Made by a program: the position numbers and the translations under genes. This document shows, piece after piece, positions 1-64,000 of a stretch of 64,000 bases of DNA (positions are counted from its first letter, which is position 1; every line of letters begins with the position of its first letter). The stretch is from a virus (lineage: Duplodnaviria; Caudoviricetes). The notes under the pieces are model-generated. The model was not told the origin of the DNA. It saw only the letters and a program-made list of their open reading frames with translations, and did no database searches. The DNA lies in the IMG/VR virus record IMGVR_UViG_3300031994_000004; one strand, written 5' to 3'.

Positions 1-192
1 ACCCACGATTTAATGACATTATGACTGTTCTCAAGTGGAAGGGTTATAAAATCAAGCATTATAGATGTACGAATTGGTGTACATTGTATTATCAGGACCC
101 TGAATACCAGGAACTTCAGTATGAACCATGTTCAGGCGGAATTAAAAGTACTGGTTTAACAATGGGTGGTTATTTTTCATTGGAGTGGTAAT

Positions 193-2403
193 ATGACACT
201 AGACGAAGCAATACAACACTGTGAAGAGAAAGCTCAATGTGGAACTGCTTGTGGAATGGAACACAAGCAACTTGCCGAATGGTTAAAGGAATTGAAAATC
301 CTTCGTGAAGAATACGAAATTAAGTGCCGTATTTTGGATAATGTTCCAACAGATATTGTTGCTGATATTGAAGAGGAACTTGGCTTACACGATGACTAGA
401 GAAGAATTTAAGAAATTAGAAGCCGCTGAAATAGAAAAAATTTCTAAAGCTTGTCCTAATTATCAAGATTCAGATTCACCTGATGCTTTAAGTGCGAATT
501 CAAGACTTGCTTATTTTTATTCTCGTATTGTAGATAAATTATTAAAAGAAAACGAAGAATTAAGACAGACAGTTGAACTTAAAAATAAATTGGATGGACT
601 ATTTAAATGAAAGTAGCACTAATTAGTTATGAACCAGACAATTATGACCCTGATGAACTTGATGATATGCAAGTTGGAGATTTTGACCCAGCCGATGTTC
701 ATATTTACGATTTGAACAAAGTAGATGAAAAGATGATTGACTATATTGTTTCAATGGCTTGTTCCTGTACCGAACATGGGTTAGGCGTATTAGTAAGGAA
801 AGTAGAATAATGAAGTATATACAAACTGAAAATAAGTATTGGAGAGTATGGGATAAAGACCCTGAATGGATGCTAGTAAATAAGGCTGGAAGAGTAGTAA
901 AAGTTGATGAGTGCTACACTAAAGAAATGCTTGAAAAAGAAATTGAATATAACATTAGAGTCTTTCGTTATCTAGCAAAACATAATGAATCAGCTAAATG
1001 GTTACAAGTTAATTCACCTGAAGAAATCCCAGATGATTTATTCCAAGTAGTTCCTTATGACGAACAGAAATGTATAGAGCAAGGTATTATAGAATTTAAG
1101 ACTGAAGAAGAATATAACAAAATCTTTTATCCAAGTGGGAAGGTGATTTAATGAAGTATTTAGTAGGTCATTATTATAATGGTAGCTTTGGTACTGGAAC
1201 TACTGAAGCATATAAGGTTTATGAGGCAAGAAATAAGCACGATGCTGAACGAATGTACCAATATGAATTTGGTTGTTTGGGTGGTGTAATTTGTTCTGTG
1301 TTTAGAAATAAATGTTTGTTCTTGAATAAAGAAATTAAAATAAATTCAAGAGAATTATGTAATATAATTCTAAGGAGTTTGAACAAACAATGAAAAAATT
1401 TTTAGTCAGTTTAACATTTAGATACATTGAAAGTAATCGTGAAACTTATTGTATTTTAGATGAAGAAAAATATAATGAATACAAGCAATTCTTTTGTGTA
1501 TATTGTAAGCCGTTAATTGAAAGTGGTGAATCTTTTGATGAAGAAGGTGAATATGAAGGTACGCCAGGAATTACGATTGAAGAAATTGCTAGAAGTCTTG
1601 AAAACGCAGTAGAAGTAACACCTGAAATAGAAAAAGCATTAAATTTGCTTCGTTTTATTTTACCTTCACAAACTGATGCTTTAGAAAATATAAAACAAGA
1701 AATTTTGGATGAGAAGTACTTGGAAGAATGAAATTTAAATTAGTAGAATACCCTTACGGCAGAGAGATTGGTTTTAACCAAGATACCGTTTGGTTCATAC
1801 AAGGAACAGACGATAATAAGACTTGGTATAATTATATTTGGAGTTATATGGATGGTTCACCTTCTATCATACTGGAAAAAGAAAGGGTATCAAGGACTTG
1901 TCCTCCAATGTCAGCTTTTTTGACAAATGAAGAAGCAAATGAAGTATTTGATAAAATAACTAATTATTACAGAGAACAAACAAAAGAAAATAAAATTCGT
2001 ACATTAAGAGAAATTGAGATTTAACTAAATGAGATACCACGAATTATTAGGATTGTTAGACGATACATTCGCCAAGTACAGAAAGGAAGAAGCAAGTCCT
2101 GATTCCAAATGGACTCCTTATTGCTATTATAAGAATTTGGAAGATACAAAAAACGATTATTCAGTATATGTTGGTTCTAAAGGACTTAGAGAAGAACTAA
2201 TTGCTATCCTTGAACGCTGTGAAAACGAAGAAAATTTTAAGTTCACAGATAAACAATGGGAAGCATTAGCATTAACACTTGAACCAGCTAACACACAACA
2301 TAACGATGATGGTGCTTGGACAGATATAATGTTCAGAGCAAAATATAATTTCATTGAAAGTGTATTTGCTTTTCTAAACACACAGCATGTTATTTTACAT
2401 TAA
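193..2403 (+). CDS. Run of eight small hypothetical phage proteins (approx. 193-399, 392-610, 607-810, 810-1151, 1151-1393, 1390-1731, 1728-2024, 2029-2403)
   Basis: Contiguous + strand ORFs, mostly with overlapping stop/start codons (ATGA, TAATG); no recognisable motifs. Confidence 0.7.
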
Positions 2404-2412
2404 AGGAGATAT

Positions 2413-2802
2413 ATGCGAGATAAATTTACACCTGAATTTATTGACGAACTAAAAGAAAACGAAGTATTCGTATTTGGTTCAAATAAGGAAGGAAAACATA
2501 TTGGTGGAGCTGCGGCTTTCGCTATGGATAATTTCGGTGCTGTATGGGGTAAAGGCGAAGGTCTATATGGTCAGAGCTATGCGTTACCAACAATGGATGA
2601 CGAAGACCCAAGTTGCATAAAACCTTATGCAGATCGTTTCATTCAATTTGCAAAGGACCATAGTGAATTGACATTCTATGTAACTCCAGTTGGTTGTGGA
2701 ATTGCTGGATTTACACCAAAAGAAGTAGCACCATATTTTAAGGACGCATTGGATATGGATAATGTTATTCTACCAGAATCATTTGTGGAGATTTTACAAT
2801 GA
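2413..2802 (+). CDS. Macro-domain-like phage protein (A1S_2505-type)
   Basis: Motifs EVFVFGSNxxGxHxGGAA, GxGEGLxGQSYALPT and FYVTxVGCGIAG; SD AAGGAG upstream. Confidence 0.75.
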   Translation: MRDKFTPEFIDELKENEVFVFGSNKEGKHIGGAAAFAMDNFGAVWGKGEGLYGQSYALPTMDDEDPSCIKPYADRFIQFAKDHSELTFYVTPVGCGIAGFTPKEVAPYFKDALDMDNVILPESFVEILQ

Positions 2803-4084
2803 GCAATTACAGAAAGACATTTTGGGTAGCTTGGAGTTATCCTATAAAGGGTTTAGAAAGAACTGCCCACGAAATTGCTGATAAGTATCAAGTTGATTGT
2901 CACATTGACTGTGATACAATTAAGACAGGTTGGTTCAGTAAGAAATATGAATACAACATTGTTTACAGTGGCGATAAAGATGCTGTAGAAAAGGCATACG
3001 ATACCATTTATGAGTGTGCTGAAGATTTTCAAGCAAGACTTAATTCATTATAAGGTAAATTATATGACTAACACTGAATACGAAAAACAGAAAGAAGAAC
3101 TAGAAAAAGAATTTGCTTTGAAAAAAGGTAAATTGGCTGAAGAATACCTTAAAGAACACGGTATATTAGACGAAAATGGAAGACCAAAAATGTATACTTC
3201 ATTTGTAGATTGGCCTTCTGCTGATTTATATAATTTAAGAGAAAAATTATTGACACTTGTAAATGCCATAGAAAAACAAATTGGAATTAAAAATCATAAA
3301 GATTGGTAAACTATCACTAGAGAAGAATTTTTAGATAAAGAATGTGAATAATGTAAAGGAAAAACAAATGAATGAAATTTATGTTTTAATTTATCAACCA
3401 CATACTACTATCTATCAGTTTTATCATACTGAAGAAGAAGCACAGAAAACATTAGAAGCATATAAAAAGAATCAGCCAAATTTATATGCGGTTGTAGAAA
3501 AATGGGATATGGTTAAGTTTGCTAATTGGATAGCCAATGAATTAAGTATTATAGGTCAATCTGGTTTTCATATAGGATAAAATATGAACGAAAAACAAAT
3601 ACTAAAACTTATTAAAGAAAAACTTGATTACTATTATCTAAAAGCTGACTATTCACATCCAACAGTCGGGCATGTGTTCATTACTGAAGGTTTACACATA
3701 ATTGTAAATGACGATAAAGAACAGTGTAAGTGGGTTGAATTTAACTCCTTTGATAAAGGACCAAAAATCCGTAAAGTATGTAAGGACGAAAAGTCATTAA
3801 CAAAAGAACTAGACAAGGCATTGTTAGAATTTTACAAAATCAAGCACGAAAGAATAAATGAAGAAAACAAATCTAAACCTGTTCGCAGTTCATTCATAAA
3901 TAAACAGTTATACCGATTGTATTTGTTCGCATTTGACAGTTGGGGCAAACGATTGAAGAAAGGCAAACGAGCCGGTATTTGGAAAACGATAATGGATGAC
4001 GTTTGGGCTGACATTTATGACAGAACTGACATAGATGAACGCTGGAAGATTTACAAAGAATTAACTCCAAAGAAAGGTAAATAA
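2799..4084 (+). CDS. Four hypothetical proteins (2799-3053, 3064-3309, 3368-3580, 3584-4084)
   Basis: Consecutive + strand ORFs with phage-like composition. Confidence 0.65.
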
Positions 4085-4142
4085 AATTTTACAAAACTTT
4101 ACTAAAAAACCCATTGACAAGCGCAGTGGGTTTTTCTATATT
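4076..4142 (+). promoter_or_regulatory. Early sigma70-type promoter with upstream palindromic box and embedded terminator hairpin
   Basis: GGTAAA-N6-TTTACA 4076-4093; TTGACA 4114-4119; 17-bp spacer; TATATT 4137-4142; hairpin arms 4105-4116 and 4124-4135. Confidence 0.85.
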
Positions 4143-4183
4143 ATAATCACAAACAAAAACCACCATTAACAAGGAGATACAAA

Positions 4184-4393
4184 ATGAAGAAGTTTAAGAT
4201 TACTGTAACTGCCGTTCGTGAATTCACGGTCCCGGATACTGCAACTGACGAACAGTATGACGAACTCAAGGCAGTCGCCATTATGGGTATGAATGAAGAA
4301 AAGATTACCCCGGACAAGGTCAAGGTTGAACTGATTGATGCTCCGGACGAAATCAAGCAGAAGTATATTATCAACAAGGACTGCCAGGACTAA
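4184..4393 (+). CDS. 69-aa protein heading the radical SAM operon (possible substrate or partner)
   Basis: Strong SD AAGGAG; first gene after the promoter; stop lies 1 nt before the first radical SAM start. Confidence 0.75.
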   Translation: MKKFKITVTAVREFTVPDTATDEQYDELKAVAIMGMNEEKITPDKVKVELIDAPDEIKQKYIINKDCQD

Positions 4394-4394
4394 A

Positions 4395-5069
4395 ATGAAG
4401 ACTGGAACACGCTTATACATTAACATTACAAATCGTTGTAATACAACTTGTCCGTTTTGTTGTATGTATTCTGGTGAATCCAAATCAACGGAAATGCCAT
4501 TTGAAACTTACAAGCAAATCATTGACGAGACCGATGGCGAATTTGAATTGCAGCTTGAAGGTGGCGAACCACTACTGAATAGAAACATTTATTTGTTCAT
4601 TGAGTATGCTATTAGCACACAGCGCTGTAAGAAGGTCATTGTTTTGTCTAACGGCATTGTTCTCAAGGACAACATTAAACGATTGGTAGAACTGCATAAG
4701 TGGTATAATGTTCCATTTGAGATTAAGGTTTCTGTAAATTATTGGTTGCTCAAGGTCAATAAGAACCATTTACAGAACATTGCTGACATTGTATTTGCGA
4801 CAAATTACATTCCTGGTTTTAGCATTTATTTGAACACTCGCAAGCGTAAAGACGATGCTTGGATTGACGAAGAAATTGCGAAGTACGGACTGTCCGAAAT
4901 CAACCATTCATTCTTCCTTCAAAGTTATGGAAAGATGACTGGAAACAAGAATTACGATGGTGTAACGATTGTACAGAACATTGAGAATTGGAAGGTTTAT
5001 TCTGTGGATGGCAAATGTTTCGGTACAGATTTAGTCGCAAGGTCGGAACACGAAAAGGGCATTAAGTAA
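4395..5069 (+). CDS. Radical SAM enzyme 1 (224 aa)
   Basis: CxxxCxxC (CNTTCPFC), GGEP and SNG motifs; ATG at 4395. Confidence 0.9.
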   Translation: MKTGTRLYINITNRCNTTCPFCCMYSGESKSTEMPFETYKQIIDETDGEFELQLEGGEPLLNRNIYLFIEYAISTQRCKKVIVLSNGIVLKDNIKRLVELHKWYNVPFEIKVSVNYWLLKVNKNHLQNIADIVFATNYIPGFSIYLNTRKRKDDAWIDEEIAKYGLSEINHSFFLQSYGKMTGNKNYDGVTIVQNIENWKVYSVDGKCFGTDLVARSEHEKGIK

Positions 5070-6007
5070 TGAACACAATTAAGTTCGCACCATACAATGA
5101 TTTTGTGACTGAGCAGCACGATGTAGAAAATGCGTCTGCTTACGAAGCAAATGTGTTTGGTTTCAATGGGAAGTTTTACAACCCGTGTAATTTAAATGTG
5201 TTCATTCAAAACAAGTGCCAAAACGATTGTGAGTTCTGTATAAACAAACGAAATGACAGGACTGACATTGACAATGAACTGTATTTCAAGAATTTAGAAG
5301 CAATTTTGGAAGGAATGAAAGCAGTTCATTTGGAAGCCACAATTACTGGTGGTGAACCAACATTAAATCCTACCCGAATGGTAGAAACGATTAGAATGCT
5401 GCGTAAGTTTGGTGTGAAAGAACGAACAGTTTCTACAACTGGTATAGGATTGATGAATTTGTATGAAAATAAGCCTGTTCTTCAGCATTTGATTGACAAT
5501 GATTATGTTCATAACATTTCCATCAGTAGAATGGATATAACTGATACAGAAAATGCGAATGTTTTGAAGGGTAAGAACATAACGAATGAAGAACTTGCTA
5601 GAATTGCGTTTTATGCCAAGGTCAATGGTGTTCAGTTGAGAACTTCCACGAACATTATTGAAAATCATATTGACAGTTTAGAAAAGATTTTGAATTTTGT
5701 TGATTTCCAGTACACGAACAACATAGATAGTTGCTTGTTTAGAGAAGTCATCGCAAAGGATTTCATTTCTATTGCTCCTTTCCAGGAACAAATTAGGAAT
5801 GACAAGAATTTTGTTTTTGATAAAGCAATTCACGGTATGTTTTATGACATTATCGTTTACATTTACAAGTCACCAGAAACAAATCAGGAATACATTGTAA
5901 AATGTTACCAAACTAATGTGATTGACAAAACTGTGATTGGAACTTTATCTTATAATCAAGGAAAACTTAGAACAGGATTTAACGGAGAGGTACTATATGG
6001 CAATTAA
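5069..6007 (+). CDS. Radical SAM enzyme 2 (312 aa)
   Basis: CQNDCEFC, ITGGEPTL; TAATG coupling to the previous gene. Confidence 0.9.
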   Translation: MNTIKFAPYNDFVTEQHDVENASAYEANVFGFNGKFYNPCNLNVFIQNKCQNDCEFCINKRNDRTDIDNELYFKNLEAILEGMKAVHLEATITGGEPTLNPTRMVETIRMLRKFGVKERTVSTTGIGLMNLYENKPVLQHLIDNDYVHNISISRMDITDTENANVLKGKNITNEELARIAFYAKVNGVQLRTSTNIIENHIDSLEKILNFVDFQYTNNIDSCLFREVIAKDFISIAPFQEQIRNDKNFVFDKAIHGMFYDIIVYIYKSPETNQEYIVKCYQTNVIDKTVIGTLSYNQGKLRTGFNGEVLYGN

Positions 6008-7055
6008 AGTCGGTGCTGACAGAGAAATCGGGTGGAATCCACAGTTGAGATTGGACCGCCAAAAGAACTATGACATTGGCAATTACGAAAGTACGCCTTT
6101 CACATTTGAGGCGGGTAATTACAATGTTTACAAGAACTTCAATTTCAGTATCTTTATGACTGACTATTGTAATGCGGACTGTAAGTTCTGTGTTGCTCAG
6201 TTGCGATATGCTAATAAGGGTCTGATGTATAAGAAGGACAAGCTTGACGATAAAGAATGGCTCAAGCGTTGCCGAGAAGTTCTTGAATTTATCCGTCCAT
6301 TGAATCCGAGCATTTCTATTACCGGTGGTGAACCAACACTCAGCAAGAACTTAATTCCAGTTCTTGAAATGGTGAAGGATTTGGATTTTAGAAAGCGAAC
6401 AATTACCACAAACGGTTCGCAACTGTTCAATAAGGTCGGAAACAAGATGATTATAGACCATCTGATTGACAATGGGTGGAATCATTTGAATGTTTCCCGT
6501 CCTGCAATTAACAATGAACAGTCCAAACAAATTATGCGTTTCAATAACGAGGAAGGTTTCTGTTCTAACGAAATGATGAAGGAAATCTTCCGAATTACGA
6601 ATGAATCTCCAATGAAGCACAGATTGTCTTGCTTGCTCTTGAAGGAATGTGTCAATTCTGTTCCGAAGATGAAGGAATACCTTGATACCTATTTGGATTT
6701 GGGTTGTAACAATTTCATTTTCCGAGAACTTATGGACTATGACAAGGACGCAATTAACTTTGAAAAGACTCAGTATTGCGTTGAGAACAAAGTAAGACTA
6801 AATGACATTTGGGCAGAGATTGACAAGTATCCTGAGTTTGAAAAGTACTTGAACATTCTCGGATATTACTACTATGTGGAAATCTACAAGTACAAGGGAG
6901 CCACAGTTGCTAGTGAATCTGCCAATATGGTTCAGCAGGGGATTGAAGTAGGCAAACATCAGGACCAGGTTTACGAAATGGTATTTCATCCAAACGGAAA
7001 CTTGTGTGCTTCGTGGGTTGATAGCGAAAGGATTTTGGATAGATATGTAAAGTAG
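5997..7055 (+). CDS. Radical SAM enzyme 3 (352 aa), paralog of enzyme 2
   Basis: CNADCKFC, ITGGEPTL, TTNG; SD GGAGAGG before ATG 5997; shares HLIDN, SR and FRE blocks with enzyme 2. Confidence 0.9.
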   Translation: MAIKVGADREIGWNPQLRLDRQKNYDIGNYESTPFTFEAGNYNVYKNFNFSIFMTDYCNADCKFCVAQLRYANKGLMYKKDKLDDKEWLKRCREVLEFIRPLNPSISITGGEPTLSKNLIPVLEMVKDLDFRKRTITTNGSQLFNKVGNKMIIDHLIDNGWNHLNVSRPAINNEQSKQIMRFNNEEGFCSNEMMKEIFRITNESPMKHRLSCLLLKECVNSVPKMKEYLDTYLDLGCNNFIFRELMDYDKDAINFEKTQYCVENKVRLNDIWAEIDKYPEFEKYLNILGYYYYVEIYKYKGATVASESANMVQQGIEVGKHQDQVYEMVFHPNGNLCASWVDSERILDRYVK

Positions 7056-7062
7056 TAACTTT

Positions 7063-7070
7063 CATAAATA
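7063..7070 (+). promoter_or_regulatory. T4-type late promoter (CATAAATA)
   Basis: Near-match to TATAAATA in the intergenic gap before 7100. Confidence 0.6.
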
Positions 7071-7099
7071 TAATAATCAACATTACAGGAGATTATTAT

Positions 7100-7411
7100 A
7101 TGAAATTGGAAGAAGCTACAAATTTTTTGAAATCCCAGGGCTTTTCACTCATTGATGAAGGTTCAGGTGTTTCTGTTCAGTCTGTTGTCCGTTATTTAAT
7201 GGATAATTACGATTTACAGGAAGACACTGTAACTGTACAGGGAAACGAAATTGCTGTATTGTCAGGAAATGGTAAAGATGGTTTTTTGAAGGTAGTAACT
7301 GGAGACGATAATCAGGTTTACATTGAATTTCTTGATGATAATGGAATTAACAGTATCAAACCAGGTGCTTTGATTACAGATTTATCAGACATTGATGGTG
7401 CTTTAGCCTAA
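7100..7411 (+). CDS. Late small protein with conserved N-terminal leader (putative internal head protein)
   Basis: N-terminus MKLEEATNFLKSQGFSLIDE. Confidence 0.6.
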   Translation: MKLEEATNFLKSQGFSLIDEGSGVSVQSVVRYLMDNYDLQEDTVTVQGNEIAVLSGNGKDGFLKVVTGDDNQVYIEFLDDNGINSIKPGALITDLSDIDGALA

Positions 7412-7431
7412 TTTAAAACAAATTAAATCAT

Positions 7432-7459
7432 AGGTCGCTCTTAATGGGCGACCTTTTTT
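7432..7459 (+). terminator. Intrinsic terminator
   Basis: AGGTCGCTC-ttaat-GGGCGACCT followed by a T-run. Confidence 0.85.
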
Positions 7460-7467
7460 GTTTTTTG

Positions 7468-7475
7468 TATAAATA
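7468..7475 (+). promoter_or_regulatory. T4-type late promoter TATAAATA
   Basis: Exact consensus, 4 nt before ATG 7480. Confidence 0.75.
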
Positions 7476-7479
7476 CTAT

Positions 7480-7770
7480 ATGAAAATACAAGAAGCACAA
7501 CAGATTTTACACGATAATGGATTTATACTTGAAAACAGACATTTTGATTTGTGGCAGTATAAGTTACAAGTCAAGAAGTTGTTAAAACCAATACAAATTA
7601 AATACGGATATAAGAACTTTGAAGCTATGCGTTCTTACATACAGTGGGAAAGTTATGTGGATATAGTACTTGATACTATGAAAGACAATTTTGAACAAGG
7701 TAACACTCCTGAACAATGTGTTAAACAAATTGAAGAAATTTTAATAGATTCAAGAAAGCACGGTGGTTAA
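7480..7770 (+). CDS. Late small protein with conserved N-terminal leader
   Basis: MKIQEAQQILHDNGFILE. Confidence 0.65.
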   Translation: MKIQEAQQILHDNGFILENRHFDLWQYKLQVKKLLKPIQIKYGYKNFEAMRSYIQWESYVDIVLDTMKDNFEQGNTPEQCVKQIEEILIDSRKHGG

Positions 7771-7771
7771 T

Positions 7772-8224
7772 ATGAGATTAGATGAAGCTAAAGAAGTTTT
7801 AAAAGAGAATGGCTATATTGTTGAAAATATATTACAACCAATACAACAAAATGTAAATTTGAAACAATTAAAGAAAAGTATTGATGAACTACAAATGTTG
7901 TATAATGCTTTTTATAATATATCTAACAATATTATAACTTTATTGAATAAAGAGTTTAATAATAGCAACGGTAGATGTGTTGTTGGTAACTATCGTAATA
8001 TGCCTAATACCTGGTATCTTAAAATAGTTCCAAAAGAAGGTGATTATTTAAAAATAGAAGAAGATGAATTTGGTAAATTTGGTGATGGTGGATTATACTT
8101 ATCTTATGAAATAAATGGTAATAAAAATGGTATTTCATTAAAATATGTTTATGGTGACTATGATGATGTAATTAATGATAAGGATAGTTATTTAAATACA
8201 ATTCGTGAAATACTTGAGCAGTAA
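7772..8224 (+). CDS. Late small protein with conserved N-terminal leader
   Basis: MRLDEAKEVLKENGYIVE. Confidence 0.65.
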   Translation: MRLDEAKEVLKENGYIVENILQPIQQNVNLKQLKKSIDELQMLYNAFYNISNNIITLLNKEFNNSNGRCVVGNYRNMPNTWYLKIVPKEGDYLKIEEDEFGKFGDGGLYLSYEINGNKNGISLKYVYGDYDDVINDKDSYLNTIREILEQ

Positions 8225-8259
8225 TAATAGAAAGAACATAAAATTATAGGTAAAACAAT

Positions 8260-8535
8260 ATGCAGTTAGACGAAGCAAAAGAAATCTTGAAGAATAACGG
8301 ATTTCTAGTAGAATATGATATACCGGTCCGTTCAAATGTTAATATAGGTGATAGATTATCACAAATTAAAAAAAGAGATAAAAAAGTCCCTACTAATAAG
8401 GTTTATATTGTTGTAATGGATGGTGGGGAAAATGATGAAGATTATGCCGTTTTTAGGGATATATTAGAAGCCCATAAATGGGGTGATGAAAATTGTAAAA
8501 ATGATTATACTGTAAAAACAAGTAAAATGCTTTAA
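8260..8535 (+). CDS. Late small protein with conserved N-terminal leader
   Basis: MQLDEAKEILKNNGFLVE. Confidence 0.65.
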   Translation: MQLDEAKEILKNNGFLVEYDIPVRSNVNIGDRLSQIKKRDKKVPTNKVYIVVMDGGENDEDYAVFRDILEAHKWGDENCKNDYTVKTSKML

Positions 8536-8547
8536 AAGTTGGTTAAT

Positions 8548-8862
8548 ATGCGAATAGATGAAGCTAAACAAATCCTAAAGAACAATGGCTACATTGTAGA
8601 ATCTACAAACAAAACTGAGATTGACTGTAGTAATTGGCACTGGGTAAAGTCAATGTCTAGTTATAACAACAATTACTATTACGATACTTTGAGTAATGAT
8701 GAATTTTATCTTGAAGAATGTGATGAAGATTATGGAGATTATCTTTATTACACCTGCGATAAATCAGGAAAGAAGCTAAAATACTTAGGATTTACAAACC
8801 GTGAAGGTAGTGTTGAGAACTGTAATGGTAAACTTGTATTAGATACAAGTATGCCTACATAA
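8548..8862 (+). CDS. Late small protein with conserved N-terminal leader
   Basis: MRIDEAKQILKNNGYIVE. Confidence 0.65.
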   Translation: MRIDEAKQILKNNGYIVESTNKTEIDCSNWHWVKSMSSYNNNYYYDTLSNDEFYLEECDEDYGDYLYYTCDKSGKKLKYLGFTNREGSVENCNGKLVLDTSMPT

Positions 8863-8865
8863 ATA
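8858..8865 (+). promoter_or_regulatory. T4-type late promoter (CATAAATA) for the glycosylation cluster
   Basis: Near-consensus, 30 nt before ATG 8896. Confidence 0.55.
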
Positions 8866-8895
8866 GTGTAATTTTAAGTTTGGTATTGTTGTGAT

Positions 8896-9549
8896 ATGAA
8901 TTTTGTTTCTTCACATCCAGCATTTAACGATACGATAGATTCTTTAAAGAATGAATTTAAAGACGATAAATCTAATAATGTAATCATTTGCGGGGCTCAC
9001 GATTTTTCAAGAACACAGTCTATTGACTTTTATAAGAAAAAGTATGATAAAGTAATCGTGTTTAATCAAGAACCTTTGACAGCAACTCAAAGACAATTTA
9101 TGCACAAAGGTTATTTTGCTTGGTTGAAACAAGCAGATGAAGTCTGGGACTATGATGAACAGAATATAGAAGTTTTAAAGTTGATTAGACCAGATGTTAA
9201 GTTGCATATATTGAAACCATATAAAGACTGGAGTAAATATGCTCCAGTTGCGAAGGATATAGATATATTGTTCTATGGTTCAATGAATGAGCATAGAGCG
9301 AAGATACTGAATGAGTTGAAGAAAAAGTATAAAGTTGTGATACTTACTAATTGTTGGAATACAAATGAATTAGATGATTATATTTTAAGAAGCAAAATAC
9401 TATTAAATATCCATTATTATTATGAGAGTTCAATGCAGGAACAGGCTAGAATGATTAGATGGATAGGTAGTCCTTGTAGAATTATTAGTGAGAAGAGTTA
9501 TAAAAATTATTTAAATGTTGAAGAAATAGAAAATTGGAGTTTAGTATAA
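8896..9549 (+). CDS. Putative GT-B-fold glycosyltransferase-like protein
   Basis: KDIDILFYGS..R and SKILLNIH..E..R blocks typical of CgeB/GT1-like C-terminal domains. Confidence 0.6.
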   Translation: MNFVSSHPAFNDTIDSLKNEFKDDKSNNVIICGAHDFSRTQSIDFYKKKYDKVIVFNQEPLTATQRQFMHKGYFAWLKQADEVWDYDEQNIEVLKLIRPDVKLHILKPYKDWSKYAPVAKDIDILFYGSMNEHRAKILNELKKKYKVVILTNCWNTNELDDYILRSKILLNIHYYYESSMQEQARMIRWIGSPCRIISEKSYKNYLNVEEIENWSLV

Positions 9550-10170
9550 ATGCTTAATGATTTAGGAATAAAATATCATACAGATAAAGCATATAATCAT
9601 AAATTTTGTGATTTATATGAGAAAAATTTTAATAAAGAAATATCAAATCTATGGGAGATAGGTATATTAGATGGTGCTTCTTTACGTATGTGGAGTGAGT
9701 ATTTACCAAATGCTAATATAACAGGTTTTGATATAGAAGATAAAAGTTCATTATCTTTTAATAAAAATGTTAATGTTAAATTATTAGACCAGAGTAATAA
9801 AGAACAGTTAGAAAAATTATCAAATGAAAATAAAGATATTGACATTATAATTGATGATGGTTCACATATAATTGAACATCAGATTATGACATTTGAATTG
9901 TTGTTTAATTCTTTAAAATCTGGTGGACAATATATTATAGAAGATTTACATACATCTACAAATTTATGTAATTGTAATACATATAAGTTTTTTAATAATA
10001 AAGGAACTTTGCAGTATCTTAATGATATTCTTATTAATAATATACCTAAAGATTATCCTGGTCAATTAAATACATTAAATATAATAGATAAAATTAAGAA
10101 TATACAAATAATAGGAAATTTTGATACAAATGAAAAAAGAAGTTTAACATCTATTATTACACACATTTGA
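9550..10170 (+). CDS. Class I SAM-dependent methyltransferase (sugar O-methyltransferase-like)
   Basis: TDK, EIGILDGASLRMW, GFDI, DIIIDDGSH, GGQYIIEDL. Confidence 0.85.
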   Translation: MLNDLGIKYHTDKAYNHKFCDLYEKNFNKEISNLWEIGILDGASLRMWSEYLPNANITGFDIEDKSSLSFNKNVNVKLLDQSNKEQLEKLSNENKDIDIIIDDGSHIIEHQIMTFELLFNSLKSGGQYIIEDLHTSTNLCNCNTYKFFNNKGTLQYLNDILINNIPKDYPGQLNTLNIIDKIKNIQIIGNFDTNEKRSLTSIITHI

Positions 10171-10172
10171 TT

Positions 10173-10844
10173 ATGACATATTCTATAATACAAGTTGCTA
10201 CAAATAATTATGATAAAATATATGATTGCGTAGATGAAAATTCTACACATAATTTGTTATTTACAGACACAAAAATTGACGCTAAAAATTGGGAAAAAAT
10301 AAAAATAGAAAGTAATAAAAAATTTCCATTTGACACAGTATTTAATATAAGATGGAACCCATTTGAATTTACTGATACTGATTATGTAGTATGGGTTGAT
10401 GGTAGTATTAGAATAAATGGTACTGTGAAAAAATATATTGAACAAATGATTGCTGGTAATTATGATTTTGCTGTTTTAACACATTTTGCTAGAAATAATG
10501 TTTTTTCCGAATACTGTGAATGGTGTAATATAAGAAATTATAATAAAGAAAAAGCATTTTTATGGTTAAAACATTTTGAAGATAATGGGTTGGATATTAA
10601 AAATTCTGGTCTTTATCAGCCAGGTATAATGATTTTTAAAAATAATGTAATAATGCGAGATTTTTGTAATGATATGATTAAAGAATTACATTATCTTGAT
10701 AAAGACCATTATGAAAGATTAGACCAAACAATAATGACAATGCTGTTAAAAACCAAATATAAAAATATAAATTTACTTACTTTATCACATAAAACATATA
10801 TGACTAAAGAGCTAAGTTTTCACGGCAATCATCCAATGAAATAG
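10173..10844 (+). CDS. Glycosyltransferase-like protein (DUF616/TOD1-MUCI70-like)
   Basis: NYD...FTD, WVDGSI, HxxRNxxxxE, DQ motifs. Confidence 0.65.
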   Translation: MTYSIIQVATNNYDKIYDCVDENSTHNLLFTDTKIDAKNWEKIKIESNKKFPFDTVFNIRWNPFEFTDTDYVVWVDGSIRINGTVKKYIEQMIAGNYDFAVLTHFARNNVFSEYCEWCNIRNYNKEKAFLWLKHFEDNGLDIKNSGLYQPGIMIFKNNVIMRDFCNDMIKELHYLDKDHYERLDQTIMTMLLKTKYKNINLLTLSHKTYMTKELSFHGNHPMK

Positions 10845-10856
10845 GTAAAAATTAAA

Positions 10857-11627
10857 ATGAAAACAAAATTAACCGAAGTTGTATTATTGACAAAATCTTA
10901 TAATCTACAGGATTTCAAAGATTGGCTACATTGGCATTTAGATGTTATTGGTTTTGATTGTTGCCATATTTTTGATAATGAAAGTTCAGTAGACATTAAG
11001 AGTGTTTGCGATTCTTATGATGATAGAGTCACTTATGAACTTGTGAAAGGGTGGCCGAATCAATATTTGCTTTATAATAGATACATCAATAATGAAAGTC
11101 CTGCGTGGTGGGTATTACCTATTGACGATGACGAATATTTATGGATGAAAAATTTTAATAAAGTAAATGATATGATTTTGTTTTATCAGGATAAATGGAA
11201 AGATATGACAAAACTCAGCATTCGTTGGCAAAATATGTTTCCAAAAGACCCATTAGCTGAAAGAGGTAATAAATCTTTAATGGAATTTAATACTGAAGTA
11301 AATGAGAAGTGGGCTAATTTATTTGATGGCGGAAATAAACCAGTTAAGACATTTGTTTGTACAAAATATAAAGTAAATCATAGTATAGAATTAGGGAATC
11401 AAACACATAATCCAATAACAAATGGTTCTAAATCTTATATGTGTAATGGAGATAGACTTGAAGGAAATTGGTATTATGGTTCTAATGACGATGATATTAA
11501 ATTATTACATTTCCAATTTAAATCAAATAAAGAATGGAATGATAAAATAAATAATAGCATTGAGGCTGGAACAGGTAATTCATATAAAAGATATTTAGCA
11601 AGGAATGTAATTAAAGGAATGGTATAA
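10857..11627 (+). CDS. GT-A glycosyltransferase (GT2/GT92-like)
   Basis: WLHWH..IGFD..IFDNES, WVLPIDDDEYL (DxD), LLHF. Confidence 0.8.
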   Translation: MKTKLTEVVLLTKSYNLQDFKDWLHWHLDVIGFDCCHIFDNESSVDIKSVCDSYDDRVTYELVKGWPNQYLLYNRYINNESPAWWVLPIDDDEYLWMKNFNKVNDMILFYQDKWKDMTKLSIRWQNMFPKDPLAERGNKSLMEFNTEVNEKWANLFDGGNKPVKTFVCTKYKVNHSIELGNQTHNPITNGSKSYMCNGDRLEGNWYYGSNDDDIKLLHFQFKSNKEWNDKINNSIEAGTGNSYKRYLARNVIKGMV

Positions 11628-12343
11628 TGAAGTATTTTATTGTGCATTATAATACACCAGAATTAACAACTGCATTATGTTCATCAGTAATTAAAAATGA
11701 TAATGATGCTGAAATTTATATTTTTGAAAATTCAGATAAAAGAAAATTTGAAAATGTTTTTCAAAATGTAAAAGTTTTAGATAATTCTAAACACGAAATT
11801 ATAGAATATGAAAAAATTTATGATGATGCAGCAAAGTATTTTACTCAATGGGAAAAAGATATACATTATGGTAGAAAAACTTGGGGAACATTACAACATA
11901 CAAGAGCTGTTCAATGGTTTATAGATACTTTTAATGAAGAATTTATATTGCTGGATTCTGATGTATTAGTAAAAAAACCATTAAATGATATTATAGATAA
12001 TTCCAAATGTGCTTCTTGTGAATTATATTTTAAAGATGGAAAATTAGTTAGAGCTTTGCCATTTTTAATTTATTTTAACCCTAAAAAATTAAAAGAAATT
12101 GGACTTAATTTCTTTGATATATCAAGAATAAATGCTTGTAAAATTGAACACGATACTGGTGGTTCTTTTGGAATAGATATTCTTAAAAATAATATAGATT
12201 ATAAACATATCAATGTAACAGATTATGTTGTTCATTTTGGAAATGGTAGTTTTAGAGGAAATAATTTAACAGCAAATTTACCAAATACAGAATATGGAAC
12301 ATATAAAGATTTTTTAATGCGATATAAAAATCTATGGAAATAA
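11627..12343 (+). CDS. GT-A glycosyltransferase-like protein
   Basis: IVHYNT, IFENSD, LLDSDV (DxD), DTG, HF.xGS. Confidence 0.65.
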   Translation: MKYFIVHYNTPELTTALCSSVIKNDNDAEIYIFENSDKRKFENVFQNVKVLDNSKHEIIEYEKIYDDAAKYFTQWEKDIHYGRKTWGTLQHTRAVQWFIDTFNEEFILLDSDVLVKKPLNDIIDNSKCASCELYFKDGKLVRALPFLIYFNPKKLKEIGLNFFDISRINACKIEHDTGGSFGIDILKNNIDYKHINVTDYVVHFGNGSFRGNNLTANLPNTEYGTYKDFLMRYKNLWK

Positions 12344-12349
12344 AGAAAT

Positions 12350-12372
12350 ACCGGTTAATTTCCGGTCTTTTT
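12350..12372. terminator. Intrinsic terminator, probably bidirectional
   Basis: ACCGG-ttaattt-CCGGT followed by CTTTTT; lies between convergent ORFs. Confidence 0.65.
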
Positions 12373-12433
12373 AGTTATTGTATTTCTTGCCGAAACTAGG
12401 GTAATTTTCTGCTGTATATTCTTCGTGTTCCAT
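12371..12433 (-). CDS. Candidate 20-aa late peptide MEHEEYTAENYPSFGKKYNN
   Basis: Minus-strand ATAAATA (12447-12441) 7 nt before the ATG; stop abuts the terminator. Confidence 0.4.
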   Translation of the reverse strand: MEHEEYTAENYPSFGKKYNN

Positions 12434-12446
12434 ATCATTGTATTTA

Positions 12447-12512
12447 TGTAAACAAAATTTTACACAATTTTACGCAGTTCCTATTGACAGAACTGCGTTT
12501 TTTAACTATATT
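12447..12512 (+). promoter_or_regulatory. Early promoter with palindromic box and terminator hairpin
   Basis: TGTAAA-N6-TTTACA 12447-12464; TTGACA 12484; TATATT 12507; hairpin ACGCAGTTC/GAACTGCGT. Confidence 0.85.
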
Positions 12513-12542
12513 TACTTATGTAAAAGAAAGAGGTTAACAACT

Positions 12543-12800
12543 ATGAAGAAAATTATTTTTGCTATGATTTCCGCAACAATGTTTATTGCTTGTGCTGACA
12601 ATGGTGTGTCTTCTCCTAGCGAAATTTGCTATGACAAGAAACTAACTTACAAAGATGTTATTTCCCCGATGTATAGTCAATATGCCGACGAATGGAAAGA
12701 AGGCGCTTGTGTGGCTAAAATTGGTTCTGATTGTGCTGAGTGGGATGCTAATTACACTATCACGGTTCGTGAATGTGCTGAAAATGTTGAATTTCATTAA
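12543..12800 (+). CDS. Small lipoprotein
   Basis: MKKIIFAMISATMFIAC signal with lipobox-like FIAC; SD GAGGT. Confidence 0.7.
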   Translation: MKKIIFAMISATMFIACADNGVSSPSEICYDKKLTYKDVISPMYSQYADEWKEGACVAKIGSDCAEWDANYTITVRECAENVEFH

Positions 12801-12812
12801 GGAGAACTAACA

Positions 12813-13061
12813 ATGCCTATCATTTTCCCATTTACCCAGACCGGTACTGTAATCACAACGGCAGTATTTTTTGTTCTTCTAATTTTCTGTGGTTTAACTG
12901 GAGTTTATTTGGATAGCGAAAAAGACAAGAAACACCGCGTGTTGAGGTTTTCTGTAATCTTTGCTGCGCTGGTAATGATTTATTGTGAATACTGCGCAGT
13001 AAACATTGGTTTCACTCTCAACCCACCGAAGAACGCAACATTTAAATGTGTGGAAAAGTAA
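12813..13061 (+). CDS. Small membrane protein (2 TM)
   Basis: Two hydrophobic stretches; SD AAGGAG. Confidence 0.65.
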   Translation: MPIIFPFTQTGTVITTAVFFVLLIFCGLTGVYLDSEKDKKHRVLRFSVIFAALVMIYCEYCAVNIGFTLNPPKNATFKCVEK

Positions 13062-13390
13062 TGGAAAGAACTGAATACAACGCAATTTGCAAATCCCGTG
13101 GATATATGGGTTTAACTGACGAAGATAATACCTATATGAAGGGAGATGCCGTTGTTTGCGAGTACTTTGACGGCACTGCCACGGTTTATCCGCATTGTGT
13201 GATTGGTTCATCTAATAAAACTGGGTCAGAGTACGTCGCTACTATATCCTTAAACGAGATTGTAGCAACCACCACGGAACGATTCATTGAAGCGCTGAAC
13301 AAATTTGATATGAAATACAAAGAAGCTCTTCAGCTCATTCGTGAAAATAAGTTGGAAGAAGATTTTGAAGAAGATGACAATGATATGTAA
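13061..13390 (+). CDS. Hypothetical protein with near-terminal KLEEDF motif
   Basis: TAATG start; ends ...ENKLEEDFEEDDNDM. Confidence 0.65.
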   Translation: MERTEYNAICKSRGYMGLTDEDNTYMKGDAVVCEYFDGTATVYPHCVIGSSNKTGSEYVATISLNEIVATTTERFIEALNKFDMKYKEALQLIRENKLEEDFEEDDNDM

Positions 13391-13451
13391 ACATTATTTT
13401 ACATAATTATTTAATTTTTTCATTGACAAACTTCAATTTATTTTCTATATT
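13386..13451 (+). promoter_or_regulatory. Early promoter with palindromic box
   Basis: TGTAAA-N6-TTTACA 13386-13403; TTGACA 13423; TATATT 13446. Confidence 0.85.
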
Positions 13452-13479
13452 ATTTTCAAACAACGAAAGAGGTAACAAT

Positions 13480-14989
13480 ATGGCAAACGAAATTGAAAAT
13501 TCAATGAACGAAATTGAAAAAATGAGAGCAATAACGAGAATGAACCAGTACAAGAAGTCTACGATGACTGTCCAGGAATTGTATGACAAGTTGGGCGAAT
13601 TCATTAAGAACGGTGATGGCGATGCTATGATTGACGTTGACGATAACTGTGGTGGCTCTTATGCGATGTCCAAAACAATGAACATTTTTGTTTCTCACAC
13701 TAACGAAGATACGCACGGCAAATGGTGCTTCTTCTCGGAGTACTAATATGACAATTAAAGTTTATTCTATTGTTTCTGTTTTCCAGGGCGAAGGTTCCAT
13801 TACTGAACAGGGAACTGACCGAGCAAAGATTAGAGCCAAGTTCAAAGAACAGGTTGAAGATGGTTATTACTATGAAGATTATTCCGAAAATAAAGATGAA
13901 TACTATGGTGATAACTGCCACATCTCGTTTGTAGAAAAGGAGATTGAGGTATAAAATGACCTTTTCCGAAGCATACAAATACCTGGAAGAAAATGGTTGT
14001 ACATTTGAATTTGATGACCCGAGTTTATTCAAATTTAGTACAGTTCATGTTCTGTGGAAGGATGAAGAAATCGGAACTTTGGATAGTTACAATATGACAT
14101 TCACAGTTGATGGTTGGTGTCATCAGTTTAACTACAAATCTATGTGGTATGCTGGACAGAAATCGTTTACTGATTTTATGGAACAAAACTTTTTCAACAA
14201 GAGGTAATAAAAATGTGGATTCTCATTATGACATTAGCATTTTCTAATATGCAGTCAGTTTATAAGGGTGGTGCTGGTTTTGGTGGCGCTGCCGTTGCTA
14301 CTGCCGAATTTAGTACTGAGGGTAAATGTAAAGCTGCTGGTAATCGTTGGGAACTTAGCATTTCAACTTATAAACACGAAATCAAAGACGCTGCCAAGTG
14401 GGTTTGTGTTAAAAAGTAAGGAGTTAAACAATGGACGAATTTTCCGATAAAGAAGTAAAAATGACCCAGCGTGAACTGACATTCATTAAAGCTGCTCAAT
14501 ATGATAAGGGTTGGCGAATGGGTTTGTTTGTTGGTGGAATGTTGGTAGCAGTTACTAATGTTGCGGCTCTCCTGTTCACAAAGTTGGTATAATATGTGTT
14601 ATATTTTGTTTGTATTGTTTCCTGCCGTTTCTGCTGGCACAATAGCATACCTTGATTACAATGGAATTTTACACTCTTAACTTGGAGATTAAAAAATGAA
14701 AGAAGCATTGAAAATAACAAAGAAACATTTTATTGAATCTTTTGAAGAATTTTTTGAATCTATTAGAAAGATTTTTACAACTCCAAATCTGATTGAAAGA
14801 TTTTGTGTATGGGTTATGGTAATTTTCACTGTTGCTTTTGGTACAGCTGCACTTGTAATTCCAATTTTACTTCATACAAATCATGATGTAAGCGGATTTG
14901 TTTTTCTTTCGTTAATTGTAACAGTTCCTATTGAAGTGGTTCTAATAGGTTCTTCAGCAAATTGGATTGTAAAAGTTTATCAGGAGTAA
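13480..14989 (+). CDS. Small early hypothetical proteins (13480-13746, 13748-13954, 13956-14207, 14213-14419, 14431-14592, 14696-14989)
   Basis: Most have SD sequences; 14431-14592 is a 53-aa TM peptide below the ORF-track cutoff; 14696-14989 has 2 TM segments. Confidence 0.65.
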
Positions 14990-14994
14990 AACTT

Positions 14995-15537
14995 ATGATT
15001 AACATTTTAGATGAACTTGTTCGTGTTGGTGCTTTCAAATCAAAGGGCGAAGCACGAATGATGATTAAGAACGGTGGTGTTTCTGTAATTAGAGCATTCC
15101 ACGAAAACGCAGTCCCACCTTGTTTTAAGGACAAGACTGTAGATTCCGATATGGAATTTCTCACAGTTTCAGACGAAGATTTTATGCTTGAAACAAAGCT
15201 CGGAATTTCTCGTAAGGAAGATAAGGCAAAGATTTTCTCGCTCAGCAACATTGGTTTCTATGACGGTTTTTCTATGCTAGCAGATGGTACTTTGTTCCCA
15301 GTTCGCATTTGGGATAATCACGGTTGGGATCCGACACTTGCTCGTTTTCGTGAAAACCTCATTTACGGAACTGGAAAGGGAATCCGATTTGACTGTGGTT
15401 GGATAATGACCTGGGATTTGGAAAAGTTCGGAAAGAACCCGTGGCTCATTAACGAAAAGACAGAATTGGAAACTGAACTGAAGAATGGCGATGTTATCAA
15501 GATTGGTAAGAAGCGCACTATCGTAATAGGTGAATAA
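14995..15537 (+). CDS. Stand-alone S4-like RNA-binding domain (TyrRS C-terminal type) with a large insertion
   Basis: N-terminal LVRVGAFKSKGEARMMIKNGGVSV and C-terminal GDVIKIGKKR; SD AGGAG. Confidence 0.65.
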   Translation: MINILDELVRVGAFKSKGEARMMIKNGGVSVIRAFHENAVPPCFKDKTVDSDMEFLTVSDEDFMLETKLGISRKEDKAKIFSLSNIGFYDGFSMLADGTLFPVRIWDNHGWDPTLARFRENLIYGTGKGIRFDCGWIMTWDLEKFGKNPWLINEKTELETELKNGDVIKIGKKRTIVIGE

Positions 15538-16264
15538 ATGGCATTTATTACTTATCACAAATGGGCTGAACTGAATGGTTATGTTCGTAATGATAACTGG
15601 CTTGACCTACCTGATGCCAAAAAGATGATGCGACGTAGAGATAAACTGATATTCAAAGAGATGGAAAAAGGACTGACACCGGAAGAAGAGAAAGAATGCG
15701 CTTCGTTTGACGATTATTGGATGCATGCTTTTGAATATGGACTAGAAACAGTTGACGAAGTAGTGAAATTTAGAGTAAACTATTTTATGGAAGTCGCTGG
15801 AGATAGTTTAGACTCAAAACATAAACTACAAATGAGAAACAGTTTTGAAGCAGAAGTTCGTATGAAATATGCTGAACTGGATGATTATATAACAAAGAAA
15901 AACTGGAAAGTAAAATAAAGGAGATAAATATGTTAATTCATTTTATAGCATCTGACACAGGCAAAGAATATACAGTTGATTGGTATAACGCAGTAGTTAC
16001 GCCGTATGGTGTAGATAAAGAAATCTTTATGGCAGATTTTGTTCCAAATGTTAAATGTAGATGGGGTACACCTTCTAAAGTTAAATATGATAGAACAACT
16101 AATGAATTAACGGTTGATGAATATACTGAAAAAATACTAGAAAACTTAATGAAAGTTTATATAGAAGAAGGTTATAAACAACTTTAAATTACGGAGATAA
16201 AACTATGGGTGGACTTTTATTAGGCATTTTCATTGGCTATCTAATTTGGGGAAATCACGGTTAA
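15538..16264 (+). CDS. Hypothetical proteins 15538-15918 and 15930-16187, plus a 19-aa hydrophobic peptide 16205-16264
   Basis: Consecutive ORFs; peptide MGGLLLGIFIGYLIWGNHG follows a GGAG. Confidence 0.55.
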
Positions 16265-16329
16265 GTAAACAATTTTTTACATAAAATTGAGTTAAAGTTC
16301 TTGACAAGGTCAGGAACTTTTTCTATATT
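16264..16329 (+). promoter_or_regulatory. Early promoter with palindromic box and terminator hairpin
   Basis: AGTAAA-N6-TTTACA 16264-16281; TTGACA 16301; TATATT 16324; hairpin 16294-16320. Confidence 0.85.
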
Positions 16330-16359
16330 ATACTTAGAAATTAAACAAGAGGTAACAAA

Positions 16360-19010
16360 ATGACACTAACAAAATTCAATGAAATTGTAAATGACCTTCG
16401 CAACATCTTGGGTAAGCAGGGCTCTCTCGCTGTTACTCCAGATGGAACAGACGAAATTATTATCCATTTAAATGACGATGAAGATATGTTCGTTTGCCGT
16501 TTTATATTTAAGACTACTCTGCTTATGCGAAATGGAAATGTAGAGTTTATTGTTACATTTATTGAATCTGACTATGAACGGCAGCATTGCGAAGCATCTG
16601 AAAAGAAAATTGCAAAAATGATTGTAAAACAATTTGAACAGGAGAATTAAAAATGACTTCACAATTTTTCTATTTGCCCGCAACACAGAAGGTTGAAGAA
16701 GAAGTGCGAATCAAGTTCACACAGGAACGAATCAAGCTTGTGAAGGATTGGCTCCAGGATAAGGTTGTGAACAAGTTCACTGAAAACGATTTTGATTGCT
16801 GTTCTTATTTGCCTGATTTTGGTGCCCGCCGTAGGGTTGTTAATACCAAAATCGTGACTGACAAGGATTGTAACATTACAAAGCAGTATAAGATTGACAC
16901 AAATTATTTCACTCAGGTAACTGATGAATTTTGTGCGAACAATCGTTGTAAGATTGACAAGATGGATTTCACCTACTTGCTCATGCTCACATTTAGGGAC
17001 AATGGAATTTCTGTTAGTCCTGTGCTTGGAACTCTCGCATTTGAACTGGGGGTATAAATGAAGAAGTGGTGGAAGAATTTTATTGACTCAGACGCAAGCA
17101 CTACTGTGTTTATCGTTTTGGTGTTTGTTGTGACGTTCGCAGTTCTGTATTTCGGTATGAGTTACGGAAACGGAAATACTGAAAATGCGAATGGCGAAAA
17201 GGTCCACTATTCACATCCAATTAAAGACCGCGCTCACGGTGGTTTTGGTTATGGATTTGGCTACAGTCCACGAACTCATCGTTTCGGCTATGGATTTGGA
17301 ACTGGAACAATTAACTTTCATTAAGGAGTATAACAAATGAAACCTGTAACTTCTGCTCTCCATAATTGGATGTCTGCTCTCTTTGTTCATCCGTTATTTC
17401 GTGGCGCTTCTTTCTTTCACTGTCCTGATGGTGTTGGCAGTACTCATTACAATATGTACATTATTGGAATGACCAGTGTTCCTGACCATCGTTTCAAAGG
17501 ACAGAAGAATATTCTCAAGATTGGATGTTACAATACAAATTCAAATCACATTGAAGTACGAGTTGAAATTGAACAACCAGATGCGATTTTCCAAACTGGT
17601 GAAGATAATGTAGAGTATTATACAAATTTGAAGCTCAAGGACATCATTGAGTTTGTGAAAATTTATAAGACGAATTTTGAATCCAGTTGGAAACGTATGA
17701 TGAATCCGTTTGTTATCTATTTCGTAAAACCACAGGAAGAAGTAAAAGATTATATATCACGAAACGAGGCCGATTATCTCAATTACAAAAATATGGTAAA
17801 AACTTGTTTTGATTTTTTGAACAAACGAGAACAGTTGAATATCCGAATGAAGTCAAAGGAGAGTGATTTCTAATGAGTAAGAAGAAACAAATAACTGAAG
17901 ACGAATTCAAATTTGTTATGACAAAGCATAAGGATTTGATTCTGTACTTCACTAGCGAAGAAGAATTAAAATATGAACAAGATACTTATGGTTTTTCAAT
18001 AAACATCTGGAACGATGATTTGTATGGCGATACTTGGGTATCGCTAAAAGATGGTTTTGCGACAGTTCTAGTTTACGATGGTCATTATAACTATTACATA
18101 CCTAAAGAAGGTTTTGAAACTTGGCAAGAATTGGACAGATGGATGTCTGACGGATTTATCAAGGACCATTTGTATGATATGAATTGTGCGAGTAAAGCAC
18201 TTAAGAAACAGTATCTCGGTGATGAAGATTTTAACTATGACCCGTGGAGTAAGAAATAATGTTTAAGATAATTTTCGTTCTAGTAATCAACGCCTATCAC
18301 GGTGGAATGACAACAATAGATTTTACAACTCTTCAACAGTGCGAAACTGCTAGAGAAAAAGTCCAAGCGGCTGCAGCGAGGGGTGCCCGTATTGGTGCAG
18401 TTTGTATTGAAAAGCAAGTTCCACTGAAGAAAACAAAGTGTAAGATAATTAACGATTTCAGTTACAGAAATACAACTTATGAAACTTTAACCGGTTATCC
18501 GTATCCAGTAGCACTTGAATGTGTGGAGGAATAATGAAGAAACTGTTAAACTTTATTATCTTTGTGTACCTCTGTATGCCAATAAGAATAGTATGTTACT
18601 TTGTTTGTGCTTTTCTTGGTTGGCAAGGTTGGAATGAACCATTCTGGGGAAAACTTATTGAATGGTTAAAAGATGAATTTGAAGTTTTGTTACATCCAAT
18701 TAAAACATATAAAAGTATGAAATAAAAGGAATATAAAATGATTAAAGCAAGTGAACTCAGACAAAAGTATTTTGCCGATGACAGTTTCAATGATTCAACA
18801 TTTGAACAGTTAAAAACATTATGCGAAAAGAGTATAATTGCTGCTGCCGAAAAAGGAGAAGATAGTGTAACAATAAACATACCAACAATGTATAAAAAGC
18901 GAATTGCTGGATGGCTGGAAGATAACGAATACACAGTTTTTGGTGTTAATTCCGAATCAGATGAAATGTACATTTTTTGGTCTGAAGATTTAGTTGAGCA
19001 GATGGTTTAA
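16360..19010 (+). CDS. Early hypothetical proteins (16360-16650, 16653-17057, 17058-17324 TM with GFGY repeats, 17337-17873 DF-tail, 17873-18259, 18259-18534, 18534-18725, 18738-19010)
   Basis: Coupled + strand ORFs downstream of the promoter. Confidence 0.7.
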
Positions 19011-19109
19011 TGTAAAATAAAAGTTACAAAACATTTGGAAGATGTAAATTTATATTTACATCTTTTTTCGTTTTTTTCTATTGACAAACTGCATAAATTA
19101 TTCTATATT
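19011..19109 (+). promoter_or_regulatory. Early promoter with two palindromic boxes
   Basis: Boxes 19011-19028 (one mismatch) and 19043-19060; TTGACA 19081; TATATT 19104. Confidence 0.85.
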
Positions 19110-19141
19110 ATTAGTGTAAACAAAACAAGAGGTAACAAACT

Positions 19142-19345
19142 ATGCCAAAGACTGTCCCTGAAATGCTTGACGAACTCCGCAACACTCACACAAAGCTTGA
19201 AACTGAACTACGTGATGCTTTGGTGGATTTCCAAAATTACGGTGTAGCTGAAGCAGCCACTCTCGCCAAAAAGCTCCGTAAGTTGGCAACTGAAATGGAA
19301 AATTTTGACAAGGCATATATTGAATGCTTGGAGGCAAATGGCTAA
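19142..19345 (+). CDS. Small helical hypothetical protein
   Basis: SD GAGGT; first gene after the promoter. Confidence 0.7.
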   Translation: MPKTVPEMLDELRNTHTKLETELRDALVDFQNYGVAEAATLAKKLRKLATEMENFDKAYIECLEANG

Positions 19346-19872
19346 TGTACGAAGCACTCTTTCAAAGAATTAAATCAACGGATTTTCCGCTCCAGTGCCG
19401 CGGAATGTATTACTTCTCAAAGGGCCGACACGCACATCAGGAACGAAAGGGTTCTGGCACTCCGTATTTCGTTCATCCACGTGGTGTTGCTCTAATTGTG
19501 ATGGAACACGGTGGCACGATTGACCAGATTAATGCTGCTCTCGCACACGATTTGCTGGAAGACACTGAAACCAGTTTCTTGGAAATCAAAGCAGTCGCAA
19601 ATTCTACTCATTGTGCGGAACTGTGTGCTGAATTGAGAAACAACAAATTTGGGATTGCTGAAAAGGGCAAGGAAGATTATATGACTGAAAAGCTTCTCAA
19701 GATGTCCAATGACGCACTCCTGATTAAGCTGGCGGATATGGTCTATAATTCTTGGGATAAGCCCGCAGAAAAGGCCCTGAACAGAATGTACAAAAATGTT
19801 TGTGAACTTCTGTTGAAGCGTAATCTCTCACCCACCTGTAAAGAACTTGCGGAACTTGTAATTCTCGCATAA
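19345..19872 (+). CDS. HD-domain hydrolase (RelA/SpoT hydrolase, Mesh1-like)
   Basis: HxxQxRKGSGxPYxxHP, AALAHDLLEDT, IKLAD. Confidence 0.85.
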   Translation: MYEALFQRIKSTDFPLQCRGMYYFSKGRHAHQERKGSGTPYFVHPRGVALIVMEHGGTIDQINAALAHDLLEDTETSFLEIKAVANSTHCAELCAELRNNKFGIAEKGKEDYMTEKLLKMSNDALLIKLADMVYNSWDKPAEKALNRMYKNVCELLLKRNLSPTCKELAELVILA

Positions 19873-19885
19873 AAGGAGTAACAAA

Positions 19886-20343
19886 ATGCAAATTGTAAAA
19901 ACTTTCGGACAGTCTCTCTATGTACCAAAGACCGGTACTCGCAAGCTTGTCAATAAGACAGTTGTGATTGGTATTTATCCGACCTTGACGAATGACCAGT
20001 TGGTTGCTATCGTTAAGGAATACGAAAAGAACCATGAACCAGGTAATTATTACTTTGTTTATGACGAAACAAAGCGAGATGTTGTTTATCGTCAAGGAGA
20101 CTAATTATGCTTGGTGTCTGGTTGGGTAATACACGATTAGCAAAGGAACATCCTGAAGAGTTTCTAAAGATTGGAATTAAGCTTACTATCTGTATGGGGA
20201 TTTTGTTCACCATTGTTGCCCTGACGCAAGATTTTGCTAGGGATTGTTTGCGTGATTTCATTGAATGGACTTGCTCATTTAATGGAACATTGGATGTTGA
20301 AGCACTTTGGGAACAAATTAAAAACTCTATTGGAATGAAGTAA
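19886..20343 (+). CDS. Two hypothetical proteins (19886-20104; 20107-20343, TM)
   Basis: SD AAGGAG before each. Confidence 0.65.
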
Positions 20344-22717
20344 TGGCTGTATATTTGACACTAAATGAAATAAACGATATAGCGAAACGCTTTAATGGCA
20401 ATTTCATTCAGGGTTGTTGGCATTGTCGCTTTTATATTTTGAATAATAGAAATGAACCTATAACCATAGTGAAATTTAAAAAGCAAGAAAAAGATAAGTA
20501 TAAAATTTGGTTGTTTAATGATGTATTTAATCATTGGAGAACTCCTAATTCTTGGACTGCAATTTTTGAAACCTCAAATTACGGAAAACCAAAAACCAAG
20601 GAAGAATTTTATAACCGATTAGATATGTTATCTAAAAATTTGGTTGAAATTAAAAAGACAGTAAAAGAATGGGCAATTAAACAGAAAGAAATGAAACTTA
20701 ATGAGGATTTCAATGATTAAAACTGCAAATACAGAACAAGAATTTAAAGACATTGTTATGTCAGATTTAAAGTCGCATAACATTCTTACACAAAAGGCAA
20801 TTTTAAAATCTACACTCAATTATTGGTATGGTGATGCCCAATGTTCTAATTCCGGTAATACAGAAATAGTCAATTACAAAGCTTCTATTACCTTTATGGT
20901 TTTTGAAGACGAAACAACTATTAACAAAATAAAAGGAATTGCGAAATACAGACCACTCCATACACAGTTCAAAGCAATTAAAGCATTTTGGTGTGATGAT
21001 AATACGATTGTTTATGGTTATGATTCTTGGTATCATACTTACGAGGAACACAATCCAAGTCCTTACAATGGTTTTCCAAAAGTATGGGGCTGGAGTGATG
21101 ACGATGTTAAAGCAATGCCTGATGTGTGGGCTGACTCTCATCCATCAAGTAAACTTGCTCATTATAAACCTTGGCCTTGTTGTTATTATGGACCGAACTA
21201 TTCAATTACTGGTGACCAGTGGGCTAAAGTTGAATTACACGGCTTAAAATTCTATAAGGACATTGACAATTTGAATAAAATCTATCAGTTTGAAAAGGAC
21301 GAAATTATTAGACTTATTCCTGTTGCGGAAAAGATGAATAAACAGTATGCTCAATTTCTTACAACTGTAGATTGGCATAAAAAGAGTGATAGAAAAATTA
21401 TTCGTCAATACAAACTCAAACTTAATCAACAGAATGTAAATCTTAACAAAGTAAAAATGGATTTCTAAAGGAGATACAATGACAAAGAAATTTTATGTTG
21501 TTAGTTATGAAGAAAACGGTGTAACAAAATACTACACTGATAAGAAAGATACTGATTTATTTGCTTATGAAACTTCCGACATTTTTGAAGCTAAACGATA
21601 TGTGACTTATCGTAAAGCAGAAAACTATGTAAACAATAAGAAGAAAGAAGTCAACACGTGGATGAGAAAAACCATTAAGAATTTTAAGATTCACGAAGTT
21701 GAAGTAACATACAATGTAATTAACACAAATGAAGTATGATAACTGAAGAAGATGTAAAAGATGTAGTCAGTCGTTATCCAAATTTGGAACTGTCAATTAA
21801 CACTAACACACTTTTTAATAACCATACAAAAAGATTGTTAGTTTATGTAAATTCCAAAGCATTCCACTATGGAAGTAATCTTCTTGTTGAATATGATTAC
21901 AATGGAAAACCTAAAGATGGGATTTTGCAGGTAAACAATGGGAACCAGCACATTTATAGTGATTGGGCTTATATCACTGAAGATTCTATTTATCTGGTTG
22001 AAAATGAAAAAATGAGAAAGAAGGTCCGAACTAAAGAACAATTTGAGAAACTGATTGTTGATTCTTTAAGAATGATTAAAGAAGCCGAAGTTGACCTGCA
22101 CCTCCGTAAGATTAGTAAGGATTTCTATGACTAGAAAACAAGTAAAAAATCTTTGTGCCGAATTTGGTATGGAAATGGTTGCTTTTCCTAGGCGTATATA
22201 TTATTGTGATTATCTTGTTGGTAGTTTCTATCCCGATAAAGGAAACTGTTCATATAAAATGAGTTTTATTGGTTCTTGTGTGAAAACAGATAATTATGAA
22301 ACAGCTCGGGAAGAAGTAATTAAAAAGATAAAAGACATTAAAGAATTTATAAATCAACAAATGTTAGAAAAGATTAAAGAGGATTTCTAAATGACATTTA
22401 CAGAATATAAACAATTATGCCTAAAATATAATTTGCAGGTATTGAGTTACGAAGGACGAGATTTTGGAATTTGTGGTGTTCCGTTTGTGGGTTGGGGTAA
22501 TCATATTAGAGTTATTCCAGAACGAGTTTGGAAGGACGAATTGTTATCTGACAACGGAAAGCATATCATTTATACAGGAGAATTCCAATATACTCCTGAT
22601 TTAATAAGTAAGAAAGACCAAAAAGCACTTGAAAATTATTTGATAAAATTAAATGCTTGGTTAAAACAAATTAAAGCCGAACAGAAAATCAGATTTATAA
22701 ATGAGGATTTCACATAA
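20343..22717 (+). CDS. DF-tail array 1: 20343-20720, 20713-21468, 21736-22134, 22127-22390, 22391-22717 (plus non-member 21479-21739)
   Basis: C-termini KLNEDFND, KVKMDF, KISKDFYD, KIKEDF, FINEDFT. Confidence 0.8.
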
Positions 22718-22745
22718 AAAAGCGGGATTTTATTTCCCGCTTTCT
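22716..22745. terminator. Bidirectional intrinsic terminator
   Basis: AAAGCGGGA-ttttatt-TCCCGCTTT between convergent genes. Confidence 0.8.
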
Positions 22746-23041
22746 TCTTTAAATTTTGCTATGACATTTTCGTCAGTTGCCGCAACTTCTGCTGGACAAC
22801 CCTGTTCTTTGTATTTTGCTAGAAAATCAAACATATAATTTAGCATTATACCAGTTACAGATTCAACAGAAAGTTTTTTATTATTTTTTGCGAATGTTTT
22901 AGCCACAGTTTTGATGTATTCTTCAGTACTCAATTTCTTTCTTTTTGCGGTCATTTGTCGCTGCGGATTTTTGTAAAAATTGTAATCTTCCAAAATAAAT
23001 CCGTTTTTGTTTAAAATTTCTTTAGCTTCTTTGATTTCCAT
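22730..23041 (-). CDS. Late small protein with conserved N-terminal leader
   Basis: MEIKEAKEILNKNGFILE; SD AAAGGAG; late promoter upstream. Confidence 0.7.
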   Translation of the reverse strand: MEIKEAKEILNKNGFILEDYNFYKNPQRQMTAKRKKLSTEEYIKTVAKTFAKNNKKLSVESVTGIMLNYMFDFLAKYKEQGCPAEVAATDENVIAKFKEESGK

Positions 23042-23060
23042 TGTAAAATCTCCTTTAATG

Positions 23061-23068
23061 TATTTATA
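23061..23068 (-). promoter_or_regulatory. T4-type late promoter TATAAATA
   Basis: Exact consensus on the minus strand, 19 nt before the ATG at 23041. Confidence 0.75.
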
Positions 23069-23086
23069 ATTTTCTATACTTTGACA

Positions 23087-23180
23087 GTACTGTGCGTTTC
23101 CTGCCATTCTCTCGGTAAAATGATATAGCCCTAGCATCGGTATCAAATCTGGGCTCCTTGCTACGTTTCCTGGGCAGTAT
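23087..23180. other. GC-elevated structured intergenic element (candidate ncRNA)
   Basis: Terminal pairing GTACTG/CAGTAT; inner stem AGCCC/GGGCT; duplicated CGTTTCCTG and TCGGTA. Confidence 0.3.
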
Positions 23181-23182
23181 TA

Positions 23183-23248
23183 TGTAAATAATTATTTACA
23201 TTAAAATGACAAATTCTTATTGACAATAGAACTGTAATTTACTATATT
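23183..23248 (+). promoter_or_regulatory. Early promoter with perfect palindromic box
   Basis: TGTAAATAATTATTTACA 23183-23200; TTGACA 23220; TATATT 23243. Confidence 0.85.
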
Positions 23249-23276
23249 ATAATAAAACAATAAGAGAGGTAACAAT

Positions 23277-26200
23277 ATGGCAAATGTAAAAATTCAGGTC
23301 CCAATGTTTAAGGGAATTAACATTTTTGACCAGGAAGTAGTTGGTCAGTTACTCGTTGTGGGTGATACTGCTTGTATCATTCCGTTAAATGGCGAACACG
23401 GCGATTGGAACAAGAACTTTATGACCTTTGATGGTCATCATTTGATTCAGGGAATGTATGACGAAGCTCTTTGGATTCGGGACCCGTCCACCATTCAACC
23501 CGCTGGTCATGTAGAAGTGGAGGTATGCTAATATGGATATAATTTCTCCTGAAATTTTTAATTCCTTGTGTAAAATCTGTAAGGAACATGGCTGGTATAT
23601 GCCCGAAGAAAATTTCCGAACTGTTTATAAAAACATTGAAGAAAGCAGAACTGGTGGTGTTGATTTTGCGAATAAAATTGTATGCGAATGCCATGCGAAT
23701 TACAGGTTTTTTAACCCGGATGGTTCAGACCAAGTACGAATGACTACTACTTGTGAAAACTATTTTACAACCATCCGTCTTACTAAACTTTTTATCGCAT
23801 TTCCTGTGATTATGCACACCATTGACTTTGGCGAATTATATCATTTTCAAACTGACGATTTTTATTTGGATTTTAAAGACATTAAATCCGAGCATGACAT
23901 TGAAGATGTGTTAATGCAGGTGGAAGAACACATCAAAGAAGTAAATGATTGTATCGGCACCAAAGGAAAAATGAATAAGAAACTCAGGAATTTGCAAGGA
24001 GATTTCTAATGGAACTCAAGAAATTTAATGATACGATTGAACATCTGCGTCAGTTCTTTGATGCTTGTGTTTTTGAACTTCGCACAAAGAATATGGAAAC
24101 AGAAACCATCTTGACAGTTAAGGACGAAAAGTCCAATGCTGATTTAGTTGAAATTCATTTTACAAATGACATAAACATTAACTCCCATAATGGTTATGAT
24201 TCTTTGGGCTTGTTCGTTTCTTATGACTGGTCTAGTTATGACGAAAACGATTTGAGCCAGGCCGAACTTTCTGCGGTGAAGGCAATTATCAAAATGTTCA
24301 GGAATAAGTAAATGCGACGTGAAGAAAAAATTGAACTTATCCTAAAAATTCTTGGGAATAATGGATGGAAAATTTCGCAGGAAGATAGGGACAAACTTTA
24401 CAACCGTAAAGGAAAGATTTACTCACAACTGAACGGACATTATGACCTTGGTAAGAAAAATCTTTGTAAAGAAAAAGATTATATCGGGTTTGAAGGTGAT
24501 GATTCAGTTATTGACCTTGTAGGTGACGAATGGCAAGTTGTAGCAACTCTATATGCCAGCGGAAGTGGTTATCTTATTATTCCAATTCTTTATCACATTT
24601 TAACAGAACCAAACAAAATAAATTTTGGTTGTACTGATTATTATGTGGATTTGATGTACTACAATACTGAAGAAGAAATTGCTGATGTTATTGCTCAGTG
24701 TGAAGAAAAGATTAACCAGGTAAAATTCAAGATCAAAGAATACGAAGCAAAAATTAGAGAACAGAAAATACAAAAGGATTTTTAATGCTAAAGAATGAAA
24801 AAGTAAAACTTCTGTTAAAATATGCTGAACAATATGGTTTTAATGTTTCTAAATCTCATATTCTTACAAAGAATGGGAATGTTCAGCGAGATGCTACCTG
24901 GAGAGATTATATAATAGGAATTACGGAAGTTAAAAAAGCAGACGGAATTTATGAACGAGGCACGCACGATGTATTTGATGTAACTGCTATGGGTGATTTG
25001 TTTTTTACGATTACGGCTGGTTCATTGATTCATTTTCCTGTACCACTTCTTATTCAAAATTTTGATAAACCAAAATACTATGTTTATCGTGAAGTTGCGG
25101 ACTGGAATGATTTTAAAACTGAAGCCGACATTGAAAAATATGTTAAACTTTCAGCTGATGCGATTGAAGCCCTTAAACTAAATGCTAAACAGTATGATTT
25201 GAAAAAAAGAGAACAGAAGATGGAGAAGGATTTTTAATGCGAGAATGGATGCCAAAAAAAGAATACAATTTATATCAGAAGAAGATTAGTGAACTCTGTT
25301 TGCAGATGGGTTTGAAAGAAATACGAACTAAAGATGCCGTTGAGTATCGGACTGAACTAGAAACCAATTTTGTATTCGGCGAAGTAATTAGAATGTTTGA
25401 CTATGACGAACACTATTACAGCGCAGTTGTCTTTTTCAATAAGTTGGTGCCTTCAACTACTGTGTTTGGTTCAGATGATTACAATTACCTTTTTGAAAAT
25501 TACTACAAAGAACTTCCGTTTGAAACTGATGACAACACAATTTCATTTAGTGAGCCACTTGAAAAGGTTTTAGACAAAGTAAAATACATTGTTAGTAATG
25601 CTATTAAGCAGCGTAAAGAGTTGGATGTTAAAGTAAAATTGGAAAAAATGAAGGTAGATTTTAAATGAATTATTTGGATAACGATTTTGTGAATGATATA
25701 GTTAAGCGAGTTTATGGCTGGCATGATTGTTATGATAAAGCGGAAGGAACAGAACGAAAAGGATTGTTTGCCGCAGTTAGTACTTTTATGCCATATTGCC
25801 GAAATACAGGCATTTATACTGAAAAAGATTTATCACGATTGTGTGGGGAAAATGAAATTTTATTGTTATATCCTGGATTTTCTTGGACTGAAGAAACTAT
25901 CCGACAGCACACAGTAAAATTCCTTAAAGAAGTACAAATTAAGGCCAAAGAAAATTTTTTGAAAGAGGACTTCAATGATTAGTAAAAATTTATTTCACGA
26001 AATTTGTAGGCGAAATGGATTGGTTCAATGCGGACCAATGAATGAATACAAGTTTCCTGCTTGGAATAATAAATTTGGTGGTAGGATTGTTGCGACCTGG
26101 TTTAAAACAGAACGGGTTACAGTTTATGTACTTAACCAGCATGAACGAAATGGAATAAAGCAGTGGGTTCAGGACCCGTATTACCAAATTGAAGACCCTG

Positions 26201-27387
26201 AAGAATGTGAAACACGAATAAAAGATACTTATATAACGGCAAAGAAACTCTGTCAGGAATTTAAAATGAAATCTATCAGTAGGGATTTTGACTAATGCTG
26301 AATGAATACTATTATATGACTGAGAATGTTGTTATGGGATATGGTAAGAACTGTATCATTTTATTGCACGGTTGTAATGGTAATGATGACACAATTTGTC
26401 ATTGTTCACAAATTAGAAAATACAATGCTTATCCGAATATGACAATGTATAATTTGTTCAAAGACCAGATGGATTTGAATGGTGGACTTTATTCAAAATC
26501 CAGGAGAAACGAACCTTTTTATCTGGTTGGCGGTATTATAGATTTGGATAAGTTTAGTATTGTTCCAATTAACGATGGTGCGAAATTAGAACCTGATACT
26601 CATTATGTTGTAACAACTGGGAATGACAAATTTAAAGTAGTTTTGTCAAATGAAGATGGCACACTCAGTTGTACTGGTGTTAAAGCATATCTTCCAATTT
26701 TGACTAGAGATATAGCAAGTAAGATTTTTGCTAAATTCAGTAAAATGGAACGCAAACTAGAAAAAATGAAAAAGGATTTTGAATGATAATAGGCGATTTT
26801 GTAACACTAGAAGGTTTCCAGGAAGAAATGCTGAATTGGCTGGAAGATGTTAAGGAAAGATGTGTTCCAAATGGTAGCTGGTGGGATAGACAGAAAAATA
26901 AACCTGAAATTGCTGGGTTCTACTTTAAAATGTTTTATGACCCTGGAGTTCACGATTGGTTGCTTTCCGATGCTGGAGTTTATTCTGCAAACCAGCGTTA
27001 TTGTTCTCGTAAGAAAACAAACCATACATTCCTAATTAAAGGAATAGATTGGACTGAAGAAACAATGAAACAAGAAATGGCTCGTCAGTATAAAGAATTC
27101 CAAGTTAAATCAAAATTAGTTAAATTGGAAGGAGACTTTGAATAATGTTTAAGATTATTGTTTACGCAGATGGAATGGAATGTACCAGATTTGAAGGTGA
27201 TAACTTGTATGACCTTGTTCTTAAATTGAACATTTACAAAGAAAAGCACTGTGCATTTACACACGCATTTATGTTGTTCCAAAATGATAAACAACCTACT
27301 GATGAAGTATGGAGAGAATACCACGATATGTTGTACAAACTAATTCCACTTGCTAGAAAGATGGTTGCGATGGGAGAAGATTTTTAA
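23277..27387 (+). CDS. DF-tail array 2: 23533-24009, 24312-24785, 24785-25237, 25237-25668, 25665-25982, 25975-26295, 26295-26786, 26783-27145, 27145-27387 (plus non-members 23277-23531, 24009-24311)
   Basis: C-termini NLQGDF, KIQKDF, KMEKDF, KMKVDFK, FLKEDFND, SISRDFD, KMKKDFE, KLEGDFE, AMGEDF. Confidence 0.8.
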
Positions 27388-28036
27388 TGATAACTGTAGA
27401 ACAATTTTACACGATTGCCAAACGCTGTGGATATGAAGTATACACAGATGACAATACGTTCTATCATGTGTATTACAGAAATGACATAAAAATGGGTAAG
27501 TTAATGGCTCGTTATTTTGATGCTTCGTATTCACAAAAAGAAGCTAATTTGTATGAGCCAGTTTCTTATACTTATTTCACGCCAGATACTTCTAAATCAA
27601 AAGAGTATAGTGACCCAAAGAAATTTGAAAAAGATTTACTGAAAAATACATTCACTATGAAAAAATACTTTTTCAAGTATTACGAAAGACTAAACACCAG
27701 AACAATATGATTACAGTAGAACAATTTTGCAAAGTTTGTACTAGACTCGGATTCAAAGTTTTTAAAGATTATCCGTATAAAGATTTCTACAAAATCTTTT
27801 ACGAAGATTATAAAGAAGACATTAGTTTTTCCTTGGCTCGTTTGATTGTGTTTTGTCATGGGAATGAAGTGACTTTGTTTATACCTGAGCATTATTCATT
27901 TTTAGCACCAAGTACTCACGCATCAGATAAAACTTATTCAGACATTAAGGAATTTGAAAAAGACTTAATGAAAAATTACTTTACATTGAGAAAGTACTGG
28001 TTTGATTACAATATGAAAGCACACTCAATTATTTAA
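27387..28036 (+). CDS. Tandem paralog pair (27387-27710, 27707-28036)
   Basis: Both start MITVEQF and share YSDxKxFEKDLxKNxFTxxKYxFxY. Confidence 0.8.
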
Positions 28037-28580
28037 AGTCTCTGTATGTTTTTCCATTATCCAAAGACATTAAGTATTTCTTGCGTGTTTTATTCATACT
28101 GTCAATAATGCCTTGGTCGGAAAAGACCTTTTCCCAGTCATTACCCAAATGAATCCACTCGGCTCTAGTACCTGGATTGTATTCATAGATAACTTGTCCA
28201 AAATCAACCTGACCAGCTTTATCTAACTCAATGATTTTAGCTGCTATATCCTTCAATTTCAAAGAACAGTTCTTTATATAAACATCTGCTGCTCCAATAC
28301 AAGGTTTACAAGATAACTGAAGTCCGCAGAAATGGTCGGAAGTTTTACTTGGGTTATATCCTTTCTTTATGAGTCTATCATAGTCAGATTGTGTACGAAC
28401 ACCACTAGAAATGCCGATACTGACATTTTTCTTAGGGTCAACTTTAAACTGTTGGAGATAATCACGAACTTTCTGTAAGTTATTGGCTAGTAATTGAACA
28501 AGCGCAGTTTGATAAGGTGTCAAATCAGTACTTGTAAATTCGGATAACTTGAAATTTTGTGTAAGCTTAAAATCGGTCAT
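28029..28580 (-). CDS. Peptidase M15-family endolysin
   Basis: LTQNFKLSEF, ISSGVR, SDH..G..AAD and WIHLG zinc-peptidase motifs; minus-strand ATAAATA near 28623-28629. Confidence 0.8.
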   Translation of the reverse strand: MTDFKLTQNFKLSEFTSTDLTPYQTALVQLLANNLQKVRDYLQQFKVDPKKNVSIGISSGVRTQSDYDRLIKKGYNPSKTSDHFCGLQLSCKPCIGAADVYIKNCSLKLKDIAAKIIELDKAGQVDFGQVIYEYNPGTRAEWIHLGNDWEKVFSDQGIIDSMNKTRKKYLMSLDNGKTYRDFK

Positions 28581-28633
28581 CTTTTTTCCTTATACATATT
28601 GAACAATTTAACATTTTTACTATATTTATCAAA

Positions 28634-29029
28634 ATGACAACAAGTGAACTTAAAGACTTTATTTTTAACACTTATCCTTCCTATTTTTCAATAGTAGGAA
28701 CGAATGATGAAAGGTTTGAAATAGTGTTTAACAAAGCACTATTTCCAAAGGACATCTATATAGCAAATGATACTATCTTAAATGTGTATGGAACAGAAGG
28801 GTCTGTATCTGTTTATGATTTGATTTCAATAGAAGGACTTGAAAATGATGGACTTGGACTTCCATACATTGAAACTTACAAGTCAAGAAATTTGGATTTG
28901 AAAACATTGAATGAATTTATACTGCGACTTGTAATGGACTTTGTAGTAAATCGTTTGCTTGGAATGCAAAAACAAATTAAAGACTTTATAGCAAATATGA
29001 AGTTAGAAAGTATTAAAGAGGATTTTTAA
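28634..29029 (+). CDS. DF-tail protein
   Basis: Ends KLESIKEDF. Confidence 0.75.
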   Translation: MTTSELKDFIFNTYPSYFSIVGTNDERFEIVFNKALFPKDIYIANDTILNVYGTEGSVSVYDLISIEGLENDGLGLPYIETYKSRNLDLKTLNEFILRLVMDFVVNRLLGMQKQIKDFIANMKLESIKEDF

Positions 29030-29932
29030 ATGAAATGTTTAGTTTTAAGTGATATACATCCTGATATGTGGTTTGGTTTTTGTGATAAATCTTACAAAGA
29101 ATCAAGCATAGACCCACCTGAAGAACTTGTTATGAAAACAATGGATTGGATGTGGGATTTTCAGAGCATTCCATCAACTCCTGCGATTTTGATTTCAGGA
29201 GATATAGCAAACGATTACTTGACATTCACAAGAGTAATCAAGTGGCTCTCACAGAAATACGAACAAGTTTATTTTACACTTGGAAATCACGATTTGATTG
29301 TCCGTGGTGCTACGATGTCTAAGTCCAATTTACAATTCCATACATCCGAACAAAAGATACAGAAAATGCAGGAATACTGTACTCAGTTTCCAAATGTTCA
29401 TTTGTTGGAAGGAAACATTGTAAATGGGATTGGTGGCACAATGATGACTACTGATTTGAAGTGTGAAGCAAAACCTGGACTAGATTATGATTTCAAATGG
29501 AAGATTGACTGGTTTGACGGTAGACATTGGAAGGTCAAAAAGAAAGCATCCGAAATTTGGACTGATTATGAAGCTAAAATGAACAACATAATCGCACAAA
29601 ATCCAAAGGTTATTGCTTGTCATTTCGCACCGATTGAAGTAGGAATAAGTTTTGAGTTTAGAAACTATCCAACAAATACATTCTTTTATTTTAATGGTAG
29701 TCCATTCTTTAATAAGATAACACAGGACACAATTTGGACCTGCGGACATATTCATAATAGAAAGATTTGTGAGTTTGAAAACGATGCTGGAAAGAAGATA
29801 AAAATTTTGTGTAACCCTTATGGTTATCCTGGTGAAGGAGACCCATACACAGATGTTAGTGTAGTAAAGGACGGAAAATGGGAAAGGGAACAAATCAAAA
29901 CTTCCCATAGCGACTTTATCATTGACATTTAA
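29030..29932 (+). CDS. Calcineurin-like metallophosphoesterase
   Basis: SDIH, GD, GNHD, HF.P, GHIH, NPYGY. Confidence 0.9.
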   Translation: MKCLVLSDIHPDMWFGFCDKSYKESSIDPPEELVMKTMDWMWDFQSIPSTPAILISGDIANDYLTFTRVIKWLSQKYEQVYFTLGNHDLIVRGATMSKSNLQFHTSEQKIQKMQEYCTQFPNVHLLEGNIVNGIGGTMMTTDLKCEAKPGLDYDFKWKIDWFDGRHWKVKKKASEIWTDYEAKMNNIIAQNPKVIACHFAPIEVGISFEFRNYPTNTFFYFNGSPFFNKITQDTIWTCGHIHNRKICEFENDAGKKIKILCNPYGYPGEGDPYTDVSVVKDGKWEREQIKTSHSDFIIDI

Positions 29933-30001
29933 GTTCACAAAAATACATTTTATTTTCTAAATAATAAAATTTATTCTAAATTTACAATAAAGGAGAAAAA
30001 T

Positions 30002-30535
30002 ATGATTGAAATAATGGCAGGAGCAATAGAGTTAGGACTATTCATTTATATGTTCTTTCTCGTTTGCCGAAACAACACACGAATTCAAGCACTACAAAAA
30101 GACTGTGTAGAACTTGAAAAGAAAATCACAAAACTAACAAAAGACACAAAGAAGAATCACGAAGAACTTATGAACTCATTTGACGATAAGTCCATCACGA
30201 TTGCTGAAGGTGTAACTGACATCATTGAAACATTGGAAGATTTTGAAGTTCCATACAATGATGTTGGTAAAGTAATTGACGAAAAGAATTTGCCAAATTA
30301 CAAGATTACTTTCAACAATGATAATGAGATTCTGCTTTCTTATGATTTCCAAACTGTAACTTTGACTACTCCAACAGAAAGCACAAAGTTCAACGATTGG
30401 ACTACATTTAAGAATGAACTAATAAATGTATTGAGTATTATCAAATGCCCAGAACCAGAAGAAACTGATGGACAGAAGGACGAACCAACAGATGTTCCTG
30501 AAGAAGAACCTGGTGAAGACACAACTGAGACCTAA
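30002..30535 (+). CDS. Membrane-anchored coiled-coil protein with acidic tail
   Basis: N-terminal TM, heptad-like region, E/D/P/T-rich C-terminus; SD AAGGAG. Confidence 0.65.
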   Translation: MIEIMAGAIELGLFIYMFFLVCRNNTRIQALQKDCVELEKKITKLTKDTKKNHEELMNSFDDKSITIAEGVTDIIETLEDFEVPYNDVGKVIDEKNLPNYKITFNNDNEILLSYDFQTVTLTTPTESTKFNDWTTFKNELINVLSIIKCPEPEETDGQKDEPTDVPEEEPGEDTTET

Positions 30536-30559
30536 GTACAAATAAAATAATAAAAAATG

Positions 30560-30589
30560 AGAACTGGGACATCACTCCCAGTTCTTTTT
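30560..30589 (+). terminator. Intrinsic terminator abutting a -10 element
   Basis: AGAACTGGGA-catcac-TCCCAGTTCT then a T-run, followed by TATATT at 30591. Confidence 0.75.
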
Positions 30590-30620
30590 CTATATTATAC
30601 ATAAAAGAATAGGTGAATTT

Positions 30621-31148
30621 ATGAAAAATACATTATTAGTTAATTTGTATGCAGGTCCTGGTGCTGGTAAATCTACTGGTGCCGCTTATATTTTCGCAAA
30701 ATTAAAAATGGCAGGTGTTGATTGTGAGTATGTTTCCGAATATGCCAAAGATAGAGTTTGGCAAGAAGACCAATTCCCATTACAACACTGTCAACTGTAT
30801 GTTACTGGTAAACAATGTTTGAAGATTACCCGTTTGCTTGGCAAGGTAGACGTTGTAGTGACAGATTCTCCGATTGCTATAGGTGCGATGTACACAACCG
30901 AAAAACCATACCAGGACGTGTGTATCTACGAAGCAAAGAAATACAAAAATACTTATAATTTGTTTGTAAATAGATTTAAACCTTATAACCCAAATGGCAG
31001 AAATCAAACCGAAGAAGAAGCCAAAGAAATAGACAGAAAAATTAAGGCATTTTTAACTGATAATAACTTGGAATTTAAAGAAATTAACGGAACTGAAGAA
31101 GGTTATAATGCCATAGTCAAAGATATAATAGAAAAATTAGGTAAATAA
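30621..31148 (+). CDS. P-loop kinase/ATPase (NadR/Ttd14 AAA_28-like)
   Basis: GPGAGKST Walker A, EYVSEYAK, TDSP, GRNQ. Confidence 0.8.
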   Translation: MKNTLLVNLYAGPGAGKSTGAAYIFAKLKMAGVDCEYVSEYAKDRVWQEDQFPLQHCQLYVTGKQCLKITRLLGKVDVVVTDSPIAIGAMYTTEKPYQDVCIYEAKKYKNTYNLFVNRFKPYNPNGRNQTEEEAKEIDRKIKAFLTDNNLEFKEINGTEEGYNAIVKDIIEKLGK

Positions 31149-32639
31149 TGGCAGATATAAGCATTAAAAAATTAAACGAAAGTTTCATTGAAATTTCCGC
31201 TCCTGAAGACATTACATACAACATTTATGCTCGTTATTCCGAGTATGTGTCTGGTTATCAATTCCAGCCACGCTTCAAAATGAGGGTTTGGGATGGAAAG
31301 CACCATTCATTCAATATGCGTTCAGGTGTACTACCCATTGGTCTTGCGAAAGACTTGATTTTGTGGGCAACAAATCAAGGAACAACATTTGAACTTGAAC
31401 GGATTTAGAGATGCCGAATTTCTTGAACAGTTAGATGAAAAAGAATATACCGAAATGATAAAGGACAATATGAAAAATGCTCCTTTTGAAATTCGTGATT
31501 ATCAAGATAAAGCAGTTCGTGCTGCATTGAAATACCATAAGGGCATTTTGCTTTCTTGTACCTCTAGTGGTAAGTCTTTAATGATTTACAACGCAGTTCG
31601 TTGTATTAGAAAGAAAGATTACAACCATATCCTTTTGATTGTCCCTAACATTATGCTTGTAGACCAGATGTACGATGACTTTAAGGACTATGGTTATGAT
31701 AACATAGATGACGAAGTAGAAAGATTGGGTGGCGGCCACGAAGCTACATTTGACAAACCAGTTTTGATTTCTACTTGGCAGAGTTTACAGAATAAAGATG
31801 CTGAGTTCTTTGAGAAATATAGTGCTGTGTTCGTAGATGAAGTTCACGGTGTAAAAGCAAATGTTATGACTAAACTAATGAAATGGTGTACAAATGCTTA
31901 TTACAAGATTGGTACAACTGGTACACTTCCTAATGATAAATGCGATTTGTTACAAATTAGAGAAGTCGTTGGTGATGTCATATTTGAATTGAAGTCAAAA
32001 GAACTCATTGATGCTGGCGTATTGACAAAGATTAAGATTGCGAACATTATCGCAAAATACCCCGCAGAATTTATCAAGAAGAATAAGGGTAGAAGTTATC
32101 CTGAAGAAGTGAAAATGGTAGAAGAATACCAGGATAGAAATAAGGTATTGGAACTTATTCTTTCCCACACAGACCCAAAACATAACATTCTAATTCTTAT
32201 GAACCACTTGAAACACGTCAAACTAATTCAAGAATGGTTAGAAGAAAAGTATCCTGACAAGAAGGTTTCTGTAATCACCGGTGCTGTAAGTGGTTCGGAA
32301 CGTAGCCAAATTCGTACAGGTATTGAAAATGAAGATGGAACTATATTATTGGCTACTTATGCTACTATGAGTACAGGTGTTAATATGCCAAAGCTCCACG
32401 ATGTTATTTTGTATGCTAATAGTAAGTCCAAAATCAAGGTTCTTCAGTCTATTGGCCGTGGATTGCGTAAGCACAAGACAAAGAACCAGATTATTTTGTA
32501 TGATGTGATTGATGATTTGACCTATCAGACATCTAGAGGTAGATTGGTAGAGAATTATTTGATTAAGCACTGGAAAGAACGAATGAACTATTATAAGGAG
32601 CAAGAATTCCCGGTAATCAATACCTCAATTAACATATAG
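31148..32639 (+). CDS. uvsW: UvsW-like SF2 DNA helicase, interrupted by a +1 frame change near 31390-31408
   Basis: 31148-31408 matches the UvsW N-domain (GYQFQPRF..WDGK..LPIGL); 31389-32639 has RDYQ, TSSGKS, DEVH, TGT, STGVN and QSIGRGLR; fused length about 496 aa. Confidence 0.85.
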
Positions 32640-32643
32640 TGGC

Positions 32644-32651
32644 TATAAATA
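32644..32651 (+). promoter_or_regulatory. T4-type late promoter TATAAATA
   Basis: Exact consensus 7 nt before ATG 32659. Confidence 0.8.
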
Positions 32652-32658
32652 TATTACT

Positions 32659-35600
32659 ATGGCTGAAACAAAGTTAACATTAAACCAAAACCATTTTTTA
32701 GTTTACGAAGATTTTGACGGTGATAGAGCCGTTGATGAAAGTGAAAGACCATTAACAAACTTAGATTTCGCTAATTCATTACCATTGGATGGCGATACAC
32801 AAGTTCGTGAAACTACTAAACACAGATATTATTATCTTAATTTAGATTGGAAAAGAAGACCAGAATATTTAAATCTTGAAGGTGAAAACTTTGGTTTACA
32901 TATAATTAACATAGATACTAATGGCACAGCATATAAGAACGAATTTTGTCCTTCTGTTATGCCAAAGAAATTTATTAAGGTCAGATCAACTGATGCAGGT
33001 AAACCTGATTATCTAACACAAGGATTATGTGGTAATACAAATAGCAAAGGTTTAGGTGGTCTTGCTAATTTTAAGTATGATGGTTTTACAATAGCTGGTG
33101 AACTTAAGCTGGATTTTAAGCCTAGTGATAAACAAAGTTGTTTTTATTACTATGACAGTTATAATAAAGATTATTCGCCCCGTTCGGAAATTCTAGTAGA
33201 AGAGACTGCATATCAAGAATATGATTGGTTAAATGACGAAGTATACTATGATGATAAAATAGTATATGATATGCCATTGTTCCCATATAGTGATAATTTT
33301 GACAGTAATGATTATCTTGGTGGTTATGTTAATAGAGTTAAATTTGTTTACAAGCCAATAGAAAAAGATAACAAAGTTATTCACGAATTACACTGTTATA
33401 CAGACGATCAGCACAGTGAACCATATTATTTTGATTATTTTACTGAAGAATATGTGTCAATGAAGAATGATATTTCTCTCGTTACATTTATTCCAATTAA
33501 AGATAAACAAGCTGATATGCCTGGAGAGTTAAAATGGATGCTCTGTGAATTTTGTAGAGGAATTGCTGCATCTACAAACTTTACAGAAGTTAATAGACCT
33601 GATGACCCAGCTAGAGTTAAGTATGAATGGCGTCCTTTAACATTCAAGAACAAACCAAAGCAAGCCATTATATTTACTGACGAAGAATTCAACGAATTTC
33701 TAACTATCTATCAGTACATTCCAAAACAACCACAAGAAGATGTATCACCTACAGATTCTTCAATTCCAGTTGATGCCAATGGTAATTTCAAGTCTATTGA
33801 AGTTAATTCATACAACATAAATCCACAATTTGTTGAATATGAACCAGGTAAGACTGTTCAAGTTTTAATTGATAACAGAGATGACGAAAATGGCGAAGAA
33901 AATAAACATTTGAAAATTCTTAATAGAAATTCAGATGTTTATTATGTTACAGTAGATAAGTATTATAGTGATAGAAATTCGTCAAAATATACATTTAGTG
34001 AAAATGATTATATTTTATTGGACGCAGATGGCTATCCTTTATATTCACCAGATGTTTTAACAAAATTAGGTATTGGTTATTTAAAAGCTTCTTGGGTCAT
34101 TTATGATAATGGTGAACTTAAGGCTTATGTACCATATAGTGATTTAATTACTACTTGGTATAATGGTTTTAATAAAAAAACAAATTATGATGTTTTTGGA
34201 GAAGATGGTAAAGTAAAATCAGGTTATGTTGAAGGGCCAATTTATAGTACAAGATATTTAATGGTTCCTGATAACGGTTCATATAAATGGGCTGAAACAA
34301 ATAAATTAACATGGGATAATGGTTATTATCAAGATAACGAAGAAATCGTTTATATCTATGGTGATTTAATGGGAATAAATCCCGAACAAGTTACAAGTAA
34401 TACAGGTGCTTCTAAATATACAAATGAAGTAGAAAATATATTTAGAAGTAGACAAATTATCTATAAAACTAAGTATAATCAAAATCTTTTGTCAATGGCA
34501 AAAAATGAAGATACAAATACATGGAGTCCACTAGAATATTATGGTGGTAATCGCCCAGCTGAACCTGAATATCCAATTATATTAACTATTTTAAATCCTG
34601 AATCTGATAACCAATTCTTTGAATTTATTACTTGGCAAAAAGAACCATCAGATAGTAATGTATCTTATTCTTATACAGTAAGATACAGAATTTCCGAAAA
34701 TACATTATCCACTATTGATAAAGGTCCACAGTATAAAAACTTCGCATTTTGGACTGTAGATGCTAATAACGAAGAGGTATTGACTACAATAGATAATTAC
34801 AGTGATATTAGTCCTGTAAATGAAATTGTAGATAACGAAACAAAACCAATAATAAGAGAGATACAGTATATTATCACTTACACATTGGCACTTGATAATA
34901 TGCCTACAAATCCTTATATTGGAACATTGTTGCCAAATACTTGGTCTTATGCTCAAACAATGAAACAAGCATATCTACAAGGTCATATAGTTAGTGTAAA
35001 GAGTGTAAGTAAAGACTCTACAATTTCACAAGAAAAATACTTGGAAGAACAAATAAAACAAATTAAATTTATGACACCAAGTGAATACTATGCTGATAAA
35101 ATGCAGTTAATTTATGATGAAGATTCATCACATAATTGGTTCTGGTTAGATACATTAAGTAATTGGTGTAGATACGAACTATATGAAGATGGTACTACAA
35201 TTATGCTTAAACTATGGAATGGTTTAGGCGGCTGGGATGATGTTCAAGATATATTGAAAGAAATTAACCTTGGTGATAATAATAAACTATTGAAGAACTT
35301 TTTATATAATAAGGATTTCTTTGTGTATGGTGTTGAATTTCCAATAAACAATTCTCAAGGACTTTATATACCAGCATACAACCCAGTAGTCCCTAAGAAT
35401 GTTGGTGATGCTCATATACCAATTTTTAATAGAGGTCAGATTCACTATTTCACATTAGTTTTACCAAAAGACACCCGTTCTATTTTGTATAAAACTAATA
35501 TGTCAAACTATAATGAACAATTTAACTATAATGGCGACTATAACGATTACGCAAGAATGTTCTATCCTGAAAATAAAGAAGGAACTACTCCAAAATTACC

Positions 35601-36021
35601 AGATGATACAAGACAGTATGCTATTGGTATTGCTTCACAGTATTGTCCTTGTGTAATGAAAATGAGAACTGATGAATTAGCAATTTGTATTTACTTAACA
35701 GCACAAGTTGCTAATGAATTGGGTTATTATAAGAACATTATAACTCCTGATGAAGCAAACATCCGTTGTAAAAAGATTTTCGGGGATGGTGCTGATAAAA
35801 CCATTGAAAATGACTGGAAACGATACTTCAAAAATAATAGAATTGAAGAAAAGAAATCTGATGTTAGAGATACAAATGATGATACCATATTCAATACCCA
35901 GAGTTCAGTACTTGTAAAAGGTTCCGATACTATAAATACAATTAGAATTTATGCTATGCGACCAAACCCAACAACTAATAATAAAGACATTCAAGATTAC
36001 CTTGAAAGATGGGATAAGTAA
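32659..36021 (+). CDS. Large putative virion structural protein (1120 aa)
   Basis: Late promoter; Y/N/D-rich; in an operon with the neck gene. Confidence 0.55.
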   Translation: MAETKLTLNQNHFLVYEDFDGDRAVDESERPLTNLDFANSLPLDGDTQVRETTKHRYYYLNLDWKRRPEYLNLEGENFGLHIINIDTNGTAYKNEFCPSVMPKKFIKVRSTDAGKPDYLTQGLCGNTNSKGLGGLANFKYDGFTIAGELKLDFKPSDKQSCFYYYDSYNKDYSPRSEILVEETAYQEYDWLNDEVYYDDKIVYDMPLFPYSDNFDSNDYLGGYVNRVKFVYKPIEKDNKVIHELHCYTDDQHSEPYYFDYFTEEYVSMKNDISLVTFIPIKDKQADMPGELKWMLCEFCRGIAASTNFTEVNRPDDPARVKYEWRPLTFKNKPKQAIIFTDEEFNEFLTIYQYIPKQPQEDVSPTDSSIPVDANGNFKSIEVNSYNINPQFVEYEPGKTVQVLIDNRDDENGEENKHLKILNRNSDVYYVTVDKYYSDRNSSKYTFSENDYILLDADGYPLYSPDVLTKLGIGYLKASWVIYDNGELKAYVPYSDLITTWYNGFNKKTNYDVFGEDGKVKSGYVEGPIYSTRYLMVPDNGSYKWAETNKLTWDNGYYQDNEEIVYIYGDLMGINPEQVTSNTGASKYTNEVENIFRSRQIIYKTKYNQNLLSMAKNEDTNTWSPLEYYGGNRPAEPEYPIILTILNPESDNQFFEFITWQKEPSDSNVSYSYTVRYRISENTLSTIDKGPQYKNFAFWTVDANNEEVLTTIDNYSDISPVNEIVDNETKPIIREIQYIITYTLALDNMPTNPYIGTLLPNTWSYAQTMKQAYLQGHIVSVKSVSKDSTISQEKYLEEQIKQIKFMTPSEYYADKMQLIYDEDSSHNWFWLDTLSNWCRYELYEDGTTIMLKLWNGLGGWDDVQDILKEINLGDNNKLLKNFLYNKDFFVYGVEFPINNSQGLYIPAYNPVVPKNVGDAHIPIFNRGQIHYFTLVLPKDTRSILYKTNMSNYNEQFNYNGDYNDYARMFYPENKEGTTPKLPDDTRQYAIGIASQYCPCVMKMRTDELAICIYLTAQVANELGYYKNIITPDEANIRCKKIFGDGADKTIENDWKRYFKNNRIEEKKSDVRDTNDDTIFNTQSSVLVKGSDTINTIRIYAMRPNPTTNNKDIQDYLERWDK

Positions 36022-39000
36022 TGAGTTCATTTGTATTCAATGATTTTAAAGATAGATTTTTAAATGGTGAAGTACCAAGTGCTGATTCTTGGTATTTTAT
36101 TCCAGTATCCGAAGACTTTAAAGATAAATTTGAATTTAGCGGTATTCGTTTAGACCATTATAGAAGTCTAAGTGATTTTAAAGATGTATCTGATAAGAGA
36201 TATAATAAATCATTATTTGATTATCACGGAACAGAAATAGGTACAAATCATAAAGGTAAAGAAAGACTTGTAGATGTATCTGCTGCGGACTTTAAAGTTA
36301 GAGGCGATGCATTAATAAATGGTTGCTGTATTGAACATAAGTGGTCTAAGGTTATTGATGATGAATCATTTACAAATAAACCAATGTTTATTACAAAAGA
36401 AAATTTTGATAAATTTACTGATTTCTATCTAAACGCAATTATAAACAATACTAACATTCATGAATATTTAAATAGTGAAACGGGTGGATTCTATTTCATT
36501 CGTTCTAAAGACGAATTGGAATGGTTCGCAAACAGAAGTTTAAGTAATGACCGCATTATCGGTGTTATCGGCGATAATTTTGAAGGTGTAATTGGTAAAC
36601 CTATTGGTTCGGAAAAAGTTCCTTTCAATGGTATTTTAGATGGTAACTATTTTAATTTTGACATTACTATAAAAGCTGAAGATACAAATAATGGTATTGT
36701 AGCTGTTCTAGGTCAAGAAGGTAAAGTTAGAAACTTTAAACTTATTCATATTGATAGCACAACTAACTCTATTGAATGTAATATGCCTATTAACTTGAAC
36801 TATATCAAGCGAGATGGTAGAGATATTAACTGTGGTTTGCTTGTTGGTAAGAACTATGGTTTGATTGAAAACATTGATGCTTCTAATTTACAGACATTTA
36901 ATTTGTCTGGTTTCGTTCCCAGTGTTTATTCTGTAACAAACAAATCAGATGAATATAAATGGAATGAAAGTGTAAAAATTGTTAGAAAGAAGTTTGACAC
37001 AAATAATGAAAACTATTATTTCTCCAATTCATTTTGTATAAACTCTCCTGGTAACATTTGTCCTTATGTTGGTTATTTCGCAGAAGGTAAATTTGCAGAT
37101 GATGCTAAGTTTGCTTGTCTTGATATAAACTATAACCCACACAACAGTCACGAAGGCGATTTTACTGCTAACAAGCCTGATTATTATGAAAAAGGTGATA
37201 GTTTGAATGAATTTGTTGATAAGGTAAACAAATTATTCAACTATAAGCCACTTGGTTTGTACACAAGAGATTTATCTGGTCATTATGAAAATCATACTTT
37301 CGTTCCAGATACTTCAGGTGATTTGGTGTTTATTTCAAATGGTAGTCCTTCTAGTGTAGATTACTATGTTAAAAGTCCTTTGTATTATGGGCTTGATAGT
37401 TTTGGTAACTATACTACAAGATTAATCGGTCCAATGACTGATTCAAATTTCAGTGCTCAAAGGATGGAAGAAACTGTAATTTGTTATAATAACAACTTAG
37501 TTAAACGAGATTTTTCTTCTAAAAAAGAAAATCCTTGGTATTCTGCTTTCGCACCATCTTATGAAATGACTCGTTGTTCAATGAGAATGCACCCTCAAGC
37601 GAGAGCCGCATATAATGTTGGTATTATTGCTGGAGCAAACTATGGTTCAGCTAAAAATATAACAATTAGTGCTGTAGTAAAAAACACAAGTAACTTCGTG
37701 GGTTTCATTGGTGGATTTGCTGGCTTACAGGCTAATGGTTTTATTCAGGATGTTTCTATTTCTGTTGATAACCAGTTAATTTATGATTTCAGTGGTGTTT
37801 ATTCTGCTGGTGATACTGTTATCTACAAAACTACACCTATTGTTCCTGATTGTGTTAAACAAATTATATCTAATACATCTGCTATTGAAGATGAAACTAA
37901 ATTGTCTTTATTATCTGCATATTGTTCAGCTTGGTATGACGAAGGTTCATTGAATGATGACGATAATCCTGTCAATACAGCAGAAAATGTAACTAATGAT
38001 TGTATTACATATAAGTTACGCCCTATCTTTATTGTGGGTGGTGCTTTTGGTAGATATGTTCCAGTATTTGGTTTTGGTACTGATAGAAATCCAAAGATAT
38101 GTAGTGTTAATAATCTTGAAGTAGTTTATAAAGACAACTACTCAGATACTAATAACATAATCAAACGAATGGAAAACGCATTTGGCACATTCATTGGTAA
38201 AGTTGATTATGATAATATAACTGATTCTACATATTTTGCTACCAATATGTACTGTAGCGCTTGTTATTTCTCTGCTTTATCAAATGTTGGTGAACAGTTT
38301 GAAGTTATTCCATATAAATTTGAAAATAATCAGATTGTTCCTGTAGCAGAACCAATTCCTGGTTCAGAAACATCTTCTATTACACCACTTTCCATTAACA
38401 AGAAGTTAGTAGGTATTTACGAACTAAAATATAATGTATTGCCATCTGTAACATTCAATGCATATAATAGTGCTGTTAGTGTTTCTGGCTCAATGTATTA
38501 CGGTAATCAATTAGGAATTTATAATCGTGGTGATTATCCTATTGATATGTTAAACCATAACTGTGGTATTGAACAGTCACATATTTTGTCAAACTATGTA
38601 GATAAATCAATGCCATATATGTCATATACTGATATTAATAATAAAACATATTCTGGTTATGACCACTGGCACAATTATTTCGTATATCCAACCATTTCTG
38701 CTGGTGTTACTGCGGCTAATAATGGTAATCAAGGTGTTGCTGGTTGGAATAAACGAAATATGGCAAGAGAACTAATTTATATGAATAATTGTTCTTCTAA
38801 TATAAACAACAATTACATTCAGTTGTATGATGACTATGTTAATACTTGGAATATGAATAAAATACCATATTCGTTAAGTTCAAATACATCATTTAATTCA
38901 CAAGATATTTACTTGATTACAAAGTTGTGGAATTATTATAGAACAAACGATAAAAATTGTAAGATACCAACAACGGATGATATTGGTGGATGGGATGAAA

Positions 39001-39836
39001 CCAAAGGTAGTGCTTGGTCATCAGTATCTAGTGAGTTTGCTTGGGGATTGGATTTTAACAGAATTAACATTCATATTCTACAAGGTACTCAAAATACATT
39101 TGATGGATATACTACAGTTGATATTAAGAATAAACAAGCTTGGTATAGAACTAATAGAAAATACACTGATGTATTTAACGCATTTAATGTAACAGAATCT
39201 GCATTGAATGAAAACCAAGTTAACTGTTTGAAATATCTAATTGATTTAACTGCGCTTTCTTCAACAGTGTATTATGATACATATAGAACTTATAAGAAAA
39301 ACATAATGCCTGAAATTAGTGATAAACTATCAACTACAACTATTGACACAGCAGAATTCCATAATATGTTTAATTGGGTTCCAAGTGCTAGAGATGATAC
39401 TGATGTTTATTATTACTATAATTGTGATGACATTGTACACGTAGTAAATAATACACATAACTTCAATACATTGGAAGATGTGTTTACTTTTAAATATGAT
39501 GTTCAGTATCAACCTGTATTTAATAACTTCGGTTATGTTACAGATAAAGAACAATATAATGAAGGTATAAATATCGGACAATACTTAGTTCCTTCTGCTA
39601 TTAGACACGAAATAAGTGAATCAAAAACATTAGACCCTGAAACTAATCAACCATATTATATAACTTCTAGTGTTTCTGCTTCAAATAATTTTGGTGGTGT
39701 ATTAGTAGTAGATAGTTCTGGACATAATGTTATGTTTATTGACAATGATAAAGGTGTACAATTAACAGGTAATGCTGTAACATTCCCAGTTAAAAAGACT
39801 GCTGATGGTGATAAATGTATTTTGCAGGTAGATTAA
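36021..39836 (+). CDS. Large putative virion protein with GLUG-like/beta-helix repeats (1271 aa)
   Basis: FNGILDGN, GLLVGKNYGLIENI, VGIIAGANYG, IGGFAG, VGGAFG repeats. Confidence 0.6.
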   Translation: MSSFVFNDFKDRFLNGEVPSADSWYFIPVSEDFKDKFEFSGIRLDHYRSLSDFKDVSDKRYNKSLFDYHGTEIGTNHKGKERLVDVSAADFKVRGDALINGCCIEHKWSKVIDDESFTNKPMFITKENFDKFTDFYLNAIINNTNIHEYLNSETGGFYFIRSKDELEWFANRSLSNDRIIGVIGDNFEGVIGKPIGSEKVPFNGILDGNYFNFDITIKAEDTNNGIVAVLGQEGKVRNFKLIHIDSTTNSIECNMPINLNYIKRDGRDINCGLLVGKNYGLIENIDASNLQTFNLSGFVPSVYSVTNKSDEYKWNESVKIVRKKFDTNNENYYFSNSFCINSPGNICPYVGYFAEGKFADDAKFACLDINYNPHNSHEGDFTANKPDYYEKGDSLNEFVDKVNKLFNYKPLGLYTRDLSGHYENHTFVPDTSGDLVFISNGSPSSVDYYVKSPLYYGLDSFGNYTTRLIGPMTDSNFSAQRMEETVICYNNNLVKRDFSSKKENPWYSAFAPSYEMTRCSMRMHPQARAAYNVGIIAGANYGSAKNITISAVVKNTSNFVGFIGGFAGLQANGFIQDVSISVDNQLIYDFSGVYSAGDTVIYKTTPIVPDCVKQIISNTSAIEDETKLSLLSAYCSAWYDEGSLNDDDNPVNTAENVTNDCITYKLRPIFIVGGAFGRYVPVFGFGTDRNPKICSVNNLEVVYKDNYSDTNNIIKRMENAFGTFIGKVDYDNITDSTYFATNMYCSACYFSALSNVGEQFEVIPYKFENNQIVPVAEPIPGSETSSITPLSINKKLVGIYELKYNVLPSVTFNAYNSAVSVSGSMYYGNQLGIYNRGDYPIDMLNHNCGIEQSHILSNYVDKSMPYMSYTDINNKTYSGYDHWHNYFVYPTISAGVTAANNGNQGVAGWNKRNMARELIYMNNCSSNINNNYIQLYDDYVNTWNMNKIPYSLSSNTSFNSQDIYLITKLWNYYRTNDKNCKIPTTDDIGGWDETKGSAWSSVSSEFAWGLDFNRINIHILQGTQNTFDGYTTVDIKNKQAWYRTNRKYTDVFNAFNVTESALNENQVNCLKYLIDLTALSSTVYYDTYRTYKKNIMPEISDKLSTTTIDTAEFHNMFNWVPSARDDTDVYYYYNCDDIVHVVNNTHNFNTLEDVFTFKYDVQYQPVFNNFGYVTDKEQYNEGINIGQYLVPSAIRHEISESKTLDPETNQPYYITSSVSASNNFGGVLVVDSSGHNVMFIDNDKGVQLTGNAVTFPVKKTADGDKCILQVD

Positions 39837-40649
39837 ATGTGGTCTGGTAATAAAAATTGTATATTTAATGCTTATAGATATTCACTCGGTATTGGTGAAA
39901 TAAAGGGCAGTAACTATAAAAATATGAAGGTCTATATTACTGACAACAATTTCCTTGCTACTAATTCCGCAAGAATGAAAGGTAAACATTTCTTATCTGC
40001 TACATCAGCTGAAAATGATATGAATTATAATTTACTTCGTTTAGGCGATTTGAAAAAGAGATACGAATGGAGTGCTTTAGATGCTAGAAATAACACAGTA
40101 ATAAAAGGACTAGACACTAAAATCATTCCAACTAATTTAATTTTGGAAAATGCTGGCTTAAATACATTTAATAAAGATACTGGATTTATATCAGAAGAAT
40201 CTTATGAGAAAATGACTGACATAGCAGCATCTTCTAAAATCTTTTCTACTGATCACAATAACAGTTGGGTTACTGGAGATTTGGATTGGGTATCTGCTGA
40301 AAAAGACATTGGTAATTCCGAACAATACTTTGTTAATGAATACAATTTTAGTAAAAATTTCAATAAAACAGAATATCAGTCTTATGGATTGAGTCAAAAT
40401 TTACTTGAAGAAAATGTTGTAAGATTATCTGCTGAATCATTCTTACTTAATTCACAGAAAGCCATTAACACATCGGCTATGGACTATGGGGCAGCTGGTA
40501 TATTGTTGACTTATGTAGATGAAGGTAAAGGATTTAGTGGAGAAAACGAACTACCAGTAGCATACTTTGATTTTGGTAAAACATTACATTCAAATTATAA
40601 CTTCTTACAAATTGACTGGCACGAAGACGGAATTATAAAGGCGGAATAA
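39837..40649 (+). CDS. Putative virion protein
   Basis: In the late operon; C-terminal GILL..LPVAYFDFG..QIDW..GII. Confidence 0.55.
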   Translation: MWSGNKNCIFNAYRYSLGIGEIKGSNYKNMKVYITDNNFLATNSARMKGKHFLSATSAENDMNYNLLRLGDLKKRYEWSALDARNNTVIKGLDTKIIPTNLILENAGLNTFNKDTGFISEESYEKMTDIAASSKIFSTDHNNSWVTGDLDWVSAEKDIGNSEQYFVNEYNFSKNFNKTEYQSYGLSQNLLEENVVRLSAESFLLNSQKAINTSAMDYGAAGILLTYVDEGKGFSGENELPVAYFDFGKTLHSNYNFLQIDWHEDGIIKAE

Positions 40650-41440
40650 TGGCAGGCACAGTAAATACAAACATCACAGCATATCCGTGGTTATGTTCAA
40701 CAATGCCCAAAACAAATGACTGGGATTGTTATTCGTCAGCTGGTAACATTGTAACAGAAGACGAAGGTCATCAAGCTGAAGCATACACAACCGAAGCCTA
40801 TGGAACTTATGGCTTACAAGTAGTTTATTATAAAGTATCTGAGAATTTGGAGAGAGATAAAATTTTGGGAGAAGACCAATTACAGGTAGTCCAAAGAGCT
40901 TTCAATATAGTAATGTATACTGAACAACTACCTCCAAATGTTCGCACATACCAATTACAAGGTATTTGGGGTGAAGATGTTATAACCTGTTTCGTGGGAG
41001 TAACAGCATTCAAATACTGGAGTACTTATGGTGGAAAGGACAGAAATACACCAAAGGTTTATGATGATTTCCAACCTAGAATTGGTGATGTTGTGTATTT
41101 GCCACAAAATAAAACTTTTTATGAAATTAGAGATGTTAAATACTACCAGGAAGCATTTGGATTGCAGTCCCATACTTATACATTAACATTGAGAGTTTAT
41201 AAGGACACGAAACTAACGATAGATTTCCGAAATGAAACCATCAGTGATAAGAAAGATCCGATTTACGATGTTGCTACAAGTGATTTCCCTGAACAATATC
41301 AGATAAATGACCCATTGAAAAAGAATGATTTATTGGAGGAAGAAAATCTAGTTAAATCTGACAATGTAAATCACATGGATGTCATTTACCACAAAGAAGA
41401 CGAAGGCCGACCTAGAATAGACCCATTTGACGGTTGGTAA
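40649..41440 (+). CDS. T4 gp14-like neck (head completion) protein
   Basis: EA...YG..V.YY, D.ILGED, P.IGDVVYLP....FYEI..V and C-terminal DPF, as in gp14 homologs. Confidence 0.75.
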   Translation: MAGTVNTNITAYPWLCSTMPKTNDWDCYSSAGNIVTEDEGHQAEAYTTEAYGTYGLQVVYYKVSENLERDKILGEDQLQVVQRAFNIVMYTEQLPPNVRTYQLQGIWGEDVITCFVGVTAFKYWSTYGGKDRNTPKVYDDFQPRIGDVVYLPQNKTFYEIRDVKYYQEAFGLQSHTYTLTLRVYKDTKLTIDFRNETISDKKDPIYDVATSDFPEQYQINDPLKKNDLLEEENLVKSDNVNHMDVIYHKEDEGRPRIDPFDGW

Positions 41441-41524
41441 ACAAAAATTTACACCCATTGTAAACATAATTTTACACAAATCTTCAGTTCGCTCATTGAC
41501 AAAATGGGCGAATTTTTCTATATT
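41436..41524 (+). promoter_or_regulatory. Early promoter with two palindromic boxes and terminator hairpin
   Basis: Boxes 41436-41453 and 41459-41476; TTGACA 41496; TATATT 41519; hairpin 41488-41512. Confidence 0.85.
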
Positions 41525-41552
41525 ATAATCAAACAATAAAAGAGGTAACACA

Positions 41553-42082
41553 ATGAAAACTGCTGAATATATCAAATGGTTTAGTGAAAACAAAATTGCT
41601 GGTGAAAATGACCCAGTTCAGGGCATCTATAACTATACTGTTGGCGGTTATTCATTCACTACTAAACGCACGAAATCTGGGCACTTGTCGCTCTATGATG
41701 TGACTAATAGAAAAGTCTGTATTGCTACCCGTATTTACGATGACTATGGGGCAATAGAAGATTCTATCTACATCTACCTCTATAAGAAAATGGGTATTAC
41801 CAGGGACTAAATTTAACAACAAAAGAGGTAACAATGGCGAATTCAATTATGTTTACATACTATGCTCTTGAAAGCAAGAATACTTACGATTATCGTTACT
41901 ACTATTTTGCTGGTTATGATGACGCAGGTAATATGTTGATTACTGACGCACCGGGTAATGCAGTCGCATTTCATCATACCAAAGATGCAAAGAAGTTTTT
42001 GAATAGCCATCAGGATTTGACAGAACGATTTGAAGTTCAAACAATTTTCACGAATACTGAGCCGAGATATATGAAGGTCTAA
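41553..42082 (+). CDS. Two early hypothetical proteins (41553-41810, 41834-42082)
   Basis: Both preceded by the same AACAAxAAAAGAGGTAACA leader. Confidence 0.7.
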
Positions 42083-42084
42083 TT

Positions 42085-45000
42085 ATGAAAATGACTAAAC
42101 GATTTGAAAAGAAGCTCAAAGCTCTAGCGGACAAAATGGGTTTAGACACCAATTTTGACTGGGATTTGGGTTGGTTTGATTTCCTGACAAAGGATTTAAT
42201 CAAGCTCGGCTGTGTTCGTTTTTATGGATATGGAATGAACACCAAGCGGCAGTTACAGATTTATGTAGCAACTGCATACACGAAAATTTGTTATTATGAA
42301 AATGGCTTAAAATGGAATGGTTATGGATGGGGTATACAGAATCGGCTTTTGATTTGGGATCCGGCAATACCTGGATATATTAAAACTGCCGAAGATGGAA
42401 CAACTCACGAAACACTCATTTTCAATGAAGAAAACGAACCAACTGAAGAAATAATTTTAGGATTTCTTGAAGCTAGTTTTACTCATTGTATGCGAGCCAG
42501 GTTTTTGGAAAAAGAAAAAGAAAGACTTAAAGCTATGCGTGAGGATTTCTAATGGCATTTATTGAAGTAAACATTTTGGATAAAGTAATTTCTGCTTTTG
42601 AAAAACGCGGTTGTGAACTTGATGGTTGTAAAATGACTGCCAATACTAACAGTGGCAGTTTTGATATGACCTTTCTTAAGTATCATTGTTTCAACATTAC
42701 TGTCTATTCTAACAGTGGAGAAGCTGACCAGTGGGTTTGTTATATTGGCATTGAAAATACTGTGTCTGGTGAAGGTAGTGGTATGGATTGGCGAAATGAA
42801 TATGATGATAAGTACGAAGAAATTGTGGATAAGTTAATGCTGGAAATGAAAAGAATGGAACAAGAAAACAAAATTAACGCAATTAAGAAGGATTTCAATG
42901 ACTAGAGAAGAATTTTTTGATATACACGATAAGTACAATTTGCGTCTAACTGGACATCAGATATGGTTTGGCTATTTGTATCATATCGCAAATTTAGAAG
43001 CTATCACAAAGGAAGATTATAGAATTATTTACTTTAATCAGGGCAAAAGAGAACCTAGCAAAGAAGTATTTGAAAAATTTGTACAGAAATATGTACTGAT
43101 AGTTAAAGAGAACGAAGTTACTGAACGAATTAACAAAATGAAAGGAGACTTCTAATGACCTTTGAAGAATTTGAACTCAAATTTGCGGAACTTGTAGCCA
43201 AATATGGTTTCGTAAAGGATACTTGGCATTATGGCTGGAAACCAGATAAGGACTATTATGTGAACAGAACTGAATTGCCTGGTAAGCCAGACGCATTTGT
43301 CAGTTATTATTATAACCCAAAGAGCAAGAAGAAGTTGTATGTAGATTTCAATTCTGTGCTATACTATATCGCACCAACTGGTATGGATTCTTTCACTTCT
43401 AAGGACCATAGTTTGAATTATAAAGATTGCGACCAATTCAAGTGGGATAATTTTGAACGCTGGCTCAACTGTCAAAGTGAAACCATTTCAACTGCTCGCA
43501 GATTGAGTAAAGAAAAGAAAGAAAAGAAGAAGCTCAAAGAACTCAAAAAGGATTTCTAATGAATTTTAATGAATTTGCAAGTTGGTTAAATTCGTATTTG
43601 ACTGAAAAAGGATATAAGCTTAATTCCGATAATGAAAATCGTCAATACTATTTAGATGCATTTTCATATTTTTGGATTTCTTATAAAGGCCGTATAATTT
43701 ATTTTCATAGAGAGTATTCGTCTTTTCATTGGTCTTATTTGGATTTTAATACTTGTCCACATCCTGATATAGAAGTTTATATGAATTTGTTTAAGAAACT
43801 TGCAAACGAATTTATGGTTAAAGAAAAACAAAGGATAATGCAAGTAAAACAGAGAAAACTAAACGAGGATTTCTAATGAATTACCAGGAATTTTATGACA
43901 AAATGAACGAATTTGCTGACCTGATGGGTTTGGGCATTAGGCACACAAAAGAAAATGTGTTTGTCTATGTTAATTTGTTTCCATTGAACATTGAACTTGG
44001 TAAGTTTCCAGGTCGCCCTGAAGATGTTAAGCGTCTTTGGGAATTTGTTAGTGTTCGTTTCACTCAGCCGAATTTTCACGAAATCGGCTATGTGGATAGA
44101 AACCTGGAATGGCATTTTAAGGAATTTAATGACAATGTAATTCCTGAACGAATACTTAATGAGATTAAGAACAATTACGCTGATGCTCTTGTTGCTATTA
44201 AGTCAATTCCACTACAAAAGAAACTAGAAAGTATAAAGAAGGATTTTAAATAATGGCTGTGAATGATATAACTGATTTTAAAAAGTGTGCCAAAAAATTT
44301 GATACTCTGCTTAAAAATCTTGGTTACAAGACAGAATGTAGAGATGGTGAAGTTAATTACTATCTAGGGCACTATCCTGAGAAGTTCATCATCAGTTATC
44401 ATACAATGGTTATTCATTTTCACAGGTCCTTATTCTCTTGGTGGGAAATGATGGATTTCTATGCTGAACGCCCAGGTTCGTATAAACCTGATTATGAACT
44501 TTTAACTAAATGTGCTGAAAAAGTTTTACAAGATTATAAAAAAGAAATTTTAAAAAATAAAATGAAACAAATTAAAAAGGATTTCTAATGACAAATGAAG
44601 AACAGAACTGGTATACTTTTGCCAGTAAATTAAATTCATTTTTGATTGACAAAGGGTATAAAATGGAATACTCTAATAATTGTCGGCAGTATTGTTTGGA
44701 TAATGTGCCTCATTTTATAATAAACTATGATGATCAGTTCATCCATTTTACTCAAGATTTATATTCAATGTGGTATAGAATGCGATTTGATAATAATCTG
44801 AGTAATGGAGATTATGCTCCTGATTTTGAATTACTTACTCATTTTGCAGACGAAATGTTAATGCAGTATAAGCAACGAATATATGTAAACAAACTAATAA
44901 GGATTCAAAATGACTTTTGAAGGATTTATGTTAGAACTTGGTAAAGAATGGCCGACACCTTTGTTATTTTTGGTGTTGTTTTTTGGACTTTGTGTATTTC

Positions 45001-45368
45001 TGTTAAGAATGAAAACCAAAATGACAGAGTTTAAAGACGCTGACGGAAAGAAAATTCAGGAACAACTGCGAGAACTGTTAGAAAAATATGGTAACAATGA
45101 TTTTGTTTGTTTTGCTGGTTTAACTCCTTGGATAACGATTGGGCAACAGTTTCTTGTTAGAGTTGAGCCACAGGGGTATTCGTTTTTAACTGAGTATCTG
45201 TTTAGACCTAGGTTCAAATATGTTCTAGGGTATCTTTACAAAAACAGAGGTAAAGCACAGAAAATCGGTGTTTATACAGACCTGGAAAAATTGGTTCACG
45301 ATTATGTAAAAGTCAAGAAGGATTTTCAGGTAAAAGAAAAGTTACAGAAAATGGACGAAGATTTCTAG
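42085..45368 (+). CDS. DF-tail array 3, nine consecutive members: 42085-42552, 42552-42905, 42898-43155, 43155-43559, 43559-43876, 43876-44253, 44253-44588, 44588-44920, 44910-45368
   Basis: C-termini AMREDF, AIKKDFND, KMKGDF, ELKKDF, KLNEDF, SIKKDFK, QIKKDF, RIQNDF, KMDEDF. Confidence 0.85.
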
Positions 45369-45371
45369 TCT

Positions 45372-45437
45372 TGTAAACATTATTTTACATTATTATGCGG
45401 TTTGTCTATTGACAAACTGCATTTTTATTTCTATATT
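45372..45437 (+). promoter_or_regulatory. Early promoter with palindromic box and terminator hairpin
   Basis: Box 45372-45389; TTGACA 45409; TATATT 45432; hairpin 45395-45422. Confidence 0.85.
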
Positions 45438-45465
45438 ATAGTATAGAAAAAAGAGAGGTAACACT

Positions 45466-45801
45466 ATGACTTGTTATGTAGAAGTTTGGGAATCCAAAGA
45501 AGATTACGAATACGCCCGAAATTACAATGGAAACGGTGAAAATCCGAAGGAACCAAAGTTTGTGTTTGCGTATGACAATTTCAAGTGGATGGAAAAGTAC
45601 ATTTCTAACCACCCGAAATTTTGGGAAATTTGGGAATTGTTCCAGATGGCAGCTGATGGTTGCCGAGTGGTTGAAAATGAAAGATGGAAGGGACCGCATC
45701 CTGACCACGATAATTTGAAATTTATGGAAAAGGATTTTTGGAAGCTCACAGAAATTCCGATTGGCAGTAATTACATCGGTGTGTGCTACATTAACAAGTA
45801 G
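45466..45801 (+). CDS. Hypothetical early protein
   Basis: SD GAGGT; first gene after the promoter. Confidence 0.7.
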   Translation: MTCYVEVWESKEDYEYARNYNGNGENPKEPKFVFAYDNFKWMEKYISNHPKFWEIWELFQMAADGCRVVENERWKGPHPDHDNLKFMEKDFWKLTEIPIGSNYIGVCYINK

Positions 45802-45806
45802 GATTT

Positions 45807-48800
45807 ATGACTAGAGAAGAATTTTTAGATACAGTCGCTAAATTTGGTTTGGGGCATAATGAATATGATGATTTCATTGAAGTCAAAATCAAAAGTCGCT
45901 ATGGTAAAGCTATTACACTAATGGAATACTGTAAGAAGTCTAAGTATTCTGCCCAGTATGCCTGGTTTTGCGAACAAGAAGGTGAAGTTACCATCTATTT
46001 TCCGCAAAGAGTTCTCAGCGTGGATGGTTACCTTGTGGAGATTGAACAGGGCGACCTTATGAAGAACGAACAACATAAACGATTTAGCAAACAAACTAAA
46101 TTGGAACGAACCCTAAAGGAAGTAATAGAACAACTCAAATCCTGGCGTCAGGAAATTAAACTAACAGAAGTGGAGTGGGATTTTTAATGTTTGAAAATTT
46201 TGAAAAATTTTTGCAAGACAAATTTAGAAATTCACCCAACAAGATGGATTTTGACGAAATGAATGCTGTCATCGCAAAATTTGGATTGACTGAGCAGAAG
46301 TTTCTGTCTGGTAAACTGTATTATCTGTATAATCGTGAAGTGGTTTATTGTCCTGAAGACCATAGAATCGGCAGAGCATACTCACTGTATCCTGATGGTG
46401 TAATTGACTTTGAAGACGAATACACCAGTATAGATAAGCTAGAAAAGTTCTTAATGAAGAAAACGAAAGAAATTAAGGACATTAAAGCAGATTTGCGAAT
46501 GATTAAGATGAAGGAAGATTTTGACGAATGTTGAGCCTTGACGAATTTGTTGCGTTGTGTAAGCAGTATTGTCCTGAGTGGGAACATTATGAAGATTGGG
46601 ATGATGGCGAATACTGGGTCAGTTTCACACATCTCAGTGATTATGCTATTTGTATGTACCAGTATACGGATAATAAAATCTTTATGCCACAAGCAATAAT
46701 TTATGAAAATGGCGAATGTGTTGCTGCCAATGATGATGGAATTCAACCAAAGACCTGGGATGAACATATTATAATAAATGTTGAAGACGCAGACGCAAAG
46801 GACAGATTTATTAAGTGTCTAATCAAATTACATCAGGACTACAAACAAATTCAACAGGACCTTAAACTAACGAAAATTAAAGAGGATTTCTAATGGAAGA
46901 ACTGATGAAGTCATTTGGTTTATTTCATGACGAAGATTATTATTGGTTTGTTACAGAAGAAGATCATGTGAGAGGCAATTTTCTTGTGATTACTTATCCT
47001 GACCGAATTATTGTACACAAAACAATACAAGTAATTGAAAACAAAATCTATTATAGTAATTTGTTTGAAGTTTTTGGATATGAAAATGCAAAAGAAACTG
47101 TTGCTCGTTTATTGCGAGAAACAAAAGAAAAGTTAACTGAAATGCGTTTGGAAAAGATACAAAGGGATTTCTAATGATTACTTGGGATGAATACAAAGAA
47201 TTGGTAACAAGATACAATTTGGAACCGAATTCTTTCAATACTGGATTTAGACCAAATGGAGAACCTGAACAACATTCACTTCCACATTTGCCAAAATATG
47301 GAAAGTACCAAGGAAAACGATGCGCAGTTTACCACGATAAATTTGGTGCCAGAGTTCGTAAAGATTTGGATTGTTGGTACACATGGTTACTAACAAAAGA
47401 AGAAATGGAAGAAGCACTAAATGAAATGTTTAAATTTTTGAAGGACGAACAAATTAAAGAAAAACTTAATGATGCAAGGAGTGATTTCGTATGAGTACAG
47501 ACCTTATTAGATATATTGGGTTAGTTATTGGAGTTCTGACATTCTTTTCAATTTGCCGTAGATTTTATCTTGATTGGCGAACTGATAAGTGGCACGAACT
47601 AACAAGTATCAGTTGGGATGAAACTTATACTACGCTTGAAAATGTTTTGCTTGCTTGGACTGATACAGAAATTGCAAGTCACATTACTGATGGTGATGTT
47701 GAATGCGGACATTTCTTTATTGAAGTAGACAAAATTAAATTTAAGATTACTCTCGGCAAACATCCTATCAAAAGTTGGAAAGAATACAGAAAGTATAAGA
47801 AAGAAAATAATACATTCTACTATCTTAATACAGTTGGAACTTTAAACACTAAATCAAAAATTATTGCCCGTTATGAAACATTGGAAGATTTTATTTCGGA
47901 ATTTCCGAAAATATCTTCTCTCTATGTAAAGCAGGGTAAGACTGAAAAAAGAATAGACAAACTAATGGAGGACTTCTAATGACTAGAAATGAAATTCTAA
48001 CTCACATTCACAACCACCCGAAGATGCATCATTTGCTGGCCAGCATTTACCAGCACGAAGATTATACTTGGGCGAAAGAAAGTGGACTAAATGCATCTGC
48101 GTGTTTGTTTATTGACAATAACGAACACAACGGTGACTTGGTTGTAACAACTGGTGCTGGAGACAGAAGTCCAGACAGTGATTTCTTGAAAACACACAAT
48201 AAGTATTACCATCCTAACGAACTTACTCCTGAAAAGATAGACCAGATCATTGCAGAAGACATTCCTGAGTTGTACAAATTAACAATGAAGGATGTTACAG
48301 ATTATCTTGAAAGTAATAAAATAAAATCTTTGAATAAGGACTTTGAATAATGGATGGGTTTTTCGTTGGAATGCTGTTTATGTTATTCGTGTTATTAGTG
48401 CTGGTAATTTTTGGTGTAATTTTTGCTGCCGCAGTCTATTTTTCAGACATTGGGACTAAGTCAAAACCACCATTTGAACCATACATAACTGAAGACGAAC
48501 AGAATGCATTTGTGGCCCGATTTAAGTCATTTGCTTTTGACGAAATGCCACAGTTTATGTATGGACTTAGAAACATACCGCCTAGAAGCATTCAAATGCA
48601 GTTTTCGCATCAGTCCAGGTGTTATATAAATGTAACGAAAGATATAAACAAAAAATGTTTTAAGTATGAAGTCAAATACAAGAAAACTGTGATAAAAACA
48701 TTTGACGATTGGGGAGAAGTCGGTGATTATTGTTGGAATTTAAATATAAGTTATAGAGATAACCCTGATTTGGTTTTAAAGACATTGGAAGTTGAAAAAC

Positions 48801-49149
48801 GAGAAGCTTTAGCAGCAGGAGATTTTGATTGAGAAAATTTAAAAACTTAGATGGAACTGTATTCCAGAACGAATATGGTTTACTTACATCAAATGCTTTT
48901 GAAGTATTAAATAATACTCTCGGCAAAGAATATGGCAGACTCAAAATTTTCGGTACAGCCGTTGATTTGGTCAGTGAAAATTTTGAAATTATAGAAGATA
49001 ACAAAAGAAAAAGTCATTACAGTTATAATCGTGACTATGTTATTGAGCATTTTAATAAGATAACAAAAATGTATTATGACCTGTTGGAATTGAGAAAGAA
49101 AATAAATTACAAAAAGAAACTTAAAAATATAAAGAACGATTTTAAATAG
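45807..49149 (+). CDS. DF-tail array 4, nine consecutive members: 45807-46187, 46187-46534, 46528-46893, 46893-47174, 47174-47494, 47491-47979, 47979-48350, 48350-48832, 48829-49149
   Basis: C-termini EVEWDF, KMKEDFDEC, KIKEDF, KIQRDF, DARSDFV, KLMEDF, SLNKDFE, LAAGDFD, NIKNDFK. Confidence 0.85.
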
Positions 49150-49152
49150 TTT

Positions 49153-49218
49153 TGTAAACATTATTTTACACATTTTTACCATAAATCCATTGACAGAAAC
49201 AGTGGATTTTTCTATATT
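49153..49218 (+). promoter_or_regulatory. Early promoter with palindromic box and terminator hairpin
   Basis: Box 49153-49170; TTGACA 49190; TATATT 49213; hairpin 49183-49209. Confidence 0.85.
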
Positions 49219-49245
49219 TTACTTGTAAAGAAAAAGAGGTTAAAT

Positions 49246-50364
49246 ATGAGCAATAAAACACGAATTTCCGAACTTGAAAAAGAAATTAAGAAGAACCAGG
49301 AACTCTATTACAACAATAAGCCGGTCATTTCCGATATGGAATTTGATGCCCTGGTTGATGAACTTTCCAAGCTTGATCCGGAAAATCCGCTGCTCACAAC
49401 TGTGGTTGGTTCTGACCACACAGAAGGTTTCAAGAAAGTTACCCACAACATTGTTATGGGTTCTCAGTCAAAAGCAAATACTGAACCGGAAATGAACGCC
49501 TGGATCCGCACTATTGACCCGTCTATGGTGCTTGGCTCCTTCAAGATGGATGGAAATTCTGTTTGCTTGACTTACAAGAATGGTAAATTGGTGCGAGCTG
49601 CGTCCCGTGGTGATGGTTACACTGGGGATGACATTACAGAAAATGTGAAGAAGATGAATTTCGTCCCGCAGAAGTTGGTGGATGATTTTACTGGTGATGT
49701 TCGTGGTGAAGTGTTGCTCTCTCGCAAAAATAAGAAGAAGTATTTCCCTGAATTTAAGAACTGCCGTAATGGTGCTAGTGGTGTTATGAAGCACCTGGAT
49801 GGTGCTGGTTGTGAACATTTGGATGTTGTTTGCTATGATGCTCAATACTATTCCAAAACTGAAGAATTTGGTACTCAGCAGAATCTCGTTTCTTTCCTTG
49901 AACGCAACGGCTTTAAGGCTGCGGAATACCGCTTTTTCAAGAATCTTACTGGTAAGGCCGCTATGGACTACCTTAAAGAAGTCTTTGACGATTTTGATAA
50001 TCTTGAATATGACATTGACGGTATCGTTTGGAAGCAGAACTCCATTGACATGAACGATATGCGAACAAACGAACGTCCGAAGACCAACATCGCCCTCAAG
50101 CCGGCTAAGGTTTTCAAAGAAACGATTTTGGAAAACATTGAATGGCAGGTCCGAAATGGAACACTCACTCCTGTTGCTGTATTGCGTCCAGTAGAACTTC
50201 AGGGAGCAACGATTAGCCGAGCATCTCTCTGTAACATCGCTTGTTTGGAACAGATGGGAATTGAAATCGGACACAAGGTAATGATTTGCCGCTGTGGTAT
50301 GATTATTCCGAAGATTATCAAGGACATTAACACTGGCAAATATGCCGAAGGTTACGAACTTTAA
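49246..50364 (+). CDS. ligA: NAD-dependent DNA ligase, N-terminal part (Ia + adenylation + OB domains)
   Basis: YYNNKPVISDMEFD, KMDG, SRGDG, VRGEV, RNGASG, DIDGIVWK, IALK, LTPVA, RASLCN, IIPKII. Confidence 0.9.
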   Translation: MSNKTRISELEKEIKKNQELYYNNKPVISDMEFDALVDELSKLDPENPLLTTVVGSDHTEGFKKVTHNIVMGSQSKANTEPEMNAWIRTIDPSMVLGSFKMDGNSVCLTYKNGKLVRAASRGDGYTGDDITENVKKMNFVPQKLVDDFTGDVRGEVLLSRKNKKKYFPEFKNCRNGASGVMKHLDGAGCEHLDVVCYDAQYYSKTEEFGTQQNLVSFLERNGFKAAEYRFFKNLTGKAAMDYLKEVFDDFDNLEYDIDGIVWKQNSIDMNDMRTNERPKTNIALKPAKVFKETILENIEWQVRNGTLTPVAVLRPVELQGATISRASLCNIACLEQMGIEIGHKVMICRCGMIIPKIIKDINTGKYAEGYEL

Positions 50365-50379
50365 TTCAGGAGAATTAAA

Positions 50380-51094
50380 ATGAATTGGTCAGATTGGCTT
50401 GACGATGTGTGGGTGGAATTTGTAAAATGCGAAGGTGGTGCAGTTACTATGGCCGACAAACCGATTTATTTTCCACCAAATGTTTACACAAATCCACAGG
50501 ATGATGATTTAGTAGGTCATCTATACGATTGGTATAATGCTGGTATGAGTTCAAAACTAGCTGCTGAACAGATGGGTTATATTGAGACTTAATTATGGGT
50601 ATTTTTAAACAACTATACAAAACATTTGTGTCTGACCCACAGAAAAAGCAGGAACTGTTAGATTGGTTAGTGGAACACGATACGCCTGAGTATCATAAGA
50701 ATCCGCTACCAGTTGGTTACGAAGCTAACAGATTGTTGTATGAAGAAATGGAATCTGTGGAAAGTTTGGAACAACAGAAGCAACAGATGCTGAATTATTA
50801 CACACGAAATAAACCTTTGGATTTGAACAAGAAGGAAGATAAGGACATTTATTTGCAAAGACGCTTGGAAAAAATCCAGGAGGATTTCTAATGTTTGTTG
50901 TTACATTTGCTGCTAAACCTGCAAAAGATTTTCCAACATTAGATGCTGCTGCCCAATTTATGACTACAGTTAGTTATGGATTTATACGCTGCACAGATCC
51001 AAATGGAGATGACTGCTCTATTGCCTTGTGCCAACTTATTGTAAAGAAACTTAAAAATAATAACAGATTAAATGATTTAAAAGAGGACTTCTAA
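50380..51094 (+). CDS. Hypothetical 50380-50592 and DF-tail proteins 50595-50891, 50891-51094
   Basis: DF members end KIQEDF and DLKEDF. Confidence 0.75.
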
Positions 51095-51615
51095 TGAAAG
51101 CAATTTACGCCGGTTCATTTAACCCACTTCACGCTGGACACATTGACATTCTTAAAAGGGCAATCAAGCTCTTTGGTGATGTTACTTTGGTATTAGCAGT
51201 TAACCCAGGAAAGACTTATATTTCGGCAGAAAGGCGTAAAGAAACTTACGAATGGCTTTTCAAAGAAATCGGACTGAATGTAAAGATTGAAATTCTCTCG
51301 GCATATAAGTTGCTCGCAGATTACTGCGATGAAAATGGTGTAACTCACATTGTTAAAGGTCTAAGGAACGGAACTGACCTTGATAGTGAAATGGCACAGG
51401 AATGGTACACGAAGGGACTTAACCCAAATGTAGAAACTGTGTATTTCACCACAAATAACACACATCGTTTTCTGTCTTCGTCCAGCATCAAGGCCTTTGC
51501 CAAAATGGATAAAGAAGGTTTCATTAACTATATGAAGAAAGTAAACAGTATTGAAGGAGCAAAAGCCACAGTTGTTGAAACATATCTTGACTGGGTGTGG
51601 AGGAATGTGCAGTGA
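51094..51615 (+). CDS. coaD: Phosphopantetheine adenylyltransferase-like nucleotidyltransferase
   Basis: YAGSFNPLHAGH (HxGH), AVNPGK, IVKGLRNGTD, ETVYF, LSSS. Confidence 0.75.
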   Translation: MKAIYAGSFNPLHAGHIDILKRAIKLFGDVTLVLAVNPGKTYISAERRKETYEWLFKEIGLNVKIEILSAYKLLADYCDENGVTHIVKGLRNGTDLDSEMAQEWYTKGLNPNVETVYFTTNNTHRFLSSSSIKAFAKMDKEGFINYMKKVNSIEGAKATVVETYLDWVWRNVQ

Positions 51616-53551
51616 ATTTAACTGATAATGTAAAAAACATAAGAGCTGATTTTGACAAAGCTCGTAAGAATATGGACTATATGGAAAAAGGACTTCAGTT
51701 CGTGGAATCATATTTTACGGACAAGAATTTTCCTGGATGGTGTTGGAGAATTTACACCCGTGGAACATTCCAAAATAGACCTTATTTTGAAATTCAAGGA
51801 AATTCTCACATTCCAAGTATGAACTGTTCACAGTACGCAACTATTTGTTTGAAATATAACTGTTGTAATAAAACTGGTGCAGTTCTAGTCATTCAAGACC
51901 TTGCTCCTGAAATGAATGCTTGGAGTTTGGACTGGGCAGATAAACAAGCATACTGTAATGAAATGGATCCGATTTTTAAATCATTTGAAGGAATGAAGTT
52001 CAAAAATCCTGATCCGTTCATTCCGCAAATTGCGAAAATTCTTACTGACATTAAGAAAAAAGAAGATGTCAATAATGGAGCACTTCAACTTAAATCACTA
52101 ATCAAACAAATTCAACTTAAAAAGGACTTCTAAATGGCACACGAAAAAATTTTTAAAACTGTGGAAGAAGCCCAGGCGTTTATTCAACCCTGGATTGACA
52201 AGGTTTCAGCTGATTTGGGCTGTGGTGTAGAACCATACAGTTACAATGATGGCTATTATATGTCTGGTGGGCAAAATGTTGGTGACTGGTTTTATGGTGC
52301 GAATTTAAAGTATCTCGGATATAATTTGGGGACTATAATGATGCAGTACCAGTATGGTTATGATAGGGACACTAAAGAATCGTGGAAATATGACCCGTAT
52401 GTTCAGTTATCATTACAAACAAAAGTAACATTTACAATGAAATCTACATTTACTAAGTCAAATATGCGACACGATATAAACATTAAACTGAATGTTAGCC
52501 GACAGATGTCTACATCAGATAAAGATTACAAGAAGTTCATTGACTGGGCAAAGCTCATTATGAAACAACTAAAGACTGCGGAAGCTAAAAAGCGAAAGTT
52601 CCAGGCCGATGTTGACTTTGAATAAGGAGCAACTATGACAAATAAAGAGAAAAAAGAAAAGGTAGAACAAATTAACGAAAAGTTCCGTTCTCTTTTGGAA
52701 CAGTATGCGGATCAACTTAGGAATACTGGACTTATTGTAGATTGGTTCCCTGATGAAGATTACCCAGATTGTTCTTCATTTTCTTGCTGTCTATCTAAAA
52801 ACGATTTGGACGAAGGCGATGAGTTTATCAGTGTTTGTTTAACTGCTCCTGAAATGGATTGGGAACATCCTGAACTATACGATCTGGATAAATACACACC
52901 AATAATTTATTTCAATCTTGAAAGTAAAATTAGTGAAATCAAAGATACTTCAATTACCAAAACTGGTATTAAAATCAAAACAAAGTATAAATTTAGCAAC
53001 AGTAAAGAATACAAAGAAAAGGATTTTAAAACTGTACTTGAATGGGCGAAATATATTGTACAGAAAGTAAAGGACCTTAAGCAACAAGAAAAGATTAACA
53101 AAATGCAGGCGGATTTCTAATGGCATCTGTTTTCAAAACAAAAGTAGCAATGCTTGACATTATCAAAAAGTTTGCCGAAGAACTTAGTCAAATTGGCTTT
53201 GTTGATGTGCATCGTTTAAATAACGATGAAGGTCGGCATACTTTCTACATTGATAATGAATTTGTTGGTGACATCTACTTTCATTATCAGAAAGAAAACA
53301 GAAGTATGCGTCGCATTGTTACAAGGTTTAATTACGAAGTTAAAATCTATCATAACATCACTTACAACGCAGATAAGGTTGAAGAAGAATATGACATTAA
53401 ACTGCGTGATATTGTATCACGATATGTAACTGAAGATACCATTGACATTTTGTATGACATTAAAAATATGCTAAAAGATGTTTACAGGAACTATAAGAAA
53501 GCTCAAAATAAAATAAAAGAATTGAAAATGAGCGGTGATTTTTCCGAATAG
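51612..53551 (+). CDS. DF-tail array 5: 51612-52133, 52134-52625, 52635-53120, 53120-53551
   Basis: C-termini QLKKDF, QADVDFE, KMQADF, KMSGDFSE. Confidence 0.8.
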
Positions 53552-53554
53552 AGG

Positions 53555-53583
53555 TTGACAAAATTATAGATTTTTACTATATT
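53555..53583 (+). promoter_or_regulatory. Sigma70-type promoter without the upstream box
   Basis: TTGACA-17-TATATT. Confidence 0.7.
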
Positions 53584-53593
53584 GTTGACCGCT

Positions 53594-54175
53594 ATGAAAA
53601 AGATAATTCTATTAACAATTCTATTATTCTCGCTCGGGTTTTCTAGTAGAACTGAGAGCAATTTCGCCGACCTTTATTACATTTCTAAGGGTTCGGAAAT
53701 CATCAAATCTGTAAACAAGAACATTACAGAAAAAGAAGCATTTCAGATTAGTACTGTTGCGTATGAAGAATCTGAAAAATACGATATAGATTTTCATTTT
53801 ACATTGGGGATAATGACAACTGAAAGTCGCTTCAATGTAAATGCGAAATCTTATTGTGGTGCAGTCGGTCTGATGCAACTAATGCCGAAAACTGCCAAAT
53901 ATATCGCAGAGAAATACGATATAGATTATAAGAACTTGTATGATATAGAATCAAACATTCAGATTGGTGTTGCGTATCTGTATCATTTGAAAAACAAGTT
54001 TGGCAGTTACGAATTAACAGCAGCTGGTTACAATGGTGGAAGTGGCGGTGCTAAAAAGTATCACGAATATATGATTGGAAAACGCAAAGCAGACGAAATC
54101 CATAATCAAACTTTAAATTACGTTCCGAAAGTAATGGGATATGTTTATGACTACCGAAAACTCACAAAAATCTAA
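53594..54175 (+). CDS. Lytic transglycosylase (SLT domain) with N-terminal signal
   Basis: TESRFN, GAVGLMQLMPKTA, NIQIGVAYL, AGYNGG; MKKIILLTILLF signal. Confidence 0.9.
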   Translation: MKKIILLTILLFSLGFSSRTESNFADLYYISKGSEIIKSVNKNITEKEAFQISTVAYEESEKYDIDFHFTLGIMTTESRFNVNAKSYCGAVGLMQLMPKTAKYIAEKYDIDYKNLYDIESNIQIGVAYLYHLKNKFGSYELTAAGYNGGSGGAKKYHEYMIGKRKADEIHNQTLNYVPKVMGYVYDYRKLTKI

Positions 54176-54419
54176 AAAATATGTTGTTACAAAACTTTTT
54201 CCACCGGATTTTAATGCGGATCCATATTCTAAATGGAAAGAAAAACAACTGTGCCGGTGCGATACATTAAAAGAATGTGCTGAGTTTATCGTGAACAATG
54301 ATGAATACTGGTATAATTGCCGATATGGTAAACAGGACCTGAAACAAGAACTTTGTGATTTGATTATAAAGCTTAAAAATCTACGAAAACGCAGTAATTC
54401 ATTGGAATCCGATTTTTAG
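54147..54419 (+). CDS. DF-tail protein
   Basis: Ends NSLESDF. Confidence 0.65.
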   Translation: MTTENSQKSKKYVVTKLFPPDFNADPYSKWKEKQLCRCDTLKECAEFIVNNDEYWYNCRYGKQDLKQELCDLIIKLKNLRKRSNSLESDF

Positions 54420-54483
54420 TAAACAAAATTTTACATATTTATCCACAAAAACCATTGACAAGGTCGGTGGTTTTTTCTATATT
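54418..54483 (+). promoter_or_regulatory. Early promoter with palindromic box and terminator hairpin
   Basis: Box 54418-54435; TTGACA 54455; TATATT 54478; hairpin 54447-54475. Confidence 0.85.
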
Positions 54484-54513
54484 AAACTTAAACAATTAAC
54501 AAAGAGGTACAAA

Positions 54514-55856
54514 ATGTCAACTTTCCTGTTCGTTATGCTAATTCTAGAGGCAATTTTCACTGTGTATGCGATTGTTGCTGCTATGTTATCTGATGAAAAG
54601 GACGCTGCTACTAAATTCGTTGGTAGCATTATCCGACTGGTGTTGGTAATCGTGGCCTGCGTATTTGGTGGAGCTTGGGCAACTGTTATTGGCATCATTT
54701 ATGGTGCTGTTGGTAATGGACTTGGTTTTCTGTATAATGCAGCAAAGAAGAACGAAATCAAAACTATGGTTTGTTTGGTGTTTATGATTTTATTCATTGT
54801 GGCACTCGCAAACAACTAATAACAAATTAACAAAGAGAGGTAAAATATGTCACAGTATTCACACGATGAACAGATGGAATTTCTTTATGAATTTGCGAAG
54901 AACTATCAGCACTATGTTCCTGACGCAAAGGACAATATGAGGGCTAGTGATTGTTTGAAGAAGCCCAACACTCTCCGAGCTGCTCAGGCTCAGTTGAAGT
55001 TGATTCGTGACCGTTCCAAGTTCTATCGCAGGCTGAAGGCATTTCTCCAGCACGGCATTAAGATTTACTCATTTGAAGGAACTCAGTGGGAAGAATTGGA
55101 AAGTGACGAATTGCGTCAGTGGCTCAAGTTGGCGGTAGATGTCTATGCGGGTTCTAATGCTCAGTCTGTTAAGGACCAAGAAATCACGAAGCTCGCCGGT
55201 GCGATTACGATGTAAATTTAAGGAAACAAATGCTCAATCTAAAAGAATACATTGACGGCATTAGGCCGTTATTGAATGTCCCGTTTGACTATACACCAAA
55301 CTGCTATTATGGCGGTTCTTACGATATGAGAGTTAGGTTCCAGATACAAATGGCTCAACTACCTAAATCGTTTGACTTCGCACGTACTGTTATCCACCCG
55401 GACAGTTTTCTTTTTGATTGTTCGTTCACATTAACCGAACATGAAACGGACCCTAGCCACGTTTCCTGTCAAATACTGTATTGGTTTTTGCGTGATTATC
55501 TGATTGGTACTCAGTATCAGTTCCTAGATTTAATGGAACGAATGGAAGAAAACAAATTTTTACCAGATAATCAAAAGAAATTCCTGGATAGAAATATGTT
55601 TATCCAACAGAAGTCCGAAGTTTTCCCATTGACTGAGATTGTAACTAAATTTAAACAATATCTGGAGATTTTGAGAAAGCAGTATTACGGAATTTTACAT
55701 ATTGCTGAAGACCCAATTTATAAGCAGTATTACAAAGAAATTACGGCTTTGGAAAATAAAATTGACGAAATCAACAAACAGAAACGAGAACTGATAGATA
55801 AAATGAGTAAACAAATCCAAAAGGACATTAAAATCTATAAAGAATTTGAGATGTAA
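54514..55856 (+). CDS. Multi-TM small membrane protein 54514-54819; hypotheticals 54847-55215 and 55230-55856 (coiled-coil tail ending KEFEM)
   Basis: SD sequences; hydrophobicity pattern. Confidence 0.7.
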
Positions 55857-55917
55857 AATTCTTTTTACAATTATTTCCTAAATCGTCATTGACAATGTGA
55901 CGATTTTTTGCTATATT
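55852..55917 (+). promoter_or_regulatory. Early promoter with palindromic box and terminator hairpin
   Basis: Box 55852-55869; TTGACA 55889; TATATT 55912; hairpin 55880-55906. Confidence 0.85.
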
Positions 55918-55947
55918 TAACTTGTAAATTAAAAATGAGGTATCTTT

Positions 55948-56787
55948 ATGAACGCAATTAAAACTCTCGCCAAACTTCATAATTGGAATGTTCCGACTGT
56001 TTGCCCGATTTGTGGTAGTGAATTGGAACTGTCCGAAAATCATTGTCAGCTCAAATGTGTAAATGATTTCTGTCAGAGCAAGACTGCCGGTCGCATTAAC
56101 AAATGGACTGGGATTTTGGATGTGAAGGAATTTGGTTTGAGAACGATTAACCTGCTCATTGACAACGGTATTGTTGATTCAATTTCGTCCCTCTACAAAA
56201 TGGACCTGAACAAGATTGCGAAAATTGAAGGAATGGGTAAGCGCTCAGCAGAGAAAATGAAGAAGGAATTGGATGCCCATAAGGAAATGACATTGGCGAA
56301 GTTTATCGCTGGTTACAACATTGAAGGTGTTGGTGAGAAGTTCATTGAGAACATTATCAGTTCCAAGAAGTTCAAGAATTTTAATGATTTCTTCGCTTAT
56401 TCTAAATCTCCGACCCGCTTTACTTGCGACGGTGTGGGTGATGTGATTAGCACGAAGTTGGCGGAAGGTTTGAAGGCCCTGAAGAGTGATATGGAAAAGA
56501 CACTCCAGTTCGTAACGATTAAGAACGCAGCTCCGAAGAAGGTGGTTGCTGGTGGTTCGTTGGGAGGTAAATCTTTCTGTTTCACCGGTGCTGCTAGTAT
56601 GCCGCGAAAGAAGCTCTGGGAACTGGTTGAAAAGAATGGTGGTGTGGTTCACGAAGGCATCAAGAAGGACACTGACTTCTTGGTTCTCGCAGATGTGAAT
56701 AGCACATCGGGTAAGGCCAAAGCGGCTCGTAAGCAGGGCATTACTCTCCTGAGCGAAGCAGATTTTATCAAAATGTGCGTAGTGTAA
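55948..56787 (+). CDS. ligA: NAD-dependent DNA ligase, C-terminal part (Zn finger + HhH + BRCT)
   Basis: PTVCPICGS...CVNDFC Zn finger; HhH motifs IEGMGKRSA, IEGVG, DGVG; BRCT FCFTG...NGG...KKDTDFLV...K..A...GI. Confidence 0.9.
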   Translation: MNAIKTLAKLHNWNVPTVCPICGSELELSENHCQLKCVNDFCQSKTAGRINKWTGILDVKEFGLRTINLLIDNGIVDSISSLYKMDLNKIAKIEGMGKRSAEKMKKELDAHKEMTLAKFIAGYNIEGVGEKFIENIISSKKFKNFNDFFAYSKSPTRFTCDGVGDVISTKLAEGLKALKSDMEKTLQFVTIKNAAPKKVVAGGSLGGKSFCFTGAASMPRKKLWELVEKNGGVVHEGIKKDTDFLVLADVNSTSGKAKAARKQGITLLSEADFIKMCVV

Positions 56788-59700
56788 ATGGTTGATTTTG
56801 CTTTTTTCACTAGCCAGGCGGAAATATTAAATCTAAATTGTTTGCTTACTGGTGATTGCTATTACATTGGAACAGCTAAACCTGAAACAGAATTGATGCG
56901 ATATAATCTTTATGACAAATCTGTAACAGTATGGCCGAGAGTGTATTATAGTGACCTAATGAAAGAAATTAGAACTGAACATGAGAGTGTTGAAGTTAAT
57001 ACGAATGAAGGACTTGAAGAACTATGTGGTATAATTCAGATGAATTTAAAGAACGTCAAAATGAAACGTCGTTTGTCTAAAATGAATGAGGATTTTTAAT
57101 GTTTAAGAAAACAGAAATTGTAAATTTTCAACTGGAAGATGCAGTTCCTGAAACTTCATATCTTCATTCCAAATACTGGACGAAGTATGGTGGGAATTAT
57201 CGTTTGCAGTTGACTGCTCACAATTTTTTAGAAGCGTGTTTTAAAACTCAGACAGAATTTGAAATTGAACAACCAGGTTTTTGTGACCTGTGCGATGAAA
57301 AAGATACAATTTGGGTTAATTTCTACCAATATGTTGAAATAAACGGGTATGAATTTAAAATTCCTGCACCAGTGCTGGATTGGGGAATTCGTCCAAGTCC
57401 ATCTGGTTTAATTACCGAGAATTATTTTAATGTGTTCAATGTAGATAAGCCAAAAAAAGAACGAATTTATGAATATGTTGATTACTATAAGAAGCACAAA
57501 AATCCGCTTCCGTATGGAACTGATTATCACGATTACTGCACAAAAGAAGTACGAACAAACCAAATTTGGATTGAAGATTTAAGTGATTTTGATAAAATAA
57601 TTGAAGTAGTTCGCCCGTATGCCAAACAACAGAAAGAAGAACTTTTCAAATATGCTTCTATGTTTAATGTATTGGAAGAAACACAATATACAGAAAAGAT
57701 GGAAGCATACAAAAAGCAAATCGCAGATTTGAACAAAATGAGAAATGATTTTACTGATAAGACAGTAGATTCCATTTTAAAACAAATTAACTTACAAGGA
57801 GATTTTTAATATGTTTACGCCGGAACAAGTAGCACAAGTACAGAAAGCAAACGAATTTATCAAATCTAATCTACCACAGGTAAAGACAGTTCATCCGACC
57901 TTTGAAAAGAAGCGTTTAGTTTGTCTAATCAAAATGAAGGATTTGGATTGTGAAGTTGCTGAACGAGTGAAAAAAGAAATCCATAAAGACCGGACATTTC
58001 TTTATGTAAAATTCTTGAAGGACTTCAGCATTGAATGTTCTTACAACAAGATTGATTTTGCGAAACTACCAAAGTCAGAACCTTGTGGCAGTTATTTTGT
58101 GACTGACAGTATGTTAAATGTAACTGAAATTGAAGATGAAGAAACTGATGTGGCTACTCTGAAGAAGGGTTTCAACGCAGTTATTCAGCAACTTAATGCT
58201 ATTGACCAGATCATCAATTCTCCTGATTTGGTTCATTTTAAAACTGAAATTGACAATACCTATGAAGAAGAACGCAAACTCAAAGCACAGCTCAAAGCTC
58301 TTGACGAAAAGAGAACACTTCTTTATAGAAAGAAAAAGGATTGTTACAAGAAAATTATCAGTATGGCAGAGGATTTTTAATGACTTTTGATTCTCTAAAA
58401 CAGGAATGTGATGAGATAAATGTTACCTTTAATGGTAAACTTCTATTCTATCACAAGGAAATTGTTGGAAGATACTATCACAATGATGACAATGAACTTG
58501 TATGTGATGTTATTTCTATTGGTTCACCATACCCAGCTGAAGGACTTAACAATGAAAACGAAATAATGAATTGTCTTGTTAAAGCCATAAAGTATTTTAA
58601 GAAACTAGAAAATGAAAAAAGATTAAGAAGGATAGAAAATGATTTTTAAGGTGTTTGAGAAATTTGGGATTGACCTACAACAGCATTGTTCAGGTGACTT
58701 TGGTGATTTTAAAACATACGATTTAAATCTGGGTGATTTTGATTCACTGAAATATGCTGAAAACATAGACTGGGGCTGTATGAAAGTTATTTACAATAAA
58801 GGTACATATTCCATTATGGGGTATCTGCCGACCATTAACTTTAATGGCATAAAGACAATGCTCATAACTTACACGAATACAAATGTGCTTCGCTACGGCC
58901 AAAATGTTAGGACAGTTAAAATCATTGAAGATAAACAAATTACTGAAAAGAATTTTGACCGCGTTGTTGCCAATGTTAAACATTTCCTGGATAAGTTTGA
59001 CGAACAAGAAATAAAAATTCAACAGTTCTTAGGTACATTAAATCTGGACGATTTTAGGGAGACAGTTGTAACATTGACAAATGAAATAAAAGAAAAAATG
59101 ACTGCGCTTGATGAATACAAAGAAAAATTTTACAAGAATGTTAAATCACAACTTTCTGTAACGAAGGATTTTGAATGACGAGTGAACAAGAACCATCAAT
59201 GTTACCAGAATACAAGAAAGTATTAGATGCATTTGGTTTGAAACACGTTGGTGATGGATGTTATAGCTGGAATGGGCACTGGCTAGTGTCTTACTATGGT
59301 GATAAAGATTTCAGTATGTGGGCAGTTATGCAGGGTATTAGAAAGGAATGGATTAAAAATGACCCGTTTATTTCATTGGGTGGTTGTGAATGTATGAGTC
59401 CTGAAGAACTGGAAGAACGAATTAGTGGCATAATAAAAAAGTACAACCAAGTTAAAGAAGAAATTAAACTGGAAAATTTACAGAAGGATTTCAAATGAGA
59501 AAGGACATTAAAGCCTTTTTAGAACAAAATAACTTTGTTTACGAAAACAGAGATTTCACTGAATATGTTCCAGGGAATTCATACTACAACTCACTAGGTT
59601 GCTGGGTTTCGGAATACCATCAGATATTTTACAGACAGTATAAGTATTTCCAAGTTATGTTGTTTGTGGCACCGCATTTTGATAAGCGTTTTCCACCACA

Positions 59701-60082
59701 CAAAAAACGAGGTTATATTTTCACTCCATATCTGACTAAACAAGAGCAGATTGATTCTTACATTTATACAGACTGCGTATATTTCAAAATGCGAAACATT
59801 GAAATAGATTATGGAAAACAAGCAAATCAAACTGATGAGTATGCTACTCCATTGAGATGTTTAACTGAAAAAATGAACACTTATCAGGGTATCAGGAAAA
59901 TGCGAAAACTGCATAAAAAACTTTGCCCAACAAAATTTAAGGGCAACTGGAAAAATATGAGTATTCCGCAATTAAAGAAAATGATTACAGAATTTGAAAC
60001 TTACGATTTGGCATTAGAAAAAGCCATAAAAGAAAGAAAAATGTTTAAGAAAGTTAACAAAATCAGTGAAGACTTCGTGTAA
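56788..60082 (+). CDS. DF-tail array 6, seven consecutive members: 56788-57099, 57099-57809, 57811-58380, 58380-58649, 58639-59178, 59175-59498, 59495-60082
   Basis: C-termini KMNEDF, NLQGDF, SMAEDF, RIENDF, SVTKDFE, NLQKDFK, KISEDFV. Confidence 0.85.
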
Positions 60083-60133
60083 ATTTCTTTTTACATAAAA
60101 TTCATTGACAAACTTCATTTTATTATCTATATT
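60078..60133 (+). promoter_or_regulatory. Early promoter with palindromic box one helical turn closer than usual
   Basis: Box 60078-60095, 9 bp before TTGACA 60105; TATATT 60128. Confidence 0.8.
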
Positions 60134-60160
60134 ATTACTACAAAACAACAAGAGGTACAA

Positions 60161-61138
60161 ATGAAAGTTTTTGAAATTCAGCATCCTGGATACAAGGCAT
60201 TGGTTACAGTTAAGAACATTGAAGGTGTTTCTGATGTAACTGAAACTGAAAATGTTGAATATGCTGGTGACATTCATGAAAAAACGGAACAGTCATTTAA
60301 AATTTATATGAAATCTAATGCGGACTACACAATTAAATCTACTGATAAGATTTATTCGCTTTCGGATTCTCATAGAAATGGTAAATGGGAAATTAAAAGA
60401 AACGAAATTCCATTTGACGAATTTTATACTGAAATTGCTATCGCACTAATTCAACAGGACTAATAAGGAGACAAACAAATGAGCAAGAAGACTGACTATT
60501 GGACTGAATACGAAAAGCAGGTTGCCGAATGGTTTGCATCTGGTGATTGTAACTGCGTAGAAAAGACCAAGAAGGCCTGTGAAGAACAGAAGAAACTTTG
60601 GAATTCTCAGCATAAGTATGAAATTGTTGGGAATAAGTGGGACCCGTGGAATCAAGCTGGTATTCCTTGGGAAACCTGGAACAATATGTATATGGAAAAT
60701 ATGGACCCGGACAAGCGCAAGAAGTTAATTGACACTATTAACGAGTCCAGGGCTGATGACCAGGAATGGATTTACTTTAAGAATCGTTTGAACAATCTTT
60801 AAGGACAAACTATGTACCAATTTCCGAAATTTACAAAGAATAAAGTAAAACAAGCATTCTTGAATGCTGGTGGATGGCGGGTAATTGAAGAAAATGATGG
60901 TGTGCTTGAACTAATGCCCAATGGGTATAAGGCAAAAGAAGGCTTTCTTTTTCTGTTTGTGGAAACTGAAGAAGAATCAAAAGAAAATGATATGCCGATT
61001 GGTGAAGCCTATCATATTGATGTAAACCCGTGGGTAGCAGTAGACTGGCTTACGGCTGAAGATTATGATAATCTAAATCAAATTGTAGATGCCGCCAATG
61101 CTTGTGTAAAAGATTATGGAAAAAGGTATAAGTATTAA
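60161..61138 (+). CDS. Three early hypothetical proteins (60161-60463, 60479-60802, 60812-61138)
   Basis: SD sequences before each. Confidence 0.7.
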
Positions 61139-61142
61139 GTAG

Positions 61143-61208
61143 TGTAAACAAATTTTTACACAAAATGTGTGAAAATCCATTGACAAGCACTCTACAATTT
61201 TCTATATT
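61143..61208 (+). promoter_or_regulatory. Early promoter with palindromic box
   Basis: Box 61143-61160; TTGACA 61180; TATATT 61203. Confidence 0.85.
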
Positions 61209-61239
61209 TGTATCAAACTAAAAAAGAGGTATAAAAATT

Positions 61240-62649
61240 ATGGCAAAGAACACAAAGAACACAAAGAAGACCACGAAGAAGACTGTTAAGACCACCGCAA
61301 AGAAGGCAGAAACCACAAAGAAGGTTCCACATCTTAAGGTTCACGATGGCGCTGACTTTTTCGCTCACAAGCACATCATCAATTTCTTAACTGAAACTGA
61401 CCTCTACAAATTCACCCAGCAGCAGTTCTATCTCCACGTTCGTCCGAATGACCGAGCAAAGTGGGAATTTAAGTGCCGCACTAAGGGTGTAAATCTCGCT
61501 CCGCTCTGTAAGCGAATTAACGAGGAATTGGATTGGTTGTGTACTTTGAAGTTCCAACAGTTTGAATTGGACTGGTTTAAGAAGCAGAATTATTTTGCTC
61601 ACGATTATGTTGAATTTTTGGAAGATTTCCAACTGAAGCGTCGCCACATCAAGTGCTATACTGACAAGAAGAATACTACTTTGTTCGTAGAAGCAGAAGG
61701 TTCTCAGAAGAATGTTTCTCCGTTTGAAATTTATGTTCTCCACATCATCCAGGCACTTTGGATGGCAGATGAAGAACTTGATTGGGATAGGGCAAAGACA
61801 AATCTTGACAACGAAATTGCCAAGGTGAACGCAGCAACCAGAGCTGGCATCAAGTTCACGATTTCCGATTTTTCTGTTCGCCGCACTATTTCTAGCGAAT
61901 GGGAAGATTACATGGTCGGTCGTATGCTTGCTATGTGCCCGGCATTTGTTGGAACTAGCAACGTCTATCTCGCCATCAAGCACAACTGCACGGCTATTGG
62001 CACCTTCGCTCACGAATTGGATGCCACCTATCAGGGCCTTTCGGATGTGACGATTGCGAATGCTCAGAAACAGAAGCTCACTGATTGGGCAAATGAATAT
62101 GACGGCAAGTTGGGCATCGCTCTCTCTGACAACTATGGTTTCAAGAGTTTCTTGAATGACTTTGGACTGAAGTTTGCGAAGCTCTTTGATGGTTGCCGTC
62201 ACGATAGCGGCGACCCGATTCGTTGGGGTGAAATGCTGATTGCTCACTATAAGAAGTTGGGCATTGACCCGACCACGAAGGTTGCTTGCTGGTCTGACTC
62301 GCTTGACATTGACAAGGCTCTCGCCATCGCAAAGCACTTCAATGGTCGCATCAAGATTGCGTTCGGCATCGGTACGTATCTCGGCGCAACTGTCTGTGGC
62401 ACAAAGAAGAATCCACTCTCTATGGTTATGAAGGTTGTGGAAGTGAATGGCAAGCCAGCTACTAAACTTAGCGACAGTAAGGGTAAAACTCTCTGTCAGG
62501 ACGAAGCATATAATGAATATGTGCGTAAGGTCCATAACTATAAATCTATTGATGACATGACAGTTGAAGAAATTACAGCAATGTTGCCTGATTTTAAGAA
62601 TGTTCTTTTAACTGATGTTTACAATGGAAATAATATAAATAATGTATAA
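61240..62649 (+). CDS. pncB: Nicotinate phosphoribosyltransferase with a Lys/Thr-rich N-terminal extension
   Basis: TDLYKFTQQQ, DF..RR, GTSNV, GTFAHE, RHDSGDP, SDSLD, FGIGT, KLSDS.GK. Confidence 0.9.
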   Translation: MAKNTKNTKKTTKKTVKTTAKKAETTKKVPHLKVHDGADFFAHKHIINFLTETDLYKFTQQQFYLHVRPNDRAKWEFKCRTKGVNLAPLCKRINEELDWLCTLKFQQFELDWFKKQNYFAHDYVEFLEDFQLKRRHIKCYTDKKNTTLFVEAEGSQKNVSPFEIYVLHIIQALWMADEELDWDRAKTNLDNEIAKVNAATRAGIKFTISDFSVRRTISSEWEDYMVGRMLAMCPAFVGTSNVYLAIKHNCTAIGTFAHELDATYQGLSDVTIANAQKQKLTDWANEYDGKLGIALSDNYGFKSFLNDFGLKFAKLFDGCRHDSGDPIRWGEMLIAHYKKLGIDPTTKVACWSDSLDIDKALAIAKHFNGRIKIAFGIGTYLGATVCGTKKNPLSMVMKVVEVNGKPATKLSDSKGKTLCQDEAYNEYVRKVHNYKSIDDMTVEEITAMLPDFKNVLLTDVYNGNNINNV

Positions 62650-62760
62650 TTGTTTGGAAGGCAATTAACATTATTGAATTTTTTAGAAACCCCAGGTATG
62701 TGAGCCTTCCAAATATAAGCGTACTTTGGGGTTTCTTATTTTCATATATGGAAGGCTAGT
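62634..62760 (+). promoter_or_regulatory. Late promoter plus structured 5' leader of the endonuclease gene
   Basis: TATAAATA 62634-62641; hairpin 62685-62694/62727-62736 whose loop is complementary to both 62653-62662 and the RBS region 62749-62757. Confidence 0.6.
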
Positions 62761-63585
62761 ATGAAATTTTACATTTACAAAATAATAAACAAATTAAATG
62801 GTAAATGTTATGTAGGTAAACATAAAACATTTGATGGTGAAACTTTTCGTGCTTATATGGGAAGTGGTATTGCTCTTGTTGAAGCACAAAGAAAATACGG
62901 AATTTCTAATTTTGATAAAGAAATTATTGAAGAAATTGAAGATGATGAAAATGAACTTATTGTTAATGAACGTGAAAGATTTTGGATAAAAGAACTTAAT
63001 ACAATTTCACCTAATGGATATAATATAGCTTATTGTGGTGAAGGTGGTTGTTATCACGTATCGGAAGAAACAAAAAAGAAAATTTCAAAGTCAAGTTCAG
63101 GTAAGCCAAAAAGTAAAGAACATATTAAAAATATGCGAATCGCAGAATTTACAAAACAATATACTTTTGAATATGAAAATGGTAATGTAGAAGTTAAAAA
63201 TATAATTTTATGTGATTACTGTGAAGAAAATAAATTTGATTTAAATGAAATAAAATACTTATCATCTTTTGGCTATTATTATCATGGATTTCGTATAAAA
63301 GAATTTTATAATAAAAATGAATTTTTGAGAAAAATAGATAGAACTTGTAAATGTTTTAAAAACCCAATAACAAATGAATATGTATCATATTGGACTTTAA
63401 ACCAGTTAAAATTTCGTTATCATAAACCGGAATTAGAAAATGTAGAAATAATGGATTTATTGGATAAAACAAAGATGAAAATAAATCCTTGTAGATGGTG
63501 GAATAATGGAATTGAAGAACATTTCTGTATGAATAAACCAGATGAAACTTATAAGCCAGGAAGAATTCCATTTAAAAAACATTGA
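62761..63585 (+). mobile_element. Free-standing GIY-YIG homing endonuclease (Seg-like) with a NUMOD3-type repeat
   Basis: YIYKIINKLNGKCYVG, YMGSG, E..WI, PNGYN, HVSEETKKKISK..GKPKSKEH. Confidence 0.85.
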
Positions 63586-63610
63586 CAAACAATTAAAATT
63601 TTACTATATT
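63582..63610 (+). promoter_or_regulatory. Sigma70-type promoter without the upstream box
   Basis: TTGACA-17-TATATT. Confidence 0.7.
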
Positions 63611-63629
63611 TAACTTAGAGGAACAAATT

Positions 63630-64000
63630 ATGGATAGATTAAAAAATGACGCATTGGATAATTTAATTGCTGAACTACGAAAGAAAAGTTTCAAAGGTTC
63701 ACCTATAGATTTTACTGCGAATAAATGTCCTGAACGCGGTTATAGAACTGAACATGTAATTGAAGTTTTATTTAAGCGCCAACCTGCTTTCCGAGATTTG
63801 GACCCGAATTACAAAAGGGAATTAAACGGTCAAATAAAAATTGAAATTGACTGTGATTGCTACACAATTAAATGTGAATACCCGTCATCACTTCTATTAT
63901 CTTCTATTGACGAAGTTCGTAATGCATACTACAGACACGATAGATGGAATGAACCACTTCAGTCGTTCGGGTGTGGTTATAGTGATTACAAACGAATTAC
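63630..64000 (+). CDS. Hypothetical protein, truncated by the window end
   Basis: SD GAGG, ATG 63630 (MDRLKNDALDNL...). Confidence 0.55.
   Translation, partial: MDRLKNDALDNLIAELRKKSFKGSPIDFTANKCPERGYRTEHVIEVLFKRQPAFRDLDPNYKRELNGQIKIEIDCDCYTIKCEYPSSLLLSSIDEVRNAYYRHDRWNEPLQSFGCGYSDYKRI

Follow-up and report, generated by a model that had tools for sequence, protein, structure and literature searches.

We found that a rumen jumbo phage carries a compact operon with three radical SAM enzymes of an uncharacterized family without a published name, and that the core pair of this family, enzymes A and C, lies inside NAD-recycling operons of bacteria, archaea and other large phages. This location suggests that NAD metabolism includes a step not yet described. 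At roughly even odds, these genes form a mobile radical SAM cassette that acts on a pyridine or ADP-ribose nucleotide and supports the NAD supply during infection. A possible, more tentative specification is that A and C, together with B, perform a radical transformation that has so far not been described, with NAD itself, a pyridine nucleoside or mononucleotide, or a derivative of ADP-ribose as the substrate.

Gene structure and family membership of the three enzymes

The window, which is the whole analyzed stretch of 64,000 nucleotides from the IMG/VR record IMGVR_UViG_3300031994_000004, holds the operon on its plus strand. The region had no match among GenBank phages by megablast. The operon starts with an open reading frame (ORF) for an acidic early protein of 69 aa with the C-terminus NKDCQD (positions 4184-4393). 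It is followed by rSAM-A (4395-5069; 224 aa), a minimal radical SAM barrel with the motifs CNTTCPFC and GGEP, by rSAM-B (5069-6007; 312 aa), an accessory member, and by the MoaA/viperin-like rSAM-C (5997-7055; 352 aa) with CNADCKFC, GGEP and GYYYYVEIYKY. The ATG of rSAM-A at 4395 lies one base past the TAA of the small ORF, the TAA of rSAM-A and the ATG of rSAM-B overlap as TAATG, and rSAM-B and rSAM-C overlap by 11 nt. The three tightly coupled CxxxCxxC/GGEP enzymes of the original prediction were borne out, with corrected ORF starts. The 69-aa ORF and the A, B and C genes contain no in-frame CGG codon, so that the CGG quirk reported for this phage lineage has no effect on them. An early promoter had also been placed upstream of the small ORF. 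A strong sigma-70-like site, TTGACA-17-TATATT (4114-4142, plus strand), is present there as a consensus match (11 of 12 positions), with its -35 element inside a terminator-like hairpin (4105-4135); but sigma-70-like sites are no more numerous in the region than in shuffles, and we therefore regard this promoter as no more than plausible.

All three enzymes score above the gathering cut-off of PF04055, and their Pfam matches are limited to PF04055 and PF13353. The CxxxCxxC and GGEP motifs are invariant in the family alignments of C (A1) and A (A2), and the predicted models are barrels with pLDDT values of 91-96 (A 95.9, C 91.4). B and C are paralogs, as had been proposed (25% identity over 222 aa, E 4e-24), and B appears to be a duplicate of C. 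A homology search returned 486 homologs of C, and a profile search against PDB sequences gave weak N-terminal matches only. A fourth radical SAM gene of the genome (L005) shares the N-terminal core alone with C and stands outside the module.

Each of the three enzymes scores below all curated family cut-offs and falls outside every well-characterized family. The top NCBIfam matches of C are MoaA (TIGR02666; 55.1 bits against a cut-off of 284, E 5.6e-15) and viperin (NF038283; 53.9 bits against 180, E 1.4e-14), and the best PADLOC matches are pVip models with partial alignments (E 2e-15 to 2e-8). We rejected an identity of C with viperin or pVip on its whole-protein score, which is far under the cut-off, and an identity with MoaA on the score and on the conserved C-terminal clustered Cys motif, which was not found. 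QueE was likewise discarded for C (24.9 bits against 260; no FolE, QueC, QueD or DpdA gene near), as was a His-Xaa-Ser system of the HxsB/HxsC/HxsC4 type (B 36.5 bits against 500, A 35.6 against 268; no HXS-repeat ORF). The lack of a SPASM/twitch cluster and of an obvious RRE, noted earlier, was confirmed at the level of sequence profiles: A, B and C have no match to PF13186 or PF05402 and none to any SPASM, twitch or PqqD/RRE family of Pfam, while SPASM-family NCBIfam models cover the N-terminal core only and score far under cut-off. The extra conserved cysteines of C are scattered (C189, C212 and C261 in alignment A1).

By profile and fold, MoaA (GTP 3',8-cyclase) is the closest characterized enzyme to C, and both have an N-terminal CxxxCxxC and GGEP. 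The ribose of a nucleoside triphosphate is where MoaA acts. A defining feature of MoaA is an auxiliary [4Fe-4S] cluster with three C-terminal Cys as ligands, whereas neither this motif nor the GG tail is conserved in C, which has instead a conserved beta domain of its own at the C-terminus (GYYYYVEIYKY) and no MoaC or other Moco genes nearby. In VIA comparisons, the predicted model of C matched GDGT-MAS (Z 20.5), MoaA (Z 20.0) and viperin (Z 18.2); for MoaA (1TV7, 2FB2), the VIA rmsd was 3.9 over 277 residues and Foldseek gave E 4e-12 with a TMq of 0.58. The predicted model of A has its nearest solved folds in the peptide enzymes EpeE (Z 18.0, rmsd 3.1 over 207 residues) and SkfB. The fold searches assign both A and C to the MoaA/viperin/SPASM-core neighborhood, in which nucleotide and peptide substrates are not told apart by fold; the likeness to MoaA and viperin is common also to the peptide-modifying SuiB, SkfB and EpeE. 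A complex prediction for A and C, run without controls, gave no verdict (score 0.00).

Distribution of the module and its link to NAD genes

Judged from its genomic neighborhoods, the conserved unit is the A-C pair, sometimes joined by B or by a C-like protein of 650 aa. A and C are adjacent in more than 100 loci from at least 10 phyla and many phages; carriers include Bacillota, Bacteroidota, Patescibacteria, Elusimicrobiota, Myxococcota, Planctomycetota, Cyanobacteriota/Melainabacteria, Pseudomonadota, DPANN archaea and IMG/VR phages. B occurs in about a third of the loci, and the order A-B-C in at least 20. These genome loci were not retrieved with a single back-translated C sequence and came up once the alignment served as query; genes in them were called and clustered with simple custom scripts. 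The A and C proteins of this phage share 29-66% (A2) and 54-84% (A1) identity with their families and keep all invariant columns, and in the C tree the phage protein falls into a clade with rumen Bacillota and phage copies that has 99% support.

In part of its loci, the module is physically linked to NAD genes. After dereplication, the set comprised 44 cellular and 17 viral loci; 11 and 2 of these, respectively, have NAD genes within 9 kb of the module (13/61 in total; an enrichment estimate uses an assumed background rate of 3%), and 46 of 48 NAD genes near the module are on the same strand. The partner genes for NAD and ADP-ribose metabolism are NrtR, PncA/B, NadD/E/K, CinA, ARH, Prs and Nudix, and Pfam confirmed neighbors encoding NrtR, NAPRTase, NAD synthase, NadD-like protein, NAD kinase, CinA, isochorismatase, ARH, Prs, Macro, NADAR and Nampt-like proteins. 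The order A-B-C-PncA-PncB-Nudix-NadE-NadD-NadK-NrtR in one locus (L013) and a trio with a kinase mid-way in a 14-gene NAD operon in another (L023) illustrate this arrangement. Two large phage contigs have comparable neighborhoods: NAPRTase, trio, AAA_33 kinase and isochorismatase on a contig of 425 kb (L006), and PncB-A-C-rSAM-NadE-...-NadD-NrtR on the other (L141). NAD-linked contexts are spread across at least 6 clades of the C tree, and P-loop kinases (CoaE/AAA_33/AAA_18/AAA_28) recur directly after C. The loci resemble NrtR-regulated NAD salvage operons (PMC2330246), with nrtR, pncA, pncB, nadD, nadE, nadK, prs and Nudix genes co-linear with A/C in 11/44 cellular loci; the description of the NrtR regulon by Rodionov et al. 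2008 (PMC2330246) does not contain the word 'radical' and includes no radical SAM enzyme.

About 70% of the dereplicated loci, including that of this phage, have no NAD gene within 9 kb. A group of gut phages of ~150 kb has A-C and no NAD gene in the record, and other recurrent contexts are SulP-STAS transporter operons (Lachnospiraceae) and MoxR AAA+ clusters (Myxococcota, Planctomycetota, Melainabacteria). Genes of the NAPRTase family were found in 7 of 20 other viral records with A/C. A PF04095 profile search overlooked PncB copies that Pfam detects beside the module, and absences in its results are therefore unreliable.

This phage has NAD-type genes of its own elsewhere in the window, assigned by Pfam-level matches (NAPRTase, CTP_transf_like, NUDIX). 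A PncB-type NAPRTase of 469 aa (61240-62649, plus strand; PF04095 3.9e-61, PF17767 1.2e-22) is located 54 kb from the trio, and a cytidylyltransferase-like protein of 173 aa that resembles NadD/NMNAT (51094-51615, plus strand; PF01467 4.2e-13) is located 44 kb from it; the phage genome also holds an NMNAT-Nudix fusion and a second Nudix gene. The NAPRTase and the 173-aa protein may possibly act in the same pathway as the trio.

Three simple replacement roles were rejected. Of 38 genomes that carry the module, 18 encode NadA, which speaks against a plain substitute for the aspartate de novo route, NadC is present in 17 of these 18, which speaks against a quinolinate decarboxylase in its place, and the Carb_kinase domain (NAD(P)HX dehydratase) in 25 of the 38 speaks against an Nnr replacement. 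We dropped these ideas because none of the three genes is mutually exclusive with the module.

Weighing the alternatives

The operon has the layout of a RiPP locus, in which radical SAM genes follow a short ORF with translational coupling, and the original prediction had offered, as one of two possibilities, a peptide or protein modification system in which the 69-aa protein would be the precursor modified by the three enzymes. The maturases EpeE/YydG, SkfB and SuiB provide the nearest solved folds of A and high matches of C, and relatives with 94% identity keep small ORF and trio together. Outside this immediate lineage, however, the two do not co-occur, and it is on this point that the RiPP reading fails. 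The 69-aa protein, which has no match in Pfam, NCBIfam or PHROG, has 82 homologs in related rumen jumbo phages; those under ~80% identity sit among other small early genes without a radical SAM gene nearby, and those at 62-79% identity have none within 5-6 kb. Conversely, none of about 160 A/C loci contains a homolog of the 69-aa protein, and the nearest sampled trio bearer beyond the immediate lineage (L090), whose C is about 80% identical, carries in the upstream position a 76-aa ORF of unrelated sequence. This double dissociation, which answers the suggested check for co-occurrence in other genomes in the negative, adds to the missing SPASM/twitch and RRE profile matches and to the absence of a protease or exporter; neither transporter nor protease genes were found in the ~2 kb flanking the operon on each side, in line with the earlier remark that none is adjacent. 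Trios and pairs without the small ORF also make up one half of the refutation that had been set out in advance for the RiPP model. The peptide itself has a single Cys and no repeats. We consider a RiPP system hardly credible here, and to judge from its occurrence the 69-aa protein is lineage-specific and no part of the radical SAM module. The other possibility of the original prediction, a multi-step nucleotide or base pathway, fits better, because of the MoaA/viperin likeness in fold and profile together with the recurrent adjacent P-loop kinases; within it, the evidence favors NAD or ADP-ribose over the bases of virion DNA.

Among the nucleotide readings, hypermodification of DNA or nucleobases, analogous to QueE (7-deazaguanine) or to the isomerase of the radical SAM type in thymidine hypermodification, would suit a large, T4-like phage with an operon that is predicted to be early from its promoter. 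It is nevertheless very improbable, as partners such as DpdA/Tgt, FolE/QueC/QueD, hydroxymethylase or aGPT-Pplase are not adjacent here or in related loci, the QueE score of C is far under its cut-off and the cellular copies lie in NAD operons. A viperin-like antimetabolite, that is, a modified nucleotide analog (e.g. a ddh-nucleotide) for host shut-off, inter-phage competition or bacterial defense, draws on the pVip and viperin matches described above, on a comparable fold, on kinase neighbors that recall kinase-linked pVips and on the same predicted early expression. Yet the viperin score reaches less than a third of its cut-off, viperin is a single enzyme of defense islands whereas the module comprises two or three enzymes within housekeeping NAD operons of reduced genomes, and viruses and hosts carry it alike; we regard such a product as unlikely. 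A doubtful sub-case of the NAD reading is de novo pyridine synthesis, in which the module would start from a non-pyridine metabolite and supply PncB with nicotinate or an immediate precursor of it. CofG/CofH is a two-enzyme radical SAM system that forms a ring and provides a precedent, and in small-genome Bacilli, Dojkabacteria and Erysipelotrichaceae the module lies beside PncA/PncB/NadD/NadE while NadA is absent from 11 of 11 carriers. However, these lineages probably lack NadA irrespective of the module, about half of all carriers hold NadA, nearly always with NadC, and the kinase, ARH, Macro and NADAR partners indicate handling of nucleotides or ADP-ribose.

Proposed role of the cassette in NAD metabolism

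For the favored reading, an action on pyridine or ADP-ribose nucleotides, we propose that the operon combines two unrelated things, the lineage-specific 69-aa early protein and a three-enzyme radical SAM cassette that moves horizontally and would have been inserted behind it, with the small A and the MoaA/viperin-like C as its core. In cells, this core appears to have been built repeatedly into operons for NAD(P) salvage and ADP-ribose recycling under the putative control of the NrtR repressor. We infer that A, B and C take a nucleotide or nucleoside of the pyridine or ADP-ribose type through successive radical steps, in which the 5'-deoxyadenosyl radical would abstract an H atom, most likely on the ribose; by analogy with viperin, a radical dehydration of the nucleotide ribose is plausible. 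The phage would express the cassette early and might in this way maintain or remodel the NAD pool of its host, with its own NAPRTase and adenylyltransferases acting alongside.

NAD depletion and reconstitution are a current research focus in phage-bacteria conflict. Two reports (bioRxiv 10.1101/2024.02.11.579819; PMC13464706) describe the phage NAD+ reconstitution pathways NARP1, NARP2 and NARP3, which restore NAD during infection, with steps that involve Adps/Namat, the conversion of nicotinamide to NMN followed by ligation to NAD+, and PnuC/NadR-like proteins. The present phage resembles these systems in its NAD genes, here a NAPRTase-family enzyme and adenylyltransferase-like proteins. We take the enzymes of the nicotinamide-to-NMN-to-NAD+ pathway to be Nampt/NMNAT, and the substrates of the three gene pairs to be ADPR, Nam or NR. 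In contrast, the NARP pathways as described include no equivalent of A, B or C, the NARP papers listed in our literature search do not mention 'radical SAM', and our search of the literature on radical SAM enzymes with NAD, NrtR, nicotinate or phages found nothing relevant to the module.

To our knowledge, NAD salvage is held to be a closed and well-mapped pathway. A conserved radical SAM pair in NAD operons of many phyla and of large phages implies a chemistry of NAD or NAD fragments that has escaped description, and the phage copy is a compact three-gene cassette suited to expression and assay, from which a tempting but wrong RiPP annotation has now been removed. If our reading holds true, the module would represent a new branch of NAD metabolism that reduced-genome bacteria and archaea have in common with gut Firmicutes and with large phages, and in phages it would provide a further NAD-directed auxiliary or counter-defense pathway beside NARP1-3.

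The operon and its enzymes

On sequence evidence, the three coupled radical SAM genes of this phage represent its copy of a radical SAM module that is widespread and unnamed. The window derives from a 210-kb IMG/VR virus record with an estimated completeness of 56% (CheckV). Behind a strong sigma-70-like site, recognized by its consensus match (TTGACA-17-TATATT, 4114-4142, plus strand), a small ORF of 69 aa (4184-4393) is followed on the same strand by radical SAM genes A (4395-5069, 224 aa), B (5069-6007, 312 aa) and C (5997-7055, 352 aa). The starts of A and C in the ORF listing, TTG at 4335 and 5937, are upstream extensions of the true genes; we set both starts at the ATGs at 4395 and 5997, because homologues begin there. 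With junctions of TAA-A-ATG (small ORF/A), TAATG (A/B) and an 11-nt overlap with the Shine-Dalgarno sequence GGAGAGG (B/C), the four genes are translationally coupled, and none of them contains an in-frame CGG codon. A late-promoter-like CATAAATA lies 3' of C, ahead of the next gene. At the other end, a 12-bp terminator-like hairpin with a T run (4105-4135) contains the -35 hexamer of the promoter-like site, and because of this position a single element may both end the upstream operon and start that of the trio. A 129-aa ORF at 2413-2802 shows the conserved-looking pattern FVFGSN...G.H.GGAA...SYALPT and has no Pfam match.

Pfam matches of the three enzymes comprise PF04055/PF13353 only, PHROGs returned only generic 'radical SAM domain' families, and PADLOC only partial pVip matches. 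NCBIfam matches cover just the N-terminal core and all lie far under the curated cut-offs (C with MoaA, 55 bits against 284; with viperin, 54 against 180; with QueE, 25 against 260; B with HxsC4, 36.5 against 500). B is a paralogue of C (25% identity over 222 residues, E 4e-24), and A is related to the two through the cluster-binding core only. Neither a SPASM/twitch nor an RRE domain was found in A, B or C; in this, as in operon layout, B/C paralogy and every other checkable point, the original prediction had described the sequence correctly. The AlphaFold models are confident (pLDDT 95.9 for A, 91.4 for C). A is modelled as a bare radical SAM barrel, with EpeE (Z 18.0, rmsd 3.1 over 207 residues), SkfB, BlsE and viperin as the closest solved structures, while C is closest to GDGT-MAS (Z 20.5), MoaA (Z 20.0) and viperin (Z 18.2).

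Database homologues of C number 486. The protein is strongly conserved, and its alignment shows invariant CNADCxFC, GGEP and GYYYYVEIYK motifs and many invariant arginines and lysines. Outside the CxxxCxxC motif, 27 homologues show little or no variation at C189, C212 and C261, and B has no equivalent of C212; these cysteines could donate H atoms or bind an unrecognized auxiliary cluster. The phage also encodes a fourth radical SAM protein of 320 aa elsewhere in its genome (G000:C1:64270-64578; 1003-1962, minus strand, in the fetched locus L005), which shares kinship with C in the N-terminal core only (hhalign probability 88%).

Distribution of the module and fate of the small ORF

Alignment-based pattern scans yielded 79 loci from genomes and 76 from IMG/VR, in which ORFs were called and clustered with our own scripts. 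The architecture is A-C in 55 loci, A-B-C in at least 20, A-C plus a protein of about 650 aa with a B/C-like C-terminal half in nine, and C alone in 30 (18 of these being distant matches of 23-26% identity, L147-L164). The A+C pair is thus the conserved unit, with B as accessory duplicate. Carriers of the pair are found among Bacillota, Bacteroidota-labelled MAGs, Dojkabacteria, Elusimicrobiota, Myxococcota (including complete Sorangium genomes), Planctomycetota, Melainabacteria/Cyanobacteriota and Pseudomonadota, as well as Woesearchaeota/Nanoarchaeota and many phages. In a quick tree, C of the window shares a well-supported clade (SH-aLRT 99) with copies from Bacillota of rumen and gut and from other phages. 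In one IMG/VR phage (L112, 9977-12028), a C-type enzyme is continuous with a PD-(D/E)XK nuclease domain in a 683-aa ORF, which may be a true fusion or reflect a lost stop codon.

The original prediction had offered two readings of the operon, a RiPP or protein modification system with the small ORF as precursor, or a multi-step nucleotide or base pathway. The 69-aa ORF is genuine and conserved: its protein has 82 homologues of 55-97% identity, all metagenomic, several of them on contigs of about 420 kb, and it also precedes the trio in immediate relatives (94% identity; L179, L180). Outside this lineage, co-occurrence breaks down in both directions. In four more distant lineages (62-79% identity) the homologue is the first in an array of other small early genes, and a radical SAM gene is absent for 5-6 kb around it; in one of these (L177) the upstream neighbour is likewise conserved with the window, which identifies the trio as an insertion behind the small ORF. 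Conversely, blastp (E up to 0.01) found no homologue of the small ORF among about 160 A/C loci, and in the next trio-bearing relative (L090, with about 80% identity in C) the ORF upstream of A encodes 76 aa, is rich in Ala and Lys and is unrelated. Trios lacking the small ORF make up one half of the refutation that the original prediction had set for the RiPP reading, and its homologues lacking a trio are the converse dissociation. Judged by co-occurrence, the small ORF is probably not the substrate of the trio, and the RiPP reading built on it fails. In L179 (6380-6955), A is called as 191 aa only, after a 100-nt gap, and may carry a 5' lesion or use an alternative start; its sister contig L180 has an intact A of 224 aa.

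Linkage to NAD metabolism

NAD-salvage and ADP-ribose genes (hereafter NAD genes) were already present in the first three contexts inspected. On a 425-kb contig the trio is accompanied by genes for NAPRTase, an AAA_33 kinase and isochorismatase, and by nucleoside deoxyribosyltransferase-like and cytidylyltransferase-like genes; in a Ruminococcus MAG (L007) the module lies beside pncB, pncA, a HemN-like radical SAM-Nudix fusion and NrtR. This 636-aa fusion (L007, 8927-10837) is encoded in an NrtR-PncA-PncB operon that converges on the A/C module, and it ties another radical SAM family, unrelated to the first, to NAD salvage.

After dereplication at 85% identity of C, 61 loci were surveyed (44 cellular, 17 viral), and recurrent neighbour clusters were annotated with Pfam. 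These include NrtR, NadD-like proteins, NAPRTase, NAD synthase, isochorismatase, NAD kinase, CinA/PncC, ADP-ribosylglycohydrolase, PRPP synthetase, Nudix, Macro, NADAR, Nampt-like proteins, glutamine-dependent NadE and NadR-like AAA_28 kinases. At least one NAD gene lies within 9 kb in 11 of 44 cellular and 2 of 17 viral loci, hence in a minority only, and the window itself has no adjacent NAD gene; three further loci have a NadR-like kinase as sole such gene. At an assumed background of 3%, which we consider generous, the binomial tail for at least 13 of 44 is ~3e-10, the observed cellular count being 11 of 44. Nearly all of the NAD genes (46/48) share the strand of C. One locus (L013) reads A-B-C-PncA-PncB-Nudix-NadE-NadD-NadK-NrtR, and in another (L023) the trio and a small P-loop kinase stand midway in a 14-gene NAD operon. 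The NAD contexts are not one inherited arrangement, since they are found in eight phyla and in six or more clades of the C tree. P-loop kinases (CoaE/AAA_33/AAA_18/AAA_28) directly 3' of C are a second recurrent partner, also in the related phage L090.

Two other contexts recur as well, operons with SulP transporters and clusters with MoxR AAA+ proteins. In Lachnospiraceae (L009 3209-9025, L010), a SulP-STAS anion transporter belongs to one operon with A, C and a 650-aa C-like protein, and the stop of the transporter gene overlaps the start of A; this layout hints at an imported substrate. Six distant A/C pairs (33-38% identity; L051, L061, L063, L064, L068, L070) from Myxococcota, Planctomycetota, Acidobacteriota and Melainabacteria are preceded by a conserved MoxR-type AAA+ ATPase and four Pfam-less proteins.

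The phage has NAD-pathway genes of its own: a PncB-type NAPRTase (61240-62649) and a 173-aa cytidylyltransferase-like protein (51094-51615) in the window, and just outside it a 370-aa NMNAT-Nudix fusion and a second Nudix protein of 155 aa (G000:C1:110391-111428 and 112708-113043). This kit resembles the NadV/NatV genes of large T4-like phages, and a NAPRTase-family protein occurs in 7 of 20 other viral records with A/C. The NAPRTase gene is closely followed by one for a 274-aa GIY-YIG domain protein (62761-63585), probably a homing endonuclease.

Putative role of the module

The likeness to MoaA and viperin, together with the kinase partner, suggests a nucleotide or nucleoside as substrate, with predicted H-abstraction from ribose; the fold neighbourhood of A and C also holds peptide-modifying enzymes. 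Of the two readings of the original prediction, the nucleotide pathway is therefore favoured, shifted by the genomic contexts from DNA base modification to NAD/ADP-ribose metabolism. A mere replacement of known steps was checked in 38 carrier genomes. NadA is present in 18 of them, NadC in 17 of these 18, and an NAD(P)HX dehydratase domain in 25 of the 38, so that simple replacement of the aspartate de novo route, NadC or NAD(P)HX repair does not account for the module. NadA is missing from all 11 small-genome carriers whose trio lies within an NAD operon.

Full-text literature searches found no description of a module of such radical SAM enzymes tied to NrtR, NAD biosynthesis or salvage, nicotinate or phage. 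Radical SAM is also absent from the paper that first described NrtR regulons (PMC2330246). According to abstracts on phage NAD+ reconstitution (PMC13464706, bioRxiv 10.1101/2024.02.11.579819), the NARP1-3 pathways are based on recycling of ADP-ribose, on conversion of nicotinamide to NMN, and on a PnuC-like transporter paired with a NadR-like enzyme; the NARP papers retrieved by the searches nowhere mention 'radical SAM'. We favour NAD/ADP-ribose metabolism as the putative setting of the module, to which the cassette in this window is linked indirectly. This makes the module worth biochemical attention.

Follow-up and report, generated by a model that had tools for sequence, protein, structure and literature searches.

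A conserved C-terminal Asp-Phe helix marks a probable expanded early protein family in a T4-like jumbo phage of the ruminant gut

Why should dozens of small, mostly dissimilar proteins of one phage end in the same few residues? The question is raised by a 64,000-nucleotide stretch of DNA (the window) from an uncultured ruminant-gut T4-like jumbo phage, in which the first-pass annotation had counted 48 open reading frames (ORFs) closing with a Lys/Glu-rich helix and [ILMVA]-x-x-D-F (here, the DF tail). When the regular expression [ILMVA]xxDF plus 0-3 residues was applied to the plus-strand ORFs of the window, 48 matches were obtained, 47 of which are real genes; the other, 58196..58390 (+), is an alternative-frame chance match inside 57811-58380/58341-58649. 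The phenomenon is genuine, and larger genome-wide, but the count included one artefact. The coordinates agree with the six-array layout described earlier, including its two runs of nine consecutive members:

13046..13390 (+), variant member, ..ENKLEEDF followed by an 8-residue acidic extension (EEDDNDM); outside the first-pass range
17337..17873 (+), degenerate member, ..IRMKSKESDF, without the hydrophobic residue at -3
20343..22717 (+), Array A, five DF-tail genes: 20343-20720, 20701-21468, 21736-22134, 22091-22390, 22391-22717
23533..27387 (+), Array B, nine DF-tail genes: 23533-24009, then eight in a row (24312-24785, 24785-25237, 25237-25668, 25665-25982, 25975-26295, 26295-26786, 26783-27145, 27145-27387); interspersed non-tail genes 23277-23531 (first of the operon) and 24009-24311
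28634..29029 (+), single DF-tail gene, 131 aa, ..KLESIKEDF
42085..45368 (+), Array C, nine consecutive DF-tail genes: 42085-42552, 42552-42905, 42898-43155, 43155-43559, 43559-43876, 43876-44253, 44253-44588, 44588-44920, 44910-45368 (closing its operon)
45807..49149 (+), Array D, nine consecutive DF-tail genes: 45807-46187, 46175-46534, 46528-46893, 46893-47174, 47174-47494, 47491-47979, 47979-48350, 48350-48832, 48829-49149 (closing its operon)
50595..54419 (+), Array E, seven DF-tail genes: 50595-50891, 50891-51094, 51597-52133, 52134-52625, 52635-53120, 53120-53551, 54141-54419; interspersed genes for a cytidylyltransferase-like protein (51094-51615) and an SLT transglycosylase (53582-54175)
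56788..60082 (+), Array F, seven DF-tail genes: 56788-57099, 57099-57809, 57811-58380, 58341-58649, 58639-59178, 59175-59498, 59495-60082; the gene for a ligase C-terminal half (55948-56787) lies directly ahead

The degenerate member, with which the first-pass range began, was found only by a hidden Markov model (HMM) of the tail (E = 0.006). Within Array A, translation of 20701-21468 probably starts at the ATG near 20712, within AATGAT, and that of 22091-22390 probably at 22127; a terminator hairpin lies 3' of the last gene (22391-22717). The possible transmembrane segments reported at 44910, 47491 and 48350 were confirmed as hydrophobic N-terminal segments, which five members carry.

The genome material examined was a 210-kb fragment, 56% complete, with ~405 ORFs. 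The DF tail is present on ~105-125 of these (~30% to a third of genes), with 122 regex matches, 113 HMM matches and an overlap of 106; the proteins have a median length of ~120 aa. In six related ruminant-gut phage contigs (five from IMG/VR and an ENA locus from a 417-kb scaffold) the tail occurs on 18-45% of ORFs, and scans of T4 and HTVC008M gave 0 matches. The chance level is low: the DF dipeptide has a frequency of 0.0065 per position, and only 2 of ~400 opposite-strand non-genic ORFs matched the regex, versus 122 among the 405 that were called. One of these matches, in a 636-aa tRNA nucleotidyltransferase with the ending ..STFPEDFQ, is due to chance, and this protein gave the strongest family-profile hit among the 125 proteins compared. 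Pfam matched only 2 of the 125, PHROGs contributed 4 families, each on a single member, and the PADLOC hits were 2 in number and weak; no published description of the family was found in the literature. The DF-tail proteins probably form a single lineage-specific, fast-diversifying and so far undescribed protein family.

With Asp numbered 0 and Phe +1, the tail consensus is K(-14)-x6-[KR]-[LIM]-x-K-[ILM]-x-x-D-F, closing a helix of ~30 residues that is N-capped by T/D-x-E. The short motif noticed in the window is thus present, but the conserved element is longer, reaching back to K(-14). This Lys is found in 111 of 125 proteins, [KR](-7) in 116, L/I/M(-6) in 91 and I/L/M(-3) in 107. Opposite-charge couplings among 290 non-redundant tails peak at i+3/i+4, in keeping with a helix, and the hydrophobic a/d stripe at -29..-12 changes register ahead of -6/-3/+1. 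Phe is followed by 0-4 residues, dictated by the ATGA/TAATG junction; 1-4 extra residues, frequently charged, are present in 52 of 122 tails in G000, 21 of 21 in G002 and 13 of 14 in the 417-kb relative, and in the last two they are the rule. The related phages share one consensus, and co-variation therefore offers no means of tracing a candidate hub.

Is the tail selected as protein or as nucleotide sequence? According to a nucleotide-only explanation, GAGGATTTCTAATG would supply both the Shine-Dalgarno (SD) sequence and the start for the gene that follows, or else act as a recombination joint, with an incidental amino-acid motif. Indeed, an overlap of 1-12 nt with the following start is seen in 71 of 112 tail genes on the plus strand, and the codon before Asp is G-ending or GGA in 76 of 98 coupled genes versus 6 of 24 uncoupled ones (Fisher p = 2.6e-6); at this codon, coupled genes compared with background gave 67% versus 9% for GAG, 82% versus 28% for AAG and 92% versus 29% for GGA. 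The conserved residues, however, extend 42 nt upstream with free wobble positions. Amino-acid information amounts to 1.7-4.2 bits at positions -14, -7, -6, -3, 0 and +1, with wobble positions near background, and codon choice at the conserved K, R, L, I, D and F is that of the same genes' bodies. All six codons encode the conserved Leu, and the mixed codon usage noted earlier for Asp and Phe holds genome-wide (GAT/GAC, 96/26; TTT/TTC, 69/53). Nor does the motif follow coupling: 101 equally tightly coupled non-tail genes have unrelated C-termini, whereas 24 tail genes without a coupled downstream start still keep DF. As first proposed, the motif is kept in the last genes of operons (ending at 22717, 45368, 49149, 54419 and 60082) and where a separate SD follows, which was confirmed after 21468 and is seen as AAGGAG ahead of the next ATG at the 52625 junction. 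In the 417-kb relative DF is kept even though Asp is often preceded by a codon that does not resemble an SD.

The tail is therefore a protein-level element under purifying selection and no by-product of SD/TAATG overlap. The only codon that also carries an SD signal for the next gene is the one before Asp, and this overlay is confined to genes followed by a downstream start. The first-pass annotation was right to place the tail at the protein level, although the SD overlap that it set aside as trivial is real at that one codon. As a sole explanation the nucleotide-only account is refuted and retains next to no credence, surviving only as this overlay. Its other form, a shared 3' end that serves as a recombination joint, is unsupported because wobble positions are as free there as in the gene bodies.

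The tail also persists as the proteins diverge. It is kept in 21 of 23 G000-G001 orthologue pairs and in orthologues at 23-55% identity; in 20 of these pairs, identity is 33% both in the bodies and at non-motif tail positions, and class conservation at motif positions is 74%. In one family, 21 homologues with identities as low as 36% retain K-L-x-x-[MLIF]-x-x-D-F. The bodies are mostly ORFans, and most show no sequence similarity to one another, as had been remarked, but to call the N-terminal regions mostly unrelated was an overstatement: an N-terminal helix, MTxEEF..L..KYGL, is common to 42 tail proteins at the HMM level (at least a third), and by eye many more open with a similar helix-Gly-hydrophobic start. 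Other signs of common descent are the tandem paralogues, a rank effect within operons and a 288-aa protein that is a tandem fusion of two units and retains an internal DF away from the C-terminus. Clustering of 315 proteins by profile methods gave 206 clusters and left most N-terminal bodies unlinked, so a single common origin falls short of proof; inter-cluster profile-profile matches are nevertheless in excess, mostly N-terminus to N-terminus. Given this excess, the shared N-terminal helix and a common predicted plan (below), one hugely expanded family is likelier than a tag grafted onto unrelated domains.

Single-chain AlphaFold models of 42085-42552 (155 aa) and 42898-43155 (85 aa) have the same helix-sheet-long-helix plan, a sandwich in which the predicted C-terminal helix spans residues 121-154 and 55-84, respectively. 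The larger model has a mean pLDDT of 63.5, and the smaller is confident to its last residue (pLDDT 93). Structural comparison aligned the 155-aa model with Nqo15 (Z 8.4, rmsd 3.0, 94 aligned residues), CyaY, a frataxin (Z 7.3, rmsd 3.4, 85 aligned), and the TriTu immunity protein (Z 6.9, rmsd 2.7, 81 aligned), with scores in a range that the tool calls common and without sequence similarity; the 85-aa model gave matches of Z <= 5.3 only, and a Foldseek search returned nothing at E <= 0.001. In sandwiches of the frataxin/CyaY, YjbR and TriTu types, as may be the case in the 155-aa model, both terminal helices lie against the same face of an antiparallel sheet, but none of these families has a long projecting DF helix.

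These models bear on whether the helix has a partner at all. It may be purely structural, the most conserved element of hyper-divergent paralogues, with the Leu/Ile/Phe ridge and K/D pairs holding each protein's own fold. We regard this as rather unlikely, yet as the most serious competitor: it fits the shared N-terminal helix and common predicted plan, the high pLDDT of the 85-aa model to the helix end, and the tandem arrays with their fusion protein, whose internal DF also counts against docking. The C-terminal helix, however, at 30-34 residues, far exceeds the N-terminal helix (10-14 residues) and short strands available for packing, and the best structural matches of the 155-aa model stop at residues 134-147, 8-21 before the end of the chain. 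Near-absolute conservation of a surface Lys(-14) and of Asp-Phe in otherwise dissimilar bodies would also be unusual for a constraint on fold only.

We infer that docking onto a common hub is the best reading, with the partner itself postulated; that the tail is the conserved C-terminal module of an expanded early family whose projecting end docks one common partner seems to us about evenly poised between right and wrong. Each protein would be a small helix/beta-sheet/helix sandwich, the proximal half of its C-terminal helix packing onto its own variable body. The distal 15 residues would project past the body with a Leu-Ile-Phe ridge, a flanking Lys ridge and an Asp cap; the register shift of the a/d stripe and the early end of the structural matches both favor such projection. 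The projecting end would be a constant handle for one partner, phage or host, and the variable body would give every paralogue its own target. Internal tandem duplication, with rapid divergence afterwards, is the probable route by which the arrays grow.

Judged by promoter sequence, the tail genes sit in early operons behind host-type (sigma70/sigmaA-like) promoters, the following among them:

41496..41552 (+), early promoter cassette before Array C, TTGACA-N17-TATATT with SD GAGGT, preceded by a GTAAACA..TTTTACA box
equivalent cassettes starting at 23220, 45409, 49190, 54455, 55889 and 60105

TTGACA-N16-18-TATAAT-like sites number 40 on the gene strand and 0 on the other, and tail genes make up 46% of genes in promoter-led early operons versus 23% elsewhere (p = 6e-6). 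C-terminal degrons, ssrA-type and others, are an established principle, and one special case of docking would be a degron or timer by which a host or phage protease/unfoldase clears the early cohort together. A single tag that every member carries at its C-terminus or close to it, and that is restricted to early-operon proteins, would suit such co-regulated turnover. Pfam found no ClpP, AAA_2 or ClpX-type gene in the 56%-complete fragment, a structured 30-residue helix is an unusual degron, and the 1-4 extra residues tolerated past Phe set the tail apart from free-C-terminus degrons; we consider this case improbable. A free-carboxyl-end signal (ssrA-like or PDZ/Tsp-like) was rejected, as residues follow Phe in 52/122 tails (G000).

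The Lys ridge adjoining the Leu/Ile/Phe ridge at the extreme C-terminus might instead suggest a membrane-targeting amphipathic helix, MinD/FtsA-like, and the five members with a hydrophobic N-terminal segment point the same way. Its hydrophobic face, however, consists of three residues only, an invariant Asp sits beside Phe, and the helix is otherwise Glu/Lys-rich; such invariance of particular residues suggests protein recognition over lipid binding, and membrane targeting appears most improbable, marginally more so than the clamp considered below.

Could the hub be the T4-type sliding clamp (gp45), as the first-pass annotation suggested? The C-terminal [ILM]-x-x-D-F loosely resembles a PIP box (h-x-x-a-a), and the C-termini of gp43, gp33 and gp55 are ligands of T4 family clamps (PMC2988020). 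Both systems place a short C-terminal element, ending in an acidic residue plus Phe, on differing phage proteins with one reader. This phage, however, carries clamp-style tails on its own polymerase (..SGLDDFFV) and DNA methylase (..SGLNDFFE), both acidic-hydrophobic and PIP-like, and because the polymerase has this different tail, clamp docking is unsupported. The polymerase is of family B (Pfam E = 4e-26) and lacks K-x6-[KR]-L-x-K-I. The T4 tails are acidic-hydrophobic peptides, that of gp55 apparently on a flexible linker, on 3-5 proteins; the DF tail, by contrast, is borne by ~120 and forms a basic, continuous helix with invariant Lys(-14) and Lys/Arg(-7). Aligning [ILM](-3) to position 4 of the PIP box Q-x-x-[ILM]-x-x-[FY]-[FY] puts L/I/M(-6) at position 1 and the invariant Asp at position 7, in place of the first aromatic residue. 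The Lys/Arg-rich sequence within a continuous 30-34-residue helix speaks against a gp45-binding tail, and ~120 abundant early competitors would be hard to square with replication; gp45-type clamp models in Pfam found nothing in the 56%-complete fragment, and DNA_PPF nothing in four relatives. We see very little prospect that the clamp is the partner.

Constant handles that bring variable proteins to one machine are known elsewhere. Poxvirus ankyrin-repeat proteins, a multigene family in a large virus, join a variable target-binding body to a PRANC/F-box-like domain at the C-terminus. The adaptor SspB docks through a C-terminal ClpX-binding peptide; in both cases, handle and partner are experimentally demonstrated. 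The DF-tail proteins have no sequence or fold relationship to either, and their partner is postulated. If docking is correct, one constant tail would link many different heads to one common partner, phage or host.

Applying the pattern of the first-pass annotation ([ILMVA]xxDF followed by zero to three residues) to the window gave 48 plus-strand ORFs, 47 of which are genes, in agreement with its count of about 48 tail ORFs; its layout, including two runs of nine consecutive tail genes, was also borne out. A candidate at 58196-58390 was rejected as an out-of-frame artefact. Outside the range considered there, the product of 13046-13390, also a family member, carries an acidic eight-residue extension (EEDDNDM) after DF. 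The window comes from a single viral contig of 210,185 bp, where it corresponds to positions 113,654-177,653 read on the minus strand. The contig has a GC content of ∼33%, nearly all of its genes on one strand, and a CheckV completeness of 56%. In this contig, a greedy call yielded 405 ORFs, of which 122 matched the pattern, 113 matched a profile of the tail, and 106 matched both; the chance expectation for the pattern is ∼4 matches. The DF dipeptide occurs at a frequency of 0.0065 per position, and only 2 of ∼400 non-genic ORFs on the opposite strand matched. A 636-aa tRNA nucleotidyltransferase ending in ..STFPEDFQ fitted the pattern by chance.

Alignment of 125 tails on the Asp (position 0, with Phe at +1 and upstream residues negative) revealed that the motif extends further upstream than first described. 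Lys was present at -14 in 111 tails, Lys or Arg at -7 in 116, Leu, Ile, or Met at -6 in 91, Lys at -4 in 55, and Ile, Leu, or Met at -3 in 107. Further upstream, weaker signals reached Glu at -28 and Thr or Asp at -30, resembling a helix N-cap, and hydrophobic residues occupied positions -29, -26, -22, -19, -15, and -12. Seventy-one tail proteins end at the Phe; the rest carry one to three more residues (E, K, ND, V, Q, etc.), exactly those generated where the stop and the next start overlap as ATGA or AATGA. When the tail profile was run against 5.8 and 1.8 billion proteins, only three and six significant matches were returned, respectively, values that say little about breadth because a 30-bit motif cannot reach significance at such database sizes; the full-length matches were all located at the C-terminus. 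Matches among PDB sequences were exclusively internal and at chance level, and a full-text literature search found no description of the DF tail.

We examined whether the tail is conserved as protein or as nucleotide sequence, since overlap of the motif with the Shine-Dalgarno (SD) sequence and start of the next gene had been raised as a trivial explanation. The comparison of wobble positions with amino acids, proposed in the first-pass annotation, showed conserved residues with background synonymous codon use: codon frequencies at these residues equaled those in the bodies of the same genes, with all six Leu codons in use at -6 and the Lys, Ile, Asp, and Phe codons near background. In another 101 genes, which lack the tail, coupling to the following gene is equally tight, and the C-termini bear no relation to the motif despite embedded SD-like strings. 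The whole motif is retained in 24 tail genes whose stop has no ATG within 12 nt; downstream of many of these lies a terminator, the next early promoter, or a separate AGGAG. The sole nucleotide-level signal was the codon before Asp, where GAG, AAG, and GGA were far above background; this codon was SD-like in 76 of 98 coupled tail genes versus 6 of 24 uncoupled ones (Fisher p = 2.6e-6). The SD explanation is therefore real but limited to one wobble position overlying a protein motif, making the tail a clean example of dual coding: a single codon carries an SD in its wobble position, and does so only where one is needed. The idea that the shared 3' end acts as a recombination joint found no support, as there was no nucleotide conservation beyond that demanded by the amino acids and the SD overlay.

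The phage encodes a family-B DNA polymerase with 27-31% identity to those of T4-like cyanophages and pelagiphage HTVC008M, along with a helicase, an NAD-dependent ligase, NAPRTase, and radical-SAM enzymes. Near-identical DNA was found mainly in sheep and goat gut metagenomes, and by sequence matching parts of the window appear to be present in five metatranscriptome runs. Neither 7 kb of core genes nor the arrays matched any entry of the INPHARED phage collection at the DNA level, and a related-locus search using a 1271-aa protein was likewise empty. Relatives, in the form of IMG/VR contigs of 49-133 kb, were retrieved in two ways: by a search anchored on NAPRTase and with a degenerate DNA pattern of the tail. 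The profile scan extended to these contigs identified 12-28 matches in each, compared with 112-113 in the genome of the window, and zero in T4 and in HTVC008M; by the pattern, 18-36% of ORFs in the relatives bear the tail. A syntenic 20-kb stretch from a more distant relative, the phage of a 417-kb ENA scaffold, contained 31 ORFs, 14 of them tail-bearing. The ends in this phage and in the related contig G002 are nearly always DF plus one to four residues, and the codon that precedes Asp often bears no resemblance to an SD. Identity between tail proteins paired as orthologues by reciprocal best hits was 23-55%, one pair excepted (88%), compared with ∼60% for all shared genes. The tail was kept in 21 of 23 such pairs; of the two exceptions, one retains DF, with a longer extension after it. 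Over 20 pairs, identity was 33% in the body and 33% at non-motif tail positions, with 74% class conservation at the six motif positions; a deeper family of 21 homologues of 42085-42552 showed the same pattern.

The bodies to which the tail is attached are highly diverse. Pfam matched 2 of 125 tail proteins, four PHROG families each had a single matching member, and two weak matches came from PADLOC. With tails removed, BLAST placed the 125 proteins in 113 clusters, and iterated profiles placed 315 proteins from seven contigs in 206. The largest cluster (40 members) has a common N-terminal helix, MTxEEFxxLxxKYGL, a profile of which matched 46 proteins, 42 with the tail. Many further tail proteins begin, as judged by eye, with a similar helix-Gly-hydrophobic element, for which a loose regular expression showed only moderate enrichment. 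Profile-profile comparison of the 30 largest clusters yielded 15 pairs at E < 0.01 versus ∼4 expected, and 80 at E < 0.1, of which 35 aligned N-terminus to N-terminus. The earlier view that the N-terminal regions are mostly unrelated is overstated. AlphaFold models of two members from different clusters both comprised an N-terminal helix, strands, and a long C-terminal helix (residues 5-18 and 121-154 in a 155-aa protein, mean pLDDT 63.5; residues 3-12 and 55-84 in an 85-aa protein, mean pLDDT 77.4). The 155-aa model resembled frataxin/CyaY-, YjbR-, and TriTu-immunity-like sandwiches at Z 8.4-6.9, a range flagged by the tool as common; the 85-aa model gave matches of Z ≤ 5.3 only, and an ESM Atlas look-up returned only viral clusters without names. 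Tandem paralogues were present among the tail genes. A 288-aa protein just past the window end (locus L006, window-relative 72906-73772) is a tandem fusion of two family units, with an internal tail (..KEKKAADDFD..) and a C-terminal variant ending in ..KWEKYDI. A cluster of very short members was located at one further site:

L007:15704-19215 (G000 191.7-195.2 kb), plus strand in locus L007 and opposite to the window genes, 14 very short members of 58-126 aa

Several of these consist of little beyond a Lys/Glu-rich helix and DF. The paralogues, the fusion, and the short cluster point the same way as the N-terminal similarities and the models. Together they favor, without proving, one greatly expanded family over a tag attached to domains of unrelated origin.

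Opposite-charge couplings in 290 non-redundant tails peaked at i+3 and i+4, as a helix predicts. On a helical wheel, K-14, K-11, K/R-7, K-4, and D0 form one stripe adjoining a ridge of L-6, I-3, and F+1, and the opposite face is variable even among orthologues. The terminal ridge does not keep the register of the upstream a/d stripe (-29 to -12), the C-terminal helix has roughly double the length of the N-terminal one, and structural matches end 8-21 residues short of the C-terminus; from these three features we infer that the proximal half of the tail helix may pack on the body of its own protein while the distal 15 residues would project to form an unvarying surface for interaction. The near-invariance of surface Lys, Asp, and Phe among more than 100 divergent proteins is most simply explained by a common partner, and we give docking of the tails onto such a putative partner an even chance. 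Its main rival, a purely structural tail helix, appears rather unlikely. Antiparallel self-pairing of the distal tail (D0 with K-14, K-4 with E-10) was rejected, as the charge couplings gave it no support (z ≤ 1.6). Searches for ClpP, AAA_2, and gp45-slide_C found none in the 56%-complete fragment, and for DNA_PPF none in the fragment or four relatives (18-35% complete), results that do not imply absence.

The sliding clamp had been suggested as one possible docking hub, but the DF tail is basic and helical and has no second aromatic residue, and the polymerase and DNA methylase of the phage have other, PIP-like ends. Such ends were found on these two enzymes and two small ORFs. At locus L002, judging from their sequences, the DNA polymerase (16731-19490, minus strand) and an N6/N4 DNA methylase (16049-16747, minus strand) have putative PIP/T4-like clamp-binding ends, ..SGLDDFFV and ..SGLNDFFE, respectively, and a 130-aa ORF (10344-10736, minus strand) has the PIP/T4-like end ..LSILDFLN. 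To our knowledge, a clamp-tethered methylase would be unusual for a phage.

TTGACA-N16-18-TATAAT-like sites numbered 40 on the gene strand, zero on the other strand, and three to four in a reversed-sequence control. Each early promoter lies within a cassette, repeated in ∼40 copies, that comprises a GTAAACA..TTTTACA inverted box, a short hairpin, TTGACA-N17-TATATT, and the SD GAGGT. Cassettes in the window are the following:

23140-23285, gene strand, early-promoter cassette
41435-41560, gene strand, early-promoter cassette
45360-45470, gene strand, early-promoter cassette
49140-49250, gene strand, early-promoter cassette
54410-54520, gene strand, early-promoter cassette
55850-55950, gene strand, early-promoter cassette
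60075-60165, gene strand, early-promoter cassette

These promoters are host-type, so the tail family is early. Tail genes made up 46% of the genes in early-promoter operons versus 23% elsewhere (p = 6e-6). The first gene after the promoter bore a tail in 1 of 28 operons of the genome fragment (e.g., window 41553-45368 and 55948-60082), and at ranks of five or more ∼80-100% of genes did. A conserved leader gene at the array heads, sought as a hub candidate, was not found, the first genes being mutually unrelated; this and the rank effect are consistent with internal duplication as the mode of array growth. Two genes 5.6 kb apart together encode a split NAD-dependent DNA ligase (window 49246-50364 and 55948-56787), one with the Ia, adenylation, and OB domains and the other with the Zn-finger, HhH, and BRCT domains, each first behind an early promoter. 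Among tail genes in an early operon, 53582-54175 encodes an SLT lytic transglycosylase with an N-terminal hydrophobic segment.

A bolder interpretation, which we consider improbable, is that the family is a phage adaptor library in which more than 100 hypervariable heads would each grip a different host or defence protein, with K-x6-[KR]-L-x-K-I-x-x-D-F as one handle bringing them all to the same machine, for instance a protease/unfoldase, the replisome, or the transcription apparatus; it would include fast turnover between related phages, as an arms race demands. If correct, the family would parallel, in a virus of bacteria, the poxvirus ANK-PRANC or cullin substrate-receptor families. Should one handle indeed link about a third of the phage proteome to one partner, it would be the largest system for modular protein targeting seen in a bacterial virus. 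Finding the partner would give a mode of action for more than 100 ORFans together. Read conservatively, the family is an extreme lineage-specific expansion that accounts for ∼30% of genes and whose 315 members in seven contigs fall into 206 sequence clusters. It thereby represents a natural experiment in which small binding proteins diversify while their scaffold stays fixed, and it offers new small protein binders or inhibitors.

Follow-up and report, generated by a model that had tools for sequence, protein, structure and literature searches.

Two separately promoted genes of an uncultured jumbo phage very probably encode the subunits of one NAD+-dependent DNA ligase

Two genes of an uncultured jumbo phage very probably encode the subunits of one DNA ligase that depends on NAD+. 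The genes, called here the N-half and the C-half, were found in a stretch of 64,000 nucleotides (the window) from record IMGVR_UViG_3300031994_000004. As shown in Table 1, both open reading frames are on the + strand, exactly where the earlier note had placed them. A domain search of the 210-kb record, which is about 56% complete by CheckV, returned exactly one copy of each half, and no domain of an ATP-dependent ligase was found. The split pair is the only DNA ligase detectable in the record; as about 56% of the genome is covered, a further ligase could sit in the remaining part. Megablast of positions 49000-57000 against deposited phage genomes gave no match and all tblastn matches were below 60% identity, so that no cultured relative was present among these genomes. 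Related phages of the clade have genomes of about 260-435 kb.

Table 1. Features of the split ligase locus in the window.
Feature	Position	Strand	Description
Hairpin-promoter cassette of the N-half	49183..49218	+	Stem-loop around -35 TTGACA, T-run, -10 TATATT; hairpin -9.9 kcal/mol
Ligase N-half	49246..50364	+	372 aa; domain Ia, NTase (adenylation) and OB domains, short tail; KDINTGKYAEGYEL
Gap region	50380..55856	+	12-13 small + strand genes; content varies among relatives
CoaD/PPAT-like nucleotidyltransferase gap gene	51094..51615	+	TIGR01510, 120 bits (cut-off 103.3)
SLT lytic transglycosylase gap gene	53582..54175	+	Hydrophobic N-terminus; own promoter
122-aa gap gene	54847..55215	+	Only gap gene common to the window, L004, L005 and L012 (55-78% identity)
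Hairpin-promoter cassette of the C-half	55880..55917	+	Architecture as at the N-half; hairpin -10.7 kcal/mol
Ligase C-half	55948..56787	+	279 aa; N-terminal helix (residues 3-11), C4 Zn finger, HhH domain, BRCT

The N-half was matched by the Pfam models PF22745 (Nlig-Ia), PF01653 (adenylation) and PF03120 (OB), the first of these weakly and below its cut-off (21 vs 27 bits). It covered positions 1-380 of the 652 positions of the LigA model TIGR00575 with 296.3 bits, and it ends 13 residues past IIPKII. The KxDG lysine and NTase motifs III, IV and V were present as K100-M-D-G, R153-G-E, D258-G...K263 and K285, which aligned to K115, E173, K290 and K314 of E. coli LigA. The catalytic residues K100, D102, G103, R121, G122, R153-G154-E155, R174, D258-G259, K263 and K285 were invariant in 20 N-half relatives, as were Y21, Y22, D30 and D34 of domain Ia. 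Set against the NMN-binding residues of E. coli LigA (Y22, H23, D32, Y35 and D36), the N-half has Y21, D30 and D34, with Y22 substituting for H and F33 for Y. Stand-alone N-halves form a family of 344 members at E<=1e-40; among the best 120 of these 344, 119 were 356-411 aa long and the exception was P0349 with 598 aa.

The C-half was matched by the Pfam models of the Zn finger (PF03119, weak), HhH and BRCT, and covered positions 386-652 of TIGR00575 with 149.0 bits. It starts 18 residues ahead of the CPICG Zn knuckle. The Zn cysteines C19, C22, C37 and C42 and the BRCT core were invariant in 20 C-half relatives; in the head, the same held for L7, W13, P16 and T17, and H11 and N14 were almost invariant. 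The N-terminal helix is conserved and clade-specific and is predicted by modelling to dock on the OB domain. The modelled C-half has a fold that matches LigA chains and superposes on 2owo (TMq 0.56, rmsd 3.0, 188 columns). Its stand-alone family contains 308 members, mostly of about 270-280 aa. The domain content and the intact motifs that the earlier note had read from the sequence were thus borne out by Pfam, TIGR00575 and the invariant residues in the relatives of both halves.

Because the halves cover positions 1-380 and 386-652 of the LigA model, the break coincides with the boundary of the OB domain and the Zn finger, in agreement with the domain-boundary break proposed before. Only about 10 and 14 extra residues are present at the break. 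The bit scores of the two halves add up to 445.3, compared with the TIGR00575 equivalog cut-off of 444.45, which neither polypeptide reached by itself.

Each half is the first gene behind a TTGACA-N17-TATATT promoter set in a hairpin plus T-run, and has a GAGGT Shine-Dalgarno sequence 7-8 nt upstream of its ATG, as had been described for both. Exact copies of the promoter pattern numbered 15 on the + strand of the window, compared with 2.0 expected by chance, and two further promoters of the hairpin class were located inside the gap at 53555 and 54455. A promoter was directly ahead of the C-half in 7 of 8 loci. Judged by these motifs, the N-half and the C-half head separate transcription units with a common promoter class. 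Because both genes use one promoter class, the two halves would be expected to appear in one and the same phase of infection.

The intervening genes, put at about a dozen before, numbered 12-13 + strand ORFs. Ten of them had no Pfam or PHROG match; the other three, compared with Pfam only, were the CoaD-like gene, the SLT gene and a 101-aa membrane ORF without a match. A CTP_transf_like gene was likewise present in the gaps of L012, L016 and L017, an SLT gene in the gap of L016, and the 122-aa gene gave a weak DUF5039 match in L012 and L017. A homing endonuclease in the gap was rejected, as no endonuclease domain was found (ten ORFs by Pfam and PHROG, three by Pfam alone). The idea that the nucleotidyltransferase is an NMNAT recycling the NMN released by the ligase was also dropped, since the protein scores as CoaD/PPAT (120 bits, above the cut-off) and the NMNAT/NadD models matched weakly. 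Comparison of the loci indicates that the gap turns over genes quickly. The stretch between the halves has probably become a tolerated slot that picks up and loses small early genes.

The same split was sought in related phages and was found in seven related contigs from other samples and assemblers, all with both halves in the order and on the strand seen in the window and with gaps of 0.39-7.45 kb. Both halves were therefore present together in 8 of 8 loci. The pairwise identities of the N-halves correlated with those of the C-halves (r=0.81, 28 pairs). With dS saturated, the dN/dS of the N-half was 0.09-0.21 and that of the C-half 0.11-0.17, which indicates purifying selection of similar strength on both. 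The catalytic and Zn residues stayed invariant down to about 45-50% identity. L010, a distant relative, had no N-half within 10 kb of its C-half.

In the proposed mechanism, the N-half (Ia-NTase-OB) would bind NAD+, adenylylate its own Lys100 and perform the nick-sealing chemistry, and the C-half (Zn finger-HhH-BRCT) would bind the DNA and close the protein clamp round the nicked duplex. The OB domain of the N-half would be in non-covalent contact with the Zn finger of the C-half and with its clade-specific N-terminal helix. The Zn finger of single-chain LigA positions the OB and HhH domains, which together with NTase grip the DNA as a clamp (PMC5052709). Association of the two halves would restore this architecture, as in the solved heterodimer of the T5-like phage PR1.

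A complex model of the two halves, which the earlier note had suggested as a check, scored 0.63 (runs 0.63, 0.63 and 0.67) compared with 0.02 for the best control; the alignments were built by us, and the score may echo the OB-Zn contact memorised from solved single-chain LigA. Of 80 solved complexes, 58 attained the mark of 0.63, as did 2 of 110 mismatched pairs. The runs had at least 56% of contacts in common, with a partner pLDDT of at least 79. The confident predicted interface comprised residues 297-309 and 330-342 of the N-half and residues 7, 11-16, 19-37 and 42-48 of the C-half. On the N-half side it coincides with the invariant W300, N304, G305, P309, N330 and E340-G342, and on the C-half side it includes the invariant columns L7, W13, P16, T17, C19, P20, H32 and C37 and the nearly invariant H11 and N14. 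The two proteins are thus predicted to associate into a heterodimer, which would seal nicks. The tail of the N-half, which is also conserved, falls outside the confident predicted interface.

The earlier note had offered two readings, a heterodimeric ligase or halves that had acquired separate roles. The joint occurrence, the correlated divergence, the purifying selection, the kept residues, the one promoter class and the complex model all favoured the heterodimer. Under the other reading, the N-half would be a minimal ligase or adenylyltransferase acting alone or with another partner, and the C-half would be a free DNA-binding or BRCT scaffold. Separate transcription units 5.6 kb apart and the C-half of L010 would fit such a division, as would the fact that BRCT and HhH modules serve other proteins as scaffolds in their own right (BRCT matches). 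However, nothing in the results gave it positive support: the halves occur together and diverge in step in the 8 informative loci, the predicted interface between OB and the Zn finger and head is invariant in both families, and the Zn finger and HhH retain their ligase-specific form. We consider separate roles improbable.

It is far less probable still that the gene is decaying after fission, with the host LigA performing the work. Each half alone is below the equivalog cut-off, but low dN/dS at saturated dS, catalytic and Zn residues that are all invariant in distant relatives, and hundreds of intact stand-alone copies argue against drift. Misassembly, named before as an outcome that would overturn the split, was excluded by the independent assemblies: the record is a metagenomic contig, but the same split, order and strand recur in seven further contigs, which come from different samples and assemblers, and an artefact or chimera is hardly credible. 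Equally hard to credit is one polypeptide restored by an intron, trans-splicing, a split intein or ribosomal bypass, as the gap consists of 12-13 genes with their own promoters and differs in content among relatives, no Rfam family, intron or other, was matched in 48800-57200 at E<=0.1, and the extra termini of about 10-14 aa fall far below the length that split-intein halves would need, in keeping with the absence of intein and intron signatures observed before. CGGN recoding within the ligase was rejected as well, since neither half contains an in-frame CGG codon.

The ligA and ligB genes of phage T5 (AAU05253 and AAU05254) have been annotated for years as a split NAD ligase and are phage-encoded like the present pair. 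The heterodimeric ligase of PR1 has been solved on nicked DNA (PDB 9hu3 and 9i5i, released 2026-01-14). Our literature search found no publication that describes 9hu3, nor one about NAD ligases that are split or heterodimeric, and a 2020 ligase review does not mention such enzymes. The T5-like ligase and the present pair are cut at one OB|Zn hinge (about residue 390 / 402 of E. coli LigA), and in both phages the N-subunit gene is upstream on the same strand, with one or more promoters directly before the C-subunit gene. However, the T5 genes are 200 bp apart with none between them, whereas the present genes are separated by 5,583 bp. Identity to T5 LigA was only about 27%, and the present halves scored better on the full-length ligase PHROG than on the split PHROGs. 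In T5 LigB the Zn knuckle is preceded by about 6 residues, whereas the C-half of the present clade has the extra conserved helix.

T5 LigA was placed outside the present clade in the tree, on a very long branch. Keeping it together with the clade cost 21.6 lnL (AU p=0.04), for a group named post hoc and with this very long T5 branch. Three rows with truncated N-termini (P0128, P0190 and P0230) were excluded from the FastTree run, and the 49-row tree was a subset picked after the first tree. The sequences suggest that the split of the present clade probably arose independently of that of T5.

Single-chain LigA (E. coli 2owo and T. filiformis 1dgs) shares with the present ligase the six modules, their order, the catalytic motifs and the C4 Zn finger, but is one polypeptide instead of two. 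The nearest single-chain relative was the full-length phage/metagenomic ligase P0122 (627 aa, from a 5.7-kb contig), which lies inside the same clade and shares 49% identity with the N-half and 32% with the C-half. In P0122 a very short junction joins OB and Zn finger within one chain, and the tail and head peptides have no counterpart.

The split of the ligase into two genes is real, and the idea of a split NAD ligase is not new. The split is less surprising because T5 ligA and ligB were already annotated and 9hu3 was already solved, and the solved T5-like heterodimer also leaves the view of how NAD ligases work unchanged. The present ligase differs from the T5 type in its separate large clade, in its putative separate transcription units with fast gap turnover and in the C-half helix. 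It is possible, though on balance doubtful, that phage NAD ligases have undergone fission repeatedly at the OB|Zn hinge, which then becomes a permissive slot for rapid gene turnover, that in the present clade a newly evolved docking helix compensated for the lost covalent link, and that the clamp subunit is separately regulated and perhaps exchangeable. A replication enzyme that is generally regarded as strictly single-chain is encoded across a large uncultured phage clade by two genes that appear to be separately transcribed, and fission at one hinge probably occurred more than once. The arrangements, graded from 0.39 to 7.45 kb, are a natural set for studying the drift of split genes, and the candidate docking helix may be reused in engineered split ligases.

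Both halves of the NAD-dependent ligase described in the earlier note are present as open reading frames, the N-half comprising the Ia, NTase and OB domains and the C-half the Zn finger, HhH and BRCT domains (coordinates in the table). Pfam matches in the N-half are to the Nlig-Ia (weak), adenylation and OB domains, and those in the C-half are to HhH, BRCT and, weakly, the Zn finger. The N-half covers positions 1-380 and the C-half 386-652 of the 652 positions of TIGR00575, the NCBIfam LigA equivalog, with 296.3 and 149.0 bits, respectively, each alone below the cut-off of 444.45. Aligned with E. coli LigA, the N-half match stops at residue 390 and the C-half match begins at 404. Pfam, TIGR00575 and this alignment agree with the claimed split at a domain boundary, and by sequence comparison the split point is the OB|Zn-finger hinge. 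The genes are separated by 5,583 bp with 12-13 plus-strand ORFs, in line with the dozen or so intervening genes reported. Each half occurs once in the 210-kb record (about 56% complete), in which, at that completeness, no ATP-dependent ligase domain was found.

Features of the ligase region and its neighbourhood in the window
Feature	Position	Strand	Remarks
Ligase N-half	49246-50364	+	372 aa
Ligase C-half	55948-56787	+	279 aa
CoaD/PPAT-like nucleotidyltransferase	51094-51615		in the gap; TIGR01510 120 bits, cut-off 103.3
Promoter copies within the gap	53555 and 54455	+	pattern match
Example promoter cassettes	49183-49218, 54447-54483, 55880-55917	+	TTGACA-N17-TATATT
PncB-type nicotinate phosphoribosyltransferase (NAPRTase)	61240-62649		4.5 kb downstream of C-half; scores above NCBIfam cut-offs
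GIY-YIG domain protein	62761-63585		274 aa; just past the NAPRTase gene

Misassembly, which would make the split an artefact, is countered by the same arrangement in seven related contigs, two from IMG/VR and five ENA assemblies of 264-429 kb; in all seven the N-half lies upstream of the C-half on one strand. The split is not an artefact, and the genes are not decaying. The N-half had dN/dS values of 0.09-0.21 and the C-half values of 0.11-0.17 (dS >1), and pairwise identities of the two halves were correlated (r=0.81, 28 pairs). Motifs were intact as claimed, every N-half catalytic residue and all four C-half Zn cysteines being invariant across 20-sequence alignments. Stand-alone N-halves numbered 344 at E<=1e-40, and among the best 120 of these, 119 had 356-411 aa; stand-alone C-halves numbered 308, most of about 270-280 aa. 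Many stand-alone halves sit on contigs of 260-435 kb. The remaining N-half (P0349, 598 aa) carries a domain of PF07733 (DNA polymerase III alpha) joined to its Ia and adenylation part (71% identical); a fusion and a chimeric gene call are both conceivable. In L010, a 301-kb relative, the C-half comes after an ADP-ribosylglycohydrolase gene (region 9195-10822) and no N-half was found within 10 kb of it; the halves may be even farther apart there, or the N-half lost.

As the earlier note had stated, each half is the first gene behind its own promoter. The cassette consists of a hairpin enclosing TTGACA, a T-run and TATATT, followed by GAGGT ahead of the ATG. TTGACA-N17-TATATT occurs in 15 exact copies in the window, spread over 4114-63610, all on the plus strand, against a chance expectation of 2.0, and the same promoter type lies directly 5' of the C-half in 7 of 8 loci. 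In about 8 of the 15 promoters the -35 hexamer is within a stable hairpin (-9.9 to -17.3 kcal/mol) with a T-run in the spacer, which looks like a combined terminator-promoter cassette. Many small genes (44253-60082) encode products that end in (E/K/Q)DF, and their stop codon overlaps the ATG of the following gene (e.g., 50888-50893, 51091-51096 and 57096-57101). The final codons, GAG GAT TTC TAA TG, also supply that following gene with its GGAG/AGGA ribosome-binding site, so translational coupling constrains this common C-terminal tag at least in part.

The gaps of the relatives measure 0.39, 1.1, 1.9, 2.8, 4.6, 6.9 and 7.45 kb, with 1-16 ORFs inside. Since two relatives equally close to the window by N-half (82%) have gaps of 1.9 vs 7.45 kb, gap content changes fast. 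One 122-aa gap gene is common to four loci and others to two or three; the CoaD-like gene, which recurs in four gaps, encodes a putative phosphopantetheine adenylyltransferase, an enzyme unusual for a phage. The close relative L017 carries a sigma-70-like factor gene (17183-18001; Sigma70_r2 and r4) in its gap, which is missing from that of the window. In relatives, genes for NUDIX and CTP_transf_like+NUDIX (NadM-like) proteins are present as well (L012, 13324-18368); together with the nicotinate phosphoribosyltransferase they look like a NAD+ supply module beside the NAD-dependent ligase. The GIY-YIG protein is probably a homing endonuclease.

Joining of the halves into one chain by an intein was rejected, the extra termini not being long enough. 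Rfam gave no match in the ligase region, consistent with the reported absence of intron signs, and no CGG codon occurs in frame in either half. Adenylylation in single-chain LigA is the work of domains Ia and NTase; the clamp around the nicked duplex is formed by OB, NTase and HhH, with OB and HhH kept in position by the Zn finger (PMC5052709). The split would thus part chemistry, in the N-half, from the DNA clamp, in the C-half, and the pieces would have to reassociate. Modelling the halves together, as had been proposed, gave a score of 0.63 (runs 0.63, 0.63 and 0.67) vs 0.02 for the best control, a mark that 58 of 80 solved complexes attained, compared with 2 of 110 mismatched pairs; this may reflect recall of solved LigA structures and indicates likeness, not binding. 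The runs shared at least 56% of contacts, with partner pLDDT of at least 79. In the confident predicted interface, two OB stretches (297-309 and 330-342) face residues 7, 11-16, 19-37 and 42-48 of the C-half, and many of these positions are invariant alignment columns. The monomer model has C-half residues 3-11 as a helix (mean pLDDT 84.8), and this N-terminal head (consensus LAKxHNWNLPT) is kept down to about 50% identity; no counterpart was found in T5 LigB or in P0122, the nearest single-chain relative. We infer that the helix may be a docking element standing in for the lost covalent link. The N-half tail, KD.NTGKYA.GYE, is conserved, yet lies outside the confident interface. The two genes are a real, conserved NAD ligase and very probably form a heterodimer, the first of the two readings offered in the earlier note and one favoured by co-occurring halves, correlated divergence, purifying dN/dS, invariant residues and the predicted complex.

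The T5 ligase is cut at the same hinge, and its ligA and ligB are 200 bp apart with promoters in between, in contrast to the 5,583 bp here. The 150 best representatives of an exhaustive search were a mixture of full-length proteins and half-length ones stopping right after IIPKI. In a 153-row FastTree (three N-truncated rows excluded), the window fell within a starred clade that otherwise mixed split forms, nine in all, with the single full-length P0122, T5 LigA lying outside; the split/full label needed 21 changes, at least 13 forced by starred branches. A 49-row IQ-TREE subset recovered the same clade (96, starred), and constraining T5 into it cost 21.6 lnL (AU p=0.04, with a very long T5 branch and a group chosen post hoc). 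Independence of this split from that of T5 is weakly favoured by the trees. The half-length P0161 and P0138, each in a tight pair with a full-length sister, have C-half genes a short way downstream (after 452 bp and past one 227-aa gene, respectively), which suggests that fission at the OB|Zn hinge, or re-fusion, is recurrent.

Hundreds of T5-like genomes are annotated with "subunit A" and "subunit B", half-length ligase families exist in PHROGs, and the PR1 phage heterodimer has been solved on nicked DNA (PDB 9hu3 and 9i5i, released on 2026-01-14), with chains that match T5 LigA (E=8e-104) and LigB (E=4e-80). A two-subunit NAD ligase is therefore already known and solved. What is new here is a separate jumbo-phage clade with a split NAD ligase, the spread of its halves over different transcription units, between which the gap changes fast, and a predicted clade-specific head helix on the C-half.
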